DNA from: Pseudomonas phage BRkr
Sequence record: LC765218.1
Reading direction: 5' to 3' (one strand)
DNA length: 64,000 bases
Shown here: positions 1 through 64,000 of the stretch, piece after piece
Layout of the letters: each line of letters opens with the position of its first letter
Position numbering within the stretch: the stretch's first letter is position 1
Notes under the pieces: generated by a model
What the model saw: the letters and a program-made list of their open reading frames with translations, nothing else
Databases searched by the model: none
What the model was told of the DNA's origin: nothing
Program-made: the position numbers and the translations under genes

Positions 1-347
1 AAGGTCCTCGTCTGATCTATGAAGCACAGCTGGACAACCAGATGGCTTACAAGATCACTCAACGTTATCCTGTCGTAGAACAAGTAAACGTGCTTGGGCG
101 TGCAATCGTGGCTCTTGCAGAGAAGACCGGTCTTGAACTTACTGAACTTAGTGAGATGCTAGACTATATCAAACTCTGTAAAGATACTAGTCGAAATCAC
201 AAAGAGTTCTATCAGAATGATCCCAACTACGAATACATTACCAATGAGCAAGAAGCCGAAGATCGAGCTGCTACCTTCGAAGGCGGTCTCCATGAACTCA
301 TTGGCCCAAGAAACATCGAAGGCGGTCGTGTTTTCGCAACCAGTTAG
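1..347 (+). CDS. hypothetical protein (5'-truncated; the reading frame is open from the window edge)
   Basis: The frame of the 42..347 ORF stays open back to nt 3, so the gene most likely starts upstream of the window. No recognisable motifs. Confidence 0.4.
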   Translation, partial: GPRLIYEAQLDNQMAYKITQRYPVVEQVNVLGRAIVALAEKTGLELTELSEMLDYIKLCKDTSRNHKEFYQNDPNYEYITNEQEAEDRAATFEGGLHELIGPRNIEGGRVFATS

Positions 348-774
348 TGAAAGACTGGTGGAGTACTTAAAAGCGCTACCTCGTGCAAGATGGTACAATC
401 GCAAGAAGATAAATAGTATCCCTACCAAGGGTACAGTGGAAGCAAACTACTGGTTCCTTGGTAATGGTCAGATGCCAAAAGAACTTAGCGATTATCTGTT
501 TGAAATTGCACCAACTATCAATGGGATAAAACCCAAAGAAGCATGTGTCAATATGTACGAGGTTGGTTTTGGTATGCCGGAGCATATCGACATTGCAATG
601 TATAGATTTAATATGGTGATTGCATTGTGTGATAATGGAGATGGACTCGACCTAAATGGTGAGTTCATCCCAGATGTTCCTGGAAGAGCAGTAATCTTTC
701 CAGCTAAAACACCACCGCATTCTGTACCACCCGTAAAACACCTACGCTTCGTTCTCATCTATCTCTACGAGTAG
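292..774 (+). CDS. hypothetical protein, possible 2OG-Fe(II) oxygenase-like (double-stranded beta-helix) fold
   Basis: Shares the frame of ORF 217..774. An internal ATG at 292 (or GTG at 328) is preceded by GAAGGCGG. The spacing HIDIA ... PPHSVPP ... RFVL resembles the HxD...H...R motif of the 2OG oxygenase superfamily. Start uncertain. Confidence 0.4.
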   Translation: MNSLAQETSKAVVFSQPVSERLVEYLKALPRARWYNRKKINSIPTKGTVEANYWFLGNGQMPKELSDYLFEIAPTINGIKPKEACVNMYEVGFGMPEHIDIAMYRFNMVIALCDNGDGLDLNGEFIPDVPGRAVIFPAKTPPHSVPPVKHLRFVLIYLYE

Positions 775-781
775 GACAGAT

Positions 782-1270
782 ATGTATAAACATTACGACC
801 CCCTTACCGAAGAGGAAGTAACTACTTTAGTAGACCTCTCTCGTAAGGTTAAATATAAAGACTCGTATGGCTCTCGTTGCCGTATCGGTAAGAACAAAAC
901 CAAAGCACTGAGTATTTACAACTATTCTAAGTGGTTTGATTGGACATCTAAACAACGAGATATCTTCAAGGTTGGTTTTAGTGAAGATATCCAAAATAAA
1001 GCTGTTCAAGGTTGGTTCCTAGATATTCCAGCTGGTCGTGGTTTCCTCGATCAGATGACAACGTGGGTCAATAAAACTGGTGCAGGTACCATCGTCGCAA
1101 CTGCATTAAAAGATAGACAAGCCATTCAACTTAATGGACGTTTGATCGAACTTCGTAAAGGTGAACAGATCGCCTTTAACCTTAGTACAGTTCACGCGAT
1201 TCCTAAATCCGACCATGGTCAGTTGTGGGCATGTGTAATGATACGTGGTGACTTCCAACAGTACACCTAA
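782..1270 (+). CDS. hypothetical protein
   Basis: 162-aa ORF tightly packed after the preceding gene. No confident motif. Confidence 0.5.
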   Translation: MYKHYDPLTEEEVTTLVDLSRKVKYKDSYGSRCRIGKNKTKALSIYNYSKWFDWTSKQRDIFKVGFSEDIQNKAVQGWFLDIPAGRGFLDQMTTWVNKTGAGTIVATALKDRQAIQLNGRLIELRKGEQIAFNLSTVHAIPKSDHGQLWACVMIRGDFQQYT

Positions 1271-1353
1271 CGGCATAAACCTCCCTAACGGGAGGCAAGC
1301 CAAAAATTCTTACACAATGGTACAATGAACTTTCTAAGTCAAGGATTAAAAGA

Positions 1354-2250
1354 ATGGCTAGTAACCCTATCGATCAGCAGATTATCAACGTAGTACGTAC
1401 GTGCTATGCATCTTATCTGCAAACTACAAAATATCTCGGTCTATCTCCGTTCCGTGTGATTGCACATACAACTCTGAATGAGAAGTTCGGTGTACAAAAT
1501 GGCGTAACTCCAGCAGCGGGTGAAATTCCGAACGTGCGTTATATGGTAATTGGTAACATGGGTCACTACACAATCAAAGCCGCTGATGGCTCCGATGAAG
1601 TAGAAAACCGTATTCACCGTTCTAACCATGCTGCACTTTATAACCATATTCCGTTTGCACTGCGTGAAGTAACTGATGATCTTCCAGCCGCACAACGGGA
1701 TCGGTTCTGCTTACGTGTTCCGGAAAAACATAATGGTAAAAACTACGTTGCCTATTATGGAATGCGCATTAACGTTACAGGTGTACAACCACAGCTTCTG
1801 GAAATCGAAGTAATTAATGGTATTCCAACACCGAAACCGTACACACCAACTGTTGATGATCTTAACCCAGTACCGCCAGCTATTTCGAACAACGGTACAG
1901 TTATCGGTTCTAACGTTAATATCTCGGCCAGTGCTATCGTTAAGGTTAGCCTGTCTGCTGAAGATATCATCGAGATTACCAACGCGCATCGAATTCGTAC
2001 TGCATCGACTCGTTCTCCGATTATCTCTGAGATCGGCTTGTGTTCTGGTGTTGACCGTAAGGTCGATGCACCCGCCGGTACGGGTGGTTCGTTCCAATAT
2101 CTCGAAGTAATCGCTTGTCAAGTTAACGTACATATTGCCACTAACCATCCAATTGGTTATAACTCGAATGGTCTTAACCTAACCTTCGATATTGGTGGTG
2201 TAGAACCTACTCTTGGCGACAAGGCTGTAAACGTAGCTAAGTTCGTATAA
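1354..2250 (+). CDS. hypothetical protein (possible virion structural protein)
   Basis: 298-aa ORF preceded by a GGA-rich RBS (aaggattaaaagaATG). Beta-rich, Gly/Asn/Thr-rich composition typical of structural proteins. No specific motif. Confidence 0.5.
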
Positions 2251-2260
2251 GGACTTAGTT

Positions 2261-2827
2261 ATGTTGCAGATGCCTGAAAGTGATGAACCATTCCGTGTTG
2301 CTTCGTTCGACCCAGGTTCGTCTAACTTGGGTCAAGCGTTGTTGGAACATGGCTTTAAGAATGAAGGTGTGGCGGTGAAAACCGCCTATACCTCTGTTCT
2401 TAGAGATACTCATCCGGACTATTCAATGTTCGGGGAATTGCATGGTAGTCGGGTAGTCCGATTAATGATAATGCGAGATTTGATACTAGACTTCTTAAGG
2501 ACACATAGACCACATGCTGTTATTGTTGAATCTAACTATCTAGGTAGATTTGCCACAAGCTTTGCCGCATTGGTTGAATGTGTTGCCGTTATACGAAGTG
2601 CTCTTTTTGAGTATGACCCTTTTATACCGCTTTACATGGTTGACCCTACAACAGTTAAAACCAACGTGGGTATGAAGAAAATTAAGGGTACAGACAAAGA
2701 AGATGTGCGACGTGCATTGGTAAGTAGAACCGACGTTGTTTGGGGTGATGTTGATCATAGTCAACTAGATGAACACTCCATCGATGCAGTAGCAATCGGT
2801 TACTATTTCCTTACACAGTTGTTCTAG
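2261..2827 (+). CDS. RuvC-like Holliday junction resolvase
   Basis: N-terminal FDPGSSNLGQ matches the RuvC GIDPGSxxTGY motif. AVIVESNY matches the AIEQVF catalytic Glu motif. C-terminal DEHSIDAVAIGYY matches ADAADALAIAITH. Spacing is consistent with the four RuvC acidic residues. Confidence 0.6.
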   Translation: MLQMPESDEPFRVASFDPGSSNLGQALLEHGFKNEGVAVKTAYTSVLRDTHPDYSMFGELHGSRVVRLMIMRDLILDFLRTHRPHAVIVESNYLGRFATSFAALVECVAVIRSALFEYDPFIPLYMVDPTTVKTNVGMKKIKGTDKEDVRRALVSRTDVVWGDVDHSQLDEHSIDAVAIGYYFLTQLF

Positions 2828-2839
2828 ATGTGAGGTAGT

Positions 2840-3334
2840 ATGTTCAACTGGTTAAAAAACATCAAGTGGTTTAATTGGGTGTTTATCGGTATAGTTATTA
2901 CCGGTGGGCTTGGACTGTTGTTCTTCTATAACCAGTATACTGATCAGCTTGTACACAATGGCAGTTTAGTTGAGAAAAATGGTCAACTAGAAGTCAAAGT
3001 CGAAATGCAGGGTAAGTCAGCTGCCATCACTGATGAAACCGTTACTCAGTATACCACTCAAAAAGTCGATGAGCTGAGAGAGCTGGAACAATCACGAGCA
3101 GGAGTGATTGATGAGTACATTAACTTATCCGGACAATCTGGGGTCAGTTGGCCTACTACAGAAAATGTCCCTGTGGAAAAAACTAGGGATGAACCTATTC
3201 GGAAAAATCCCACCACCGCCATTAAAGATAATGGTAGTGTTACTGACGATGTTGCTCTTATCACCCTTGCTAATAGGATGTACGAGCACTACTGCAAAGC
3301 CAAGCGGCTGGACCCGCAGTGCGGTACCAAGTAG
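2840..3334 (+). CDS. type-II membrane protein, candidate i-spanin (Rz-like)
   Basis: N-terminal TM helix (WFNWVFIGIVITGGLGLLFFY), then a charged, likely helical periplasmic domain with two C-terminal Cys. An overlapping +1-frame lipoprotein gene sits at its 3' end. It lies 1.3 kb upstream of the endolysin. Confidence 0.45.
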   Translation: MFNWLKNIKWFNWVFIGIVITGGLGLLFFYNQYTDQLVHNGSLVEKNGQLEVKVEMQGKSAAITDETVTQYTTQKVDELRELEQSRAGVIDEYINLSGQSGVSWPTTENVPVEKTRDEPIRKNPTTAIKDNGSVTDDVALITLANRMYEHYCKAKRLDPQCGTK

Positions 3335-3581
3335 CTTTACTCAACTTTGCTATGTAGCTCCTCCACCGTCAGCTGACGATCTCATCAATGCACCTAGTCG
3401 GTATAAAGTAGCTGGGATCACTGATCCATGGGAAGCTCGTTTCCTATTGATGACAGATCACTGGTTATTACAGACTGACTATCTCGGTTCGTGTAATTTG
3501 CAAATCGAGAAGCTCCGTGACTGGGATAAAAAACAGTCAGAGATGGAGAGAAGCTATGACTCTGGAAAAAATATTAAGTGA
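3231..3581 (+). CDS. lipoprotein, candidate o-spanin (Rz1-like), overlapping the 3' end of the upstream gene in another frame
   Basis: The internal ATG at 3231 of ORF 3108..3581 gives MVVLLTMLLLSPLLIGC, a signal peptide with an L-I-G-C lipobox. The mature part is short and Pro-containing (APPPSADD) with Cys residues. Architecture matches an overlapped spanin pair. Confidence 0.4.
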   Translation: MVVLLTMLLLSPLLIGCTSTTAKPSGWTRSAVPSSFTQLCYVAPPPSADDLINAPSRYKVAGITDPWEARFLLMTDHWLLQTDYLGSCNLQIEKLRDWDKKQSEMERSYDSGKNIK

Positions 3582-3960
3582 CCTTGGCGATAAGCCTTTG
3601 TCGAAAGCTCCTAACTATCGTCAAATCGTAGCATACTTGAACGGTATGTTACATGCAGATGGTAGTGCACGTGTTAATGGGAATACAACTGCCGATGAAG
3701 TATTAACTGAGATCTATTCTCTTTCTGATCTTGAAAAGCAGTCGAAGCTTCTCGAAAAAGAATACACTGGTGTTAGAGCTAGTGATACTTACCGCAGTTC
3801 TATTTTAACTGCAAGTGCCTTGTTAGCTATACTGTCCACTGGTGTAGTGATGAGTGTTATTAACACTGATGGTCCAATGACTTCAGAAGTAGCCGATATC
3901 TTTAAAACTTTAGGTATGGGTCTTATTGAAATCATTAAGATGGTAATTTCTACTCAGTAA
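3556..3960 (+). CDS. small membrane protein with C-terminal TM helix (holin-like candidate)
   Basis: The internal ATG at 3556 is preceded by GGAGAG. Carries a hydrophobic segment ILTASALLAILSTGVVMSVI near the C-terminus. Followed by a strong terminator at 3971. Confidence 0.4.
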   Translation: MTLEKILSDLGDKPLSKAPNYRQIVAYLNGMLHADGSARVNGNTTADEVLTEIYSLSDLEKQSKLLEKEYTGVRASDTYRSSILTASALLAILSTGVVMSVINTDGPMTSEVADIFKTLGMGLIEIIKMVISTQ

Positions 3961-3970
3961 CAATAATATT

Positions 3971-4000
3971 AGCCCCTCCTTAAGTGGAGGGGCTTTTATA
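3971..4000 (+). terminator. rho-independent terminator
   Basis: AGCCCCTCC-ttaagt-GGAGGGGCT followed by TTTTAT. Confidence 0.7.
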
Positions 4001-4050
4001 ATGCTATGTGGGTTAAGTAAATTTTGTAAACCACAATTGAGGGTTTAACA

Positions 4051-4584
4051 ATGAGCGATCGTTTTCCTTATAACCTCCCGTCTCGTGCGGCACTCTGCCG
4101 TTTGATTCGGGAAACGTCTAAACACAAGAATATTCAGGACGAGTTTGTAAACTTCGAAGATATGTTCTTCAGTCCTACTTCTGGTGTTCCGGGGCGTACT
4201 TATATCGAGATGATCGATAACAAAGCTAGTCTAAAAGACTGGTTCGTTTATCGTCGTCTGGAATTGTCTCACCCTGATTGTCTTGGACCTAATCCGTCTA
4301 TTAAACTATCTGGTGTAGCTACACCTGCGGCCATCGCAGAAGAGATCAACCGTTCCCGTAAGATGACATTCGGTCCGGACGATCTATCCTTCTCTACCAC
4401 TGTCATTAATACCAAAGACGACGTATTCGAATATGAACTCGTTGCAATGACTGGTAGTTACGCCTACTTCGGTTCGACTATCGTTACGATCGAAATGGTT
4501 GAAGGTAACCAATATGCACGTCTACTTGAGGATGGTGGTTATCGTCTAATGGAAGACGGCTTGATTCGTGAGCTGGAACATTAA
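4051..4584 (+). CDS. hypothetical protein
   Basis: 177-aa ORF between a terminator and the endolysin. No motif recognised. Confidence 0.5.
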   Translation: MSDRFPYNLPSRAALCRLIRETSKHKNIQDEFVNFEDMFFSPTSGVPGRTYIEMIDNKASLKDWFVYRRLELSHPDCLGPNPSIKLSGVATPAAIAEEINRSRKMTFGPDDLSFSTTVINTKDDVFEYELVAMTGSYAYFGSTIVTIEMVEGNQYARLLEDGGYRLMEDGLIRELEH

Positions 4585-4601
4585 TTACTGGAGACAGACA
4601 A

Positions 4602-5381
4602 ATGGGTACTGTACTCAAACGTGGCGACCGCGGCTCTGCTGTGGAAGATCTACAAATGAAACTTCGAGTCGCAGGATACGCAGTTAGCGCTGACGGAATC
4701 TTCGGTGGAGATACAGAGAAAGCTGTTCGTGATTTCCAAGCTTCTAAAGCTTTGGTGGTTGACGGAAAAGTTGGACCTGCTACTCTAGCTGAACTAGCCA
4801 AATCCGCTACTGTTCCTGCTAAATGGGAAGCTATCCCTTTCCCAACAGCTAATAAATCTCGGTCGGCTGCAATGCCCACACTGAATGCGGTTGGAGCAAT
4901 GACTGGTACCGATCCTCGGTTACTCGCTACATTCGCTTCCATTGAGTCTGCTTTTGATTACACTGTCAAAGCATCCACATCTTCGGCTACTGGTTGGTTC
5001 CAGTTCCTTGATGCTACATGGGATGACATGATCAAAGCACATGGTTCCAAATACGGGCTACCTAAAGATCCCACTAGGGCACTCCGTAAAGACCCACGTG
5101 CAAATGCATTAATGGGTGCAGAATTCCTTAAAGGAAATGCAGCTGTATTACGTCCAGTAATCAATCGCGAACCGAGTGATACAGACTTGTATTTGGCACA
5201 TTTCCTTGGTGCTGGCGGCGCTAAGAAATTCCTATCCGCAGATCAGAAAACTCTCGGTGAAGTTCTATTCCCGAAACCTGCTAAAGCAAACCCGTCGATC
5301 TTTAGCAATAAAGGTGTACCACGTACCCTTGCAGAGATCTACAAGCTGTTCGAAGATAAAGTTTCGAAACATCGGGCATAG
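4602..5381 (+). CDS. endolysin: N-terminal peptidoglycan-binding domain plus C-terminal lytic-transglycosylase-like domain (phiKZ gp144 family)
   Basis: The N-terminus (LKRGDRGSAVEDLQ ... DGIFGGDTEKAVRDFQ) is a PG_binding_1-type repeat. The C-terminal TFASIESAFDY ... [13 protein letters not shown] ... ALRKDPR ... ALMGAEF ... TDLYLAHFLG ... ANPSIF is near-collinear with the phiKZ gp144 sequence as I recall it, catalytic Glu included. Confidence 0.85.
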   Translation: MGTVLKRGDRGSAVEDLQMKLRVAGYAVSADGIFGGDTEKAVRDFQASKALVVDGKVGPATLAELAKSATVPAKWEAIPFPTANKSRSAAMPTLNAVGAMTGTDPRLLATFASIESAFDYTVKASTSSATGWFQFLDATWDDMIKAHGSKYGLPKDPTRALRKDPRANALMGAEFLKGNAAVLRPVINREPSDTDLYLAHFLGAGGAKKFLSADQKTLGEVLFPKPAKANPSIFSNKGVPRTLAEIYKLFEDKVSKHRA

Positions 5382-5512
5382 CGTCCACCTGTTCTTTTAA
5401 CGGTGGTAACACTTAGAAAAGGATTTTGTTAACCTGATACTTCCCCAGGTTTGAAGGTGGTATTATCAGGTTAAAAGAATATGTGCAACGCAGCCAATCC
5501 TGAAGGACATCT

Positions 5513-6532
5513 ATGATGGCTGAAGAAAAGAAAAAGGTTTCTGAACTCGATTTTCTGTCTGGTCTAACCGGACAGGAATTCGTAGAGGTTGTTGCTCGCG
5601 ATACAGAAGGTTCTTATAAGAACTATCGTGTACTCGCAGATAAATTACGTGTAGGCGCTTCTGCTTTTGATGGCGCTGTCAAAGCTGGTTTTGTCGGTAC
5701 TGAAGAAGAATGGTTAGAAACACTCGTTGGAAAATCTGCGTATCAAATCGCAGTTGATCAGGGTTATGAAGGCACTGAAGAACAATGGGTTTCTGCAACC
5801 AATCCTCTATTTGAGATCCTTCCAGAAAATGCTGGTATGGTACTCACTGTAAATGAACTAGGTCTTCCAGAGTGGAAAGTAATTGACCTTTCGTTTGCAA
5901 ACTTAGATAAGGTCGATAATACAGCAGATGCTGATAAACCTATTTCTCGTCAGCAGAAGAAAGAACTTGATCGAAAGCTTTACATCAAAGATGCACCGAG
6001 TGCGGTTATGTCCACTCTACAACAAATCGGTGTAGTTGTTTCTGAAGATGGTAAAGAAGTATCGTTCGATGAAGGGCGTGCCACAGAAGTCAGTGAACTG
6101 CTTCTACAACATCGTCGCGGCTCTGCTCTAGAAGCGGCAGCTTGGACAGGCAAAGAAGGAACGTTCTTTGTAGATCTTGAGAATAAGAAGCTTTATGTTC
6201 ACGATGGCGTTACTGTCGGTGGTGCTCAGATCGGTGGTCTAACTGCCGCTGAAGTACAAGTCATCATCGATGCAGGTATTGCTATCGATAAAGTTACTGG
6301 ACTGGTTGATGCTCTTGCTAAGAAAGCAGATCTCGATGAGGACGGTAAACTGAAAATAGAACAGCTTCCTGAACTGGATATTCCGACTAAGGTTGATGAA
6401 GCTGCTGTCATTGCTGGTGAGGATGATACAGGCTTTGCTACTGCTAAAGGTATTCATGCACTTCTGGACGCCATTGGTTTTACCAAAGACGAGAATGGTT
6501 CTTGGAAACTCGATCCAGCCGTTGTGGCGTAA
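5513..6532 (+). CDS. tail fibre protein (contains two phage tail-fibre repeats)
   Basis: Motifs SAFDGAVKAGFVGTEEEWLETL and GKSAYQIAVDQGYEGTEEQW match the repeats of the downstream fibre genes. Preceded by a structured leader. Confidence 0.6.
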   Translation: MMAEEKKKVSELDFLSGLTGQEFVEVVARDTEGSYKNYRVLADKLRVGASAFDGAVKAGFVGTEEEWLETLVGKSAYQIAVDQGYEGTEEQWVSATNPLFEILPENAGMVLTVNELGLPEWKVIDLSFANLDKVDNTADADKPISRQQKKELDRKLYIKDAPSAVMSTLQQIGVVVSEDGKEVSFDEGRATEVSELLLQHRRGSALEAAAWTGKEGTFFVDLENKKLYVHDGVTVGGAQIGGLTAAEVQVIIDAGIAIDKVTGLVDALAKKADLDEDGKLKIEQLPELDIPTKVDEAAVIAGEDDTGFATAKGIHALLDAIGFTKDENGSWKLDPAVVA

Positions 6533-6580
6533 ATAAAATAGTCGCAACTCCAGATAGATGCTCTCCTGAAAAGGCATACT

Positions 6581-6610
6581 GGAGTCCCCTTTGGGACTCC
6601 TATATGTTGC
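6581..6610 (+). terminator. rho-independent terminator
   Basis: GGAGTCCC-cttt-GGGACTCC followed by a T-rich stretch. Confidence 0.55.
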
Positions 6611-6699
6611 TAAAATAATACACTACTCTATGAGTCTTATTTTCCTTTTAAGACGTGCACGAGTAGTTGCGAAGACTCTCTCCAACAAAGGAATACGTA

Positions 6700-9168
6700 A
6701 TGGCCATTAAATCCAGTCCGGGTATGATCTCCGGAATGCAGCCTCTTAACACCATCACAGGTGAAGAGTTTGTAGAAGTTATCCGTCTTGAGGCAGATGG
6801 TTCTTATAAGAACTTCCGTCTCATGGTTTCTAAAATCCGTAACAATGAAGGCCTATCGGCTTATGAAGTTGCGGTAAAGAATGGTTTCGTAGGCACTGAA
6901 ACTGAGTGGCTCGAAAGTCTAAAAGGTCAAGGTATTTATCAGCTGGCTCTTCAACAGGGCTTCGTAGGTACTGAAGACGAATTCCTCGCCTCTCTTAAAG
7001 GTGAAGACGGCGCAGATGGCGCTGTAGGTAAATCCATCTATGAAGTTGCCGTAGATAACGGCTTCACTGGCACTGAACAAGAATTCCTTGCAACTCTCGT
7101 CGGTAAGTCTGCCTATCAATCCGCTCTTGATACTGGTTTTACCGGTACCGAGGCCGAGTTCATCCAGTCCCTAAAAGGTGACAAAGGCGATGCCGGCGAG
7201 AAAGGTGATAAGGGCGATAAAGGCGACCAGGGTGATCAAGGTAAGTCCGCTTACGATCTAGCTGTCGAAGCTGGTTTCACTGGAACCGAAGCTGAGTACC
7301 TGGAATCTCTCCACGGTATCGACGGTACTAAAGGTGATGACGGTATCGATGGCGCTGACGGCAAATCTGCTTACGAGCTAGCCGTAGCAGCCGGTTTCGT
7401 TGGTACTGAAGAAGAATATCTCGAAAGCCTACACGGTGCTGATGGTAAGTCTGCTTATCAGATCGCTCGTGATAATGGTTTCGTTGGTACTGAAGAACAA
7501 TGGCTGGAAAGCCTAGAAGGCGCTAATGGTAAGTCCGCATACGAATCCGCTGTTGATGGTGGATACGTCGGTACTGAAGAAGAATTTAACCTGTCGCTTG
7601 CCGAACCGAAAGGTGTAAATGGTGGCGTATTCATCACTGATATCACTCCGGTTAATGCCGCTGATAACGTCGGTGAGAAGGTTAAGTCCGCGGATAGTTT
7701 CTCTCTGGTGCAATGTTCTTCGTCTACTCGTGACGTTAAAGTTAAAGTGGCTGCTATTACCGGTCATACTAACTATCGTCCTGTCGTTAAAGTTAACGGC
7801 GTAGATGTATCTCTCGTCGCTGGTGCAAATGCCCCGATGTGGACCGGTGAAGTAACTATTAATCTGCCTGAGCCGGTTGGTAGTGATCCCATTAAGGTCG
7901 AAGCTGTTCACGAAGATGGTGCTAAGGCATCTACTGATGTAATCATGGATACCGCGCCGGTTGTAACTGCGGCTACATTTACAGGTGAATATCCTGGTTC
8001 TCAAACCGAGCTGAAAGCAGGCGACACAATGTCGATCACTTTCACCACTGACCAAGATGTGGTAGGTTATGAGATTCGTGATGAAGGTGCATTCGTAGCA
8101 CGCAATGGTACACTGACCGCCGGTAAGACTCACAGTCTGACTGGTCTGGTTATTGCTGACCGTGGTAACACTGCTACTAACCAACCGTTCAGTATCCGCG
8201 TTAAGAAAGCCTCCGGTAGTTTCTCCGCGTGGTATAAGTCCGACGTAGCTGGTACTACTGAGAAAGTCAACGTTGTCAAGCTGAACAACCTGAAACCGAC
8301 GATTACATTCGGTGCTGTAACTTATCCGGCTGGTCAAACTGCCATTAAAGCTGGTGAAGATGCAACCGTTGCTAACACTGTAACTAACGCTACTAGCGCT
8401 ACTTACACCTCGGCTAATGGTCAGCTGACTGTAACTAACCCGACTCAGATTGAAGCAAACAAAACTGTTTCTTACCTGACTGGTAATTACAACGACCTGA
8501 CTAATAACCTGACAATCACTGCACAACGTGCTGCTAACGGTAGTTCGTCTACTGCATCGACAATCGTTAAGATTGCTAACGGTGCCCCTGAACTGACTGT
8601 TACCACTCCTGCCACTCGTCTGCGCTCCGGTGGTAATGCAGGTACTGTTGTACAGCGTCACACCATCACTATCACTTCGACTCAATCGCTGGCTGAAGCC
8701 CCTGTGATGACTGCTCCTGGCGGTAACTGGGATTCTGCTGGTTGGGTGGGTGATGCAGCTAAGAAAGTATGGACACGCACACTGCTCGTTCATGATGATG
8801 ATGCTAAAGGTATCTTCAACTTTACCGATGTTGTAGCCAAAGGTCTGGCTGGCGTTACAGTCAATACCCTTAAAGCTGGTGGCGAGTATACCCTTGGTGG
8901 CTTCGTTCTTCGTACCATGTCTATCGCTGCTTTCCCGAATCGTGAAGGTGCTATTGGTACAGATGTAGTTATGACTGGTAAACTTCGCTGCACTAACCTG
9001 TCTAAGGGTGCTAGCGGTTCTCTTAACTTCACCTATAAAGCTGACGATGCTGATGCTGTAAATACTTACACCATCAAGAATAGCAATAGTTGGTATAACT
9101 GCGACGCAGCTAACGCTGTATCTAACACATCCGGTCTGATGCGCGTCGAACTTGAGGAAGTTGTATAA
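6700..9168 (+). CDS. tail fibre protein with ~10 tandem lambda-Stf-type fibre repeats and a short collagen-like segment
   Basis: Start moved to ATG 6700 (AAAGGAA RBS). Contains a repeated ~25-aa unit GKSAY[EQ][IL]A[VR].NGF.GTE.E[WF]L.SL.G plus GDKGDAGEKGDKGDKGDQGDQG. The C-terminal 500 aa is Thr/Val/Ala-rich and beta-rich (Ig-like or receptor-binding). Confidence 0.7.
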   Translation: MAIKSSPGMISGMQPLNTITGEEFVEVIRLEADGSYKNFRLMVSKIRNNEGLSAYEVAVKNGFVGTETEWLESLKGQGIYQLALQQGFVGTEDEFLASLKGEDGADGAVGKSIYEVAVDNGFTGTEQEFLATLVGKSAYQSALDTGFTGTEAEFIQSLKGDKGDAGEKGDKGDKGDQGDQGKSAYDLAVEAGFTGTEAEYLESLHGIDGTKGDDGIDGADGKSAYELAVAAGFVGTEEEYLESLHGADGKSAYQIARDNGFVGTEEQWLESLEGANGKSAYESAVDGGYVGTEEEFNLSLAEPKGVNGGVFITDITPVNAADNVGEKVKSADSFSLVQCSSSTRDVKVKVAAITGHTNYRPVVKVNGVDVSLVAGANAPMWTGEVTINLPEPVGSDPIKVEAVHEDGAKASTDVIMDTAPVVTAATFTGEYPGSQTELKAGDTMSITFTTDQDVVGYEIRDEGAFVARNGTLTAGKTHSLTGLVIADRGNTATNQPFSIRVKKASGSFSAWYKSDVAGTTEKVNVVKLNNLKPTITFGAVTYPAGQTAIKAGEDATVANTVTNATSATYTSANGQLTVTNPTQIEANKTVSYLTGNYNDLTNNLTITAQRAANGSSSTASTIVKIANGAPELTVTTPATRLRSGGNAGTVVQRHTITITSTQSLAEAPVMTAPGGNWDSAGWVGDAAKKVWTRTLLVHDDDAKGIFNFTDVVAKGLAGVTVNTLKAGGEYTLGGFVLRTMSIAAFPNREGAIGTDVVMTGKLRCTNLSKGASGSLNFTYKADDADAVNTYTIKNSNSWYNCDAANAVSNTSGLMRVELEEVV
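6850..7615 (+). repeat. tandem array of ~10 coding repeats (~75-90 nt each) encoding lambda-Stf-type tail-fibre repeats
   Basis: Repeated protein unit GKSAY.[IL]A[VR].NGF.GTE.E[WF]L.SL.G, read directly. Related copies at 5655..5800 and 9350..9440. Confidence 0.7.
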
Positions 9169-12100
9169 TGGCTGGTGAATCCGCATTTGAAGTTTTCGTT
9201 AACGGTGAGTTACCAAAACGTATCTCCACCGAAGACAATCCTCTTGAGGTAGTTGCAGGCAAGATCCCGGTTTCGACCGGGGCTGGCCTGGCTACAACTT
9301 TCAAAGACCCGACCGAAATCGAGGGAATGAAAGGTGAGGATGGCGCGGATGGTAAATCCGCTTATCAGCTGGCACTCGATGCTGGCTTTATTGGTACTGA
9401 AGCCGAGTGGCTCGAATCGCTGAAAGGCGAAGACGGCGCTAAAGGTGATACTGGTCTGCAAGGTAATCCTGGTGAACCGGGTCCCGTTACCAATATCAAA
9501 GGTACCGTAACTCTTGACGATTTCGAAACCAACATTGCTCCCATCGATAGTTGGGAATTTGGTGATGCTTGGTTCGTTCGTTCTTCCACTGCTACTGTAC
9601 TGAAAGTATGGTCTGCCCCAGAAACCGGTTCGCCGGATGCTGGCCAGTGGATCGACTCCGGTGACATGCGTGGTCCGGAAGGTACTGGTCTTGTTATTCG
9701 TGGTCAATGGCCTGATAACCAAGAACTTCCGCCCTTGGCTGCCAAAGGCGATACCTACGGTTGGAAAAATGCTCTTTACACTTTCATGCTTGTAGCTGGT
9801 GAAGAAGATATCTTCCCTGACAACTATGCATACATCCAGATCGTGCCGATGGGTCCTGAGGGTCCTAAAGGTGATACTGGTGCCAAAGGTGATAAAGGCG
9901 ACCGTGGTCTGAAAGGTGACACTGGTGCACCTGGTAAGGACGCTACTCCGTTCACTATTAAAGCTGACTTAGCTTCCGAAGATGATCTGCCTCTGGCTGG
10001 CGATGCCAAGCCTGAAGAAGCATATTCGGTTATGGTTGACGATGTACGCCATCTATTCGTCTTCTCCGTCGATGAAAACCGCTGGATGGATCTCGGTACT
10101 TGGCAGGGCCCGAAAGGTGAACCTGGTCAAGACGGTATCATCGGTGGCGACGGCCCGAAAGGGGACAAAGGCGATAAGGGTGATAAAGGCGATCCTGGTC
10201 AAGATGGTATCGATGGTCAAGACGGTGCTCCTGGTGAAAACCTGGAAATCCTCGGTACGTATCCGACCATGGCAGATCTTCTGGCCGCAGGTGCTACTCT
10301 TGTCATCAAGAAAGCTTACGCTGTTCGCGATGTTAACACCCTCTTCTACGTAGCTACTACTCCTGTTACCTCTGAAGGCGACCTGATTAACCTAGGTCAA
10401 TTCAAAGGTGAGAAGGGCGACAAAGGGGATAAAGGTGACAAAGGGGATACCGGTGCAAAAGGTGATAAGGGTGACACCGGTGACGGTGGTAAGAACCTGG
10501 TTGTCTCCGGTGTTCTTCCTGACCTTGCTGCCATTCAAGCCGTACCTGATCCGCAAGAACAGGAAGCTTGGGTAGCTGCCGATAACCGCCACCTCTACAT
10601 GTTCATTGATGGAACATGGGTTGACCTTGGTACTCATACTGGCGCCAAAGGCGATAAAGGGGACAAGGGCGATAAGGGTGATACTGGCGCCAAGGGTGAC
10701 ACTGGTGATAAAGGCGACAAAGGTGATCAGGGTGAAAACTTTGAAATCATCGCTGTTGTTGACACTGTAGGTGAAGTTCCTCCGGCCACTGCCGACAACA
10801 AAGGTAAAGCCGTTGTTGTTAAAGGCGGCGATGTTTATGTAAACATTAGTGGTACTCAGTTCGTATCTGTTGGTCCCATTGGCCAGAAAGGTGATCAGGG
10901 TGATCGTGGCGCCTCGATGCGCATCGTTGGTGAAGTAGGTTCTGTTGAAGCTCTACCTGAACTGGTAGCCGGTGAAACTGATCCCGCTGATGGCGAGGCG
11001 TACATTGTTACCGTTATCCAGGGTGATGACACCATTAAGGTAATCTACGTAGCTAACCGCTCTACGAATACCTACGATGGTCCGTTCAATATCCAGGGTC
11101 CGCAAGGTAACGATGGTCCGCAGGGTGAAGTAGGTCCTCGCGGTGAAATCGGCCAAGGTATCAAAATTGTTGGCGACTATCCGTCTGAAGCTGCTCTTAC
11201 AGCTGCTCATCCGACTAGTGCTATTGGTGATGCATATTCGGTTGGTCCTGAAAACAGTAAAGAACTGTTTGTTTGGGCTGTCGATGGTGCTGATGATACT
11301 GAGAAGTATCTGAACCTGGGTAGCTTCACCGTTGGCGCCAAAGGCGAAAAAGGTGATAAGGGTGACCAAGGTATTGTTGGTCCTCGCGGTATTCAAGGTG
11401 CAAAAGGTGATAAAGGTTCTCGTTGGGTAATTCTACCGAACGGTGTCGATATCCCGAATAACACTATTGGTACTCAAGATGACTGGTGCCTTGATAAGTC
11501 TGGTAAAGTTTGGTATCGTGACGCAACTGGCTGGAAAGAATTCATCCAACTTCTGGATGTTCCTGTAGCCGAAGTAGAAACTGCCGATCAGAACAAGAAG
11601 ATGGTTCGCTATCAACTTGGCTGGGCACCTCTACTGGTCGATGAAGTGGAAACCCCTGAAGAAGGTGAACAGTATATCCGTAAGGGTAAAGCTGATGGCA
11701 CCACCGAATGGGCTCCGCTTGAAGTAGATGCTGTACCAGACGTTCCTACTCCCAACATTGCTCTTGCAATGGTTCGTAAGGACGGTGAGTGGAAACAAGG
11801 TGCACCTATTGTCATTGCCAACGATGTTGATAAGCATTACGTTCTGAAGGGTAAGGCTAGCTGGGTCGAAACCGATGTCTTTAAAGACGCGGCTAGCGAT
11901 GGTAAGTCTTACGCTCGTAAGGATGGTGCTTGGGCTGCGGTAGTACCTGAAACTACCAATGATGATAAACTGTACGCTCGTAAAACTACTGTTGCTGGCG
12001 TGTCCAGCTGGGTAGAGGTACCGGCTGCAATTATCGCATCGGATGCTCCGGATGCCAAGAACTACACTCGTTCTAACGGTGAGTGGAAAGAACTGGTAAC

Positions 12101-12491
12101 CATTCCGGAACCAGGTATCGATGCTACTAAAGTTTGGGGTCGTCAGACAACTGCTGCTGGTACATCGGCGTGGGTAGAGATCAAGAAAGAATTTGATACC
12201 TACTCCCTGCTATCTGGTGCTGCTCCTGCTGGTAACTTCACCATCACTCCGGCTAACCAACAGTGCTATACTGTTCCATCTACTGCTGCTCGTACTATCA
12301 CTCTAGGTGATGGTCCGTCTGGCCGAATGATTACAGCTGTACTGGTTCTAACTGGTACGGTCATTCCGACCTTCAGCGGTAACTTCAAATGGAATGATAA
12401 CACGGCTCCTGAAGCTGCTGCAACCAAGACTGTCATCACCCTTCTGTGGGATGGTAGTGAATGGCTCGGCGCTAAAGGTGCTGGCTACTAA
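9168..12491 (+). CDS. tail fibre protein with multiple collagen-like (G-X-Y) segments
   Basis: TAATG stop/start overlap with the upstream fibre gene. Carries one Stf-type repeat (GKSAYQLALDAGFIGTEAEWLESLKG) and at least six interspersed GDKGDKGDKGD[TPQ]G collagen-like blocks. The C-terminal part has repeated WVE/WKE beta-rich units. Confidence 0.7.
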   Translation: MAGESAFEVFVNGELPKRISTEDNPLEVVAGKIPVSTGAGLATTFKDPTEIEGMKGEDGADGKSAYQLALDAGFIGTEAEWLESLKGEDGAKGDTGLQGNPGEPGPVTNIKGTVTLDDFETNIAPIDSWEFGDAWFVRSSTATVLKVWSAPETGSPDAGQWIDSGDMRGPEGTGLVIRGQWPDNQELPPLAAKGDTYGWKNALYTFMLVAGEEDIFPDNYAYIQIVPMGPEGPKGDTGAKGDKGDRGLKGDTGAPGKDATPFTIKADLASEDDLPLAGDAKPEEAYSVMVDDVRHLFVFSVDENRWMDLGTWQGPKGEPGQDGIIGGDGPKGDKGDKGDKGDPGQDGIDGQDGAPGENLEILGTYPTMADLLAAGATLVIKKAYAVRDVNTLFYVATTPVTSEGDLINLGQFKGEKGDKGDKGDKGDTGAKGDKGDTGDGGKNLVVSGVLPDLAAIQAVPDPQEQEAWVAADNRHLYMFIDGTWVDLGTHTGAKGDKGDKGDKGDTGAKGDTGDKGDKGDQGENFEIIAVVDTVGEVPPATADNKGKAVVVKGGDVYVNISGTQFVSVGPIGQKGDQGDRGASMRIVGEVGSVEALPELVAGETDPADGEAYIVTVIQGDDTIKVIYVANRSTNTYDGPFNIQGPQGNDGPQGEVGPRGEIGQGIKIVGDYPSEAALTAAHPTSAIGDAYSVGPENSKELFVWAVDGADDTEKYLNLGSFTVGAKGEKGDKGDQGIVGPRGIQGAKGDKGSRWVILPNGVDIPNNTIGTQDDWCLDKSGKVWYRDATGWKEFIQLLDVPVAEVETADQNKKMVRYQLGWAPLLVDEVETPEEGEQYIRKGKADGTTEWAPLEVDAVPDVPTPNIALAMVRKDGEWKQGAPIVIANDVDKHYVLKGKASWVETDVFKDAASDGKSYARKDGAWAAVVPETTNDDKLYARKTTVAGVSSWVEVPAAIIASDAPDAKNYTRSNGEWKELVTIPEPGIDATKVWGRQTTAAGTSAWVEIKKEFDTYSLLSGAAPAGNFTITPANQQCYTVPSTAARTITLGDGPSGRMITAVLVLTGTVIPTFSGNFKWNDNTAPEAAATKTVITLLWDGSEWLGAKGAGY
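9850..11420 (+). repeat. dispersed collagen-like G-X-Y coding repeats (GDKGDKGDKGD) in the tail fibre gene
   Basis: Blocks at ~9850-9940, 10108-10240, 10404-10495, 10640-10735, 10873-10915, 11095-11160 and 11335-11420. The DNA consists of near-identical GGTGATAAAGGCGAC-type units. Confidence 0.7.
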
Positions 12492-12500
12492 TAATAGCGG

Positions 12501-12535
12501 CATAAAGCCCAGGGTTAACCCTGGGCTTTTATGTC
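12501..12535. terminator. bidirectional terminator between convergent operons
   Basis: CATAAAGCCCAGGG-ttaa-CCCTGGGCTTTTATG. A-rich 5' side and T-rich 3' side. Confidence 0.7.
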
Positions 12536-13276
12536 GTCTTTATCAACTTCGATACCGTTATCTCCAGGACGAATCATGGAGAAATATTTAGCATCTATAA
12601 ATTCAAAGTCCATGTGAATCAGCCGCTCGACCCTGAACTTAAATAGTTCAAACTTCTTCTCCTCGATAGTGAGTTTACTAACGTCACGTTCGAAGAGTTT
12701 AGGTCCAATAAAATTGAAGCATGGCATTTGAACTTTAGACAAAGCAAGATAATGAGTGTGCATCCATTCATGGAAATCGTAAGTGATATACATCGCATAG
12801 AGAGCATCCAAGAATTTAGGTGTGAGCTCTTCTAATGGATGACTAACTACTTCCACGGGCATTTCTTCGCCGTATATTTCTTGGATGATATTTTCAAGGT
12901 CATCGATAACTTCACCAGGTAACGTGTAAGGCCAGATGTTGATCGTAAGACCAATCTCGTCTTCAGGATTACCCATGTTATCCATTCTGTTTACATGATC
13001 TTCCGCGAGAATTCGCATCAAGAACGGACTGATACCTGTTAGGATAGAAGCGTTGATAGTATCAGCGGAATTATCTCCGCCTCTATTAGCATACGCTTCT
13101 TTGAATTGCTCCGTTGTAACAAGACCACCTGTTAGAGTGGTCCAGTCATCATTTTCACGAAGCCAATATTCCTTAGTGGAAACCAACCGTTCTGCTGCCT
13201 CCTTGTTAATTGTAGACATGACTCCAAGACGGGTGTCAAGTAATACATCAAGAGGTATCAGAATACGTTTGATCAT
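12515..13276 (-). CDS. hypothetical protein
   Basis: 253-aa ORF, last gene of the minus-strand operon. A bidirectional terminator lies immediately downstream. No confident motif. Confidence 0.5.
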   Translation of the reverse strand: MIKRILIPLDVLLDTRLGVMSTINKEAAERLVSTKEYWLRENDDWTTLTGGLVTTEQFKEAYANRGGDNSADTINASILTGISPFLMRILAEDHVNRMDNMGNPEDEIGLTINIWPYTLPGEVIDDLENIIQEIYGEEMPVEVVSHPLEELTPKFLDALYAMYITYDFHEWMHTHYLALSKVQMPCFNFIGPKLFERDVSKLTIEEKKFELFKFRVERLIHMDFEFIDAKYFSMIRPGDNGIEVDKDDIKAQG

Positions 13277-13749
13277 TTCATTTTCGCCTGTGCAATAATG
13301 TTATTTACATGGCGAAGTTGCGTAGATGCATATACAAGGAAGAACAACCAGTGATTTTGCTGTAGCGTACCATAGAGTTCATCTACATTAGCTGCTTTAC
13401 CCAGTAACTCCCTATCGACCATTGCTGAATCAGGTGTGAATGGAACCAAGCGTCTAGTGAGATACTCAATTGCTACATCAATGTTTTCAATTTCTAAAGT
13501 GAATGTAGTGGTGGTAGACAGAAGAGCACCCAATACATCCTGCTTAGAACGGATACCTGACCAAATCTGATTAATGATAACTCTATCATTAAAACTAGAA
13601 ATCATCATATTGTTTCTAAGTTCGTTAATATGCTCTAGAATTTGAGCAATAACGAGATCATCATCAACAGATACCAATTCACTAATTGCAACACCTAATG
13701 CATTCTGCAATACTTCGCTAATACCTTCTTCCGCATTCTTAATAGCCAT
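13273..13749 (-). CDS. hypothetical protein
   Basis: 158-aa ORF. 4-nt stop/start overlap with the downstream gene, typical of translational coupling. Confidence 0.5.
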   Translation of the reverse strand: MAIKNAEEGISEVLQNALGVAISELVSVDDDLVIAQILEHINELRNNMMISSFNDRVIINQIWSGIRSKQDVLGALLSTTTTFTLEIENIDVAIEYLTRRLVPFTPDSAMVDRELLGKAANVDELYGTLQQNHWLFFLVYASTQLRHVNNIIAQAKMK

Positions 13750-13751
13750 GA

Positions 13752-14426
13752 TTACCCCACTAGGTTATTCTGTAAATGCATGGCCTTCAAATAGACGGAC
13801 ATGGTTTTGTTAGATTTAACTTGAGAAGGCGTCTCGGCCATAATGGAATCGAGAGAAGCTTCACCTGTTTCAATGATGGATCGATTCATAGCGTTATATG
13901 CCTTTTCATCACCACCACGAAACTTAATCAGTTCGAGAACCATGTTGTTAAGACCTTTAGAGGCGTTAACCTGAATCTCAGGGGCAGATAGACGTGCACC
14001 TTTACTATCACCAGTTGCCTGTCCAGAACGCTCGTCAACAACAGTATTAGAACCTGGGATAGAAGCTTTCTTAGCTAGCATCTGAACCTGCCGACGAAGC
14101 GGAACCATACCAACTAGGTGTTTATTCTGAGTCTTATAAACTTGACCAGTGCCCGGATCAGTTAAGATAAGGTGTTGGAATAGTTCAAAACCAAGAGCAT
14201 CAGCTACTTTATAATTCTGAGCGATACTTAGAGTTGGTTCTTCTAAGTTAGGAGCGTAGAGAGCCAGCACTTCACCTGCCTCTAGACGTTCCATCCATTC
14301 AAAAAACTCTTCGTCAGAATAACGGTCAAAAAGTTCTTGATAGATTTTAACGTTCTCGCTTCCTGGTCGGAACATGTCGATGAAGTATAGAATTTCTTTT
14401 TCAAGGACTTTACGATCGGGTTTCAT
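13752..14426 (-). CDS. hypothetical protein
   Basis: 224-aa ORF in the same operon. No motif recognised. Confidence 0.5.
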   Translation of the reverse strand: MKPDRKVLEKEILYFIDMFRPGSENVKIYQELFDRYSDEEFFEWMERLEAGEVLALYAPNLEEPTLSIAQNYKVADALGFELFQHLILTDPGTGQVYKTQNKHLVGMVPLRRQVQMLAKKASIPGSNTVVDERSGQATGDSKGARLSAPEIQVNASKGLNNMVLELIKFRGGDEKAYNAMNRSIIETGEASLDSIMAETPSQVKSNKTMSVYLKAMHLQNNLVG

Positions 14427-14461
14427 AGTTACCTCTACAAATCAAATGAGCATACGATTAC

Positions 14462-14782
14462 TCAGATTGATTTAGACTCGCAGTGATACATTGGCTGTGC
14501 AGCAGCGTCTGTACATGGAGGTAACCGCTTTTTACGGAACAACGGAATGAAATTAGCAGCGAAGTTACGCCACCATGCTTCAAAATCATTCACTTCATTT
14601 AGGGTACAACGTAATTCCAGGGTGTTGATTTTGTATTGAGCCAACAACAGATGGAAGAATTGATTAAGAGTTGCAAGATCCTTGATTTCGGGCATGCGTC
14701 TATACAGATCTTCAGCAACCTCTACATCAAGAGCACGGGTACGCTGAAAAATAACAGCGCGATAATCGATGGTATTAGACAT
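14462..14782 (-). CDS. hypothetical protein
   Basis: 106-aa ORF in an operon context. Confidence 0.45.
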   Translation of the reverse strand: MSNTIDYRAVIFQRTRALDVEVAEDLYRRMPEIKDLATLNQFFHLLLAQYKINTLELRCTLNEVNDFEAWWRNFAANFIPLFRKKRLPPCTDAAAQPMYHCESKSI

Positions 14783-14804
14783 AATTTGTTTCCTGATCGG
14801 GTAA

Positions 14805-15152
14805 CTACTCTATTTCGCCTAGGTAGTTTACCTCAGTTATTTCTTTTAAAAATTTAACGAGAATGTGTCGATGGCAAAACTTACCAGCTGGACAGTAACA
14901 TCCTAGTGCAACCTTGTCCAACTCAGTCAGCCATTCGAAGTAATCTGGGAATGCAGCGTATCGTTCAGAGAGGATGTCCATATACGCATCCTCATATTGC
15001 TCATCTGTAATGGCACCGGCTTTATGTCCCATTACCATATTCCAGGTAGGGGCAAGTAATTCCTCACCACTTTTTATAGTTGTATCCAAAGGAAAGATAT
15101 GTTTCTGTCTAACCTTTCGCCATTTAGCGATTTGATAAGTATAGACGTTCAT
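14805..15152 (-). CDS. DUF488-like protein
   Basis: C-terminal LGCYCPAGKFCHRHILVKFL resembles the conserved C.C....CHR..L motif of the DUF488 family. Confidence 0.45.
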   Translation of the reverse strand: MNVYTYQIAKWRKVRQKHIFPLDTTIKSGEELLAPTWNMVMGHKAGAITDEQYEDAYMDILSERYAAFPDYFEWLTELDKVALGCYCPAGKFCHRHILVKFLKEITEVNYLGEIE

Positions 15153-15200
15153 TGGAATACCTACTTGACATAGAGGGAGCTAATGCTCCCGTCTATGATA

Positions 15201-15593
15201 TTAATCACAACAACTGCTATCGCTACTTGAACCACTATCGGTAGTATCGCTAGAAAGGGCCACAGCAGCTCCTACAGCGAAGATTGTGTTGGACAGGTCC
15301 ATATCCTCGGCTCCTCTACCAGAAGCGTAACCACGGCCTTCTGGGATCCTTAAAGGTTGAACCTGTTTTGATTCGTTTGCTCTATAGCGCTCGTACCATT
15401 CTTTTGCTGGGTCAGATAAAGTGGATCTATATTTTTCACTGCCCATTTCAACGGCTTCGCGTGCCAAAGAGATCTGTTCGCATTTACCCAAATCCCCGCG
15501 CTCGGCAGGGATAGGTTCAACGATCACAACTCCTTCTTTAGGCAGCTTTCGCTTTGGCCAGATCCAACGGAATAATCTTAGCACGTTCATCAT
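15201..15593 (-). CDS. hypothetical protein (start uncertain)
   Basis: 130-aa ORF. Its 5' end overlaps the 3' end of the UvsX-like gene by ~56 nt, so the true start is probably an internal Met. Low-complexity Ser/Asp C-terminus. Confidence 0.35.
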   Translation of the reverse strand: MMNVLRLFRWIWPKRKLPKEGVVIVEPIPAERGDLGKCEQISLAREAVEMGSEKYRSTLSDPAKEWYERYRANESKQVQPLRIPEGRGYASGRGAEDMDLSNTIFAVGAAVALSSDTTDSGSSSDSSCCD

Positions 15594-16977
15594 CAGTCAT
15601 CCAGTAAGGTTTATAGTCACCGGTACGCATACGAAGAAGATCGTAGGTCGAAAGGAATTTCTTATCGGTGAGAGCTTCGTCTTCTTCACACATCCAATAG
15701 CCACGAGTCGTATTCAGGATCATATCCCAATCATAACCCATCGCTTTCAGATCTTCGTACAGTGTCTTTGGATCACATACATCTTCAGCCGTCCAACGCT
15801 GGAACTGGATCAACTGAAGCATCTCAGATTGAATTTCAACAGCCCGACGAAGGGATTCGTTTTCCATAAGCTTCTTACGTACAGTGGTACGACTAAGCTT
15901 GATATCTGGGCAAAGTTCAATGTAGTAGTTCAGAAGGTTACCACCAATACCCCAACCATTTTCTTTGCAGTAATGGAACTCAGTGAGCGAAGGAAGTACA
16001 CCTTCAGTCTGAGAAACTACGATATGGAAAGGAAGGCCAGTAATACCACCTTTACCACGAAGGTTCATTACCTCCAGAATCTTAAGATCGGTATCCCCTT
16101 CCATTGCGGTCGAGTTATCGATCGGATACAGAGGCATCTTCTCTTTGTTAACAAGAGGTTTGTTAGACTCGATAGAGAATACGTTGTTAGGCAGCGAATA
16201 GAAGCCAGAACTAACGCCTTTAAGAACCGTATCCTTCTTCATGTGGGAAAGATTACGTTTATCAGTCGGGTACATCTCCATTTGGATGATGTCACCAGTG
16301 TGCGCAGTCAGTACGATATAAGTACCGGTCTTAGCACATACCTGAGGCAATTGGTTGAACAGCTGGTTCTTAGCCTTACCATTAGTCATGGCATCGGTGT
16401 TGTTACCAGATGCACCGATAGCATTCTTCTCGTACATATCCGATACGGCAGTAACGATAAACTTCGAGAAACTATCGATCAGGCCAGTTGTCGGGTACAT
16501 GCATTTCTTGTTGTTACCTTCAACATCAAGGAACGGAGTAGTGCGCTGATATTCTTTTTCTGCTTTCTCTTTCTCACCAAGTGCTGTACGGAAGAGTTTA
16601 AAGAACTCATCGCCGGTATATCGAGAAAGGTCAGTGAACATGAATTGTTCATCATGTTCCCAATCGATCTTTTGCAGATCACTGAATTGAGCTGCAAGAC
16701 TACTGAAACGTGCAACCGGGTTCAAGGTACCCTCGGTATCATAGATCATGCCATGGGAACCCGGCATAGCTCGACGAACCATCGCTAGCATATACACAGC
16801 GAGTGCAGTTTTAAAGTTGTTAGGTCGAGATGCGATACCGGTCATCGGACCGAGACCACCGTTACAGATCATCTCGCCGTGTTTACCTTGTTCATATTTA
16901 CCAGTGGATACATCCATCAGGCAGCCGATATTAACCGCCGGGCGGAAGGCCGGACGTTGGAAGTGTTTAGCGAACAT
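15538..16977 (-). CDS. RecA/UvsX-like recombinase (degenerate Walker A)
   Basis: GGLGPMTGIASRPNNFKT aligns with T4 UvsX GGMQSGLLILAGPSKSFKS. A later hydrophobic strand precedes TAHTGD, which is Walker-B-like. Sits in a DNA-metabolism operon context. Confidence 0.45.
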   Translation of the reverse strand: MFAKHFQRPAFRPAVNIGCLMDVSTGKYEQGKHGEMICNGGLGPMTGIASRPNNFKTALAVYMLAMVRRAMPGSHGMIYDTEGTLNPVARFSSLAAQFSDLQKIDWEHDEQFMFTDLSRYTGDEFFKLFRTALGEKEKAEKEYQRTTPFLDVEGNNKKCMYPTTGLIDSFSKFIVTAVSDMYEKNAIGASGNNTDAMTNGKAKNQLFNQLPQVCAKTGTYIVLTAHTGDIIQMEMYPTDKRNLSHMKKDTVLKGVSSGFYSLPNNVFSIESNKPLVNKEKMPLYPIDNSTAMEGDTDLKILEVMNLRGKGGITGLPFHIVVSQTEGVLPSLTEFHYCKENGWGIGGNLLNYYIELCPDIKLSRTTVRKKLMENESLRRAVEIQSEMLQLIQFQRWTAEDVCDPKTLYEDLKAMGYDWDMILNTTRGYWMCEEDEALTDKKFLSTYDLLRMRTGDYKPYWMTDDERAKIIPLDLAKAKAA

Positions 16978-16996
16978 TGATATTACCTTTTAGTGA
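16978..16996 (+). promoter_or_regulatory. candidate promoter variant (TGATATTACCTTTTAG) in the divergent region
   Basis: Resembles TCTATATTACCTAATTGAG at 34466. Lies upstream of the 17076 gene. Confidence 0.3.
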
Positions 16997-17075
16997 TTAG
17001 CCAATCACTTTATTGATATTGAGAGTAATTTTATGTTTAGAGAATTCGCAACTCTTGTGCCATAGGAAAACAACC

Positions 17076-18044
17076 ATGATTAAAAATGTTCTTAATAAAT
17101 ACACTGAGAAGGTCTCCAATGAAAACGTCCAGACTGATGACGTTATCTTTGATAGTTCTCAGAATAAGTTCTTCACTGAGGGTGATCCTCAAGCAGCAGA
17201 GCAAACCCCTGAAACAGAAGTTCTTCCTGTAGATCAAACTCCTACAGACAAACTATTCGATGCTCTGGGTACAATTTCCACTGAAGCTGGTTTCATTGGT
17301 AATGTTTCTAATTGGTTTGCCCGTAAAGTATCCAATATGGGAGTTCATATTAAAGACGGTTTCCGTTATCTGACTACGTGGAACTATGATCCGCTTCTAC
17401 CTCTTAATCCTCTATCCATGAAAGGCTTTGTGGCTACTCTGGATTATTTCGAAGTTGAGAAAGAGATTGTTCCGCAACCAGCTGGCTTTAAAGGCGAAAT
17501 GCTTCCATATACCGCTGGTCTGGTATCGCGTGCACAGGTAATGGCGCAAGTAGTAGAGAAGGTTATTCGACCCGCGACATCTCGTTTTGGTCATTATCTG
17601 ACTACTCCAGAAGATCGTGCAGAACGTCGAGACTTCCAATACGGTATCGATATTGATAAATCGATTGACCAGCTTATTAAAGAAGACGCTCAGTTCTTTG
17701 CTAATAACCGCCAGTCAACTGTTGCATTTGGTAAGATTTACAGTTCGATGAATGACTTCTATGAATCTGAACAACATATGTTCGAGATTAATACCATTCT
17801 TAAAGGTGGTGAAACCTCTACCGTTAAAAGTGCAGTAGAAGCATTAAGTCAAACCGTAACTGCTTTGATGGAACGGATCGGTAAAGAAGGCGATATCAAA
17901 ACATCCAGCGAGTTCGCTAAGATGATGTCTGAGGAACTAACCCAAGTAGCTAAGTGGGTAGAGTGGTTCTCCATTCAAATGACACGAATTATTGAAACCA
18001 ATAATGTCTTAGCTGAAACAGAGAAACATCTTCGTTCTCTGTAA
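17076..18044 (+). CDS. hypothetical protein
   Basis: Start moved to ATG 17076 (AGGAAA RBS). 322 aa. Followed by a convergent bidirectional terminator. Confidence 0.5.
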   Translation: MIKNVLNKYTEKVSNENVQTDDVIFDSSQNKFFTEGDPQAAEQTPETEVLPVDQTPTDKLFDALGTISTEAGFIGNVSNWFARKVSNMGVHIKDGFRYLTTWNYDPLLPLNPLSMKGFVATLDYFEVEKEIVPQPAGFKGEMLPYTAGLVSRAQVMAQVVEKVIRPATSRFGHYLTTPEDRAERRDFQYGIDIDKSIDQLIKEDAQFFANNRQSTVAFGKIYSSMNDFYESEQHMFEINTILKGGETSTVKSAVEALSQTVTALMERIGKEGDIKTSSEFAKMMSEELTQVAKWVEWFSIQMTRIIETNNVLAETEKHLRSL

Positions 18045-18047
18045 GAC

Positions 18048-18082
18048 AACATATTGCCCCACCTAATGGTGGGGCTTTATGC
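18048..18082. terminator. bidirectional terminator between convergent genes
   Basis: CATATTGCCCCACC-taat-GGTGGGGCTTTATG. Confidence 0.6.
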
Positions 18083-18084
18083 CG

Positions 18085-18495
18085 TTAAGCTGTCGCCTGA
18101 CGTTCCTTCATGCAATGGTGTACTAATTGCTTAAGTTCTTTAACGAAAGTTTCCTTGTCTGTATATAGAAGCCAGCAGGGAGTCTTTCGAGCGATCCTTT
18201 CGAAGTACTTGTCAGATTCAAGATCAACCTTCTCGATAGGGAGGATACCTTTCCAAACGTAAGGTCCAAATAACGTTGGTAAGCGTAAGGCGCTTTCATC
18301 CCTCACGAGACGCATCACTGAATTAAGCGAAGATATCCGCTCGCATTCGTGATCGCGACACTGCACCAGTGCGGCATGCAATGACGCCATTACGCACATC
18401 CGTTTGAAGCCGTTATCCAGGTGATTCCAGATGAAAACCCAGAATGTCCTGAATGGATTTTCATCCAGCCTCAAGAATCTGCTAATAAGGCTCAT
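18085..18495 (-). CDS. hypothetical protein
   Basis: 136-aa ORF downstream of the RNase H gene on the minus strand. Cys/His-containing. Confidence 0.45.
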   Translation of the reverse strand: MSLISRFLRLDENPFRTFWVFIWNHLDNGFKRMCVMASLHAALVQCRDHECERISSLNSVMRLVRDESALRLPTLFGPYVWKGILPIEKVDLESDKYFERIARKTPCWLLYTDKETFVKELKQLVHHCMKERQATA

Positions 18496-18505
18496 GAGTT
18501 ACCCA

Positions 18506-19951
18506 CTATTTTTTCAAAATGAACTGTGTGTACGGTGCTTCATAGATGGCAGAACCATCATCAGTTACAAACACAGTCGAGTATGAATAGGCTAACGGAC
18601 CCGTAGCTACAATCAGTACTTCCACTTTAACACCCTCGCAGCTGATTCGAGCGAGTTGGTTACGAGAAGGAATATCGATTGTCAATGCCAATCGGAGTGA
18701 TACCTTCTGTCCTTTATAATCGATAGGAATATCGAGATATGGTGTATTTTGAGTGATAGACTTCTTAAGTTGGGTTACCGTCTTCTTACCGCTCTGTACA
18801 GTTTCATACAGGTGATCGGTAATGTCGATTTTATAAACCGACTCTCCTATCGTTCCCGCCGTGTATTCCGCCAAACGACGTTCCAGCACGTTAAACATGC
18901 TTACCGCATCGTTAGCCATACGTGGTGGGTTGAGAGTCCTACTAATGAGACCCATATCTGGAGTTGCAAGAACAAAGATGTCATCAAAACGTACAAGAGC
19001 ATCAAGCCCAAGTGATTCGATTTGCTGGCGTTGCTTTGCTCCACAAGCATTACCCAGATTGAGAATACCGAGTTCTGGGAGGTCAGTCCCAAATGCTTTC
19101 GTATGTAGCTCAATTAGATTCTCTAAATACTCGTCAGGTTCCCGAGATTTATAGACTCCAAAGGTTGCTTCGGAAATCCTTCTCCCAAGTAGCAAATCTG
19201 CTTTGGCCAATTTATCTTTGGCAGTATCCCTAGGACGATGGCCCGCATTATGCATACTTCCGAGGTTGTACATGTAGTAGGTCCCATCCGAGGGTTTCCC
19301 ACTATTAATTCCAAAGAGCAGACGGGACTCCAGGATCAGTGGATTCATCTGAACTTTTTTCAGCTTGTTGATGGCATCGCCTTCAACCTTAACTGTTTTA
19401 GGTGTAACCGAAGCACCGCCTCCGCGTAGCGCATTGACGTCAGCCTTCTCGTTGCCTATATCTCCCGAATGGCCTTTAACCCATTTGAGTTCCAGTTTGC
19501 GGTCGTTCTTAAGCCAATCCATCTTTTGCTGGTTCAGAGCAATCCATAGATCTTTGTTGGCTACAGGATTACCATCTACCTTAACCCAATTGTTTTTTAT
19601 CCATTTTGGGAGATAAGATTCGAGACCTTTTCTGACATACTCACTATCCATAAGCATGGTTAGTTTAGTAGCCTTAGAGGCATCTGCAATCTTAAAGCCG
19701 TTAATCGCCGCACTAAGCTCAGCGGTGTTGTTCGTCGGATTATCGACTACCTTACCGAAGGAGTCGATATATTCAATAACCGTACAAGTATCCTCGGCAC
19801 CGACATCCTGATAACCCGATGCAGTTGGCTGCTGTTTTGTAGCAGCTTTAGACTTCATCGGTGTATTGGTGTAAGTGTAACCATGGACTCCCCAACCAGC
19901 TAGACCTTGACGGAATGATCCATCTGTGTATAGCACTATACCGTCGCACAT
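18506..19951 (-). CDS. RNase HI domain protein fused to a ~300-aa C-terminal domain of unknown function
   Basis: The N-terminal 170 aa carry the full RNase HI catalytic set in order: YTDGS (Asp), NNTAEL (Glu), DSEYV (Asp), WVKGHSGDIGNEKAD (His, Asp). The remaining ~300 aa have no recognisable motif. Confidence 0.75.
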   Translation of the reverse strand: MCDGIVLYTDGSFRQGLAGWGVHGYTYTNTPMKSKAATKQQPTASGYQDVGAEDTCTVIEYIDSFGKVVDNPTNNTAELSAAINGFKIADASKATKLTMLMDSEYVRKGLESYLPKWIKNNWVKVDGNPVANKDLWIALNQQKMDWLKNDRKLELKWVKGHSGDIGNEKADVNALRGGGASVTPKTVKVEGDAINKLKKVQMNPLILESRLLFGINSGKPSDGTYYMYNLGSMHNAGHRPRDTAKDKLAKADLLLGRRISEATFGVYKSREPDEYLENLIELHTKAFGTDLPELGILNLGNACGAKQRQQIESLGLDALVRFDDIFVLATPDMGLISRTLNPPRMANDAVSMFNVLERRLAEYTAGTIGESVYKIDITDHLYETVQSGKKTVTQLKKSITQNTPYLDIPIDYKGQKVSLRLALTIDIPSRNQLARISCEGVKVEVLIVATGPLAYSYSTVFVTDDGSAIYEAPYTQFILKK

Positions 19952-19993
19952 TGTTTTTTACCTCTGTCAACAGACTCTTAACTAAAGTATAAA

Positions 19994-20413
19994 TCAGTCG
20001 AGTTTTCTTTGACAGTGATCCAACCACTTTTGGTGGGCTTGCTCTATCTTGGATCGTTCGGCAACATTGTACGCACGAAGTTCGGCTACATACTCCGAGA
20101 GTTTCCGATCGATTTCTTCTGAAGACTGCGCACTCGCTAATTCTTCTTCGTTCGGTTTCTCGGGGAGTAAAGCAGCACGTGGGAGTACAAACGGTTCACA
20201 GCTTGCTAACGGACGCTTTTGTTCTGTGACAGGTGTTTGTATAACTCGTTCTTTCACTTCCGTTATTGTTTTAATTTGCGGCTGGCTAAATTCCCAGCTG
20301 GAAGTTGTCTCTTGCTGAACCACAGTCTGTGTGGTGTACCTCGGTGCATAAATAACGCAACCAGAAAGAGTCAAACAAAGTACTAGTAAATATTTTTTAG
20401 ACATGTGGTTCAC
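19994..20413 (-). CDS. lipoprotein (o-spanin or superinfection-exclusion candidate)
   Basis: MSKKYLLVLCLTLSGC is a signal peptide with an L-S-G-C lipobox. The mature part has a predicted coiled-coil C-terminus. Confidence 0.55.
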   Translation of the reverse strand: MNHMSKKYLLVLCLTLSGCVIYAPRYTTQTVVQQETTSSWEFSQPQIKTITEVKERVIQTPVTEQKRPLASCEPFVLPRAALLPEKPNEEELASAQSSEEIDRKLSEYVAELRAYNVAERSKIEQAHQKWLDHCQRKLD

Positions 20414-20430
20414 CTACAGCCCATTAAAGG

Positions 20431-20718
20431 TTATTTCAGAATTTCACCCAGAAGCTTTCGCCTGGCTTGAAGCGATTCGACAGAGTCTACATCGCATACA
20501 CATTCCGGACGTTGTTTCAACTTCCAGTTCTCTGACTTAACATCATTCAACTCGCCGATAGTTAACATGAGCGACATGGCCAAGACCAGTACCATCGCAA
20601 ACATAAACGTAACGTGCTTGTTTTCCAGCATCACTTCACGGACAGTACGATCACCGAAGATCGCCCGTTTCAGGAAGGGCCACAACAGGAGCAAGGCTTT
20701 TGCAGTTAAACTGAGCAT
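20431..20718 (-). CDS. small inner-membrane protein (paired with downstream lipoprotein)
   Basis: 95 aa with a central TM helix FMFAMVLVLAMSLMLTI followed by a charged, Cys-containing periplasmic tail. 18 nt upstream of the lipoprotein gene. Confidence 0.5.
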   Translation of the reverse strand: MLSLTAKALLLLWPFLKRAIFGDRTVREVMLENKHVTFMFAMVLVLAMSLMLTIGELNDVKSENWKLKQRPECVCDVDSVESLQARRKLLGEILK

Positions 20719-20907
20719 GATTTCCTCTGTTCAGTTAGACATTGCGCCTACCCATAAAAGCCGTGGATGGCTGAGATCAATAGACATTAAAGACAATATA
20801 CTAACCGTTTAAAAGCATTAGTATACCCGACGTTTTAAATAAGCACAAGCGGAGTGACTGATTTTATAGATGGAAGACCATCGATCTCTCGCTCATGAGG
20901 ATAGCAC
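20719..20907. promoter_or_regulatory. divergent intergenic control region (189 nt) between the minus membrane/lipoprotein operon and the plus structural block
   Basis: Longest non-coding gap in the window. AT-rich, with TATA-like hexamers on both strands (tatact, tagtatac, ttttatag). Confidence 0.4.
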
Positions 20908-22215
20908 ATGTACAATTTGAAAGGCTTTTACAGCTTCCCTGCACTCATTTCGAATGCACCTGAAACTGTAGCGAAGCTCGGCGAACTTTCGTCGAACAGC
21001 GCAACCTATGCAAAGGACAAGACTTTCCACACCGGTACGTCCGCACCAAACGTTGTTTTTATTTCTTTTCATAGCGTAAAGGATGGAAACGTTGTTGATG
21101 TTGCTGGTAACAACAAAGATCAAGTTCTTAAGCTAGGTGAATATATTTATCAACAGTCGATTTCTGGTACGATCGGTTCCGATCCTAACGTACTTCGTCA
21201 ACTGGTGATGGCAGAGTTTAATGGGGTTATCCAAAGTTTCCGTAGTGGTCAAATGATTTCTAACGGTAGCATTTGGATGCCAGAATGGGTTGAATTCGTA
21301 TTAGTTGGTTCTGAAGCTAACCAGATGAATATCTGGCTTGCAGATGAATCCTTTGCAGCTCAGTACGATGAATACATCATCGAGATCGTACATCCGATAA
21401 TTCCGTATGACGATTTCTTTAAAGATCCGCTTATTGTTAAGCAGCTACTGGACGATTATGATCTCGTTGAGAAGATCGAAGAAGTTCAGGCTAAGCGGGC
21501 ACAATATCCATATACACATCAACGGGCATTCATGTTTGAATACCATAATCCCCGTGATGATTCTATGCGTTTCCCCGCCTATTGGATTGCAATCGTCTAT
21601 GGCGAGGCTGGCAACAACCCTGACCTCATCAAAGACAAGATTGTAGAAGAACTACTGGCTGACTCTGCACATCCACGGACAGATTGGGAAGTTATTCTTC
21701 CAGACCTGTTCATGACAACTGAGTTCATCTTTACTCCATTCTGGAACCAGTATTCTATCGAACAAGCCGATTATCGAGCTGGTACCTACAGTCCTACTGT
21801 AGACCATCGTAAACGACTTCCTTTGATTCGTCGAACAGCACGTGGGCCAGGTTATACTCAAACCTACGTAGACAATAAATTCGAGCTGTCTTCGAACACA
21901 TACAAATCCATTGCCTTCTCCGTATTGGGTAACCCTCAAAACAGGAATGGTATTACACAGTTCTCGCAGAAATTTAAAGATTATCAGTTAGTAACTAACG
22001 ATACTGGGGATATCAATAAATCGTCGCCTGAAACAATTGAATGGATGATGTTGTTCTCGAAGCTACTGAAAGCAGCCGAAGGGATGACTCGCTATAGCTC
22101 TGTTCCACAAGGGGTGTCTCGCATGATTCGTGATAATGTGATTTATGCAAGCGCATACTTTAAGAACGTTAACTACATGGTTGTAGCTAAAGCTAGCGTA
22201 GAAGAATTATCCTAA
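20908..22215 (+). CDS. hypothetical protein (possible baseplate/tail component)
   Basis: 435-aa ORF heading a plus-strand structural block. Terminator at 22222. Confidence 0.5.
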   Translation: MYNLKGFYSFPALISNAPETVAKLGELSSNSATYAKDKTFHTGTSAPNVVFISFHSVKDGNVVDVAGNNKDQVLKLGEYIYQQSISGTIGSDPNVLRQLVMAEFNGVIQSFRSGQMISNGSIWMPEWVEFVLVGSEANQMNIWLADESFAAQYDEYIIEIVHPIIPYDDFFKDPLIVKQLLDDYDLVEKIEEVQAKRAQYPYTHQRAFMFEYHNPRDDSMRFPAYWIAIVYGEAGNNPDLIKDKIVEELLADSAHPRTDWEVILPDLFMTTEFIFTPFWNQYSIEQADYRAGTYSPTVDHRKRLPLIRRTARGPGYTQTYVDNKFELSSNTYKSIAFSVLGNPQNRNGITQFSQKFKDYQLVTNDTGDINKSSPETIEWMMLFSKLLKAAEGMTRYSSVPQGVSRMIRDNVIYASAYFKNVNYMVVAKASVEELS

Positions 22216-22221
22216 AAACAT

Positions 22222-22250
22222 AAGGGAGAGGGGAAACCCTCTCCTTTTAT
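22222..22250 (+). terminator. rho-independent terminator
   Basis: GGAGAGGGG-aaa-CCCTCTCC followed by TTTTATT. Confidence 0.7.
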
Positions 22251-22262
22251 TAGGGGATACAC

Positions 22263-23837
22263 ATGCGTCAAATTTCTATTTCACTTGCCGATAACCCTAT
22301 CGGTGCTAGTCCATTAGTTGGACTTTATAAAGCGATTAACGCTAAATATTCCAGCCTAGGTCTGACCCAAGCAAACTCTCGGGTTATTAGAGTACAACCA
22401 GCAGCAACTAAAGAAAGACCCAACCAGACAGTAGTGTTTATTCAGAAGGGAACTTCTTATGACACTATTTACGATTTTTATTACGATCGATTTAACCTAA
22501 ACGATTTTATTGAGAATCCATACTGGACGGCTTCTGAAGTTGAAGAACTCCAACAGATGGAGAACTCTACTGAAGTCCTTGGTGAAGTGGCTCGTAAATC
22601 GACTTTGAATTTAACAAAATCAGATATTTGGGTTAACGATACTTCTATCGATTATACCGGTGGACAAGTCGGACCTAACTGGTTATTAAAGTCTATTTAC
22701 AACTCACTGTATTTTACCGGCGAACTAGTTCTTTGGTTACATTCAGGTGGAGATGGTCCTGGTCCAGAGCCTGAACCTACAGATGGGTTCTATGAACATA
22801 TCTTCGAAGGTTCGATCTCTAATTACATTACTGGTACATTTGGTAACCCAGGTTACTATGTATCTCTTAGTGTACAACAGAATGGTAACCGTGTTTATGT
22901 ACTCGAACCAATTCCTGAGGGTGAGAAGGTACCTACACTGAACTGGCCTACCTACCATGAAAATGATCCAGCTACACTTGTACCTGGACATGAATGGATT
23001 ATTATCAATAACTCCGGACATGAGATCACATTTGATCCAGAGGGACTTAGTCATAATAAATTCCTCTTGCCTGCGTGGAATGTAATCGCAGTTAAACAGG
23101 GTGGGACTATTCGTGGTACTGCCATCGGTTGGGATAATAATACCAATCAATGGATTTGGGCAATTTCTGGGGATATTGTTCAAGGTAAAACTGTAGGTAG
23201 TTCTATCATGGATGACTTGATTAGTTGGTATGCCATGGAAGGGATTGCTACAGACTCACACGGCGGTCATAACTTCGGATTTAACTCTGAAAGTACGATA
23301 CCTGGTAAAGTTGGTCAAGCACTAAGTGGTATAAAAGCTTCCGGTGCTGAAGGTAACTTCGGTAGCTATAATAGCGGTACGGCAATGTTTGGTTGGTTTA
23401 AAGTAAATAACCCAACCGTAAGTCAGGAATATGTATTGACTCTTGGTAAGTTTGGCGAGTACTATGGCTGTAAGTACGGCTTATCGTACAGAGGTTCCAA
23501 CGGCTGGAGAGGATTCTCTCGCAATGCTGCTAACACAGAGACTACTGTATCTACTGGCGGTCAACACATGGGTAAAGGAGAATGGCAATTCATCGTTCTT
23601 CAAGTAAAAGATCGATTCCTTGAGATCTATGTTGACAATGGTAATCCGATACGTAAAGAAATTCCATTACCAAGTAGTGGTTCTTATGATGGTCTACAGT
23701 TCGGAGAAATCTTTAGTGATTCCAAGTTTGATGGTGCTGTAGATGAAGTTGGATTATGCTGGCGACCGCTAGAGAAAGAAGAGATCGCGTGGCTATACAA
23801 CAATGGTCAAGGTCGTACTTATGAAACTCTTGTTTAA
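22263..23837 (+). CDS. tail/baseplate protein with C-terminal concanavalin-A-like (LamG-type) lectin domain
   Basis: The C-terminal 200 aa (FGWFKVNN ... GEWQFIVLQVKDRFLEIYVDNG ... FDGAVDEVGLCWRPLEKEEI) have the pattern of LamG/ConA-like jelly-roll domains common in fibre and baseplate proteins. Confidence 0.5.
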   Translation: MRQISISLADNPIGASPLVGLYKAINAKYSSLGLTQANSRVIRVQPAATKERPNQTVVFIQKGTSYDTIYDFYYDRFNLNDFIENPYWTASEVEELQQMENSTEVLGEVARKSTLNLTKSDIWVNDTSIDYTGGQVGPNWLLKSIYNSLYFTGELVLWLHSGGDGPGPEPEPTDGFYEHIFEGSISNYITGTFGNPGYYVSLSVQQNGNRVYVLEPIPEGEKVPTLNWPTYHENDPATLVPGHEWIIINNSGHEITFDPEGLSHNKFLLPAWNVIAVKQGGTIRGTAIGWDNNTNQWIWAISGDIVQGKTVGSSIMDDLISWYAMEGIATDSHGGHNFGFNSESTIPGKVGQALSGIKASGAEGNFGSYNSGTAMFGWFKVNNPTVSQEYVLTLGKFGEYYGCKYGLSYRGSNGWRGFSRNAANTETTVSTGGQHMGKGEWQFIVLQVKDRFLEIYVDNGNPIRKEIPLPSSGSYDGLQFGEIFSDSKFDGAVDEVGLCWRPLEKEEIAWLYNNGQGRTYETLV

Positions 23838-23843
23838 GGAGGA

Positions 23844-24266
23844 ATGATGGCTACGATGTGTGTTAGTTGGCCAGAGATCATCACCATGGATCTTTCTGGT
23901 GCCGGCGCAGGTGGAGAGACTGTAAGCAATAGAAAGGATATTTTGAGTAGTACACTGATTTTAACCGGTGGTACTTTCGATGGTAAAGATAAAGCAAATG
24001 GAAATTATAATGACGCGTTTATCTTCTACCTGGATACTCCAGATATGCCTGCTGACCAGCGTGTCCGATTTAAAGTTTTCAACCATAGCGAACGTTCGAT
24101 CATATTCAACGTCCCAGAGAGATGGCTTGGTAAACGGAATGGTATTCAACTAGTTATCCAACCTGGTAACGGAGTTGAGATTCTACGTGTAGTCTGGATT
24201 GATGAAGATACACCGATTATTCGATGGATCATGCGTGGGCCACATTACGAATTCAACAACATGTAG
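23844..24266 (+). CDS. hypothetical protein
   Basis: 140-aa ORF in the structural block. Confidence 0.45.
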   Translation: MMATMCVSWPEIITMDLSGAGAGGETVSNRKDILSSTLILTGGTFDGKDKANGNYNDAFIFYLDTPDMPADQRVRFKVFNHSERSIIFNVPERWLGKRNGIQLVIQPGNGVEILRVVWIDEDTPIIRWIMRGPHYEFNNM

Positions 24267-24273
24267 GTGTTAT

Positions 24274-24729
24274 ATGGACATTAATCCAATTAATTGCTGG
24301 AACTTTGTTGAATCACCAAACCAGCTTCTGATCACTGATTACCCTGAGCAGTTTAGTTATGACGGTTACACAATGGCCGTTAACAAGATCGATGTTTCTA
24401 AATACGTCGATACTATTCTTATACTTGGTAATCCCTCAGATGAAGGTAGGGAATATGACATCGGTATTGTTTTAAAATACGATAGCGATTATGTTTCTGG
24501 TACTGCATGTGATATCGTCTTTCCGACAGGTATCATAAGTGGAGGTTGTGTACTCTACGAAGACAGTAATGGTGATTATCATCGTCTACGTTCTAATTAT
24601 CCAAGTCTCACTCCAGATGGCACCTATTATTTTGAATCAGGTGAAGCCATCAGAGTGACATTGTTTATTGATAAGTGGACTAACAAATATTACTGGCAAT
24701 TATCAGAACTGATAGAGCGTCAATACTAA
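24274..24729 (+). CDS. hypothetical protein
   Basis: Internal ATG at 24274 of ORF 24199..24729, preceded by AGGTG. Terminator at 24734. Confidence 0.45.
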   Translation: MDINPINCWNFVESPNQLLITDYPEQFSYDGYTMAVNKIDVSKYVDTILILGNPSDEGREYDIGIVLKYDSDYVSGTACDIVFPTGIISGGCVLYEDSNGDYHRLRSNYPSLTPDGTYYFESGEAIRVTLFIDKWTNKYYWQLSELIERQY

Positions 24730-24733
24730 GAAT

Positions 24734-24766
24734 GTGGCTCGGTTAACCGAGCCACTCTTTACTTTC
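24734..24766 (+). terminator. rho-independent terminator
   Basis: GTGGCTCGG-ttaa-CCGAGCCAC followed by TCTTTACTTT. Confidence 0.65.
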
Positions 24767-24805
24767 ATTACCAATTACATGACAATTCAATAGTGAGTAT
24801 GATAC

Positions 24806-25435
24806 ATGGCCACTAACAATTTAATGGTCCCTCCAATTGGTACAAAGGGACTATATGTTCTTCTACCTCCGTTTGATAAAGTATTGGAAGCAGCTGAACT
24901 TTACGAATGCGGTGCTATCCGCTACTTCGAGGATGTAGAAAATAATGGTCGTTCAGTTTATGACCTTTATTACAAGCCTTGGAAAATCGACGAGTCACGC
25001 GTCGCGACAGATCGACAGCAAGGTCATGTAATCGTAACGTTGCTGTCACCTAAATTCCCACCTGTTTATGTACCATCGAGCTACATCAAATCTTATCCTG
25101 ATCTTAGCTCTAAGCCATACAACCAAGTCATCATGACTCTGTCGCTTGGTGCATTGCCAGATGACGTAATTCTAGATACAGCCGCTAATGCTGCTGCGAA
25201 TGCAGTTAGTGATACGATCGGTGTTAATCCAGAAGTCCACTTTGGCATTATGCCGTTGTCAGATTCTGTAACACCAGCCGTCCACGAAACACGTGAGGCA
25301 GCACGACAAGGTAAGATCAAGAATCGTACGACGGATTATGCTCGTCTACTTGAACTGGAAAATGCCAACTCTATTTTAAAGCAACAGAACCTTATTCTTG
25401 AGAAAATCATCAAGGATAACAACCTGCTGCCTTAA
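24806..25435 (+). CDS. hypothetical protein
   Basis: 209-aa ORF following a terminator. Confidence 0.5.
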   Translation: MATNNLMVPPIGTKGLYVLLPPFDKVLEAAELYECGAIRYFEDVENNGRSVYDLYYKPWKIDESRVATDRQQGHVIVTLLSPKFPPVYVPSSYIKSYPDLSSKPYNQVIMTLSLGALPDDVILDTAANAAANAVSDTIGVNPEVHFGIMPLSDSVTPAVHETREAARQGKIKNRTTDYARLLELENANSILKQQNLILEKIIKDNNLLP

Positions 25436-25488
25436 CAACCTTATGTAGTTTAAACTCACGAAATCCCCCGCAATTGTGGAGTATATAA

Positions 25489-27249
25489 ATGGCCCGCGCT
25501 AACCTTTTCGATCTGTGCCGTAGCATCTCTAACGAATCCATTACTGAAGAAGTAGAGAACAAAGCTGCTGGTACTGTCACTGAAGCCTCCGATCAGAACG
25601 TGGATCTGGAAGGCAAGAAAGATCTCGAACCTCAACTGAAGAGTGATGAGGGCGAAAAGCCTGATGCTGATGATGTTGATGCTTCGGTCACTAACACACA
25701 GACTAGTGAACCAGGTCCCACTGAAGGTGGTGGCGATGGTACTGCCGAAACTGTAGATGTGACCAATGTTCATACTTCGGACACCGTTGAGAATCACGTA
25801 ACCGCCGTTGACCAAACTGGTCTTGGGGATGTTGGTTCTGCACATGACGAAGTATCGGCTGACGATGATAACGTCGCTACCACTACTTCTGTAGAAGAAC
25901 ACACTGATGGTCTCGATACCATCGAATCTGGTGAAACTGAATCCGTTGGCGAAGCTGACGACATGGTGCAGGACATCGATGAAGCTGTTGAAGCTCTTAC
26001 TGCCGATGGCCTTACATCCGCTACTGATGCCAAAGGTGCCGTTGTAAACGAGATTGCTTCGGATATGGGCGACATTGAAAACGCCAAAGCTTCCGTTGAG
26101 CGTTATCTTGGTATCCTGCGTGGCATGCGTGAAAACGGCTATGAAGTTACTAACGAGCTGGCTGAGTCGATGCGTGTCGGTCTGGAAATGATTGATCCTG
26201 ATTTCTTCTCTGATACCGTGGTATCCGTTGAAGAACTTGACGACAGCGATAAGCATACTTCTGCTCGTGATGCTACTGAAAGCAAACTCACTGCTAAGAT
26301 GAAGTCTTTGCTGGAAGCAGCCCGTAATGTTCTGATGCGTATCTTCAACGCATTGATGGACTTCTGGCGCTCCTTTACTCAAGATGCTACCAAACTGAAA
26401 GAACGTCTGCGTACTCTTCGTAGTAAAGTAGGTACTCTTGATGGTGGTAAGCAGATTAAGATTGGTGGTCTGCAACGTCTGTCCATTGGTAAAGAATTCG
26501 TTGGCGATAGTCCTGAAGCTATTAAGCGTGTTGAGAATACCGCTGATATCGTTCTCATCAACTGGCCGAGCAAACTTGCTGAAATTCTGAAGAAGTTTGA
26601 TGATAAATCTACTTACTACTTCGGCGTTCAAAGCGGTCTCGCTCCTGAAATGCTCGATGCGATCGATGACATTCTGTCTAACTCCTTCCGTGGATTCAAG
26701 AACGTTAATTCCAACGAGAAAGATAAAGTTCCGAGTGGTATGTTGAATAGCACCTCGGTTCATATGTCCGAAGTTCTTCCGGGTAACCGTGCAATGTTCG
26801 TTGGTGTGAACACCGATTACGCAGCCGATAAGACTTTCAACTTCAACAACGCTATTAATATCAACTTCTCGGTTATTCCGGGTGGCGATAGCTATGGTGG
26901 TGCCGATACCATCAAAACGATGTCTGCTGGTGAAGCAGTTTCTGTTATTCGCGCTACCGAGCAACTGATCAATAAAGTTGAAGCAGCTGTTGAAGGTCGT
27001 AGCAAGCTGAATGAACTCGCCCAACGGGTTAACCAGAAAGGATCTAGCTTCCTGTTTGGTGCACTGATGACCGGTGATGAGAACTCGGCTATTTCCAGTC
27101 TGCTTGCCATTACTCTGGCTCGTCAAACTGCTAATGCTAACCATCTGTTTACAGGTTATTGCCTGAACCTGGTTAAAGCTGAAATCGCTGTTATTGAAGC
27201 CATGCTGAAAGCTGAACATGGTGATGTTATCGAAGGCGAGAAAGCCTAA
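25489..27249 (+). CDS. virion-protein candidate, paralog A, with ~190-aa acidic N-terminal extension
   Basis: 586 aa. The N-terminus is very acidic and low-complexity (DEGEKPDADDVDAS ..., ESGETESVGEADDMVQDIDEAVE). The C-terminal 390 aa are collinear with the next gene (ERYLGILRG/ERYRDLLAG; IDPDFF/IDPDFD; GGLQRLSIGKEFVG/AGVQRLSIDGNFVG; VLPGN). Confidence 0.55.
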   Translation: MARANLFDLCRSISNESITEEVENKAAGTVTEASDQNVDLEGKKDLEPQLKSDEGEKPDADDVDASVTNTQTSEPGPTEGGGDGTAETVDVTNVHTSDTVENHVTAVDQTGLGDVGSAHDEVSADDDNVATTTSVEEHTDGLDTIESGETESVGEADDMVQDIDEAVEALTADGLTSATDAKGAVVNEIASDMGDIENAKASVERYLGILRGMRENGYEVTNELAESMRVGLEMIDPDFFSDTVVSVEELDDSDKHTSARDATESKLTAKMKSLLEAARNVLMRIFNALMDFWRSFTQDATKLKERLRTLRSKVGTLDGGKQIKIGGLQRLSIGKEFVGDSPEAIKRVENTADIVLINWPSKLAEILKKFDDKSTYYFGVQSGLAPEMLDAIDDILSNSFRGFKNVNSNEKDKVPSGMLNSTSVHMSEVLPGNRAMFVGVNTDYAADKTFNFNNAININFSVIPGGDSYGGADTIKTMSAGEAVSVIRATEQLINKVEAAVEGRSKLNELAQRVNQKGSSFLFGALMTGDENSAISSLLAITLARQTANANHLFTGYCLNLVKAEIAVIEAMLKAEHGDVIEGEKA

Positions 27250-27259
27250 GGGTGAAAGC

Positions 27260-28444
27260 ATGTCCTATCTGGCACAATGGAATGAAGTATCTGAAGACCT
27301 GAGTAAGATTCAGCGTCTTGGTTCTTCTCTAGAGCGCTACCGCGATCTGCTAGCTGGACGTGACGTTGTAACAGGGGCTACTGCTGATGTTATCTCGGTA
27401 GCCCTTGAGAGTATTGACCCTGACTTTGATATCAAAGAAGGTTCTAAAATTACTCTGAGAGCAATCAAAGAAGGCATTATCGCGGCGGCGAAAGCCACCC
27501 GCGATATTGTCCGCTACATCTGGGAATTGCTTAACTCTTTCTACGTCAAATTCACCGGTAGCATTCGTCGTGTTCGTCGCACACAAGAAAGCATTAGTCG
27601 ACGCTTAGGTAAACTAGGCTCGGCAACTACTTACCAGAAAATGTCTGTAGCTGGTGTACAACGTCTATCTATTGATGGTAACTTCGTGGGGTTAGACCTT
27701 AACCACTTGAACGACATCAAAGATCTAACCAACTACATTCTCAACCATTATCCTAAATCGGTTGCAAAGATTGCACGGAACAGTTCTCGACAGTTCCTGA
27801 ATATCTTGGATAAATCTAAGGATGCTAGCTCTAATGAAGTAGCTGGTGAGGTTGTAGAAGCATTTGCAAATATCCTCCAACGTGATTTTACCCCTCCGCC
27901 TGGTCATGCCCCTCTCCAACAGAGAGAACTGACTACTGCGGAAAAAGGTGTCCATCGTTCGGTTGTCCTACCTGGCAACGTAGCGTTCATCTATACACCA
28001 CCTGACGTTATCAGTCAGATGTTGAATAATAGTAAAGTCGCTAATGAGGATGTTGTAAGACGTTCGTTTACAATGCAGTTCGCTGAGCTACAGCTAAATG
28101 TAGCTGACCGTTCTGAACGTGAGATTGATGTACCTTCTGTCCGTACTCTTAGTGAGATCACTCAGTTGATCTCCAGCATCCTTTCTCTAGCAGAGAAAGC
28201 TGAAACGGGTCAGCGGGACTTCTCCACGGTCAAAGTAGTTGTAGACGACGCTATTCGACAGATCGCTGAAGCGGGTGAAGAGGCAGGTAAATCCTATAAT
28301 TCTGTTCTCTCTATTATCGGCGAGATTTCGAAGAAGTTAGCTGAACCAATGGGTTTCTATACTCACTGGCTGGCTGTATCGCTTAATGTGTATTTGACTT
28401 TCATTAGTCATTGCATCAAGCATTACGAAGCTGAAGGCGTATAA
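27260..28444 (+). CDS. virion-protein candidate, paralog B (tandem duplicate of upstream gene)
   Basis: Start moved to ATG 27260 (AGGGTGA RBS). Clear paralog of 25489..27249. Followed by a bidirectional terminator. Confidence 0.55.
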   Translation: MSYLAQWNEVSEDLSKIQRLGSSLERYRDLLAGRDVVTGATADVISVALESIDPDFDIKEGSKITLRAIKEGIIAAAKATRDIVRYIWELLNSFYVKFTGSIRRVRRTQESISRRLGKLGSATTYQKMSVAGVQRLSIDGNFVGLDLNHLNDIKDLTNYILNHYPKSVAKIARNSSRQFLNILDKSKDASSNEVAGEVVEAFANILQRDFTPPPGHAPLQQRELTTAEKGVHRSVVLPGNVAFIYTPPDVISQMLNNSKVANEDVVRRSFTMQFAELQLNVADRSEREIDVPSVRTLSEITQLISSILSLAEKAETGQRDFSTVKVVVDDAIRQIAEAGEEAGKSYNSVLSIIGEISKKLAEPMGFYTHWLAVSLNVYLTFISHCIKHYEAEGV

Positions 28445-28447
28445 CGG

Positions 28448-28482
28448 CATAAAGCCCCTACCGAATGGTAGGGGCTTTATGT
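28448..28482. terminator. bidirectional terminator
   Basis: CATAAAGCCCCTACC-gaat-GGTAGGGGCTTTATG. Confidence 0.7.
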
Positions 28483-28484
28483 TG

Positions 28485-28766
28485 TCAACCGCTACTAGTC
28501 GCATCGGGTCTACCGGTTGCAGTATGACCACAGCTAGCGGACATTCCTTGCAGAACAATTGGCACGCCTTTAATAAAAGCTTTCGTTGAAGCTTGTACCA
28601 TGTTTGCGCTGTTATGTGGGGATCGCCCATGTCCATCTACGGGATCACCTAATACAGCAATTGGATTACCTTTATAGAAGCCAGTTGAATTACCACTTGG
28701 TCTTATTGTTCCACCAGCAGAATCTATATTACAAACAGCTATACCAGGCATTAGACAATATCCCAT
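28485..28766 (-). CDS. PAAR-repeat spike tip protein
   Basis: 93 aa, Gly/His/Cys-rich, with motifs [10 protein letters not shown] and [10 protein letters not shown] typical of PAAR domains. Immediately downstream of, and overlapping, the spike gene. Confidence 0.65.
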
Positions 28767-29560
28767 CTTCCAGTTTGTTCGATAATGTGACCCGCCACAG
28801 TTGTATGTGTCCCACTACTCGTTAGTGTAGTATTAGACGTATTACTGTTAATCGAATCTGGTCGCAGCTCAAGAGTTGTTCCGCCCACGGTCATTTTGAT
28901 ATGATCATCCGCAGACATTTCGATCCATTGCCGTTCTACCTTAACAAAAGAGTTGTCCGAGTTTATTAATTGTACACGTCGTTCAGTTGAATCAAGTTCT
29001 ATAAGCTGACCAACATCGTCTTTAATATAGACTGCGCCATAATCAGTATTGATTTGGAATGTGTATGCGAAAGGTTCTCCATTTGCTTTAGATGTACCGA
29101 TTGTCCAGTGTTTGTCATGTGCTGATATAGCCATGAAATAACACGTGCTAAAATCGATACCACCACCACCAGGTTTGGGCGAAGCATTCCATGCAAATAC
29201 AACGGATTCTAATGTACGAAGATTGTTACGAAGACCCATACACCGCCAATAGTACTGATCGGTGTCTCCCATTCGCCAAATCTCTACGATCTCGTTACGA
29301 CGTACATCTGGTGGAGTAACACGGTTGTCTTCGTTCGGTAGCCATTCACAGTTAGTCGTTCTAGTTGTAGTAGCTTTAACATTATACTGATTACCCTCGG
29401 CATCGAAACCTTGTAGTGTTTCCTGCAATGGGTCAAACGTTACTTCACCATCAGTACCAGTGGCAAGCTCTACAGGTAAAACGTCCACATGCCTTGAAGA
29501 ACGTTCTTTGTTTGCAGCTACTCTACCAATACTTACTAATTTGAAAATTGAAGCTTCCAT
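28751..29560 (-). CDS. baseplate central spike protein (gp5/VgrG-like)
   Basis: 269 aa. N-terminal OB-fold-like region, then Thr/Ser-rich short beta-strand repeats ([27 protein letters not shown]) suggesting a beta-helix. Forms an operon with the PAAR gene. Confidence 0.5.
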
Positions 29561-29628
29561 ATGTTCCTCTGAATAATTACTGATAACCTTAGTTCTATAG
29601 GGTAACGTACGATTTTAAGGGCTTACCA

Positions 29629-32121
29629 ATGCAAATCACTCTACTGCGTTTGAAAAAATTCAAACGACTTATGACGGCAAATATCCAATTCTTCGAATGG
29701 ACCCCCACTAAGAACATGATGATTATACTCGGTTCTAATGGTTCGGGTAAATCGTCAGTTATGGATGAACTAACTCCATTGCCATCTCGACATACAAACT
29801 TTGATAAAGATGGTTTTAAAGAATTCCATTGCTACCATAATGGAAGCCTTTATGTACTTCATTCGGTATATGGTCATGGTACTGGTCGTCACTCTTTCAA
29901 ACGGGATAATGAAGAGTTGAATAGCGGCGGTACATATAAAATCCAAGAAGAACTCTGTCTACAAGAGTTTGGACTTACGCGTGAAATCCATGAGATTGCA
30001 ACTGGTCGAGTTAAATTTACCGCTATGTCTACAGCAAAGCGCCGCGAGATTCTTACGCGGATGTCAACTGTTGATTTGACTTATGCGTTAGATGTATACA
30101 GAGACATTAAACAGGAACATCGCAGTCAGAAAGGTGTCATCGATCTAATCACAAAACGCCTAGTCACTGAAAATCACGATATCTTTAGTGATAGTGAAAT
30201 GACACTGATGCGCGAAGAGACCTCTCGTCTTACTAAGCGTTTGAATAAACTCTTCCAAGAAAAGCAAAATGATGTTCGACCTGCTTTCCAGAATGTGCAA
30301 CAAGCTGAAAACGAACTCGAATCTATTCTGAATGATGCACGCGCTTGCCTACGTGATTATCCAATGTTACCGGCCGCTATTCGTGTAGCTAACCATGGAG
30401 AATTCCAGGTAGAATTCAATCGGGTATCGGAGCAATACTCTTCGATCAATGCAGTGATTAATCGTCTTGCAGAAGAACTAGAAAAGCTTCGTACTAACTC
30501 TCCATCGGCGATTGAAATATCGGAAGATGATGTTAATGCATTGAAACAACAGCATGCTGCGAATCTGGCGAATGTTGAATCGTGTATTAACTCGATGAAA
30601 ACTTATACTGGTCAATTTCCAATTATTAAGTTTAATACAGCCGGTGCTGATCCTATTTGTAAGTTGGATGGAATGTTCGACCGATGGTTTGATCTGTTAA
30701 CTAGTTTCCCTGATAACGGTGACGGTTGGATGAATCGGGAAGAAGCAACCAAACGACAGAACCGTCAGAAAGAGCTTAGGAATATTTACGCACAAGTCTC
30801 AGATAAAATCGAGCAGGCTAATTCCAGGTTGTCGCGTTTGAAAGGTTGTGAATCTGTGGTATGTCCATCTTGTACCCATGAATTTAAACCTGGCGTAGAT
30901 CCATCTGAAACGGATATGCTTGAAGCTTCTAAAGTTAAACTCCACGAAGCTATTGATCGTATCGAAGCAGAACAAAAAGAGAACGAAGAATATCTTGAGA
31001 AATTCCAGGACTATTCAAGTTATGTTTTCCAGTACATGTCTTTGACAAAAGACTACCCAGAGTTTAATGAACTGTGGGATTACTGTGCAACTAACATGAC
31101 AATGTATCGGACTCCTGCATTGCATAAGACTGATGCTTTGCAATGGCATACAGCCATGCGGAGTTATGTCAAATCCCGTACTGAACTAGAGCTTGCTACT
31201 AATATCGAGAAACGTCTTAAAGTTATCGCTGAGATAGACCAAGATGCAATCGGTTATATGAAACGCCGCGCCGAAGAATTGGAAACTGAAATTAACATCA
31301 TGTATGTTAAAGCTTCAGATATCAATCAGTACATGCAAGATCTACGGTCTGGTGAACAATCTATTCTACGTAACAATAAACGTATCCATGATGTCCTGGA
31401 CCGTTATGAAATGTGGAAAGATAAAGTAGAGCGTCATTCGGAGTATTTGCTTGATAGAGCCTATACTGAAGAGATAGGAACCATCCAGGTAAAACTCGCT
31501 GAAACAACGCGACAGCTCACACAGATGGAACAACGTGAAACGACCATACGTACGCTTGAAAACGAAGTAACAAATGCTACTGAAGTACATAGCGATCTTG
31601 GTATTCTAATTAAGTCGTTATCTCCAAACGGTGGATTGTTGGGTCGATATATGCTTGGCTTCTTGCAGGGTGTTACTTACATTGTCAATGCATTCATTGA
31701 CGAGGTGTGGACATACCCAATGGAAGTACTACCTTCTAAAGTTGAAAAGGAGGAGTTAGACTACAACTTCCCTCTCAAAGTAGCAGGCGGTCAAGTAATG
31801 GCACCTGACATTTCGTATGGTTCCGATAGTCAATTGGAAATCGTTAACTTTGCATTCAAGATGGCTATTCTGAAGTTCCTCGGTCTTGAAGACATGCCAT
31901 TGTATCTTGATGAATTTGGTCGTACGTTTGATGAACAACACCGCGCAAACTTAATCCCGTTTATCTCTCGTCTTATCGAGAACGGTCAATTTAAACAAGT
32001 GTTCTTTATCAGCCACTTCCAGTCTACTCATGGTGCTTTCAATAATGCAGAAGTAGTTGTTATTAACCCAACTAATATCACCGTACCTGAAGCTTATAAC
32101 AAGAACGTAGTTATCAAGTGA
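29629..32121 (+). CDS. SbcC/Rad50-like recombination ATPase (T4 gp46-like) with zinc hook
   Basis: N-terminal P-loop ILGSNGSGKSS. Long central coiled coil containing the CxxC zinc hook (VVCPSCTHEF). C-terminal Walker-B/D-loop LYLDEFGRTFDEQ. The FISH motif before the D-loop is consistent with SMC-type ATPases. Confidence 0.75.
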   Translation: MQITLLRLKKFKRLMTANIQFFEWTPTKNMMIILGSNGSGKSSVMDELTPLPSRHTNFDKDGFKEFHCYHNGSLYVLHSVYGHGTGRHSFKRDNEELNSGGTYKIQEELCLQEFGLTREIHEIATGRVKFTAMSTAKRREILTRMSTVDLTYALDVYRDIKQEHRSQKGVIDLITKRLVTENHDIFSDSEMTLMREETSRLTKRLNKLFQEKQNDVRPAFQNVQQAENELESILNDARACLRDYPMLPAAIRVANHGEFQVEFNRVSEQYSSINAVINRLAEELEKLRTNSPSAIEISEDDVNALKQQHAANLANVESCINSMKTYTGQFPIIKFNTAGADPICKLDGMFDRWFDLLTSFPDNGDGWMNREEATKRQNRQKELRNIYAQVSDKIEQANSRLSRLKGCESVVCPSCTHEFKPGVDPSETDMLEASKVKLHEAIDRIEAEQKENEEYLEKFQDYSSYVFQYMSLTKDYPEFNELWDYCATNMTMYRTPALHKTDALQWHTAMRSYVKSRTELELATNIEKRLKVIAEIDQDAIGYMKRRAEELETEINIMYVKASDINQYMQDLRSGEQSILRNNKRIHDVLDRYEMWKDKVERHSEYLLDRAYTEEIGTIQVKLAETTRQLTQMEQRETTIRTLENEVTNATEVHSDLGILIKSLSPNGGLLGRYMLGFLQGVTYIVNAFIDEVWTYPMEVLPSKVEKEELDYNFPLKVAGGQVMAPDISYGSDSQLEIVNFAFKMAILKFLGLEDMPLYLDEFGRTFDEQHRANLIPFISRLIENGQFKQVFFISHFQSTHGAFNNAEVVVINPTNITVPEAYNKNVVIK

Positions 32122-32151
32122 GTACAAGGTAATCTGTTTGGAGTCTATCAA

Positions 32152-32496
32152 ATGACCGAAAAAGAGAGAGTAGAGTTGCTGGAGATTATCTTCGATAACT
32201 TCTATTACCTACTTATACCACATTACCGACATGATCTTTCAGCCATCACTAGTCGGTTTGAATATGTGTTTAAAGAGCAAGCGAGATTGTTGTTGGGGGA
32301 TCTACGTATAGAAGTACCTCATATTAGGTCTAAAACGCTCTTTACGGTGGCGATCAATGAAACACGTGTCCTTGTAGTAGAATGGGAAGAAGGTGTTAAG
32401 GTGGAGCTCCTAGAAGGTTTAAATGGACAACTCTGGCGCTCCCTGTTGAAGGCTATAGTTGGTAGTTCATCGTACGTCCTAAGAGCATCGTGTTAA
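32152..32496 (+). CDS. hypothetical protein
   Basis: 114-aa ORF. Terminator follows at 32500. Confidence 0.45.
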   Translation: MTEKERVELLEIIFDNFYYLLIPHYRHDLSAITSRFEYVFKEQARLLLGDLRIEVPHIRSKTLFTVAINETRVLVVEWEEGVKVELLEGLNGQLWRSLLKAIVGSSSYVLRASC

Positions 32497-32499
32497 TAT

Positions 32500-32530
32500 A
32501 AACGCCTCCCTTCTGGGAGGCTTTATGTTG
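32500..32530 (+). terminator. rho-independent terminator
   Basis: AAACGCCTCCC-ttct-GGGAGGCTTTATG. Confidence 0.65.
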
Positions 32531-32549
32531 TCTTACATTTAAAGCATTT

Positions 32550-32572
32550 TAAACCCTATATTACAAATGTGA
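32550..32572 (+). promoter_or_regulatory. candidate phage-specific (early/vRNAP-type) promoter, motif CCTATATTACAAATGTGA
   Basis: AT-rich motif 25 nt after a terminator and ~40 nt upstream of the 32602 start. Shares CTATATTAC with 34468 and 39504. Confidence 0.45.
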
Positions 32573-32601
32573 TAAAACTACCTATGTAAAAGGAAATTAC
32601 C

Positions 32602-32913
32602 ATGAATATTCAAACCAATGTACTCCTTGAGTGTGGTTACCGTGATGGTGACAAAAACAAATCGATAGCAATCTATCGCTTCGAGCAGACTCTTCCAGGA
32701 CGAGACCTTTCTTATTTTGCAGTAAGTAGTATCGATCCTAAAGAAGACCTCGATAAGTTCTTGGTATATGCCAAGTTCTTTAACACTCGCTCTGTTTCAA
32801 CTGCATACTTGCACGCGTTCATGAAATATGATTCTGGTCAGGATCTCACTGAACAAGATTATCATGACATGAATGTAGGTAAGTGCTACGAAGAGCTTCT
32901 CGCTGACGTTTAA
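32602..32913 (+). CDS. hypothetical early protein
   Basis: 103-aa ORF downstream of the CTATATTAC promoter-like motif. AAGGAAA RBS. Confidence 0.45.
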   Translation: MNIQTNVLLECGYRDGDKNKSIAIYRFEQTLPGRDLSYFAVSSIDPKEDLDKFLVYAKFFNTRSVSTAYLHAFMKYDSGQDLTEQDYHDMNVGKCYEELLADV

Positions 32914-32928
32914 CGTCAAGGACTAGTC

Positions 32929-33285
32929 ATGTTTAACGTAGACAGTATCAATCGGTTAGCTAAGCGTATACGCCTTATTAAAGGGTGTCCCGCTCGGATG
33001 TTTGTTACACTGAGATCAGAGCATGGGCATTACTATGATCTTGATATCAGTGGTGACGCTTTCATCTTTGTAATGCGTAATGGCCGACCAGATGCTACTG
33101 TTTACGGTCATTATAAAGAGGATGTTGGTGGGTACATCCAATTGACTCAATGGACATGTACGCTGACTGACGACGAAGTTGGAGACCTTCTCCACACAAT
33201 AGATCGTACTATCGCACTGCATACAGAATGCAATTACATTGTACTTGCTAACAAACATCTTTTTAAGGATACATTTCATGTTTAA
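32929..33285 (+). CDS. hypothetical protein
   Basis: 118-aa ORF. ATGTTTAA stop/start overlap with the next gene. Confidence 0.45.
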   Translation: MFNVDSINRLAKRIRLIKGCPARMFVTLRSEHGHYYDLDISGDAFIFVMRNGRPDATVYGHYKEDVGGYIQLTQWTCTLTDDEVGDLLHTIDRTIALHTECNYIVLANKHLFKDTFHV

Positions 33286-33973
33286 CAAAGATCTCTCGCG
33301 TGACGTAGCAATTGGTGTAACGTACTCCATCGATTTCCTTTGCCAGGTTTATGGCGTCAAGAATTCGCTGGATATGATTTCTTCTGAAGGTTCAAACCAG
33401 TCTCTTATCGATATCGCGCACGTACCTATGTTCCACCGTAGGGTTCCGATGAACCTGGTTCGATCGACTTCCAACTCCACTGGTTGGAAATATCATGAAC
33501 GTGATACCAATGAAGAGACCTGGAAAATGATGGACCTTACGGATGAAAAATTCCGTGAGTTCGTAATTCCTCTGGATGCTTATAATAAGATCCTGAAGTC
33601 CACTCCACCGACTGGCGTATGGGCAGCTGTATCGGGCCTATTCAATTCCATGTCGGCTTCCGAAGCATGCGATATTCTTTTCGGTAAATCTACTTACGGT
33701 GAAGCCTTTGCTGTCTCAGAGGAACGTCGTCGTAAAGAGGCAGAGGAAGCCGCCAAAAAGGCTGTATATCGCACGATAGTGAAAGAGCTGCATCGTCAGG
33801 TCTCTGAGACCCAAAACGTCATAGACGCCATGGGGAGCTCCTCTTTCATTGAACGCTTGCTTCGCACTGGTGAATACGGTGACGTCTACCGTATTGTTTT
33901 CATCGATCTGTACACTCAACACTTCTGTACTCCCCCGCGGGATAACGAGTGGAAAGGTACGGCACTTTTCTAA
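33278..33973 (+). CDS. hypothetical protein
   Basis: Start moved to ATG 33278, which overlaps the upstream stop. 231 aa. Confidence 0.5.
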   Translation: MFNKDLSRDVAIGVTYSIDFLCQVYGVKNSLDMISSEGSNQSLIDIAHVPMFHRRVPMNLVRSTSNSTGWKYHERDTNEETWKMMDLTDEKFREFVIPLDAYNKILKSTPPTGVWAAVSGLFNSMSASEACDILFGKSTYGEAFAVSEERRRKEAEEAAKKAVYRTIVKELHRQVSETQNVIDAMGSSSFIERLLRTGEYGDVYRIVFIDLYTQHFCTPPRDNEWKGTALF

Positions 33974-34009
33974 TCAACATAAATTCAAACCCAACGAAAG
34001 GAATATACA

Positions 34010-34402
34010 ATGACTACTCTTGCTCAGAAATACGCTGGTCACCTCGTTAACCTGACCGCGACGGCTGGTAATCTGGCTACCCTCACTCGCGATATCCTGA
34101 ACAACGCCGACAACCGTTCGTTCATGGATGATGTTCGTGAAGCGTCCGATATGTCTCTGTCTCACCTGCAACAGCTCGTGGAGATGGACATGAAGACGAT
34201 TGAACGTAACATGGCTCTTCTCAAGGCTGCTCTGTACGTCCAAGACGTAGAGCTGGCCAACGGTAAGGGCGACTGGCGTGAGGTTGCCGATACCGATCAC
34301 ACCATCAAAGCGGTGGTGGCGCTTCGTCGCAATATCACCGAACTGTCCGTATCGGAAGCGAAGGCGGTCGTCGAAGGTTACAAAGCTGGTATCTTCAAGT
34401 AA
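34010..34402 (+). CDS. hypothetical protein
   Basis: 130 aa, AAGGAA RBS. Followed by a strong terminator. Preferred over the antisense ORF 33974..34417. Confidence 0.5.
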   Translation: MTTLAQKYAGHLVNLTATAGNLATLTRDILNNADNRSFMDDVREASDMSLSHLQQLVEMDMKTIERNMALLKAALYVQDVELANGKGDWREVADTDHTIKAVVALRRNITELSVSEAKAVVEGYKAGIFK

Positions 34403-34412
34403 GTTGTAAATA

Positions 34413-34452
34413 GACATAAAGCCCTCTCCCGAAGGAGAGGGCTTTATGTCAA
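34413..34452 (+). terminator. rho-independent terminator
   Basis: GACATAAAGCCCTCTCC-cgaa-GGAGAGGGCTTTATGTC, a 17-bp stem. Confidence 0.75.
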
Positions 34453-34465
34453 TAAAATTTTTTTC

Positions 34466-34486
34466 AGATCTATATTACCTAATTGA
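34466..34486 (+). promoter_or_regulatory. candidate phage-specific promoter, motif ATCTATATTACCTAATTGAG
   Basis: Same core 15 nt after the 34413 terminator. Confidence 0.45.
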
Positions 34487-34667
34487 GCCGTATCTAAGGA
34501 TACCGTTCGTTTAAAGAGGTGACTAACATGAACTGGAAAACTTTGGCCGCTATTAGCATCGGCGTATTCATTGGTGCTACCATCGTATTCGGAGGAGATC
34601 TATTCGCGACTAATCAGAATGATGAAACTACTGTCGATGAGGCAGATGCAACTCCAATCAACGTAGA

Positions 34668-35108
34668 ATGACTTACCGCAGCATAGAGGTCCTTAGGAGC
34701 CACTTTGCTGTCGATCATTTAACGGATCTGTTGTACATAGATTCGGTAAGAGAACAGATTGAACATTTCCGTTTCTATTACCGTGGTACTGAAAGACATA
34801 TCTGTAAAGAGAAAGGCGAGTATTGGTGTCTTCATAGAGGACGTAATGGGGAGTGGGTTAAAGAGCAACTCACTGAAACAATCCTTTCTGAATTTAAGGT
34901 ACTCGATCACGAATGGCGTATACTTGCTGGCATTGAGTTAGATGATACTACTGAAGTAAAAGAAGAACAAAAGGAGTATTATGATTACTTGAAACAAAAT
35001 GAAAAGAAAGTAAAAGAGGAGAGTGCTAGTGAATTGATGGCAGCATTGTTCATGGGAACAATGTTTACTGTAACAAGTTGCCACATCTATCGGATGTGGA
35101 ACAAGTAG
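34668..35108 (+). CDS. hypothetical protein
   Basis: 146-aa ORF downstream of a promoter-like motif. Confidence 0.45.
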   Translation: MTYRSIEVLRSHFAVDHLTDLLYIDSVREQIEHFRFYYRGTERHICKEKGEYWCLHRGRNGEWVKEQLTETILSEFKVLDHEWRILAGIELDDTTEVKEEQKEYYDYLKQNEKKVKEESASELMAALFMGTMFTVTSCHIYRMWNK

Positions 35109-35235
35109 TTTGAGTGATGTTTGTTCATGGGAATATTTACCTGATAGGTAAGGATATGTAGGACTAAGAATAAGGAGGGGACTCTTTATATTCTTTTATC
35201 CTACAGTTCTTTTAAATAGACCTAGGTAAATACTC

Positions 35236-35871
35236 ATGAGCAACATCCCTTTCTACTGGACTGTAAAAACAACCGGTTTAACCGAATCCGAATTAATCAA
35301 CACCGTACTTCGTCTTCATGAAGAAGTTGACAGTGTAAACGATACTATCATCGATGGTACTCTAGTAGACCTCGATGTATTGTTAGAAGTTAAAGGACAA
35401 GATGATCTAGTTGATGATGCTATCATTGATTGGATCCGTGATAACTATAAAGCAGGCGATAACATCGTTCTGAAAGTAAAAACTAATCGATTTGTATTTG
35501 GTTGGTTTGCACAAGGTATTGTTGATATTGGAGCAATTCTCCAGAAATATGAACAAGTCCCTGACATGCCAATGGTATTCGATACCTTTAAGCTGAAAGA
35601 TTACAATAAAGAGAAACCCCGTAAGAAAGGTTTCTTTGAACAGTTTAAAGAAAGTATAAATCCGTTGGTTGAATTAGCATATCAGAATAAAGGCTCTATT
35701 GCTGGAATTGCACTCGTTGCAGGTAGTGTACTCTTTGCAAAAAAGTTACAAGACGATCTGGTCAAAACCACAGAAGAAACCGTCCGTAAGACAATGCAAG
35801 AATTTGAACCACCAATCGTCGAAATCCATATCGATGAGTATGGTACATTTGAAGACGTTATTGTTGATTAA
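35236..35871 (+). CDS. hypothetical protein
   Basis: 211-aa ORF with a hydrophobic segment near aa 155-175. Bidirectional terminator follows. Confidence 0.5.
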   Translation: MSNIPFYWTVKTTGLTESELINTVLRLHEEVDSVNDTIIDGTLVDLDVLLEVKGQDDLVDDAIIDWIRDNYKAGDNIVLKVKTNRFVFGWFAQGIVDIGAILQKYEQVPDMPMVFDTFKLKDYNKEKPRKKGFFEQFKESINPLVELAYQNKGSIAGIALVAGSVLFAKKLQDDLVKTTEETVRKTMQEFEPPIVEIHIDEYGTFEDVIVD

Positions 35872-35872
35872 G

Positions 35873-35913
35873 ACAGCATATTGCCCAGCCTATGGAAGGC
35901 TGGGCAATATGTC
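35873..35913. terminator. bidirectional terminator
   Basis: GACAGCATATTGCCCAGCC-tatggaa-GGCTGGGCAATATGTCG. Confidence 0.7.
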
Positions 35914-35914
35914 G

Positions 35915-36427
35915 TTAAGAGAGACCAAGTGCGGCTTCTTCCTCACGTGCTTTCTTTTCAGCAACCGCGCGCATGCGTTCGTTGAACTCTTCAGATGTCT
36001 CGTTAATGACACCAATTTCACCTTCGCCGGCGGCGTGTTCAAACTCACCAAGATCTTCATTATCGATATCTGGTTCTGAACCGCGGTTATCTTCACCAGG
36101 TACGGCAACGAACGGGTTCTTGTTCTTAGCTTGCCTAATGAACTCTGCCATCGATTCAACCAGATCACGTGCAGACTTATTACCTTCTGCTTCGATCTGT
36201 GTACGACGATTCTGGATAGTCGTGCGATCCATCGAGTCCATAACTTTCAACATCGAATCAATAGATTCTTTGTCGGTTGGAATAGTACCATCCACACGGG
36301 AGGTCATTACACCATGAAGAATCCGATGCTTAACGTTTTGTGTAAGTTTTAGCTGGTCTTCATAAGAAAGCTCAGAGTACAAAACCTCTGGTTCTGTCGG
36401 AATAAATTCCGGGATCGGAGTTTCCAT
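35915..36427 (-). CDS. hypothetical acidic protein
   Basis: 170-aa ORF convergent with the plus-strand block. Glu/Asp-rich. Confidence 0.5.
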   Translation of the reverse strand: METPIPEFIPTEPEVLYSELSYEDQLKLTQNVKHRILHGVMTSRVDGTIPTDKESIDSMLKVMDSMDRTTIQNRRTQIEAEGNKSARDLVESMAEFIRQAKNKNPFVAVPGEDNRGSEPDIDNEDLGEFEHAAGEGEIGVINETSEEFNERMRAVAEKKAREEEAALGLS

Positions 36428-36502
36428 TTTACTACCTCACTGTTGAGAAATACTCAACGGAATAACAATATGCCATAAAATGCGGATTAGGGAGTTTTCT
36501 AT

Positions 36503-37045
36503 ATGATTAATACGCTACGCCGCTGGTTACGGGTGTTCCAGCCAGTATCCAAAAAACAACTGTATTCAGCACTGCTTGATCAGTTTGAAGACGAGGGCGT
36601 GCGTCGTGATAATTATCCCATCATGCTTGCAGAATTATGGAATAGAATCGATGTCAAAGACTTCGGTGAAATTTCACCTAGAGACATGATGGCAGTAAAC
36701 ATGGAGCTGCGACATACTAACGTAACTTATCTGATTGAACAGATGAATGTCATTAACACAATGGTATCCACCGGCGATCAAGCAGCTTTAGAACAAATTA
36801 GTAAGAATGAATTCACCCAATTCAGTAGAGTTAACTTAGATGAATACTTTGCTGATGCAAGAGGTTATTCTGTAGATATAGTCGACTCTTTAGAAAAGCT
36901 TAAGACGTATCTTGATAAGCATGCAATGATTCTTGAAACACAAACCGCGAGCTTCTATAGAAGAGTTTTAGGAAGAGTGTATCATGATATCCTTGTACTT
37001 ACCCAAACGCTTGTTGATACCATGAAGGAAGAAACTATGAAATAA
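36503..37045 (+). CDS. hypothetical protein
   Basis: 180-aa ORF, AGGGAG RBS. Confidence 0.5.
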   Translation: MINTLRRWLRVFQPVSKKQLYSALLDQFEDEGVRRDNYPIMLAELWNRIDVKDFGEISPRDMMAVNMELRHTNVTYLIEQMNVINTMVSTGDQAALEQISKNEFTQFSRVNLDEYFADARGYSVDIVDSLEKLKTYLDKHAMILETQTASFYRRVLGRVYHDILVLTQTLVDTMKEETMK

Positions 37046-37098
37046 ATAGAGTTGCGAAACGAAACCTTCTCTTTAATCACCGTAGGTGTAAATGAAAA

Positions 37099-37854
37099 AT
37101 GGATTCTGTACAAGACCTTCTTTCCGATCCCCTTAAGGGAACGTTGCGAGCATCCGATATCCCGTGTTATCTGTTTCGTGAAGTTCTATTGTGGCGTAAG
37201 ATTAACCAACGTACATGGAACCGGCGGCAAGAAGCTTTCTTTGAGAAACCTTGGAATAAAAATAATCAAGACAAGGGTAACCTGAATAAAGCTCTTAAGT
37301 CAGACACGATGCAGTGGTCCGCTTTCAGAAAAGCAATTGACTTCCTGAACCCAGTCCACGCAACACTGGAGATTAAACTGACATGGCGTGACGATCGTGT
37401 TAGTTCGTATGTCATCACGATGGATCCCGAAGAACGGGAAGATGTTCTGACGACCAACAGTTTCCCTTGGCAGGATTGTAAGATATTCGAGAATGCTAAA
37501 CCCGCAGGTACATTGATGGCGCATCTTTTCAGGCACGTTGTTGCAATGGAAGGGAAAGATAAACCAGATATTAAACTCTGGTGGGAGAAGCTTTTTGATG
37601 ATTACACGAAGAATCCCGTTAATGTAGTTGGATTGACTCAGAAAGAAGTGAACCAAAATGTAAACACGTTACGACGTGCTCTGCTTGATCCGAGGGTATC
37701 TTTGAATAACTTCCGTCGTGGTATCCATTTGCTACGCGCAGTTAAGGAAGAATATATTCTGACCCTCCGTTGGTCCGATGATCCAGTTGTCCGTGAATCA
37801 CTTCCGGACTCTGTTCACAAGATCACTATAACTGACCCTGTAGTTGTGGAGTAA
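37099..37854 (+). CDS. hypothetical protein
   Basis: 251-aa ORF. Confidence 0.5.
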   Translation: MDSVQDLLSDPLKGTLRASDIPCYLFREVLLWRKINQRTWNRRQEAFFEKPWNKNNQDKGNLNKALKSDTMQWSAFRKAIDFLNPVHATLEIKLTWRDDRVSSYVITMDPEEREDVLTTNSFPWQDCKIFENAKPAGTLMAHLFRHVVAMEGKDKPDIKLWWEKLFDDYTKNPVNVVGLTQKEVNQNVNTLRRALLDPRVSLNNFRRGIHLLRAVKEEYILTLRWSDDPVVRESLPDSVHKITITDPVVVE

Positions 37855-37858
37855 GAGA

Positions 37859-38236
37859 ATGGATAACTGTATTGACCTGAGCTCTCCCCTTTGCCCTGAT
37901 GTCCTTCAGTTCCATTCATCCGTGTTGAAACATACGGTTACCGGAACAGCTTTTTACAGCTGGAACGGTTTCCGTTTGTATCTTATTACAGGAAAGGTTC
38001 ATCCCAAATATCTAGATGGTATCAACCTTGAAGAAGCTGGGGTGGAAAGTAGATACAAGTTCGTTCCAGATCTGTACGAAAAGATGGAGGAAACTCTTCG
38101 TGTGTGCATTGCCAAGTACCCCCTCCTAAAACTTAAACTTAATAAAAACACACAGATTGTGTGGCGTGCTCACGGTATTACCCCAGCTGAAGAAGAATGG
38201 GTCAATATCGTTAAACGTGTTGCTTCAAGTATGTAA
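37859..38236 (+). CDS. hypothetical protein
   Basis: Internal ATG at 37859, just after the upstream stop. 125 aa. Confidence 0.45.
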   Translation: MDNCIDLSSPLCPDVLQFHSSVLKHTVTGTAFYSWNGFRLYLITGKVHPKYLDGINLEEAGVESRYKFVPDLYEKMEETLRVCIAKYPLLKLKLNKNTQIVWRAHGITPAEEEWVNIVKRVASSM

Positions 38237-38247
38237 AGTGACTGCCT

Positions 38248-38300
38248 TGGGTTCTCCCTTCGGGGAGAGCCTAATGGCAATCATTGTATGACTCTTATTT
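38248..38300 (+). terminator. rho-independent terminator (hairpin plus distal T-run)
   Basis: GGTTCTCCC-ttcg-GGGAGAGCC, then TTATTTTTTTTT ~25 nt downstream. Confidence 0.45.
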
Positions 38301-38317
38301 TTTTTTGGTGAAATTCA

Positions 38318-39442
38318 ATGGTACAATTAGCGATCCCTTCATTTACTGGTTTACCAGATGCGGCTGTCAAAGAGGTTGATGCCTATACAGAACAAAGCGC
38401 TGAATTAAAAAATCAGCTAGCCTCTAAGGTAACAGCATTTGGTGTAGGTGCAGACGAACTCATTCAAAAATCACTTGGTGTTGTTAAAGGTATCGGTAAC
38501 AAGATCCTTAACAACGGTATTGATCTCAACATGGCTAGAACACGAATTGCGGATGCCCTAAAAGGGTCACGTAGTTCCATTGTAAGTCTAGCTACGGACG
38601 TTGAACGATCGATTATGGAAGAGTTAACCGGAGAAGATACCGGTACAGGTTATGTTCGTAAAGCAACGGATATGATCGATGGCGTTAAAATGGTTCTCAA
38701 CCAAAAGGATTATTATTTTAAAGATGGGAACTTTAGCGGAGTTAATAGTATTATTGGGTTCATGGGTGACCTGACTAATAACTCATTGCTCCGTGTATTC
38801 GATCTTGGTGCTGAAGCAGCACTGATGAAAGGGATTATCGAAGAGGTTACAGCTTGGGGTATACCCGATCTAGTTGATGAAACCTTTGGAGCCAAGTGGA
38901 CGGATAACAAGTATGAATACGACTATGATGATGATTTCAGATTCTCTGTTGTTAAGCGAGCTTCTGCTAGTATTAGCCCTAGTACTGATCTTGCCACAAT
39001 CGAAAGGTTAATGCTGCATGGCGGTGTTTCAGCACTGATCGCTGAGAACCCAAATTTTCCTGCGCAGTTACTACAGAATTACGTGTTCCCTGAAGAATGT
39101 GTACCTGGTGGTCCTTTCCCTAAAATGATTCCTGACCCGAATAATCCAACTGGACCTGAGATCCCAGATCCAACTGATGCACAGGAACGTCCTAACTACG
39201 CCGACCAAATGGCTACTTTAGTACGCATCCTTAATCAACTCAAACCAGACTGGTTCACTACTCGGCGCCAGGGTCAACCCGTGTGGAATCTTTACTTCCT
39301 AAGTCACGCTTCTGAAGATGCGACCACATTGATTCTTAGTAGTGAAACTCATCGTGAAGCAATGTTGACAGCTCCGTTCTACAAGATGGAAAACCCAATA
39401 GAGCTGATCAAGTCGTTCTATCCTGATGCTGCTATTCAATAG
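38318..39442 (+). CDS. hypothetical protein
   Basis: 374-aa ORF. Terminator follows. Confidence 0.5.
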   Translation: MVQLAIPSFTGLPDAAVKEVDAYTEQSAELKNQLASKVTAFGVGADELIQKSLGVVKGIGNKILNNGIDLNMARTRIADALKGSRSSIVSLATDVERSIMEELTGEDTGTGYVRKATDMIDGVKMVLNQKDYYFKDGNFSGVNSIIGFMGDLTNNSLLRVFDLGAEAALMKGIIEEVTAWGIPDLVDETFGAKWTDNKYEYDYDDDFRFSVVKRASASISPSTDLATIERLMLHGGVSALIAENPNFPAQLLQNYVFPEECVPGGPFPKMIPDPNNPTGPEIPDPTDAQERPNYADQMATLVRILNQLKPDWFTTRRQGQPVWNLYFLSHASEDATTLILSSETHREAMLTAPFYKMENPIELIKSFYPDAAIQ

Positions 39443-39451
39443 CGACATAAA

Positions 39452-39482
39452 GCCCTCCCCAAAAGGGAGGGCAATATGCCGT
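39452..39482 (+). terminator. rho-independent terminator
   Basis: GCCCTCCC-caaaa-GGGAGGGC flanked by CATAAA / AATATG arms. Confidence 0.6.
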
Positions 39483-39501
39483 CTTAATCTAACTTAATTG
39501 A

Positions 39502-39522
39502 GAACTATATTACAAACGTGAA
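39502..39522 (+). promoter_or_regulatory. candidate phage-specific promoter, motif AACTATATTACAAACGTGA
   Basis: Same core ~25 nt after the 39452 terminator. 14/15 nt identical to the 32550 copy. Confidence 0.45.
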
Positions 39523-39609
39523 TTGGGTGAGATGTTCGAGCATCTCCCCCAGTTTGCGATACGTCTGATTCGGTTAAACTCAGACTTTCTTCACATGGGA
39601 TAGAAACCT

Positions 39610-39921
39610 ATGAAAAAATGGCCTTTCATTAACGAGAACTTCCGAAGACTAGTAAGAATCTTCTCGATAGATGAAGGGCGGGAATATTACCTTACACCTG
39701 AAGGTTTGACACTGGATGATGTGAGTAATACTCTCGCATATAATTCGGTAGATAAGTATAAACTTGCTTTGAACAAAGCTCGTGAACTTATAGCCCAAGG
39801 TGTGTTCGGGAGATCGGTCTACCTGGACGGTCAAGATGTAACTGAAGAACAGATCAATGGTAAACCACAGTTAGTCCGTTGGCCACCTGTTAATGAAGAA
39901 GCTTATGGCTTCGTAGCATAA
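39610..39921 (+). CDS. hypothetical early protein
   Basis: 103-aa ORF ~90 nt downstream of the CTATATTAC motif. Bidirectional terminator follows. Confidence 0.45.
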   Translation: MKKWPFINENFRRLVRIFSIDEGREYYLTPEGLTLDDVSNTLAYNSVDKYKLALNKARELIAQGVFGRSVYLDGQDVTEEQINGKPQLVRWPPVNEEAYGFVA

Positions 39922-39928
39922 AGGCATA

Positions 39929-39960
39929 TCGCCCTCTCCCGAAGGAGAGGGCTTTATGTT
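39929..39960. terminator. bidirectional terminator
   Basis: GCCCTCTCC-cgaa-GGAGAGGGC followed by TTTATGTT. Confidence 0.7.
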
Positions 39961-39969
39961 CCATTTTTT

Positions 39970-40803
39970 TTATCGCATGTAAGCAGGTACACGAATCGGC
40001 TTCTTACGCGACCAACCTAGTTGTTGAATTAGATCAGTAACGTCTAGATTAGGATCAGATTCCATACCGATATTAGCACGCTTCTGTGCTTCATCCTGCA
40101 TCTTCCAAAGGGTAGCAGGTGTGATGATAACTTCGGTATCGGAGAAACTTTCCAAAGCAGGGGAGGTATATTTGTTAGCAATATAGATACCGCCCTCACC
40201 GACGAAGTCCCAGGTGGAAATTTCCCGTGTATACTTAATACCACGCATTACGTCGTCCTGTGTGATAGAACGAACGGAACAATAGGTATTGATACTTGGG
40301 TTATCCAAAGACTCTTTAAAAATGTGACCAAACGGACCGTAAGGTTTAACCTCACCGACGACCATTTTAACAGTCTTACCATTTTCATTCTTACCGGGAA
40401 CAATAGTCAATGCACGGATATGTGCACAAACCCGGTTATCGTCGATCATACGAATACGTTGCAGGTATTGACGATCATCCATCGGTTGACGAACAACACG
40501 ACCATCGATCATCAGGTCTGTAAACGGTTCAGGGTGTTTGAACTCCATGAAGAGAACACCTTTCTTAAGGCGACGCATCAGGGAAGAGTTCGGATCAAAC
40601 ATCGCAACGCCACTGGCTTCGTCATAGAACATACCAGCAGAGTTATGTGTACCATAGGCACCCAGAACTACAGTGTAATAACCGTCCGCATTCGGCGCAA
40701 GAATTCCTTTTTTGTCCGTACCCGCTAACATAGTGCAGCCGATACGTACTTGATTCTGCGGAGAATTTTGGACACCAAAAGAAGATTGTGCCAAAGGATG
40801 CAT
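39970..40803 (-). CDS. candidate prohead maturation protease (T4 gp21 / phiKZ gp175-like)
   Basis: 277 aa. FMEFKHPEP resembles the LGELNHPP His motif of T4 gp21-type proteases. A later CSVRS may be the Ser motif. Its position relative to the RNAP and giant-protein genes mirrors phiKZ gp175-gp181. Weak motif evidence. Confidence 0.35.
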   Translation of the reverse strand: MHPLAQSSFGVQNSPQNQVRIGCTMLAGTDKKGILAPNADGYYTVVLGAYGTHNSAGMFYDEASGVAMFDPNSSLMRRLKKGVLFMEFKHPEPFTDLMIDGRVVRQPMDDRQYLQRIRMIDDNRVCAHIRALTIVPGKNENGKTVKMVVGEVKPYGPFGHIFKESLDNPSINTYCSVRSITQDDVMRGIKYTREISTWDFVGEGGIYIANKYTSPALESFSDTEVIITPATLWKMQDEAQKRANIGMESDPNLDVTDLIQQLGWSRKKPIRVPAYMR

Positions 40804-40818
40804 TTCTGCAACTCCGTG

Positions 40819-41541
40819 TTATGTCCTCAATAGCTCTTCAATCACTTCTACTTTCTCACTAGGGTTCACTAGTGCAGAGTTGATAGCGTCGCTGAAGTAA
40901 GCACCATTAAGTTTTGAGGTGGTATCTGAGGTGTTCCAAATAACCGATCGGAAAGGTACGGTTACTGGAGGTTTATTTTTAACATCATCATGCCGCGACA
41001 GAATGTGGCGGTATAGTCTTGTCATATCATCCGGATCACGAGCGATGGTTGAAATGATAAGCTCGATAATCGAACGACCACCAATAAATGTATCTGCATG
41101 TTCTTTTGCAGTTTCGAACATTTTCGCCATGTCATAATAGTTCATATACCAAGGGATGTTCCCTTTGGATACGAACTCGTCGTACATGTAATATGTTAGT
41201 GTGTCGTTGACCACAAGATGTGTCGAATAGAAAACTTTATCACCTTTCTCGAAACTAAATTCGTAATAAGGTTCACTCTCTACAACAACACGCTCAGTAG
41301 AGTTTGGAAGAATGCGCATCATCGCGATTGTATTATTAACCGCGTAAAACTCTTCATTCATGATGATAGGAAAGAATCCAAATATGAATACTTCACTACC
41401 TAATACAGCCAAGTTCTTAGCAGCAAAACGTTCTGGAATTTGAATCTTACAGGGAAGGTTTGTAGCAATACCACCATCTTCCAATTCAATCAGATTTGCA
41501 TTTACGCGTGCAACATCACGTGTTAATTGCCTAACGTTCAT
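40819..41541 (-). CDS. hypothetical protein
   Basis: 240-aa ORF in the same minus-strand operon. Confidence 0.5.
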   Translation of the reverse strand: MNVRQLTRDVARVNANLIELEDGGIATNLPCKIQIPERFAAKNLAVLGSEVFIFGFFPIIMNEEFYAVNNTIAMMRILPNSTERVVVESEPYYEFSFEKGDKVFYSTHLVVNDTLTYYMYDEFVSKGNIPWYMNYYDMAKMFETAKEHADTFIGGRSIIELIISTIARDPDDMTRLYRHILSRHDDVKNKPPVTVPFRSVIWNTSDTTSKLNGAYFSDAINSALVNPSEKVEVIEELLRT

Positions 41542-41610
41542 ATAAGTCTCTTCTTAGAAAAAGGAAAGTTGACACACTCCGGTACCCCGAAGGATACCGG
41601 AGGTTATCAA

Positions 41611-43317
41611 TTATGCTTGTTCTTCTTCTTCAGTTTCAGACTCAGTTTCTTCTTCACTGGCTTCTTCCTGCTCTTCTTCGACTTCTTCAGTCTCAGATTC
41701 AGTAGGAGTTTCATCAGCGTAAGGATCTTCTTCGTCTTCTACCTCCGGAGTTTCAGCCAGGGGACCTTCACCTTCTACTGCATCACCGACAGCATCGGCA
41801 ACTTCTTCACTAGTTGGTTCAGTGATTTCCTCTGGCACTTCTTCTGGTTCAGGAAGAGTTGCATTCGGATCAACATCAGGATTGAATGTTTCTACTTTGA
41901 TCTGCTGTGCTTGGAAAATAGCAATCAGCGAAATCAGAGCTTGAGTATTCAATTCACGTAGTTCTGCACCGGGGAAGTTTTGGCCATATTCATCGATAGT
42001 ATCGAGATACAGCTTATACATCGGTTCGATGTAGTAAGTACGGCAGATAAGATTACTGAATACGCAGTATGGATTATCCAGATCTTCGCGCCGAACGAAA
42101 CGCATGGCGGTAGCCAGTAGTTCACGTACGTTACCGATATTCATTTCACGTAAAGGACCTTCACCACAGTGTGCGAGGAAGGTATCAATAACGTCCTGCC
42201 GACGACGGCTCTCAGCGTAGTCGAGTGCCGCTTGTTTGATTAGCGGATATGTAGCGGTCCAGCGTTTGATGTAATGATCAGCACGTGCGTCAATGCCCTG
42301 TGCATGTACGACATTACCGCCATCAATAGCTGCACCAAGCAGAGCTTCAACAGAACCACCTTTAACGAGCCAGCTCTCAGCAACGTCACCGTTAAGAGTA
42401 ACAAGTACACGACGGTTTTCAACTGGGCGATGAGCTTCATAACGAAGTACAAGAGTATTAGACTCTCGCATTTCAAGACGATTCTCATACGCACGGATGA
42501 TGTAGAAACCAAGCATCTCATGGAGTAGACGAACCGTTTGTTCCCATTCTTCCGATGTTACGGATTCACCAGGTACTTCTTGTGGGTTCTCGATGTAATG
42601 ACCACAGATGAAATAAGCTAGAGTCAGTTCATCAAGATTAAACGGGAAAGCATTAGGATTGATAAAGCTCAGGTTAGAAACAGTCAAACCACGTGCAGTA
42701 CCAAATAGTTCACTCCAAACGTTTTCTACCCGTTGTGCCGGAATCTTAAGAGCCCATTCGGTAACTTGCTCTTGATCCAGGTGCGGGTTATTGATGGATA
42801 CCATCTCGATGATGGTAGCAGCATCAACCGGGCGAAGCATAAAGGTGCGATATTCCGGTAGAGGACGCACTTTAGCATAGCGAGTTTGGATGTGGTTAAC
42901 TAGACGAGGATCGTTATGAATCGGGTCGTAGTTGAAAGTGCTGACATCGCAATCCGCTTGAGAACTTACGTTCTGACGGGAGGCATAGTCAGTGGCCATT
43001 GCTTTAATAGCCGGAATGATAACGTTTTGAGTATTGAATTGAATCTTGGCAATAGCGGTATGCATATTGCTGATGATCGCTTCACGTTCTTCATTAACGT
43101 TCTCGGGTGCTTCAACGTTACTTTCGACAAAATGAGCTTCAACGGAAGCAGCCAGTTCATCGGACATTGCAACTTTATTACCTTCGGTTTCACAGTTGAA
43201 ACCGTCAGCATATACAGCTAGAGGGAACTCGGGGTTCGGAATTGTCAGAACACGTTCCTGTTCAGTGAATGCTTGAGCTGCATCGCGAACAGCGTCCAGA
43301 GTTTCGGGATTAAACAT
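41611..43317 (-). CDS. hypothetical protein with extremely acidic Glu/Thr/Ser-rich C-terminal tail
   Basis: 568 aa. The last ~90 aa are EVPEEITEPTSEE ... ETESETEEEEQA. Its position next to the protease and RNAP genes suggests a head internal/scaffold or ejected protein. Confidence 0.5.
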   Translation of the reverse strand: MFNPETLDAVRDAAQAFTEQERVLTIPNPEFPLAVYADGFNCETEGNKVAMSDELAASVEAHFVESNVEAPENVNEEREAIISNMHTAIAKIQFNTQNVIIPAIKAMATDYASRQNVSSQADCDVSTFNYDPIHNDPRLVNHIQTRYAKVRPLPEYRTFMLRPVDAATIIEMVSINNPHLDQEQVTEWALKIPAQRVENVWSELFGTARGLTVSNLSFINPNAFPFNLDELTLAYFICGHYIENPQEVPGESVTSEEWEQTVRLLHEMLGFYIIRAYENRLEMRESNTLVLRYEAHRPVENRRVLVTLNGDVAESWLVKGGSVEALLGAAIDGGNVVHAQGIDARADHYIKRWTATYPLIKQAALDYAESRRRQDVIDTFLAHCGEGPLREMNIGNVRELLATAMRFVRREDLDNPYCVFSNLICRTYYIEPMYKLYLDTIDEYGQNFPGAELRELNTQALISLIAIFQAQQIKVETFNPDVDPNATLPEPEEVPEEITEPTSEEVADAVGDAVEGEGPLAETPEVEDEEDPYADETPTESETEEVEEEQEEASEEETESETEEEEQA

Positions 43318-43329
43318 GTTGACTCCTAA

Positions 43330-43524
43330 TTAACCGAGGAATTTGCACATACGGGCAACGATAGCTGCCTGAATATCTTCTTTGGTCAGATACTCACCTT
43401 CTAGAGTAGCTGCCGAGGTGTCACCGCCGATGGAGCGAAGCAAAGCTTCGGCTCCAAGTTCGGCAGCAGCAGTCAGAACAGCGATGTTCTGACTGAGTAC
43501 TACGTTGTTACTTTGATTTTGCAT
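43330..43524 (-). CDS. small hypothetical protein
   Basis: 64 aa with a GAGGAA RBS. 17-nt overlap with the upstream 1453-aa gene. Confidence 0.35.
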   Translation of the reverse strand: MQNQSNNVVLSQNIAVLTAAAELGAEALLRSIGGDTSAATLEGEYLTKEDIQAAIVARMCKFLG

Positions 43525-46500
43525 TTGTGGTTCCTCGATAGAGAGCAGCTACGTGCTTGGAAAGAGCTTGCTGCAAGATTGTAGTGGTCGCAATCAGTTT
43601 AGGGGACATGACCATCCGTTCTTCAACCGAAGTGTTGCCGAAGATCAGACCAATCGGAGTACCGTCTTCACATTCGTTACGGCCATCCATTACCCGAGAG
43701 AATACAGTTTTCATCTGGTTCGCTACTACACCTTTGTCACCAGTACCACAAGGGATATCATGGTCGATGTAGATTCGGATAACCATGTTGTCAGGTTCAA
43801 GCATTTGACCTTTAACACGGAAGGATGCGTCGACTTCACCTGTGAATTCTGGTTCGTTCAACGACTTGGCCCTATCGGCTCTCTCTTTATCAGATGCTCT
43901 GGCTATCTTCTGAAGATTACTGGACATGTCTTCAATGTCACCATGATAGTAACATTCGATTTTAGAGATGGTCCCTACGACTTTAGCACGGGGTGCATTA
44001 GCCGAAAGTTTCTTCAGTGTTTCAATAGCAGCGGCACCAAACAGAGAGTTCTCGGCCATTTCGGGGTCTTGAATAGTACATAGAATTGAATCCAAGTCTA
44101 CGTGTTCTCCAACTTTGACCAAATTCTCAATCGACTGATCAAATCGAACAGTAATGTTCTTGATGTCAGTTGTCTGAGTATTAAGCTTAATAGCCACGTC
44201 TTTACTAATAACAGATCCGTCTTCAAGTGTATCAAGGTTATCGCAGAATGCAACACGAACCATGACACCAGCTTTCCAAAGAACTTGTCCAGGGGTATAA
44301 CGATCTTCGGTAAAATACTTACTATTGAAAGTAAGCGTATCACCGCGTTTGAACTTATCACCCTTCTTAAGTGTGGTAACGAGAGTATGCGGATAGTTTA
44401 CACCCGCAGCAGTACCATGGACGGTTCCAAGCTGAGAACTAAAGATCTCACCGTCAGCATATTTAACTGTAATGCCATGACCGTCTACTGCAATCACCTC
44501 TCCATCTTGTTCGGCGGCAGACGCAAAGATCGAACTGGTACGTTGAGCGATAATCTGCTCATAACCAGTGCGAAGAGGAGTTACCTCATAGCCATCTGCA
44601 TAGATACCTTGCTGTTGCTGAATACTAACGAAGTTAATCCGTTTCGGATCATCGTTTGTTGTAGCAACCCCGGTGAGAGCACCGGTAGATAGCATCTTAG
44701 CGGCGCCATCCTTACCTTTCTCAAACAACCGAGTTGTACCACGCATGCTGTTGAAGTTAGCATCAGGAGATAGATAAGCGATTACACCCACATCACCAGA
44801 GTCTACAGTGGATTCAGAAACTACACCCACGTCAGATTCATGGTAGATACGTGTACGGGCAACCATTGAAGTCGACCCACGACCACCATCACCACGATAA
44901 GTCATGGCTTCTTGCTCACGCAAGTTAGCGATTGGGTTAGAATCTTCAATAGTAGCTACGGTTGGGTCAGATGCAATCTTACGCCAAACTTCGTGTTGGT
45001 CCATCACGATCTGTTGATCCGCAGAACCTTCACGGTTGTTGTAGATACGAACAGCGCGGTTCAGACTACCGTAGATAGTTCCTGCCATGCGTTCATAACC
45101 ACGATAGCGCATATATGCACCATCTACTTCTGCTGGTGACCAGTCATTAGTTAGCAACTCTACGGAACGATACAGTAGCCCTTGGAAATCAGTAGGCTCT
45201 TTCATTTCTTCCAGAAGACCTTTTGTGATCGGGTCAACGAAAGAAGTAAACAAGCCATCGATTTCACGAGTGTATCGGGCAGACATACCAGCTTCTTCTA
45301 ATAGACGGAAGTAAACATCACGCCGGTCAAAGTCCCATCGAGAGAACTTCTTCAAAGATTGATGGTAACGTTTCAGCCCGGACAACACCAATGTCGCACG
45401 ATAATCTTGACGACTGAATACAAGGATCTCGTCAGAGAATGCCAGTGTATAATCATCAGGACTAACACTAATGCGAGTGCCACGCGGATGGCTCTGGTAT
45501 TGAACTCCAAGTGTATCAAGTAGAGTGGACAGGCCTTGGCGATAACCAAGAATGAAACCAAGTGGAAGCTCTTTGTTAGCAACTGAAACTAGAATAGCTT
45601 CAAGAGGAGCTTTAACCTGATTAAGACCTAGGATATCTACCATGGTGCCCATGGGTTCAAGTTCATTACCTTCTTTAACATAGAACTGAGACGAGCTGTC
45701 AACTAGAATAGGTAACCGATTATGGGCGCCTACTACAACCATCCCATCTTTCTCTAATGCTTCTACCGAAATACCGTAAGTCTTTTGGAAATATTCGGCA
45801 TGGTCATCGAACTTAAAATAGAACTCATTTGCTCCGTTCTTGAAAGAACGATAAGCTCTACCCAATGCAGAGTACACTCGCGGTAGAACGAACATAGACT
45901 GGTCTAGTTCTGCATAACGCACCTCAGTTACAGAGACATCGTTATTATCTCTTGCCCTAACACCAATCTGTCGAATCAACCAAGTATCGTAGTTGTTTTC
46001 TGCTCGTTCAGAACGTGTAACGAATGTCTTATTGTAATAACTTGTCAGAGCAACTTTAAGTGGGTTTACTTTACGGATTGGAATATCCGCACGTTGCAGA
46101 CGCTGACGATAAGTTACACCATTAGAACGGAAACGTCCATCGCGATCGATAACTGGAATACGGAAGCGCAGTTGAGAAGGTCGGCCACGAATAGGCTTGA
46201 CTGTTACAGTGAACGACTGATAATGGTTCATCGCGTCACGTACTTCTTCCATACGAACATCAGTTACTGCGACACCTTGTGCTTGAACAGACAAGATAGA
46301 TTGCATGATGTCTTTAGGTAGAAGAGTCTTCGTGTACTTACGCATCATCGATTTGTGAATAGAACCCAACATCGATTTATCAGTAATCGTGGATTTATCA
46401 GCAAACTGTTCGACTGGTACTTTAAAGTCTTCTTCTTCATAAACCATCGCCTCAGCGATAGTTTTACCAGATCCAAATGGATCAGGAATAGACTTGTACA

Positions 46501-47869
46501 TAGAAGCATCATCAACGGCTTGTTCAAACGAACGACCAGAGATCATGCCAACTTGATACAGTTCAAATGCTTTTTGTCCAACAGGGTCTACTAAAGCGTC
46601 ACCGCTGCTAAAAGCAGGTACGACCGATTTAGTTACCGGGGCTGTCTCTACTTTGAGAGTTGGTGTTTTATTGATCGGCGCCGTTTCGAGCGGATCTTTC
46701 TCGATGACGAGAGTAGTTTTCTCAAGCTCAGATTCAGGCGGTGGATCATAAACAACTTCGAGCATCCCGAGATCGAGTAATGTGCTAACATTAGATCCAG
46801 TTGCATTGGAATCATCGATCGCATCAATGTCGTTAGCTTCTTCAGTTTCTTCAGCACGTTCTGTAACTTCTTCGACTTCTTCGTCGTCTGTGTCAACCTT
46901 ATCTTCGGGTTCGATCAGGTCAGTGATCTTTGGAGTTTCAGGTTCGACTTCCATTAGAGTGTCGTTACCATTATTGAACTCAACCAAAGTAGTCAACAGG
47001 CTGATAACTCGACGTTGCATTACATCCGGTTTATAGAAAACTTCAAGACCGAGTTCATCCACAAAACTTTCAGTAGCTACTGTCTCTTGTTCCGCTATTA
47101 CTTCTGGAGCATCACGCCATGCTTCAAGTTGTCCAAGGTTAATAACAAAGAAGTTATTCTGGACACGAATCAGGAAGTTAATCTTTTCGTAAGCTTCTTT
47201 AGGTACGATCGACATATAAGACGAAGATCGATTATCACCAAGGAAACGATAAAGATCGAAAACGTTTAATACAGCGTTAGTACGGAATTTCTCAAGTAGT
47301 GCCTGAGTGGTACCGCGCTCTAACATCTTAAATTCATTAAACGTTGGCATGAATTCCGGAATATGGAGTTCGATGAACTGATTCCAACCAAAGCGTTTAT
47401 GTACATCGACAACACCTTTCCAGAAGGTAGCGGTGTTGTTACTCCAGCGATACCAGTTAGATTTGAAATTAGCTTGGTACTTCCAGAGTGGGTTTAGCAT
47501 GCTGTAGTTAAACACAGCAACGTTTTGAATATTGAGTTTTACAGCCGCATCTTTACGCAGTGGTTTGAAGAAACGGTGTTGGCGACGGAAATCAGCTTCA
47601 AGGGTAGTCGGAATAAGAGAAGTACGCCGAGCGTTACCATCGAGTGTTTCTAGCTGTGTAATGTGTTCAATGAACACCTTTCCCTGCAACTTAGCAAAGA
47701 GGGGGTCCGATTGACTCGGACCCTTTACAGCAGCGTTGTCATCAAGGAACTGATACACTACCTCTTGGGGTAGCTCTAGCTTCGTCAACGGGAACAGACG
47801 AGGACGCAGTAGTTCGCCTGAGTTTCGAAGACTGTAATTCTTCAGAAACTGATGAATTTTCAAACGCAT
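43508..47869 (-). CDS. multisubunit RNA polymerase large-subunit fragment (virion RNAP; beta-like or beta-prime C-terminal-like; phiKZ gp178/179-region homolog)
   Basis: 1453 aa, 2 nt downstream of the DFDGD-containing gene and clearly co-transcribed. Size and synteny fit the second large piece of a split phage RNAP. I could not place canonical beta motifs with certainty. Confidence 0.45.
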   Translation of the reverse strand: MRLKIHQFLKNYSLRNSGELLRPRLFPLTKLELPQEVVYQFLDDNAAVKGPSQSDPLFAKLQGKVFIEHITQLETLDGNARRTSLIPTTLEADFRRQHRFFKPLRKDAAVKLNIQNVAVFNYSMLNPLWKYQANFKSNWYRWSNNTATFWKGVVDVHKRFGWNQFIELHIPEFMPTFNEFKMLERGTTQALLEKFRTNAVLNVFDLYRFLGDNRSSSYMSIVPKEAYEKINFLIRVQNNFFVINLGQLEAWRDAPEVIAEQETVATESFVDELGLEVFYKPDVMQRRVISLLTTLVEFNNGNDTLMEVEPETPKITDLIEPEDKVDTDDEEVEEVTERAEETEEANDIDAIDDSNATGSNVSTLLDLGMLEVVYDPPPESELEKTTLVIEKDPLETAPINKTPTLKVETAPVTKSVVPAFSSGDALVDPVGQKAFELYQVGMISGRSFEQAVDDASMYKSIPDPFGSGKTIAEAMVYEEEDFKVPVEQFADKSTITDKSMLGSIHKSMMRKYTKTLLPKDIMQSILSVQAQGVAVTDVRMEEVRDAMNHYQSFTVTVKPIRGRPSQLRFRIPVIDRDGRFRSNGVTYRQRLQRADIPIRKVNPLKVALTSYYNKTFVTRSERAENNYDTWLIRQIGVRARDNNDVSVTEVRYAELDQSMFVLPRVYSALGRAYRSFKNGANEFYFKFDDHAEYFQKTYGISVEALEKDGMVVVGAHNRLPILVDSSSQFYVKEGNELEPMGTMVDILGLNQVKAPLEAILVSVANKELPLGFILGYRQGLSTLLDTLGVQYQSHPRGTRISVSPDDYTLAFSDEILVFSRQDYRATLVLSGLKRYHQSLKKFSRWDFDRRDVYFRLLEEAGMSARYTREIDGLFTSFVDPITKGLLEEMKEPTDFQGLLYRSVELLTNDWSPAEVDGAYMRYRGYERMAGTIYGSLNRAVRIYNNREGSADQQIVMDQHEVWRKIASDPTVATIEDSNPIANLREQEAMTYRGDGGRGSTSMVARTRIYHESDVGVVSESTVDSGDVGVIAYLSPDANFNSMRGTTRLFEKGKDGAAKMLSTGALTGVATTNDDPKRINFVSIQQQQGIYADGYEVTPLRTGYEQIIAQRTSSIFASAAEQDGEVIAVDGHGITVKYADGEIFSSQLGTVHGTAAGVNYPHTLVTTLKKGDKFKRGDTLTFNSKYFTEDRYTPGQVLWKAGVMVRVAFCDNLDTLEDGSVISKDVAIKLNTQTTDIKNITVRFDQSIENLVKVGEHVDLDSILCTIQDPEMAENSLFGAAAIETLKKLSANAPRAKVVGTISKIECYYHGDIEDMSSNLQKIARASDKERADRAKSLNEPEFTGEVDASFRVKGQMLEPDNMVIRIYIDHDIPCGTGDKGVVANQMKTVFSRVMDGRNECEDGTPIGLIFGNTSVEERMVMSPKLIATTTILQQALSKHVAALYRGTTNAKSK

Positions 47870-47871
47870 GG

Positions 47872-49524
47872 TTAAATCCTACTTTTCGGTTCCCCAGTCA
47901 TATACCGGAGAGTTAGATTAAGCGTGTGGATGTTGACACTGAATGCAAGACCACCACCAGCCTTGATATAAGCTAAACGAGATTTAAAGAATCGATCGGA
48001 TTCTTCAATAGCCTCTTTAGAATACACGGCGTTGAATGACACAGTGTCACCGTCGAAGTCCGCACCAAGAGGAGCAAGAATAGACGGGGAAATAGACGTG
48101 GAGTCATGCCATTGCGCCGGTTCGTTAATAGTGATGATTGGATATTCTAATGCGATCTCAGCATTAGTATCTCGTTCCCAGTCCCAACCAAGTGGGTAGC
48201 GCATCTCACCTTTAACAGTTGTCTTCACGTACATCTTTACAGGAATAGAACTGTTATAGTTCTCAACAGGGTAACGAGTAACGAATGCGGAGTTTCTTTT
48301 CCACATAGGTAATCCGCTTAGGTAAATCAATTCAGCATAGGAAATAGGACGCACGAACTTCTTGTCGAGCTTCTTCGGCATTTCTTCAATATCCCTAAAG
48401 ATCTTGAAGTTTTGCTTGTCATCAAGATAGACCAATGCCAAATAATGCCCAGCGATCTCAATTGCACGAGAACGCTTTTCGATGACCTTTAGTTCACCAA
48501 TAACGCGTTCAAGACCTTCGGGAGTTCCCCATATGTCCATCTCTTCGTTACTAATATTAACCCATTCCAGTTTCAATGTCTTCTTATTGATAAGCTCAAC
48601 ACGAGTAGAGAGACTATCGAAGACTTGACCGACAACACCATTGCGTAAATGGTAAATAGTCTTTGGTTTAACGGATACAGCTGCTTGATAAATACCAATT
48701 ACGGCATCTTTGAACTTAGGACGGTTTGGCTGATCAAGATCAGCAGCATTGGTATCAAGCGAACTAATAACGTTACGAGTACCATTAAATACTCGACGAG
48801 ATGCCCATTTCTGTTGAATATAACCACCCTTGCCAGATAATAGGTTTTCGTAATGGTTATAAATCGCAAGAGCAGTCAACTGCATCGAAGTACGCTTACG
48901 ATCATAAATACTCAGATCGTCATTAGGTCCGAAATATTCAGGGACACCATAAGACTGGTTAAGCAGATATCGATAGTGTTCGTTAACTTCGTCCATCGAT
49001 ACACGGCCATCAACATCAATCTCGGCCTCACGATATGCAGCTGGAATAACGAGCATGTTTTTGAATGTACAGTTTTTCATGTACTTCTTCATCAACTCTA
49101 CCCGTACTCGACGAATAGATGATTTAGTTTCACCGAAATCGATCTTCTTCCAGTTATCAAAGAAAAAGGCGTAACCGGTTTTACCTTCAAGCTCATTGGA
49201 ACGTACGAAGTCTTTAGCAACTGGATCAAATACAGCGAATGATTTACCAAGAATGATCTCTTCGTAGAAAGCCTTTAGTTTAATAAGGTTACGATAGATC
49301 ACAGGGTGGATAATCTCAAGACCCATGTTGATATAACCGAATCGACCTTCACGTTCAGTAGAGCCTACTCGTCCGAAAATCTCTACGGAGAATAAACCTT
49401 TCTCATGAAAGTTACCACCGGTACCTTCGAAGATCTCGTGGCTAGTTACTTGTCCCAACATCGAAAGCTGTGCTTGGGTCGGAATCAAAAGATCAATGTT
49501 GAATGGGACTAGTGCCTTCTTCAT
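47872..49524 (-). CDS. multisubunit RNA polymerase beta-prime N-terminal fragment (virion RNAP; phiKZ gp180-like)
   Basis: 550 aa with APLGADFDGDTVSFNAV ~50 aa from the C-terminus. This is the universally conserved (N)ADFDGD Mg-binding loop of the beta-prime double-psi beta-barrel. The fragment length matches the beta-prime N pieces of phiKZ/AR9-type split RNAPs. Confidence 0.65.
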   Translation of the reverse strand: MKKALVPFNIDLLIPTQAQLSMLGQVTSHEIFEGTGGNFHEKGLFSVEIFGRVGSTEREGRFGYINMGLEIIHPVIYRNLIKLKAFYEEIILGKSFAVFDPVAKDFVRSNELEGKTGYAFFFDNWKKIDFGETKSSIRRVRVELMKKYMKNCTFKNMLVIPAAYREAEIDVDGRVSMDEVNEHYRYLLNQSYGVPEYFGPNDDLSIYDRKRTSMQLTALAIYNHYENLLSGKGGYIQQKWASRRVFNGTRNVISSLDTNAADLDQPNRPKFKDAVIGIYQAAVSVKPKTIYHLRNGVVGQVFDSLSTRVELINKKTLKLEWVNISNEEMDIWGTPEGLERVIGELKVIEKRSRAIEIAGHYLALVYLDDKQNFKIFRDIEEMPKKLDKKFVRPISYAELIYLSGLPMWKRNSAFVTRYPVENYNSSIPVKMYVKTTVKGEMRYPLGWDWERDTNAEIALEYPIITINEPAQWHDSTSISPSILAPLGADFDGDTVSFNAVYSKEAIEESDRFFKSRLAYIKAGGGLAFSVNIHTLNLTLRYMTGEPKSRI

Positions 49525-49591
49525 TTCAAATTTCCTCTTAGGGGTTACAAAAAGCTAAACGATATGATTGTTTATATCGATGGAGTTGACC

Positions 49592-52500
49592 ATGGCTACA
49601 AAAAAGACCAAGCTGCCAAAACCTGCTGGGATGAATGCCCAGAACAGAATTGGTGTACTTGACCTTAATGAGCTGGACGACCTGTTTGATGATGTCGGTG
49701 AAACCACCAAACCTGGTGATCCAGTAACCGATTTCAAATCTGGTCTGAAAGAGGGCTTCCTCGGTGGATTGAAAACCAAAGACATCGTAAGGAATTTCTT
49801 ACGAAGCGCAGCGCCTGATGGTTTCGCGCGTCTTTTTGGTGCCTATGATGATGTAATGGCTTCGGTAACCGATATCAAAGATACGGTCGAAAGAGTCAAT
49901 GCATCCGACCTAGATTACCTTGGTCGTAAAGCACAGGATTATCTACCCCAGTTAAAAGATCGCATTCCAAATGCCTTATACGAAAATATCTCTGATACGC
50001 TCACCAGAAAGGTTGAACAATATCAGTACGAAGTGGATTCCCAAAGGGACCAAATCGCTATTCGTCGTCGTCGGCAAGAAAATGATGATGCAAATGTAAT
50101 TAAAGCTGCTCTCGATCAGAATACGCTGGTAAGCAGAGAAAACTTCCAACGTAGTGAACAGGGTGCAGTTGCCCGCGCTGCCGTTGAAAGAGCAGAACGT
50201 GGAATTCGTGATAAAGTAAGTGCTGGACGCTTTGACTTTATGTCCCGTTCGATGGGGATGGCTGTAGATAGTCTAACTCGTCTTGTAGGATATAACGAAC
50301 AAGTTAATTATGGAATTCAACGTAAAGGCCTTGAACTTCAGTTCCGTACCTACATGGGTATTAGGGATCTTGTTAAAGTACAAGAAGCTAATCTTGAATT
50401 GCAGAATAAGGCTTATGAAGCATTAGTTCGTAATACCGGCTTACCAGACTACAAGAAAGGCAATGTTGGCGATCTAACCAGTTTTGGTTCAGGTCGCGGC
50501 CGGGGCAACATGCTCGGACGCCTAGCTGGCGGAGCTGCACAGGGCCTTCATGGCTTCTTGGGTAGTTATGGTAACAAAGTAAACGAACGTGTTGCCAGCG
50601 GCCTGGGCGGACGTCTATCGGAGATCGTAGCCGGTCTACGCATGGGCGATATGGCTGGTTCATCCGTTTGGGATAATCGCTATAAGTTCGCTGGTCAAAT
50701 CGCAGGTGAATACGGTGCCGATATCCTTAAGTCGTCTATTGTTCCATGGGCAGGTCGTAAAGTTCGTCCGACTATGGAAAAACTATCCAACCGTTTTGGT
50801 GGACGCCATCATCAGGTAGGGTATGCCCTAGACAACGTTCCAGCATATCTACAAGAGTTCGTTAATAACTACCAAAACACTTATGGTTTCCGTGGCGTTA
50901 TCCGTGATGCTATTATGCCATTCGTTCCTCAGTACCACATGAACGATCGTTTGGAAAACGGAAACTATCAAACAATTGATCAAGGCACGGCCTTTAACCA
51001 ATTGACGCAGCGTAGTATCGTTGAAGTCATCCCAGGTTACCTGTCTCGCCAGCTTCAAGAATTGCGAATGATTCGCACTGGTCGTGATGATATCGAGCGT
51101 GAAGTATTCGATATTACAACTGGTCGATTCGAAGTTCAATCGCTGTCGGATGATCGTCTTCAGAAGAAGATTATTCCAGCAGCAGCAATTCGAAGTGCGA
51201 GTGGTGCCATTAATGACACATTGAACTTGATGGATGAAGAGGGTAAACTTTCTCCAGCTGCACGTAAGGCACTTGGTGAACGTATGCTTCGCGATGCATC
51301 TACAAACCGTAGATTTGATCCAGAAGCTTACCTTAAATCCGGCGGTTATATGGATGGCTTAGATGCCACCACCACAGATGAAATTCAAAGGTTCTTCAAG
51401 AGTAAGTTCCAGTACGACGATAAAGGTAAAATGGCGGATAACGCTGATAACCATCGTCTACGTGATGAATACTCGCGTGCCTTCCTCGATATTCGTTCTG
51501 TAAGTCGTGACCCAGTTAAAGAAGTACATCGTCTAATTAATGCCGGTCAAACCGAGCCTCTTCGGATGCTTGGCATTATCATTACTGAACAAGGTCAAGA
51601 TAGAATAAACTATAACCGTATTTGGGAAATCATGCGCTCCGGCGTGACTGATACAAACCCATGGGTTAATGGTGACTATCAACCTGAAGCTTCTGGTGAT
51701 ATGAATGATAAGAACTTCTTTGGTCCTGCTTACCCAGGTGCAGCTAAAGCCAATGCGCTTAATGCAATGCACCGCTTCCGGAATAAGCATGCTCCACAGG
51801 AAGATCGAATCAAGAAAGAACTATCTCGCTACAGCCGTATTGCACAGGGGAAATTCCAGTACCTGAACAATAAGCACGGCGCCGGTATACATGACTTTGC
51901 TAACAACATGCGTAATGGTCAATTTGGTCCTTACGTTGCTGGTCTGCAAGGAGCTTGGAATGATGCGAGTGTAATGGGTCAAGATCTCTATTCTAAGACA
52001 CGTGCTAAGTTTGGAGAACACATGGATCAGTTCCAGAATGATCCAACCCAATATGCAATCGGTCAGAAAGATAAGATCATTGATGTGTTCACGAAGTTTA
52101 ATCCAAATGAACCCATCATTAAAGGTATTGATTTTGTTCAAGGTAACCTTGTTGACTTTAATACTAAAAAGATTATCGAATCTGTACACGACATTACCGG
52201 TAAGGTTGTTTCTACAACTGGCATGACGGTTCTAACAGCATCTGAAGTTGCCCAGGGTCTGTTTGATAAGAAAGGAATGCGTCTTGAATTACCTGCCTTC
52301 ATGAGCAATGCAGCGGACAAAATCCGCGGTGCTCTAATGGGTGGACAAACTCCTCCTGCTCAACAGTTTGCTGAAGGTGAAAACGCACAGCAAAAACAAG
52401 CAGCTGAAGATGATAAGCATGACTGGTATTTGGATGGTGAGCAAGAACCTACTATCTCTGCTCGTGGTCTAAAGAACGGTGAATACTTCAACGCAGATGG

Positions 52501-55500
52501 TGACCAGATTAATTCGATGCAAGACATCAAAGGTGATGTACTTGATAAGAATGGATCTATCATTGCAACTGCTAAGGAACTAGCTTCTGGTCTATGGTCG
52601 CGTGCTACTCGTAAACGTTGGCGTCTTACTAAGACAGGTCGGCGTCTAGCAAATGTAGCGGGTTGGGGTGCCAAGTTCATGGCAACGAATACATCTACCT
52701 TAGCGTGGAACGCACTGAAGTTTGGTGCTAAGACAGCGATCGGTATGGGTTCGGCCCTATTCAACTTCGCGATTGAAACTCAGAATGCTTATTTACCTGG
52801 TGATGATGTACCTGTACTCGAACGAAGACTAGTTAATGCTGGTAAGTACTTCGATGATAAAGGTCGCGTAATTGAAAACTTTGGCGATGTGTATGGCACG
52901 ATCTTTAACGAGAGAGGCGAACCTGTAATAGAACCATCTCTGTATAAAGACCTTAAGAACTACGACGGTACCAAACATATATTAGCTAAGAATAAAGGTA
53001 TCATCCGTAAGACTGTATGGCGTGGTATTCGCGCTGCTCGTTCGAAGTATATCGATGCTTCCATGAAGTACATGGGTTGGGCATTGAAGAAGACGGGTAA
53101 GTTCTATGGTGGTGCAGCTAAGAAAGTGTTTGGTGGTTTCGCTAAAGCGGGTGGTAACGTTCTTGGACGTATCTTTGAACGAGTACCATACGAAGACTTC
53201 GAAACAACTGATCAAGTACTATTGGGTCGCATTCTTGAAACTCTTCAAGCACAAGTTCCAGAAAAGCTCCGAGCTGGTAGTTGGCAGGATAAAGCAGAAA
53301 AGGCCAAAGAAGGCGCTGCTGGCTTGATGGATAAATTGAAGGGGAAAGGAGATGGGGATACTGATAAAGCTGAAAATAAAGTCCTGAAGGGGTTATCCGA
53401 TGGACTGAAAGGTATCTTCAGTAAACTTACCGGTACCGAAGGTGAAGAAGGCTCTGGTGCGTTCGACGTGCTTATGGGCGGTGGTATGAAAGGTGGCGCT
53501 AAAGGTCGTTTAATGGGCCTTGCTAAACGCGCAGTTCCTTGGCTCCTTGGAGGTACCGCTGCTGCTGTAGGTACAGGCGCCATGGCGTATGGTTATAGTA
53601 AAGATGGAATGGATGCAAAGCAGACAGGTATCCTGACTGCGATGAGTCTTAATTCACTTGGACAATTAACTGCACGTTATATCCTGAAACCTATCTTTGG
53701 TCAAATGAATGATCAGAGGGCAGAGTTCCGTCGTCTTCGGATGCTGCAATACGGTATCACTGATCATGATCAGCAACAGAAAGTCTCTGCGCTTGAAGAT
53801 GCTTTTGATCGCGTAACTGAACGGACAGAAGAACCTGACTTTAATATCAGTGGAGTTGGTGGTAAGGCTATTCTTGACATTCTTGGCATTGACGTTAAGA
53901 ATGAAGTCCAAGTAATGCGGATGTCTCGCTGGTTGGAAATGCGTTTCCGTCCTGTCTTCCTGACTTGGGTTAAGGCATTAGCTAAACTCAAGAAGAATGA
54001 AGTTAAACTCGTTGATATCGATAGTAAGTTCCCACAAGAACTGAAAGGACCATTAGTTAAAGCTGTTAAGATTTCTGTATCTGGTGATACACCGATGCAG
54101 TATCGTGTCGATCCATTCTCTGAAGAAGGTGAATTGGAAGATACCATCCCAGCAGCCGATCAACTATGGAAAGCTCTATACGTTCGCTATAAAGCGGGTG
54201 AGAAGAAAGAAGATGCTGTACCGGCTACAGCGGCTAATACCGAAGTAGCTACTAAAGCTCAGGATATCGCCAAGAAAGCGGCAGATACTGCAACTGGTAA
54301 AACTACACCGAGTCCAATGGATCCTACTAAATCAGCAATGCCTTTGGCTGCTGCTAAGAAAGCTTTCCCTGGTCTAGGTGGTTCAACTGGTGCACCCATA
54401 GTCGCAACCTCGGCAGCTACCACTAAACTAACTGCACTCCAATCCATCCGGATGCGTGCTTACGGTTTAGAAGTACTGAGTTTCTACAATGTCTATCCTC
54501 TTCTAAATGCTGAGGCAATGGTATTTGATGGTCTATCTATTCAGGGTGGTATTCCTGAATTCCGTGGTGACCTAGAATCTATCATGCAAGAAACAGCACC
54601 GCTGTTTGGTAAGGATATCGTTGGTAGTGACGAAGATCGTTCGGCTTACTACGATTGGTTCGTTGGTCGATTCATGCCTGTTGCTCGTGCTTACTACGGA
54701 GCAATGCGTAGTTCGACTCAAGGAACAACCATTGCGAACATGGAATCTAAACTTAAACCCAGCGATGCCGTTATCGTGGGTAATGCTGTACTGGGCGTCA
54801 CTGATTTTGATGGCTCTAGCGTATGGCAGGTTGATTCCATTTTCCCAATTAAGGGAAGTAAAGACGATCTCAAGAAAATGGCTGAAGCTGATTTGGAACA
54901 ACTGAAGAAAGATGCAAGCAAAGACATCATGTCTACGCCGACTCAATCTGCTGGTGACCAAGCAGCTGGAACACAAAGTGCAGCCGCAGGTGGCAGCTTT
55001 GCCGAGAGGGCAATGGCTTCTATCTCGAATACTTGGGAGTCTACTAAAGAAACAGTGAGTAATGCATGGAATAATACCAAGGCAGCTGGCGCTAAAGCAA
55101 TGGACTACATGTCCGACGCTACAGCGACTGCGCAATACAAGCTTGGTATGGCTGGTGAGGTATCTGCAACAGGTCGTACATACGGAACTCTGACGAAGGG
55201 TAACGGTGGCGCTTGGGAACAGATTCCATATCCGAAAGCTAACAAGTCTCGTCAAGCTGCTGCTGAAACATTCCAAGCAGTTGCTGCGATGGTCGGTATT
55301 CCTGTAGAACTGCTGTTCATCTTTGCATCACTTGAGTCTGGTTTTGATTATACTGTCAAAGCTAAGACATCGTCTGCAACCGGATGGTTCCAGTTTATCA
55401 ATAGTACCTGGGACGCAATGTTGGCGAAACATGGCTCCAAGTTCGGTATACCTCCAGACGACGCCCAGCGTAGTTTACGTGTTGATCCACGTATCAACGC

Positions 55501-56362
55501 CTTAATGGGTGCATGCTTCCTTAAAGATAACTACACTTACCTCAAAGATGCATTAGGTCGTGATCCTACGGACGTTGACCTATATATCGCACACTTCATG
55601 GGTCCAGGTGGTGCTCGTAAGTTCTTGACTCGTAATCAGGATACTATCGGCGCATCTGTTTTCCCAGAAGCCGCATCTGCTAACCGACCTATCTTCTACA
55701 AGAAAGGTGGACAACCCCGTACACTCGGGGAAATCTATCAAATGTTCGAAGAGAAGATCGCGAAGCATCGCGGTGGGGCTGAAGGTAGCTCTGTAGCTAC
55801 ACAGGAAGCTGGTAAGACAATGACCACTGATGAGGCAACAGAAGAACAAGCTAAGGCTAATGCCAAAACATCTGCTGCTGAACTATGGAATACTGATGAT
55901 AGTAACAATGCAGGCAATGCAGCTGTTGCTCGCGAAGAAGCTTACAGTGCCACTGGTACTGCTGCCCAAACGCCGGTACTTCCAGGTATTACCCCAATGA
56001 ACCCTGTGGGTGGGACAACTACTAGCGGTGCTAATCCATCTGCTGATAGTGGCGGTAATGTGGTCCAAGCTCAACAAGAAGCAGCTCTTCAAGCAGCACA
56101 GCAGTATAATTCGACTCGTCAAGCTGAAGTACGTCGTAATAACGAGAAGGCTCAACAGATCGATGATATCCAAGCTGAGCAGCTTAAGACGTTAATTGAG
56201 ATGCGTGATCATCTCAAGCGTTTGGTACAATTGAACGAACAAAAGGACAGTGGTACCAAAGAAGCTTCGAAAACCCAAGCCGGAGGAAATAATAGTATGA
56301 CCTCCACGTTAATGAGATCGACCTCGGCTCAAAATCGACCGTCGCCGCTCACGCTAACTTAA
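49592..56362 (+). CDS. giant virion/tail protein with C-terminal lytic-transglycosylase domain (phiKZ gp181-like)
   Basis: ~2256 aa from ATG 49592 (GGAG RBS). Residues ~1880-2070 (nt ~55200-55760) are ~55-60% identical to the catalytic domain of the 4602..5381 endolysin ([10 protein letters not shown] ... [13 protein letters not shown] ... [18 protein letters not shown]). Gly/Ala-rich low-complexity linkers. Terminator follows. Confidence 0.8.
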
Positions 56363-56371
56363 TCAATGGAG

Positions 56372-56398
56372 CCTCCCTTCGGGGAGGCTTTATTTTCC
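56372..56398 (+). terminator. rho-independent terminator after the giant virion protein gene
   Basis: GCCTCCC-ttcg-GGGAGGC followed by TTTATTTT. Confidence 0.75.
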
Positions 56399-56417
56399 GT
56401 TAAGAAGGGAAATCAAA

Positions 56418-58394
56418 ATGGCAACAGATGTTAAGCCTATTTGGTTGCGCCAAGCTTTCTTATTGCCTATTAATGACAATAAGAACTCGTATGGTTCTCA
56501 GACCAAACGGCGTTATGCTAACTCGGCTGCTTTCAAATTTACAAATACGTCGCTGGGTGGTAGTTTTGCTATCAACCCTCTCCCACAATACACACGCTAT
56601 GCTGATATTCGCCAGCCTGGCCGAGGCCGCACCTACGAAGATCGTTTCTTAGGTATGGGTCGTTACTATTCAGAAGCACACGACGATACTAAACAAGAAG
56701 TCCATATGTCGTTTGGTGTTCCACGTTATTCAAGCTGGACCTCGTTCTTTACGAACTTCTATGATCGTTCGGCGGCGGGCCTAGCTAATACTGGTGTTAC
56801 ATCTGACCTTTGGTATAACTTAGGTAACGTGACTGGTTATTTCATCACTCTACCGCTACAACCATTTATTCTTGGGGTAACTGGCGTATCTCGTGTTATT
56901 AGTTTCTTGACTAAATCACAACCATCGAAGTGGTTCTATTTTAAACCGACTATGCATGCATACTGGTCGTCTGTGAATACGCTAGCTAACGAGTTCGCTA
57001 TCGCTATGGGCATGGTCCCGCGTATTCTCGATGATTCTCAACGTCCTCTAGAAGACCCAGGCCATCGAGTAGGATTAGATGATGTTAAACGTATGCACGA
57101 AATCTTCCCAGGTTTCTTCCGCCCAGATGGCGGCGTCGATGTAATGTCTTTGGCTGGACGTACGCAACGTATGTCTGACCAAGCTCAAAAATCAATGCGT
57201 GCAATGGCAGAGAAGGCGCGTACCCTTGCCGAACTTCGGGCTGGTATTGAATCTGAAATGGCCAAAGCTGTAACAGACCCTAAACCAGGCGCTGACGCAC
57301 GTGACTATTTCTTGAAGTATCTGGAAGCTGATAAGAAACCATCCGAAAAGAATGGTGTTATTGATACCGAGAGTTTTAGCAGTTGGGGTGAATTGAAGAA
57401 CGTATATGACTTCGTTGTAGGCGCACAGCGCGACGGTTCTCAGTTCGTTACATTCCGTGTTGACTATAATGGTGAAGTATCTGAATCCTTTACTAACACT
57501 ACACGAGATGTAGGTGTTGTACAAACACTTAATACGAAGGTAGGGGAAGGTCGAGCTGCATCGTTTGACTTCATGGGTGGTAACATCACGGAAGGCGTTG
57601 GTGCGGTTACAGACATGCTTAAAGGATTTATTTCCGGAGCACTAGACTCTGTTAACTTATCTGGACTTGAGACATTAGCAGGCGCGGCTTTCGTAGATGC
57701 ACCAGAGTACTGGGAATCAGCGATGGCTTCTTTACCATCTGCTTCGTATACTGTTCAATTGATCTCCCCTTATGGAAATAAAATATCCAGGTTCATGAAC
57801 ATATACGTACCACTAGCCATGATTCTCCCAATGGGATTACCAAGGTCAGCTGGTCGAAGTGCTTACACCTCTCCGTTCATCTGTCAAATTTTCCATAAAG
57901 GTCGAGTACAGAGACAACTGGGGATCGTGGATAGCATTCAGATCCGTCGCGGTGTCGGTAACGTTGGTTGGAACGCTGAACACGAAATGCTTGGTTGTGA
58001 AGTAACCTTCAGTGTTAAAGATCTATCTAAGCTAATGCATATCCCACTGAAGGCTGGCTTTGCTAGTCCGAGTTGGTTGGGTACTGCTGGTCGTGCTATT
58101 TCGGCTACAGCCGGTGAAGCCGTTGCAGGTGATGGTGGTATTGCTACTGCGCTAGCTCTTACTGATGGAGCGGTGTGGGATGAACAAAGTCTGTTCCAAG
58201 ATTACGTGTCGACTCTAACGTCACAATCCTGGGCAGATTTCTATTACGCTGGTAAACGTTTGAATCTTAACCTGACTCGTGCAGTTCAAAGCTTCAAGTC
58301 TTGGCGTAGTCCTTCGAACCTAATGTCTTGGGTTCTCGATGGTGAGGTCGCCCGTACGGTCTCTGCCTTCGCTCAAACTTCTGATCGCTTTTAA
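56418..58394 (+). CDS. hypothetical protein (probable virion protein)
   Basis: 658-aa ORF immediately after the giant-protein terminator. AAGGGAAA RBS. Confidence 0.5.
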
Positions 58395-58410
58395 TATAGG
58401 AAACGCAATA

Positions 58411-58881
58411 ATGTCTATCGTTCGCAAAATCGCTCTGAAACTCCTTGGTGTTGAATCCGTACCGGAACTGGCTCGCTCTGAGATCAAAGGTAATGACCTG
58501 GCTCAACTCGCGTCGACTCTTCCGGTAGATACTCTGACCAATCTGCTGGTTGGTAAGTCCGGTGTTCGTAACTTCGCCGAACTGGCTTCTGGTTATCTGG
58601 AAGCTGAACAGTACCGTGGTCAGAACCTGGAAGCTGAGCTTCGTAAACTTGTTCGCAAATATACTGCTGGTGCTCGTATCAATTCTTCCATTGAGAACAT
58701 CGCAGTCAATGCACTGATCGGTGGTGTAGCCGAAGTAGAGAACAGCAAAGAACGTAATATTCTGAAGCGTAAGGCTGCTGCCATGGTCGCTATTCGTGCA
58801 CAGATGCCGGGTATCGCTAAGGCTGATGGTAACTACGCTGTAGAACTGCTTCTGCAAATTGTTAAAGTCCGCTACTCTTAA
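58411..58881 (+). CDS. hypothetical protein
   Basis: Internal ATG at 58411 (AGGAAACG RBS) of ORF 58339..58881. 156 aa. Confidence 0.45.
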   Translation: MSIVRKIALKLLGVESVPELARSEIKGNDLAQLASTLPVDTLTNLLVGKSGVRNFAELASGYLEAEQYRGQNLEAELRKLVRKYTAGARINSSIENIAVNALIGGVAEVENSKERNILKRKAAAMVAIRAQMPGIAKADGNYAVELLLQIVKVRYS

Positions 58882-58890
58882 GGTGAACTG

Positions 58891-59472
58891 ATGAAAGGTC
58901 TGGACTGGGCTCTTAGTGTAGAGAGCCAAGATGGTGTCGCCCAACCGGTAGATGCTAGTAATGTCGAATCTGAAACTGAGGTTAAAGATCTCGACCAAGG
59001 TAATCTGGATGTGGATAATGCTAATGCTGAATCCCAACCGGACGATGTTAAGGCTAGTACTACGGTAGATATCTCCGTTGAACAACTAGAAGATGGTCAG
59101 GTATCCGGTAGTTCCGGTGGTAAGACTATTGATGCCTATGGTGTCGATGAAATGTCTGGCGCACCAAAACGTATTGTGATCTCTGGTTTCGATGCATCTA
59201 CAAACAAAGCTGCTGAACCGAGTGATAATAAACTCGAACTGGTTATCCTGCTTCAAAACGGAGTAATCCCTGAAGTTGGTATTAACGGGGTAACTGTTGA
59301 AGATCTGCTGACTGCTTCGATCATTGTATTCGAAGGTTTCCAATCGGGTAAGTTTGCCTGTGAAGAAAATGCCAAAGCACTGTTCCATATGAACGCTGCT
59401 CGTGAACTGATTCGTGCTCGATTGGAGCGCCGTCAAGCACAAGGCACTGAAGGTACCTACGAAGGTAACTGA
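58891..59472 (+). CDS. hypothetical acidic protein
   Basis: 193 aa with an Asp/Glu-rich N-terminal half. Terminator follows. Confidence 0.45.
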   Translation: MKGLDWALSVESQDGVAQPVDASNVESETEVKDLDQGNLDVDNANAESQPDDVKASTTVDISVEQLEDGQVSGSSGGKTIDAYGVDEMSGAPKRIVISGFDASTNKAAEPSDNKLELVILLQNGVIPEVGINGVTVEDLLTASIIVFEGFQSGKFACEENAKALFHMNAARELIRARLERRQAQGTEGTYEGN

Positions 59473-59476
59473 TATA

Positions 59477-59505
59477 AACGCCTCCCTTCGGGGAGGCTTT
59501 ATGTT
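59477..59505 (+). terminator. rho-independent terminator
   Basis: AAACGCCTCCC-ttcg-GGGAGGCTTTATG. Confidence 0.7.
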
Positions 59506-59523
59506 CCATTAAAAATAATTTCA

Positions 59524-59542
59524 AATCTATATCACAGGTATG
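59524..59542 (+). promoter_or_regulatory. candidate phage-specific promoter (variant core CTATATCAC)
   Basis: Follows the 59477 terminator by ~20 nt. One mismatch to the core. Confidence 0.35.
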
Positions 59543-59655
59543 CATTAGAGATTAACATCTTGAGGGTATTACCATGTAACAGCTAACAGATTATTCATTT
59601 GTGAAAACGATACCATGAACAACAAGTTAATTCCTTTAACAGAAGGTAATAAAAA

Positions 59656-60150
59656 ATGAAAGAACAGAACATCGACCACAATAAACCTTATACTTACGTG
59701 GTCAGTGATACTGAAGGCAATACGCGTGTACATACTACCATGGGTAGCACCCTGAAAGAACAGATCGACCATGCTGTCGGTACGGGTGGTAAAGCCAAGG
59801 TAGAACATATCGAGGAAGGCATCCGCAATATGCCTCATTCGTCCGAGTCTACTCGTCTCCTTCGTGCAACTATTCCAGGTTTCTACAAGATGCTTGAAGG
59901 CATCATGTCCAAAATCGGTAAGGCCCTTGCTGAGCCCGATAACTGGGAAACTGGTAACAATGGTCGACTGGTTTTCCATATCGAGACTCTATTTGGAGCC
60001 GATAAGAAATTCTGGCCGTTGATTACCCAGAGTGTTTACGAACGTCTGCAATACGACGGTTACGTTGGTGTAGATGTGGAGATAATGGAAAAAGAAAATC
60101 AACCGGTCAAGTTGATTACTCGTTTCGGTATTCCGGCGCGTATGACCTAA
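59656..60150 (+). CDS. hypothetical early protein
   Basis: 164-aa ORF downstream of the CTATATCAC promoter-like motif. Confidence 0.45.
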   Translation: MKEQNIDHNKPYTYVVSDTEGNTRVHTTMGSTLKEQIDHAVGTGGKAKVEHIEEGIRNMPHSSESTRLLRATIPGFYKMLEGIMSKIGKALAEPDNWETGNNGRLVFHIETLFGADKKFWPLITQSVYERLQYDGYVGVDVEIMEKENQPVKLITRFGIPARMT

Positions 60151-60159
60151 GGAATCGTT

Positions 60160-60360
60160 ATGGCTCTCTCTGATTGCTCCTGCTGTTGGGAAACTCCTTG
60201 TCGTGCTGGTGGAGCTAAGTTCGATGAATCGGACATGCGTATGATGCCTCTACCTCGACTTGGAGAACTGGTTGCAATGTCCAGGCGTATCTTCGATGAG
60301 CGTAATACGATGGCTTCTCTTACAGCCTCTCATGATCGTAAGGAACTTACAGCAGAGTAG
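60160..60360 (+). CDS. small Cys-rich protein (possible zinc-binding)
   Basis: 66 aa. N-terminal CSCCWETPC cluster. Confidence 0.35.
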   Translation: MALSDCSCCWETPCRAGGAKFDESDMRMMPLPRLGELVAMSRRIFDERNTMASLTASHDRKELTAE

Positions 60361-60424
60361 GTTGTTCCGAACCGCACCTCAAAATCATAATTAACACATC
60401 AAACTTTCACAAGGAAATACTCAC

Positions 60425-60844
60425 ATGTCTAAAGATCTGAAGAGCTTTGCATTCATCGAAGAACACAAACTCCGCGAGAAGGTGATTCTCGGTGAAGCCA
60501 ATACCTTCGACATCCCGAACGATCTCTATGAATCGGTGGTTCTGGGTGGCGCCGGTATCAGCCTTGAGCAACTGAAGAAGAAAGAACGACTGGAAGGTGA
60601 ACTTCTGGCCGGTGTTACTCTTGTTGCTGGTGAACAAGCCGCAGCTCGCATGAAAGAAAATCCGGATCTTTCTGAGATCGGCTTTAACTACAATATGGGT
60701 ACCACCAACTCTCAGGTAGCTGGTATCTTTAGTCGTGATGGTAAAGACCATAGTGTTGTTACCGTATCGACCAAGACTAACTCGGCTGAGATGAAGCGTG
60801 TTTGCGCTCACATCAACCAGCTGTTCGAAGAAGTAAATACCTGA
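60425..60844 (+). CDS. hypothetical protein
   Basis: 139-aa ORF, AAGGAAA RBS. Terminator follows. Confidence 0.45.
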   Translation: MSKDLKSFAFIEEHKLREKVILGEANTFDIPNDLYESVVLGGAGISLEQLKKKERLEGELLAGVTLVAGEQAAARMKENPDLSEIGFNYNMGTTNSQVAGIFSRDGKDHSVVTVSTKTNSAEMKRVCAHINQLFEEVNT

Positions 60845-60850
60845 TCGAAT

Positions 60851-60878
60851 GGGGCTCTACGGAGCCCCTTTCCATCTA
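60851..60878 (+). terminator. rho-independent terminator
   Basis: GGGGCTC-tac-GGAGCCCC followed by TTTCC. Confidence 0.55.
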
Positions 60879-60908
60879 ATTAATTTTTATGTAAATACAG
60901 GAAACAAG

Positions 60909-61976
60909 ATGACCAAATCTGCTAGCCGTAATTTCATCGTACTGGAAGGCCCCGAGTTCTCCGGTAAATCGACGCTGCATCGTGCTCTTATTGAACGACT
61001 CAAAGCTGATGGTATCGACCACGTGGCTCTTCGTGAACCGGGTGGAACGGAAATGGCTGAAGAGATTCGCACTGTTCTATTGAAACATCGTGAAGAAAAG
61101 ATTGACCCAGTTTCAGATATTTTCCTGCATATGGCATATCGCCGACAGAATATCCAGAATATCGTCAAGCCATCTCTGAATGAAGGTAAATGGGTTGTAT
61201 CTGATCGCTTTGTTTTCTCTACTTGGTGCTTGAACGTAGCTCCTTATCTGGACACCAATCCGAATCTGGCAGATCTGTTCATGGGTGTAATGCCGCATGT
61301 TATCGGTGATGGTGTTCCTGAACCGCTGTGCTTCTATCTGGAAACTCCTGAGGAAGTACGGAAAGAACGTATGGTTAACAGTGGTCGTTCTCTGGATCGT
61401 TATGAAGATGACGAAGTTTACCAAACTCGTGTTAACAACGCATACGCTCAGATTAAGTTTAGTCCTTCGACTAAGGTAATTGACGGCACGGCTCCCATTG
61501 ATGAACAAGTTCAATTCATCATTGAAACTGTTCAAGCCCACGAAGCTCTGCGAGCTAAAGATGAGCTTGAAGAGAAAACCGAGAACAGCGGCCATCTTCC
61601 TCCGGAAACCATCCCTGGTGAAGAACACGATGAAAGCGGTGATGTTGTACAACAATCTTCTGTTGACGAAGAACCTGTTGAACCGGCTGTCTTTGATCTG
61701 GAAGTGGCACTGGAGCAATACGCTGAAACCCAAATTATCAAAGAGGTGATTTTGGGTCGAGAAGAACTCCTGCCGTATTACAAAGACCTGGCCAAGAAGA
61801 TTGTACGTAAGATCTTCGAAAAGACCAATGACGAGACTATCTTCCATCCAGCGCGTGTTGGTGAGTTGAACCGCGAAATCCATTCTCTGTTCCACTTCCA
61901 TGAACGTCTGCAAGACTGGAAAGATCTGATCAACAAAGACGAGCCGGTTGAACCTGAAACCGCTGTAGCAGAATAA
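60909..61976 (+). CDS. tmk: thymidylate (dTMP) kinase with ~145-aa acidic C-terminal extension
   Basis: IVLEGPEFSGKST is the Tmk P-loop. LREPGGTEMAEEIR is the LID/TMP-binding region. DRFVFST is the DRH-like motif. All are collinear with bacterial Tmk over ~210 aa. An extra acidic C-terminal region follows. Confidence 0.8.
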   Translation: MTKSASRNFIVLEGPEFSGKSTLHRALIERLKADGIDHVALREPGGTEMAEEIRTVLLKHREEKIDPVSDIFLHMAYRRQNIQNIVKPSLNEGKWVVSDRFVFSTWCLNVAPYLDTNPNLADLFMGVMPHVIGDGVPEPLCFYLETPEEVRKERMVNSGRSLDRYEDDEVYQTRVNNAYAQIKFSPSTKVIDGTAPIDEQVQFIIETVQAHEALRAKDELEEKTENSGHLPPETIPGEEHDESGDVVQQSSVDEEPVEPAVFDLEVALEQYAETQIIKEVILGREELLPYYKDLAKKIVRKIFEKTNDETIFHPARVGELNREIHSLFHFHERLQDWKDLINKDEPVEPETAVAE

Positions 61977-61984
61977 AAGGAAAC

Positions 61985-62218
61985 ATGATGTCTGAGACTC
62001 TCTCTGTGAAACGTTACATCCAAGCATCGGAAATCGACGATACTCTGTCCGACTATATCGGTCGTACATTCATCGTTAAGCGCAACGGTATTACCACCGC
62101 TGTCACGTTGGATAAAGTTAAAACCAACAAGATCTATCTGAAACGCATGGGTGACCGTCAGGATGGTTTCTCCCTACCTCGTGCAGAGTTTGGTAAGTAC
62201 TACCAACTTGCTCCTTAA
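61985..62218 (+). CDS. hypothetical protein
   Basis: 77 aa, AAAGGAAA RBS. Terminator follows. Confidence 0.4.
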   Translation: MMSETLSVKRYIQASEIDDTLSDYIGRTFIVKRNGITTAVTLDKVKTNKIYLKRMGDRQDGFSLPRAEFGKYYQLAP

Positions 62219-62230
62219 GTTGTAAACACA

Positions 62231-62262
62231 GGAGGCTCCTTCGGGAGCCTCTTTATGTTATC
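62231..62262 (+). terminator. rho-independent terminator
   Basis: GGAGGCTCC-ttcg-GGAGCCTC followed by TTTATGTTA. Confidence 0.7.
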
Positions 62263-62277
62263 AAGAGGAAACTTCAA

Positions 62278-62997
62278 ATGCGCTTTACCAAGATTATCGC
62301 CCTCTTTCTAATGTCATTTGCATGCATTGTGTTTGGCCAAGAAGTGAAAGACCCGCTGATATACGCACAAACACCTTTATTCTTTTCTACCTTCACTCCA
62401 AAAGTTGCACCTTGTTTCTTTAACAATGACTCACGCCATGGGGTGTGTGGATGGAAGACATGGCCAGATGAGATCACAGTAGCCGTTACGCGTCGCTCTA
62501 AACCTACTGAGGTCTACAGCTATGTAACTAATGGTAATGTAGAAGTAGTATGTATTGATGAATATTGTCGGGATGCATACGGACAACTCGTTGGTGTAGT
62601 ACGTGGACATTCGGGTACTACCTATTGGGAACTTCCTCGTGGTTATTACTTAACCATGGTTAATAACTCATTCACCGCTATTAAATTTGGTAATGGGTCA
62701 TTGAAACATGAGTTCCCAATTCGTGATCTTCTGCCTTCTAAATACAACGATAAGAAAGCAGATGGTGAAACTCTAGATTTACGTTTTACTGAAGCACTTT
62801 ACAATGTGTATTGTAATGTAGAGATGGAGCGTTGTAACTATCTTGGGAAAGAGTGGACTCTACTAGAGCTGGCTCAATTGGTTCCCTTTGTTAAGACTGC
62901 AACATGTGACGAGTATCTTTGTTACATCGATAACCGTAAATCTCAAGTAGCTGGTATCAACCCCGCGCGACGTGATATTTACGATGGCATCAAATAA
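62278..62997 (+). CDS. secreted Cys-rich protein (signal peptide)
   Basis: MRFTKIIALFLMSFACIVFGQEV is a classic Sec signal peptide. The mature protein has 10+ Cys, so is likely disulfide-bonded and periplasmic. Confidence 0.5.
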   Translation: MRFTKIIALFLMSFACIVFGQEVKDPLIYAQTPLFFSTFTPKVAPCFFNNDSRHGVCGWKTWPDEITVAVTRRSKPTEVYSYVTNGNVEVVCIDEYCRDAYGQLVGVVRGHSGTTYWELPRGYYLTMVNNSFTAIKFGNGSLKHEFPIRDLLPSKYNDKKADGETLDLRFTEALYNVYCNVEMERCNYLGKEWTLLELAQLVPFVKTATCDEYLCYIDNRKSQVAGINPARRDIYDGIK

Positions 62998-63007
62998 CAA
63001 TATAAAT

Positions 63008-63050
63008 GGAGTCCCCAAGGGGACTCCAATACCTTCTTTCTTTTTTTGCT
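63008..63050 (+). terminator. rho-independent terminator
   Basis: GGAGTCCCC-aa-GGGGACTCC followed by a T-rich stretch (CTTTCTTTTTTTG). Confidence 0.7.
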
Positions 63051-63084
63051 CTCAATCCTATAATCCAGCATTCGAGATACGATC

Positions 63085-63567
63085 ATGGTTAAAGTAGTAG
63101 TCATCAAAGGTAGTCCCAAATTTGGGAAAATTGAACTATCTGAAAAGTATTACGCTGAGGTTACTTCTTTCCTGAAGGATCTCGGTTGTGAAGTTATTGT
63201 CCGCGATGTTAGTGAAATGTACGCATGGGAAGCTGATGTTAAACTATACGTAGCACACGGTCGCGCTTGTAGATTAGCAGCTGAACATAATGCTACTGCA
63301 TCCGATGTACCATTCTTAGAATTCGGTAGCTTAAATGGAATTATCCATCCGATTGATAAAGCTTGGCAAGAGGGTTCTCGTCAAGGTCTTCCACCAGATG
63401 AACATTTTGAATTTATTCCAGAACAGAAGGAAGTGCTCGGTCGTTTGGTACATGACTTAATGGCACCTACTCCAACTATTTCCGGTATACAAACATTGCG
63501 TAATCTGGAAGTACGTCGACAAGGGAGACGTCAGAATATCTCTGGTTTTAATGTTCGTCGCAGTTAA
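63085..63567 (+). CDS. hypothetical protein
   Basis: 160-aa ORF after a terminator. Confidence 0.45.
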   Translation: MVKVVVIKGSPKFGKIELSEKYYAEVTSFLKDLGCEVIVRDVSEMYAWEADVKLYVAHGRACRLAAEHNATASDVPFLEFGSLNGIIHPIDKAWQEGSRQGLPPDEHFEFIPEQKEVLGRLVHDLMAPTPTISGIQTLRNLEVRRQGRRQNISGFNVRRS

Positions 63568-63634
63568 ATACTTAAGTTGTAACCATATGTAGCAAAGACT
63601 ACAAAGCCTCATACCCACCGCCCGGAACATCACC

Positions 63635-63997
63635 ATGGAAATATTCTCCCTTATCGAACTTCTCTTCGTATTACTCGTCGGTCATGCTGTTTGCGATTAC
63701 GCGCTACAGAATGATTTTATGGCCGCTGCAAAGAACCATACTACTGAACTAGGTAAGACCTATTGGCTCTACGTTCTTCCAGCACATGGTCTTATTCATG
63801 GAGGTTGGGTATACGTAGTAACGGGTAGTTTTGTTCTAGGGGCGGCTGAAACAATTATCCATTGCATCACAGATTATCTGAAATGTGATGGTAAAATTGG
63901 ATTCCATACTGACCAATGGATTCATATTGGGTGTAAGGTACTTTGGGTAATTCTACTAGCATATCAGTTTGACTTCCTGCAACAACTCCCTGTATAA
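63635..63997 (+). CDS. small membrane protein (DUF3307-like)
   Basis: 120 aa, 3-4 predicted TM helices. The HAVCDYALQ motif is reminiscent of the DUF3307 family. Confidence 0.4.
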   Translation: MEIFSLIELLFVLLVGHAVCDYALQNDFMAAAKNHTTELGKTYWLYVLPAHGLIHGGWVYVVTGSFVLGAAETIIHCITDYLKCDGKIGFHTDQWIHIGCKVLWVILLAYQFDFLQQLPV

Positions 63998-64000
63998 ACG

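Follow-up and report, generated by a model that had tools for sequence, protein, structure and literature searches.

A predicted five-gene lysis cassette of phiKZ type in Pseudomonas phage BRkr and the start of its overlapped o-spanin gene

Introduction

The lysis genes of Pseudomonas phage phiKZ, encoding gp141/gp141.1, gp142, gp143 and gp144, have been tested by Manohar, Wan, Ganser, Sharp and Young (Sci Rep 2026, PMC12894885). The overlapping genes 141 and 141.1 complement a lambda RzamRz1am prophage, and gp141.1 proves to be a lipoprotein with the lipobox LNGC once its start is moved 5′ of the annotated one. The product gp142 complements lambda Sam, is triggered prematurely by dinitrophenol (DNP) and was named a class IIIb holin. 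The cytoplasmic gp143 shifts holin timing via the N-terminal domain of the holin. Once cloned, the five-gene cluster lyses both E. coli and P. aeruginosa (PAO1). The heterodimer modelling reported in the same paper took in phage HPP-Temi, a congener of the phage analysed here (PMC12894885).

We analysed a stretch of 64,000 nucleotides of Pseudomonas phage BRkr (LC765218.1), referred to below as the window. An earlier reading of these letters had proposed a lysis cassette at 2840-3960, upstream of an endolysin gene, and had described the holins and spanins of phiKZ-like phages as poorly defined; this has been untrue since late 2025 (PMC12894885). In our analysis the phage is a phiKZ-like jumbo phage of the PS119XW/PA1C type, and positions 2840-5381 form, with a probability of about 0.9, its lysis cassette of five genes. 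The genes were identified by sequence comparison, and from the same kind of evidence we infer the start codon of the o-spanin gene. The lysis functions proposed here would be those of the phiKZ orthologues, which are 33-57% identical. As the orthologous phiKZ system was characterised and published (2025-26) before the present analysis, the novelty of the locus is low: the cassette is real but ordinary.

Results

Relatives and gene order

In a megablast search of a phage collection, positions 2200-5500 were 99.6% identical over their full length (3.3 kb) to vB_PaeM_PS119XW and PA1C, and showed 87.5% nucleotide identity to HPP-Temi. PS119XW and HPP-Temi belong to the genus Pawinskivirus; they are jumbo phages that infect P. 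aeruginosa, phiKZ-like and 300 kb in size. When the i-spanin or o-spanin product was used as a tblastn query, about 66-68 Pseudomonas jumbo-phage records were matched, phiKZ among them. The phiKZ matches were PHIKZ141 and PHIKZ141.1, with PHIKZ142, 143 and 144 lying downstream. The gene order, directly 3′ of a RuvC-like resolvase gene, is conserved in PhiPA3, Psa21, D6, Noxifer and RVTF4.

Although phiKZ is assigned to the genus Phikzvirus and the present phage type to Pawinskivirus, the five genes and their order are shared with phiKZ, where they too lie directly 3′ of a RuvC-like gene. In both phages the o-spanin gene overlaps the i-spanin gene in the +2 frame. The five products were compared with the phiKZ proteins by pairwise BLASTP. 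The i-spanin (2840-3334) is 33% identical to gp141 (E 7e-20), the o-spanin 56% identical to gp141.1 (E 3e-40), the holin (3556-3960) 35% identical to gp142 (E 5e-27), the regulator (4051-4584) 50% identical to gp143 over 177 aa (E 2e-57) and the endolysin (4602-5381) 57% identical to gp144 (E 1e-102). Transmembrane segments were called from Kyte-Doolittle hydropathy with a 19-residue window, and the lipoprotein from hydropathy together with a regular expression. The window products and their phiKZ orthologues have hydrophobic segments at matching positions. By the same measure, the i-spanin and the holin contain a single hydrophobic segment each, and none was found in the regulator or the endolysin.

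The i-spanin gene

The i-spanin gene occupies 2840..3334 on the + strand and encodes 164 aa, an assignment based on its open reading frame, hydropathy, match to phrog_7584 and orthology to phiKZ gp141. The product had been predicted to be charged and anchored by an N-terminal transmembrane segment, and we found the same. Its only such segment spans residues 10-32 (nt 2867-2935, Kyte-Doolittle maximum 1.99), two Lys precede it, giving an N-in topology, and the region that follows is charged, with 16 K+R and 21 D+E. In PHROGs the protein matches phrog_7584, 'Rz-like spanin', with an E value of 3.4e-35; it has no match in Pfam. The i-spanin alignment shows that Cys152 and Cys161 of the periplasmic domain are invariant, and that the motif GVIDEY is kept in the i-spanin frame. 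A homologue search of a protein database returned five matches for the i-spanin and two for the o-spanin, and gave entry to four metagenome contigs. The i-spanins encoded there share 82, 68, 60 and 55% identity with that of the window.

An AlphaFold2 model of the i-spanin, built from a 5-sequence alignment, reached a mean pLDDT of only 54. Because this value is too low, the model was used for secondary structure only and not for a fold search. It places helices at residues 3-58, 65-96 and 136-154, which does no more than suggest that the protein is helical or coiled-coil. Residues 97-135 form an unstructured stretch in this low-confidence model (pLDDT 54), and it is there that the other frame encodes the o-spanin signal sequence; further on, the overlap takes in the predicted C-terminal helix. 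Overlaps generally sit in weakly constrained parts of the i-spanin (PMC6139136). The location of the present overlap, in what may be an i-spanin linker, is suggestive of the same arrangement.

The o-spanin gene

In the +2 frame, ATG 3231 reads MVVLLTMLLLSPLLIGC, and the frame is open to position 3581. The preferred extent of the gene, on the basis of this frame and of orthology to phiKZ gp141.1, is 3111..3581 on the + strand, which would encode a prolipoprotein of 156 aa. From ATG 3111 the signal sequence has 56 aa; its N-extension is basic, and its hydrophobic core lies at about residues 40-53. A lipoprotein signal sequence of 56 residues is unusually long. The lipobox is LIGC, where phiKZ has LNGC; it lies at nt 3270-3281, with the codon of the lipidated Cys57 at 3279-3281. 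The lipoprotein signal, VVLLTMLLLSPLLIGC, fits the pattern [LVI][ASTVI][GAS]C. All six frames of the 64 kb were scanned for an uncharged hydrophobic stretch and a lipobox followed by 40 open codons. The o-spanin site was the only lipoprotein signal retrieved, where 0.09-0.25 were expected from Markov-1 random sequence, and the signal is therefore more than a chance occurrence. The signal peptide and lipobox claimed in the original prediction are thus where they were said to be, and the overlap of about 100 nt in another frame amounts to 104 nt when counted from ATG 3231. The mature product had been called a short, Pro-containing lipoprotein. It does contain 7 Pro, but with 100 aa it is not short.

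The mature protein begins with CTSTT. In Lol sorting, Asp at +2, or Lys-Ser at +3/+4, acts as an inner-membrane retention signal. The o-spanin has neither Asp at +2 nor Lys-Ser at +3/+4 and would be sorted to the outer membrane. In PHROGs its N-terminus matches phrog_456, 'Rz-like spanin' (E 1e-7), and the product matches phrog_24791 (E 3e-28).

A search of related genomes for the overlapped arrangement, suggested together with the original prediction, found it in all 8 GenBank phages (the window's own type included), in 18 IMG/VR loci and in 4 metagenome contigs. Every one of these loci keeps the +2 frame together with the hydrophobic core and the Cys of the lipobox. The lipobox reads LIGC, LTGC, LNGC, LHGC or LSGC in the GenBank phages, and LTGC, LSAC, LTAC, LAAC, LNAC or LAGC in the IMG/VR loci, which were found via the o-spanin alignment. 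Conservation at all related loci, together with the six-frame scan, rules out a chance open reading frame. In an alignment of 8 o-spanins, whose members are about 30-45% identical, 23 positions are invariant, among them Cys57, Cys80 and Cys128. Intermolecular disulfides act in spanins (Kongari et al., PMC6139136), and the invariant periplasmic Cys pairs of both proteins would fit such a role. With regard to the spanin pair as a whole, the predicted overlapped i-spanin/o-spanin architecture is upheld by orthology to gp141/gp141.1, for which complementation has been shown in phiKZ (PMC12894885).

The pair was also compared with better known spanins. As in P2 LysB/LysC, the o-spanin gene begins inside the i-spanin gene and runs past its end, and in 8 of 8 relatives tested the LysC profile has its match in the C-terminal part of the o-spanin. 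The matches of the 8 aligned o-spanins to PF23793 (Rz1-like protein LysC) all have E≤0.01, the best being 8.3e-10. Unlike P2 LysC, however, the window o-spanin itself scores 20-21.6 bits, under the Pfam cut-off of 27, and its i-spanin partner falls outside Pfam; the mature o-spanin is also larger (100 aa) and the overlap longer (224 or 104 nt, depending on the start). With lambda Rz/Rz1 the pair shares the combination of an inner-membrane type II protein with an outer-membrane lipoprotein and the presence of periplasmic Cys in both subunits, and the phiKZ orthologues functionally replace Rz/Rz1. In lambda, by contrast, the whole of the Rz1 gene lies inside Rz, and mature Rz1 is Pro-rich and has only 40 aa. 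No sequence similarity to Rz/Rz1 appeared among the matches of the database searches.

Holin, regulator and endolysin

The predicted 134-aa protein with one transmembrane segment corresponds to the holin gene at 3556..3960 (+ strand), the orthologue of the phiKZ class III(b) holin gp142. The segment spans residues 81-104 (nt 3796-3867), compared with residues 81-103 in gp142, and follows a large N-terminal soluble domain. The start of the gene overlaps the 3′ end of the o-spanin gene by 26 nt, exactly as in phiKZ. The 15 residues before the segment contain 3 K+R and the 15 after it 1, and the resulting bias towards N-in/C-out is weak because D+E are equal (3) on both sides. An alternative start at GTG 3517 was rejected: its Shine-Dalgarno (SD) energy is -3.0 kcal/mol, as against -6.4 kcal/mol for ATG 3556, and the phiKZ N-terminus MTLE is conserved. 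The match in PHROGs is phrog_14484 (E 1.8e-41), a family labelled 'virion structural protein'. Like the T4 holin T with its antiholins RI and RIII, the window holin has a single transmembrane segment, and it would also share an N-in topology and a soluble partner that modulates timing. It differs from T in that its large domain would be cytoplasmic (class IIIb, Manohar et al.), whereas that of T is periplasmic, and it has no sequence similarity to T.

Between the holin and regulator genes lies a GC-rich hairpin of 9 bp, 7 of them G-C, at 3971..3994. It has a T-run on the + strand, is preceded by an A-run and is a putative terminator-like site. A sigma-70 promoter scan found 3 sites where 6.4 were expected and was uninformative. 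Phages of the phiKZ type use their own RNA polymerases, so such a scan does not apply here.

The endolysin had been placed 640 nt beyond the holin gene, and it does begin at 4602, 641 nt after position 3960. The interval is not empty, since it holds a gene of 177 aa at 4051..4584 (+ strand), and the cassette accordingly has five genes rather than three and an endolysin. This additional gene is the orthologue of phiKZ gene 143 (phrog_2935 at 7e-43) and sits between the holin and endolysin genes as gp143 does in phiKZ. By analogy its product may be a cytoplasmic regulator of holin timing. The endolysin gene, at 4602..5381 (+ strand), encodes a gp144 orthologue of 259 aa with an N-terminal peptidoglycan-binding domain (PG_binding_1, PF01471 at 2e-16) and a lytic transglycosylase domain (SLT, PF01464 at 5.6e-6).

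Position of the o-spanin start codon

Two start codons were weighed for the o-spanin. ATG 3111 is preceded by the Shine-Dalgarno-like sequence AGGAGTGAT at 3100..3108 (+ strand), which ends 2 nt before the ATG and has its AGGAG core 6 nt before it. The energy of its duplex with the 3′ end of 16S RNA, -9.5 kcal/mol, is the strongest of the region. Among the 807 out-of-frame internal ATGs of the window it ranks within the top 0.7%, and 48 of the 49 starts of long ORFs are weaker. The corresponding value for ATG 3231 is -1.1 kcal/mol, against a median of -3.0 kcal/mol for the same 807 ATGs. The +2 frame opens with TGA-TTG-ATG, this ATG being 3111, and a homologous ATG, reading MSTL or MTTL, is present in nearly all lineages examined. 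It is replaced by GTG in one IMG/VR locus, and in Noxifer another ATG, with the SD GAAGGAGAAGG, stands in its place. By comparison, the position of ATG 3231 is occupied by non-start codons in HPP-Temi and in loci L028, L029, L030 and L031. In L030 no proximal ATG, GTG or TTG leaves more than 9 residues before the Cys, and the 3111-type ATG is the only such codon that does. Two further codons, ATG 3165 and ATG 3189, were considered and rejected. Both have weak SDs and each is missing from several of the closest relatives, ATG 3189 from all five. A search of the phiKZ ribosome profiling literature found no initiation-site mapping data.

One argument for the proximal start is the shape of the signal peptide. 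Canonical lipoprotein signal peptides have about 15-25 residues, and initiation at ATG 3231, which directly adjoins the hydrophobic core on its 5′ side, would give a 116-aa precursor with a signal peptide of 16 residues. In phiKZ gp141.1 a canonical signal peptide, MKLTQKKITLISLLMLLLNGC, does begin at the proximal ATG (120 codons), and this is the start picked by the phiKZ authors (PMC12894885). The signal peptide from ATG 3231, however, lacks a basic N-region. The window differs from phiKZ in this respect, as it lacks a proximal ATG that is followed by a canonical charged N-region, and the likely start is therefore the conserved ATG upstream. Starts at the upstream position would give the 201phi2-1 group a signal sequence of 33-35 residues whose N-region is strongly basic, and phiKZ, PhiPA3, Psa21 and the BRkr-type phage signal sequences of 54-58 residues.

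If ATG 3231 were the start, both the SD-like motif and the open frame upstream would be by-products of i-spanin conservation. This is favoured by the fact that AGGAGTGAT falls where the i-spanin frame encodes its conserved GVIDEY motif. As the motif is kept as protein in the i-spanin frame, conservation of the SD and of ATG 3111 is confounded. Against the by-product explanation stands the upstream +2 frame, which is open in 12 of 12 lineages; the N-extension that it encodes is stop-free and net basic in all of them. The i-spanins were resampled with synonymous codons, and the stretch of the +2 frame that precedes a canonical signal peptide of 20 residues was checked for stops. The probability that it stayed stop-free was 0.06-0.82 per lineage, with a summed log10 of -6.6 over the 12 lineages, which are related and not fully independent. 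Among the six closest relatives, amino acid identity in the N-extension segment was 0.54 in the o-spanin frame versus 0.48 in the i-spanin frame, and a WK[KR]LG motif was seen in the o-spanin frame only; in single-coding segments the coding frame was clearly ahead (0.73 versus 0.59 and 0.83 versus 0.57). Taken together, these sequence data tilt the choice towards ATG 3111 as the main o-spanin start, at somewhat better than even odds. The cassette with its o-spanin made from ATG 3231, as originally described, is a less likely account that we regard as doubtful, the codon having neither an SD nor a charged N-region and being absent from close relatives. Initiation at ATG 3111 would lengthen the overlap with the i-spanin gene from 104 to 224 nt. 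The mature o-spanin is identical with either start.

Annotation of the locus

The public records describe these genes unevenly. RefSeq PS119XW (NC_070882) labels the counterpart of 2840-3334 'Rz-like spanin' and has no o-spanin gene, and the PA1C record lists the i-spanin, holin and regulator all as 'virion structural protein'. Among the annotated public records inspected, those of PS119XW, PA1C and PhiPA3 lack an o-spanin gene. The HPP-Temi record has only a C-terminal fragment of 43 aa, and in the phiKZ GenBank record the start given for 141.1 is a GTG that lies five codons past the lipobox Cys. A database of 5.8 billion proteins contained just two o-spanin clusters. The first, from phage BRkr, was called with 110 aa and begins at Met47. 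The second, from a contig of 930 bp, has 156 aa, begins at the upstream ATG and comes with a precomputed LysC match. Overlapped o-spanin genes are known to escape gene callers (PMC6139136).

Such records also bear on the possibility that 2840-3334, 3556-3960 and 4051-4584 encode virion structural proteins and that the overlapped lipoprotein frame is not expressed. Several GenBank records (e.g. PA1C and PhiPA3) and the families phrog_14484 and phrog_2935 do carry the structural label, and the o-spanin frame is unannotated in most records, which favours non-expression. The labels, however, are transferred annotation and not tests, and the phiKZ orthologues have demonstrated lysis functions. Moreover, the lipobox Cys, two more Cys and the 23 invariant residues of the o-spanin are kept at about 30-45% identity, and there is the LysC match. 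We consider the structural reading very improbable and retain that of a lysis cassette.

Discussion

By orthology with the tested phiKZ genes, lysis by the cassette might proceed as follows. The holin (3556-3960) would build up in the inner membrane, its large N-terminal domain lying on the cytoplasmic side, until holes form suddenly. The cytoplasmic product of 4051-4584 would bind the N-terminal domain of the holin and so shift the timing. The soluble transglycosylase (4602-5381) would then cross the holes and degrade the peptidoglycan (murein). The o-spanin would have been exported by Sec, lipidated at Cys57, cleaved by signal peptidase II and, with Thr at +2, sorted to the outer membrane. 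Loss of the peptidoglycan would free the i-spanin/o-spanin complexes to fuse or disrupt the outer membrane.

The conserved start has a possible bearing on the whole group. The evidence slightly favours the view that phiKZ-like o-spanins in general are made not from a start adjoining the hydrophobic core but from a conserved strong SD-ATG ('MSTL...') located within (V/L)I(D/N)EY, the most conserved motif of the i-spanin, so that their signal sequences would be basic and uncommonly long. If so, the start assigned to phiKZ gp141.1 would need revision, and the unstructured linker of the i-spanin would be dual-coding from end to end. In that case the long cytoplasmic N-extension might serve a separate function, for example in the timing or coupling of spanin synthesis.

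The start codon is nevertheless a small point on the translation of overlapped spanin genes, which leaves the mature protein and the mechanism unaffected. The main value of the analysis lies in correcting the annotation, as the o-spanin gene is missing or curtailed in the inspected records of this phage group. Correct lysis-gene calls help phage therapy and endolysin work on the jumbo phages of P. aeruginosa.

Start site of the phiKZ 141.1 lipoprotein

The GenBank CDS of PHIKZ141.1, the phiKZ orthologue of the o-spanin gene, occupies positions 144953-145240 of AF399011 (2519-2806 of our phiKZ locus, L004) and begins at a GTG located five codons 3′ of the lipobox cysteine codon. Because this start falls after the cysteine, the deposited protein lacks the entire signal sequence. 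An upstream ATG in phiKZ (AF399011 144776) is preceded by a perfect 8-nt Shine-Dalgarno sequence, GAGGTGAT, with a duplex energy of -11.9 kcal/mol, compared to a score of -2.7 for the proximal ATG chosen as the start by Manohar et al. (Sci Rep 2026, PMC12894885).

Annotation and genomic context of the lysis cassette

Several GenBank records, including those of PA1C (L003) and PhiPA3 (L005), and two PHROG families name the i-spanin, the holin and the lysis regulator (window 2840-4584) "virion structural protein". The notes in the PA1C and PhiPA3 records refer to similarity to PhiPA3, phiKZ and 201phi2-1, and judging by these notes the labels appear to have been inherited between records. They conflict with the lysis functions demonstrated for the phiKZ orthologues.

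Upstream, a RuvC-like Holliday junction resolvase gene (2261-2827, plus strand; phrog_159, 2e-32) ends 12 nt before the i-spanin gene. The order of this gene and the cassette is unchanged in all relatives inspected, and the cassette may therefore be co-transcribed with it. Between the holin and gp143-type regulator genes lies a strong GC-rich hairpin (3971-3994; 9 bp, 7 of them G-C), with an A-run on one side and a T-run on the other; it could yield two transcription units from one cassette or act bidirectionally.

Downstream of the endolysin gene lie two large plus-strand ORFs (5513-6532 and 6667-9168) in which a ~27-aa motif, KSAY..A...GF.GTE.E[WF]L.SL.G, recurs many times; the second ORF also carries a short collagen-like GD/GE run. 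Their counterparts in relatives are discordantly annotated (tail protein, tail sheath, hydrolase and others).

In the related metagenome contig L028 (Logan contig SRR24994200_43457), whose i-spanin is 82% identical to that of the window, a +1 frameshift at about codon 108 interrupts the gp143-type regulator gene (1896-2445); either the contig is misassembled here or the gene is a true pseudogene. According to a report cited by Manohar et al. (PMC12894885), gp143 is the sole non-essential gene of the cassette; a pseudogene in L028, if real, would fit this reported non-essentiality.

Follow-up and report, generated by a model that had tools for sequence, protein, structure and literature searches.

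In every RNAP-encoding jumbo phage examined, motifs centred near -10 have been described as the early promoters (PMC7598289). For phiKZ, TATATTAC is listed as a promoter (Table 2 of PMC7058600), a consensus early promoter, tatattaaaaaaaatttaagatgTATATTACaaatgtg, is in experimental use (supplement of PMC12676376), and a terminator motif, BCCYCCCCHWWDGGGRRGGBYTTATKYYGT, has been published (PMC10914365). In a comparison set of 201phi2-1, OBP, EL and N1M2 the motif lies approximately 10 bp upstream of mapped start sites, and only six early promoters of 201phi2-1 were recovered experimentally (PMC7058600 Table 2; PMC11512511). Early promoters of phage AR9 are served by an injected multisubunit virion RNAP (vRNAP), for which protein synthesis is not needed (PMC5312081).

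The window analysed here, a 64-kb stretch of DNA, belongs to a jumbo phage of Pseudomonas that falls in the genus Pawinskivirus and has 99% identity to PS119XW, PA1C and phiLBG22 and a genome GC content of 43%. HPP-Temi, with 82% identity overall, was the comparison genome for promoter conservation. Since the phage is a close relative of phiKZ, an early promoter signal was expected, and finding one therefore helps annotation rather than pointing to a new mechanism. Judged by sequence comparison, four sites in the window are very probably early promoters of the phiKZ type.

Candidate early promoters in the window

The first-pass annotation had listed copies of an AT-rich word at 32550, 34466, 39502 and 59524. 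These are real and the strings quoted were correct, although the coordinates were 1-5 nt too low. Exact CTATATTAC was located on the + strand at 32556, 34470 and 39505 and the variant CTATATCAC at 59527. The 8-nt cores begin at 32557, 34471, 39506 and 59528, with TATATTAC at three sites and TATATCAC at the 59528 site, and the predicted start sites are 32571, 34485, 39520 and 59542.

32533..32572, + strand: predicted early promoter P1, class A; core TATATTAC at 32557-32564, predicted start G 32571
34447..34486, + strand: predicted early promoter P2, class B; core at 34471-34478, predicted start G 34485
39482..39521, + strand: predicted early promoter P3; core at 39506-39513, predicted start G 39520
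59504..59543, + strand: predicted early promoter P4, class B; core TATATCAC at 59528-59535, predicted start G 59542

On a matrix built from PS119XW sites (the Pawinskivirus matrix) and on a phiKZ-only matrix, P1 scored 58.5 and 42.9 bits, P2 38.2 and 12.5, P3 29.1 and 27.3, and P4 49.4 and 43.6, respectively. P3 is degenerate in its upstream half and class A-like in its downstream half. All four promoters (P1, P2, P3 and P4) are kept in HPP-Temi, where the surrounding intergenic regions are 90-96% identical; every promoter change, including those in P1, falls at a low-information position and the P3 copy is 100% identical. The phiKZ sites 172370 and 199217 are the positional equivalents of P2 and P4. 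The unit of the former includes gp168, a homologue of the window gene at 35236-35871, and the latter is located upstream of gp185-gp188 (thymidylate kinase). A phiKZ counterpart of P3 was sought at the equivalent position and none was found. Each site had also been placed before a small gene, which agrees with start codons 38, 50, 97 and 121 nt past the core and first gene products of 103, 47, 103 and 164 aa.

An additional exact CTATATTAC match at 28724, overlooked in the earlier annotation, lies inside an opposite-strand gene, has no flanking motif and was set aside as a chance match. The possible variant proposed at 16978, TGATATTACC, is present as a sequence but is not a member of the motif. 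It lacks both the T that is fixed at core position 0 and the nearly invariant C directly before the core, has no upstream elements, and scored below 5 on the Pawinskivirus matrix and below 0 on the phiKZ matrix.

The extended motif in Pawinskivirus and phiKZ

Around the core is an extended motif of approximately 40 nt, tT.cATT.AAA..taTTT.AaatC-TATATtAC-aaat.TGA. When the G is numbered as +1, the core TATAT(T/C)AC spans about -14 to -7 and is preceded by a C at -15 (33 of 34 sites) and by upstream blocks TTT.A (about -23 to -19) and ATT.AAA (about -34 to -28). Genome-wide counts were taken in PS119XW as a 99%-identical stand-in for the window phage, and there the motif occurs 34 times, always on the + strand and never on the non-template strand. 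Core positions T0, A1, A3, T4 and A6 are invariant in all 34 copies, and the G 7 nt past the core is likewise present in all 34 and absent from all six exact-core matches that have no upstream motif. About 30 of the 34 copies are intergenic against an intergenic background of 4.8% (P ~1e-35), with a + strand gene starting 30-120 nt downstream of the intergenic copies, and in the window 4/4 sites are intergenic (4.8% of bases; P = 5e-6).

Scores were clearly separated in PS119XW, where 30 sites reached at least 29 bits, four fell between 9 and 17, and all else was at or below 8. Exactly four sites were found in the window, at 29-58 bits against a maximum of 3.3 in the random control of three 300-kb Markov sequences. 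The genome-wide scan proposed as a check in the first-pass annotation thus bore out a single-stranded and mostly intergenic distribution for the extended motif, although the bare 8-mer TATATTAC alone was not significantly enriched in the window (4 found where 2.2 were expected; 22 of 100 shuffles gave at least 4) and the 9-mer CTATATTAC was borderline (4 against 0.68 expected).

The phiKZ-only matrix was started from uncurated seeds and settled on 30 sites, every one on the + strand. In a scan of both strands of the 64-kb window it retrieved the same four sites, and no other position scored above 0. Conversely, in phiKZ the PS119XW-trained matrix identified 31-32 sites, again confined to the + strand, compared with 28-32 published early promoters, and the published consensus tatattaaaaaaaatttaagatgTATATTACaaatgtg scored 43.6 bits on it. 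The recovered phiKZ sites include those of PHIKZ054, where an early-motif primary start site has been mapped, and PHIKZ260, also with a mapped primary start site; site-by-site agreement with experimental phiKZ start sites covers these two genes. Further recovered sites are upstream of the non-virion RNAP (nvRNAP) genes gp68, gp71 and gp123. The AT-rich phiKZ early consensus for the injected RNAP that the first-pass annotation put forward is correct, as TATATTAC is the published phiKZ promoter. Outside the window, PS119XW site 41019 precedes the nuclear-shell gene gp054 and is syntenic with phiKZ site 45568, while sites 50836 (before gp065), 55840 (before gp069) and 117685 (before gp143-144) are syntenic with phiKZ 57984, 63063 and 120657. 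From synteny only, we infer that gp065 and gp069 of PS119XW are nvRNAP genes.

When the 24 nt upstream were clustered without supervision, the sites fell into groups of 15 and 19 in PS119XW and of 13 and 19 in phiKZ. In both phages the two classes also differed in their downstream bases, which had no part in the clustering. Class A has the consensus tTacATTtAAa.c.tTTtAAAgcC-TATATTAC-AAatgTGAtatt, which includes a conserved initially transcribed GAUAUU, and class B the consensus catTaaAAa.taTtTcAgATC-TATATyAC-nnnnnTGa. Of the window sites, P1 grouped with class A and P2, P3 and P4 with class B, P3 despite its class A-like downstream part. Promoters checked before nuclear-shell and nvRNAP (or syntenic) genes were all class B in both phages, and class A promoters precede shorter accessory genes. 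It is conceivable, but somewhat doubtful, that phiKZ-like early promoters form two conserved subclasses rather than one degenerate consensus, and this structure, common to both genera, is the only point here that is possibly new.

Terminators, predicted early units and the virion polymerase

A hairpin was identified upstream of each of the four promoters.

32504..32529, + strand: terminator hairpin GCCTCCC-TTCT-GGGAGGC with TTTATGTT tail (stem-loop to 32521), upstream of P1
34421..34449, + strand: terminator hairpin GCCCTCTCC-CGAA-GGAGAGGGC with TTTATGT tail (stem-loop to 34442), ending unit 1 and preceding P2
39452..39472, no strand assigned: hairpin GCCCTCCCC-AAA-GGGGAGGGC, upstream of P3
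59480..59505, + strand: terminator hairpin GCCTCCC-TTCG-GGGAGGC with TTTATGTT tail (stem-loop to 59497), upstream of P4

The hairpins end 34, 27, 32 and 29 nt before CTATATTAC (P1, P2, P3 and P4), in keeping with the earlier description of each site as following a terminator, with the caveat that the P3 hairpin has a T-rich tail, TTTATGTCG, on the - strand only, the + strand tail being AATATGCC. The phiKZ terminator motif (CCYCCC..GGGRGG then TTAT(G/T)) fits the P1, P2 and P4 hairpins on the + strand, whereas at P3 the tail is on the opposite strand only. The terminator at 32504..32529 closes a unit containing an SbcC-like gene. In the HPP-Temi version of the 34421..34449 hairpin the loop is reverse-complemented (TTCG) and the stem is unchanged.

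The promoters and terminators delimit four predicted early units, and the window also contains the genes for three vRNAP subunits.

32571..34449, + strand: predicted early unit 1, four genes (32602-32913, 32929-33285, 33278-33973, 34010-34402)
34485..35912, + strand: predicted early unit 2, three genes (34528-34671, 34668-35108, 35236-35871)
39520..39960, + strand: predicted early unit 3, one gene (39610-39921, 103 aa)
59542..62262, + strand: predicted early unit 4, five genes (59656-60150 through thymidylate kinase, PS119XW gp221, to 61985-62218)
43508..49524, - strand: two vRNAP subunit genes, 43508-47869 (phiKZ gp178-like) and 47872-49524 (gp180-like)
13752-14426, - strand: third vRNAP subunit gene (gp149-like), from tblastn against phiKZ

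The first and last genes of unit 1 are homologues of phiKZ gp021 and gp017, the third gene of unit 2 (35236-35871) is a homologue of gp168, and 60425-60844 in unit 4 is a homologue of gp186. Unit 2 ends at a 13-bp hairpin (35878-35910) ahead of a convergent gene, unit 3 at a bidirectional terminator (39931-39952) and unit 4 at a terminator at 62230-62253. The 90-nt leader of unit 3 is structured (-31.2 kcal/mol, z = -3.1), and its fold includes a stem beginning at the predicted +1. No Pfam or PHROG function was found in the genes downstream of the promoters, and one unit carries a thymidylate kinase; the label of host-takeover genes that these had been given is therefore unproven and was not supported. 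The same motif elsewhere precedes the nuclear-shell gene and genes syntenic with the phiKZ nvRNAP genes, and 'early' is therefore the label that can be defended.

In tblastn comparisons with phiKZ the vRNAP subunits had identities of 62% (gp178), 76% (gp180) and 68% (gp149), and they are annotated as 'RNA polymerase beta subunit' in HPP-Temi and phiKZ. The earlier reading of the sites as candidate early promoters gains support from the motif identity with phiKZ, the strand and position bias and these vRNAP genes in the window. We infer the early timing of the four promoters and the polymerase responsible, which would be the window-encoded vRNAP. The multisubunit enzyme would enter the cell along with the DNA and would initiate at the four promoters, needing neither host RNAP nor newly made protein. 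Each window promoter appears to lie immediately after an intrinsic terminator hairpin of the phiKZ type, and the genome would therefore be divided into short insulated early units.

Alternative readings and comparison with known systems

A first alternative is that picking by eye turned chance matches into a pattern, as an AT-rich word may recur at random where the GC content is 43%, and the unenriched 8-mer and the intragenic 9-mer match at 28724, truly a chance match, would fit this. Chance is nevertheless refuted, its probability being negligible, by the gap in scores, by the restriction to one strand and to mostly intergenic positions, by the conservation of 30 flanking nt over 34 genomic copies and by the recovery of the same sites with a matrix from another genus. 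Host sigma-70 promoters, in which TATATT would be the -10 box for Pseudomonas RNAP early in infection, are very unlikely even though the core is similar to TATAAT and host RNAP serves the early genes of many phages. A sigma-70 scan gave 0 + strand matches at the four sites and a regional match frequency no higher than in shuffles, the logo has T.cATT instead of TTGACA in the -35 region, and the C before the core, the AC ending it and the G 7 nt downstream are foreign to sigma-70 promoters, while phiKZ-like infection is host-RNAP-independent and rifampicin-insensitive. A middle or late nvRNAP promoter, or an operator for a phage regulator, is hardly to be expected either. The hairpin tails do contain TATG, a published phiKZ late-promoter element, and class A sites have partial dyad symmetry, but the published middle motif (TACT after an A-rich repeat, with its centre near -22) and late motif (TATG at the start site) both differ from the motif found here, which equals the published early consensus. 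The symmetry is moreover weak, as complementarity between the core and +12 to +19 averages 4.7-4.9 of 8 positions in class A and 2.9-3.4 of 8 in class B.

It is unlikely, too, that the terminator and promoter module is mainly a repeated recombination cassette shuffling small gene cassettes, with promoter activity secondary, a reading that likens it to the promoter-early stem-loops of T4-type phages. Near-identical modules of about 65 nt recur, with ATAAACGCCTCCCTTCnGGGAGGCTTTATGTT and then a promoter at 32496, 59472 and PS119XW 20140, the unit 1 homologues gp021 and gp017 sit elsewhere in the phiKZ genome, and a hairpin precedes 19 of the 34 PS119XW promoters compared with 3.6% of random positions. 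However, the remaining 15 promoters have no such hairpin, the conservation tracks the information content of a protein-recognition site and not a simple repeat, and a cassette would be compatible with promoter function; signs of recombination at the modules were read from gene-order differences. The phiKZ-type early promoter remains the preferred reading.

On this preferred reading, the analysis supplies a working transcription map for a Pseudomonas jumbo phage genus that is unstudied and whose members are candidates for therapy, with four early units in the window that have predicted starts and stops and about 34 genome-wide. About a dozen window genes without assigned function are flagged as early-expressed by prediction, and early genes of nucleus-forming phages are the usual hunting ground for anti-defence and host-modifying functions. 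The whole early signal of about 40 nt and its pairing with a phiKZ-type terminator are conserved across genera despite otherwise unalignable intergenic DNA, and this is useful for engineering because early-promoter cassettes already express transgenes in phiKZ. The understanding of the mechanism is unchanged, the two-subclass structure being the sole lead beyond it. If real, the subclasses may mean that the injected polymerase initiates in two ways, at two strengths or at two times, or else that one class responds to a second specificity factor or regulator.

The virion RNAP of N4 is also injected and is a single-subunit, T7-like enzyme that recognises an extruded DNA hairpin. An injected virion polymerase is common to both systems but the kind of signal differs. 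A hairpin promoter of the N4 type was rejected here since dyad symmetry around the core is weak; a perfect 8-bp inverted repeat at the core was found at one site per genome only, and symmetry is confined to some class A sites. Early promoters of AR9, AAATATATATTAT-(6N)-G+1 (PMC5312081), resemble those here in their AT-rich core, placed near -10, and in a start G 7 nt past the core, and both TATATTAT-(6N)-G+1 of AR9 and BTATATTACDWHDGTG of 201phi2-1 match this G of the window motif. The AR9 core, however, ends in T and the window core in C, the upstream elements differ, and AR9, unlike the window phage, infects Bacillus, carries uracil in its DNA and forms no phage nucleus. P1 and P3 fit the 201phi2-1 consensus TTAWTAVAA_HYWTTTRARR_BTATATTACDWHDGTG letter-for-letter from the core on (PMC7058600 Table 2), whereas the OBP, N1M2 and EL cores, ATATTAT or ACATTAT, are unlike those in the window.

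The phiKZ early promoters (PMC8244752, PMC10914365) have the same core TATATTAC, AT- or T-rich upstream blocks and downstream TG. There are likewise about 30 per genome with a single-strand bias, in the same position behind conserved terminator hairpins and ahead of nuclear-shell and nvRNAP genes, and the matrices of phiKZ and Pawinskivirus detect each other's sites. The two are separate genera whose intergenic DNA is not alignable, the start sites here are predicted from sequence, and a small consensus shift is found at the class A end, which is ..AAAgcC in Pawinskivirus and ..AAACAG in phiKZ. The early promoters predicted here are the known phiKZ-type signal in a further phage and not a new mechanism.

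Extent of the recurrent motif

A recurrent AT-rich motif had been described in the first-pass annotation at 32550, 34466, 39502 and 59524, directly after terminators, and read as a candidate early promoter for the injected virion RNA polymerase (vRNAP). The motif is real and the strings were quoted correctly, with coordinates that ran 1-5 nt low and a further exact match at 28724, a chance match, omitted. Exact copies of CTATATTAC occurred four times in the window, all on the + strand (28724, 32556, 34470 and 39505), and position 59527 carries the variant CTATATCAC. The bare word TATATTAC was observed 4 times where 2.2 were expected, and at least four copies were present in 22 of 100 shuffles. 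Enrichment of the bare 8-mer or 9-mer is not significant alone and was rejected as evidence; the signal lies in the extended motif. In a core-anchored alignment, the similarity between three exact copies and the variant at 59528 extended far beyond nine bases.

A position matrix was built by iterated scanning from exact-core sites with the flanking pattern in 299.5 kb of assembled sequence from PS119XW, a near-identical relative used as a genome proxy (a window position x corresponds to approximately x + 139,513). On convergence, 30 sites scored 29 bits or more and another four lower, at 17.4, 17.0, 12.5 and 9.2 bits; no further site above 8 bits was identified on either strand of PS119XW. The top score in three random sequences of 300 kb, generated with matching dinucleotide statistics, was 3.3 bits. 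The genome-wide scan and sequence logo, which the annotation had proposed, thus comprised 34 sites, all 34 on the + strand, and a logo of about 40 nt (tT.cATT.AAA..taTTT.AaatC-TATATtAC-aaat.TGA). With the core start numbered 0, positions A-15, A-5, T0, A1, A3, T4, A6 and G+14 were invariant among the 34 sites and C-1 was kept in 33. The downstream G+14 was present in all sites with the upstream pattern and missing from all six exact-core matches that lacked it.

In the window, the PS119XW matrix identified four sites (predicted promoters P1 to P4), whose cores begin at 32557, 34471, 39506 and 59528, and nothing additional above 5 bits. The exact match at 28724-28732 was rejected as a chance occurrence within a coding region, on the strand opposite to the gene, where both the flanking motif and the downstream G are missing. 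Position 16978, proposed as a possible variant, was not a member with either the PS119XW matrix or one built from phiKZ: it scored under threshold with both, breaks the invariant T0 and the near-invariant C-1, has none of the upstream blocks, and lies before a gene whose annotated product is a tail fibre or virion protein.

Approximately 30 of the 34 PS119XW sites were intergenic, 30-120 nt before a + strand start codon in the PS119XW annotation, and the remaining four overlapped the final or initial codons of an annotated gene. Of the 48-kb annotated stretch, only 4.8% is intergenic, so that intergenic placement by chance has P = 5e-6 for four of four window sites and approximately 1e-35 for 30 of 34. 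A similar frequency within genes or on the opposite strand, which would have counted against a promoter, was not observed.

Correspondence with phiKZ early promoters

The phiKZ genome has 28-32 early promoters, transcribed by the injected virion RNAP, and these have been described from 32 sequences as an extended -10 box accompanied, upstream of -19, by a T-rich element (PMC8244752). The AT-rich phiKZ consensus cited in the first-pass annotation was borne out by the literature, where TATATTAC is given as the phiKZ promoter and TTAWTAVAA_HYWTTTRARR_BTATATTACDWHDGTG as the 201phi2-1 consensus (PMC7058600). For expression of a transgene in phiKZ, the consensus early promoter tatattaaaaaaaatttaagatgTATATTACaaatgtg has been used (supplement of PMC12676376); like the 201phi2-1 consensus, it has a terminal GTG, and the distance is the same in the two.

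Identity was tested reciprocally against the complete phiKZ genome. The PS119XW matrix gave 34 phiKZ matches above 0 bits, 31 of them at 16 bits or more and all on the + strand, including sites before PHIKZ054 and PHIKZ260, each with a mapped primary start site, and before genes of non-virion RNA polymerase (nvRNAP), namely gp68, gp70.1/71 and gp121-123. The published phiKZ consensus scored 43.6 bits on the same matrix. A phiKZ-only matrix was seeded, uncurated, with the full set of 42 exact-core matches from the two strands; it settled on 30 sites, every one on the + strand, and in the window returned the same four sites (43.6, 42.9, 27.3 and 12.5 bits) with no other match above 0 bits. Agreement with experiment was judged from text statements for PHIKZ054 and PHIKZ260, from the numbers of sites published and from the consensus (supplement of PMC12676376). 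The two matrices detect each other's sites, and the reading as early vRNAP promoters appears right in substance.

Chance occurrence of an AT-rich word is excluded by the extended-motif scores, the restriction to a single strand, the intergenic bias and the performance of a matrix from another genus. Recognition by the host RNAP as sigma-70 promoters was not supported, as a consensus scan gave no + strand match at any of the four sites, the logo has no -35 element, and host RNAP is not needed in a phiKZ-type infection. The published phiKZ middle and late motifs differ from the window motif, which argues against either of these promoter types, and a hairpin promoter mechanism of the N4 type was not supported because dyad symmetry is weak. 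By these comparisons the window contains four predicted phiKZ-type early promoters, each after a phiKZ-type terminator. It is possible that the terminator-promoter modules also serve cassette shuffling, as an added property.

Terminators, predicted transcription units and their genes

A GC-rich hairpin precedes each window site and ends 27-34 nt before CTATATTAC, in agreement with the claim that the sites directly follow terminators. Three of the four hairpins have a TTTATGT tail and fit BCCYCCCCHWWDGGGRRGGBYTTATKYYGT, the conserved phiKZ terminator motif derived from mapped 3' ends, while the hairpin before P3 (39452-39472) has a T-rich tail on the - strand only. Genome-wide, a hairpin was found 25-46 nt upstream of 19 of the 34 promoters, compared with 3.6% of random positions. 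The upstream edge of the promoter abuts the hairpin tail, so terminator and promoter form a compact module of approximately 75 nt.

Several features of the hairpins were noted separately. Those at 39452-39472 and 35878-35910 end in GGGCAATATG rather than the usual GGCTTTATG and have no + strand T-run, and no - strand gene terminates at 39452-39472 despite its T-rich - strand tail. The loop of the hairpin before P2 (34430-34433) is CGAA in the window and the reverse complement TTCG in the more distant relative HPP-Temi (segment L007, ~23260), with the stem unchanged, as if the palindrome had flipped; the PS119XW loop is also TTCG. TATG, a published phiKZ late-promoter element, lies close behind the stem in 13 of 19 promoter-associated hairpins, which raises the possibility that these tails could double as late start sites.

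Transcription was predicted to start at the invariant G (32571, 34485, 39520 and 59542) by analogy with AR9, where early promoters read AAATATATATTAT-(6N)-G and transcription has been mapped to start at that G, and with the spacing of the 201phi2-1 and phiKZ consensus sequences. Predicted leaders are 31, 43, 90 and ~113-114 nt for P1 to P4, those of P1 and P2 being near the 31-40 nt typical of phiKZ. The predicted units, each running from its promoter to the next terminator, are:

32571 to ~34450, + strand, predicted unit 1, four genes
34485 to ~35912, + strand, predicted unit 2, three genes
39520 to ~39960, + strand, predicted unit 3, one gene
59542 to ~62260, + strand, predicted unit 4, five genes including thymidylate kinase

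A Pfam search of the downstream genes gave nothing above threshold and a PHROGs search only families of 'unknown function', so the proposal that these are host-takeover genes stays a guess. 'Early' is the label that the evidence supports, and the same motif precedes thymidylate kinase within unit 4 and, elsewhere in the genome, the nuclear-shell gene and genes syntenic with the phiKZ nvRNAP genes. The last gene of unit 1 (34010-34402, 130 aa, phrog_19033) is a homologue of phiKZ gp017; against the C-terminal domain of ribosomal protein L7/L12 its product scored 20.7 bits (E = 5e-4), below the threshold of 25.9.

The P3 leader (39520-39612) is 96% identical to HPP-Temi, compared with a regional average of 82%, with approximately 70 nt unchanged. 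It folds at -31.2 kcal/mol (z = -3.1) with a 5'-terminal stem beginning at the predicted +1, and in HPP-Temi an A-T pair of the inner helix is replaced by G-C on both sides. The leader may have a stabilising or regulatory role. A hairpin at +1 likewise opens the P2 leader. Scanned with Rfam at gathering thresholds, the window had no match along its full length. An upstream open reading frame in the ~113-nt P4 leader (ATG 59615, 13 codons) was rejected, its start codon not being conserved in HPP-Temi.

Possible promoter subclasses and comparison with related phages

When the PS119XW and phiKZ sites were pooled, k-means clustering on the 24 nt preceding the core, downstream bases left out, divided the promoters into classes A and B at 15:19 in PS119XW and 13:19 in phiKZ, and the class consensus sequences were closely parallel between the two phages. 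Downstream bases depended on class in PS119XW (A at +9, p = 6e-4; G at +12, p = 0.005) and in phiKZ (A at +15, p = 3e-5). Class A carries AAatgTGAtatt. In the window, P1 (32557) belongs to class A, and P2 (34471), P3 (39506) and P4 (59528) fall in the class B cluster. The promoters checked for the nuclear-shell gene and the nvRNAP (or syntenic) genes were class B in both phages, and the first gene was shorter behind class A (pooled medians 109 vs 154 aa, p = 0.006). These groups could reflect functional subclasses or the common descent of duplicated cassettes. No description of early-promoter subclasses was found in a literature search whose reach did not include the primary phiKZ paper (Ceyssens 2014).

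Beyond the window, two class A promoters lie in tandem 50 nt apart before gp321 (PS119XW 261804 and 261854). A strong early promoter at PS119XW 117685 follows the major head gene and a terminator, with the next annotated gene 480 nt on; at the syntenic phiKZ site 120657, gp121 lies 50 nt on. PS119XW 117700-118170 may contain an unannotated small gene or RNA.

A 12-kb stretch around the motif is 99.1-99.3% identical to phiLBG22, phiHQ, HHBS36_1, PS119XW (genus Pawinskivirus) and PA1C. Its identity to HPP-Temi is 82%, and Phabio, Psa21 and PhiPA3 gave only matches that are short and weak. These identities, together with genes for a nuclear-shell protein, PhuZ tubulin and split RNA polymerase subunits in the genome, identify the phage as a phiKZ-like nucleus-forming jumbo phage. 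Homologues of the vRNAP subunits gp178 (43508-47869, 62% identity to phiKZ), gp180 (47872-49524, 76%) and gp149 (13752-14426, 68%) are encoded on the - strand. The gp180-like reading frame is continuous here (550 aa), while in phiKZ its last 64 residues align approximately 1.4 kb further on, past gp179, so the phiKZ gene appears to be interrupted by an insertion absent from this phage.

All four sites were kept at corresponding positions in HPP-Temi. The promoter intergenic regions were 90-96% identical, compared with 82% for the region overall, and all differences within the promoters fell at low-information logo positions. By position, P2 corresponds to phiKZ site 172370 and P4 to 199217, their units sharing homologous genes with the phiKZ counterparts (gp168 and gp186); thymidylate kinase lies downstream of both P4 and phiKZ 199217. 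P3 has no phiKZ counterpart. P1 lies behind an SbcC-like gene, as does phiKZ 171854, and drives homologues of gp021 and gp017 that are located elsewhere in phiKZ. Literature searches found neither promoter work on Pawinskivirus, PA1C or PS119XW nor transcript data for any member of the genus. These promoters are previously undescribed in Pawinskivirus, while their kind is well known, AT-rich motifs centred near -10 being the early promoters in every RNAP-encoding jumbo phage examined (PMC7598289).
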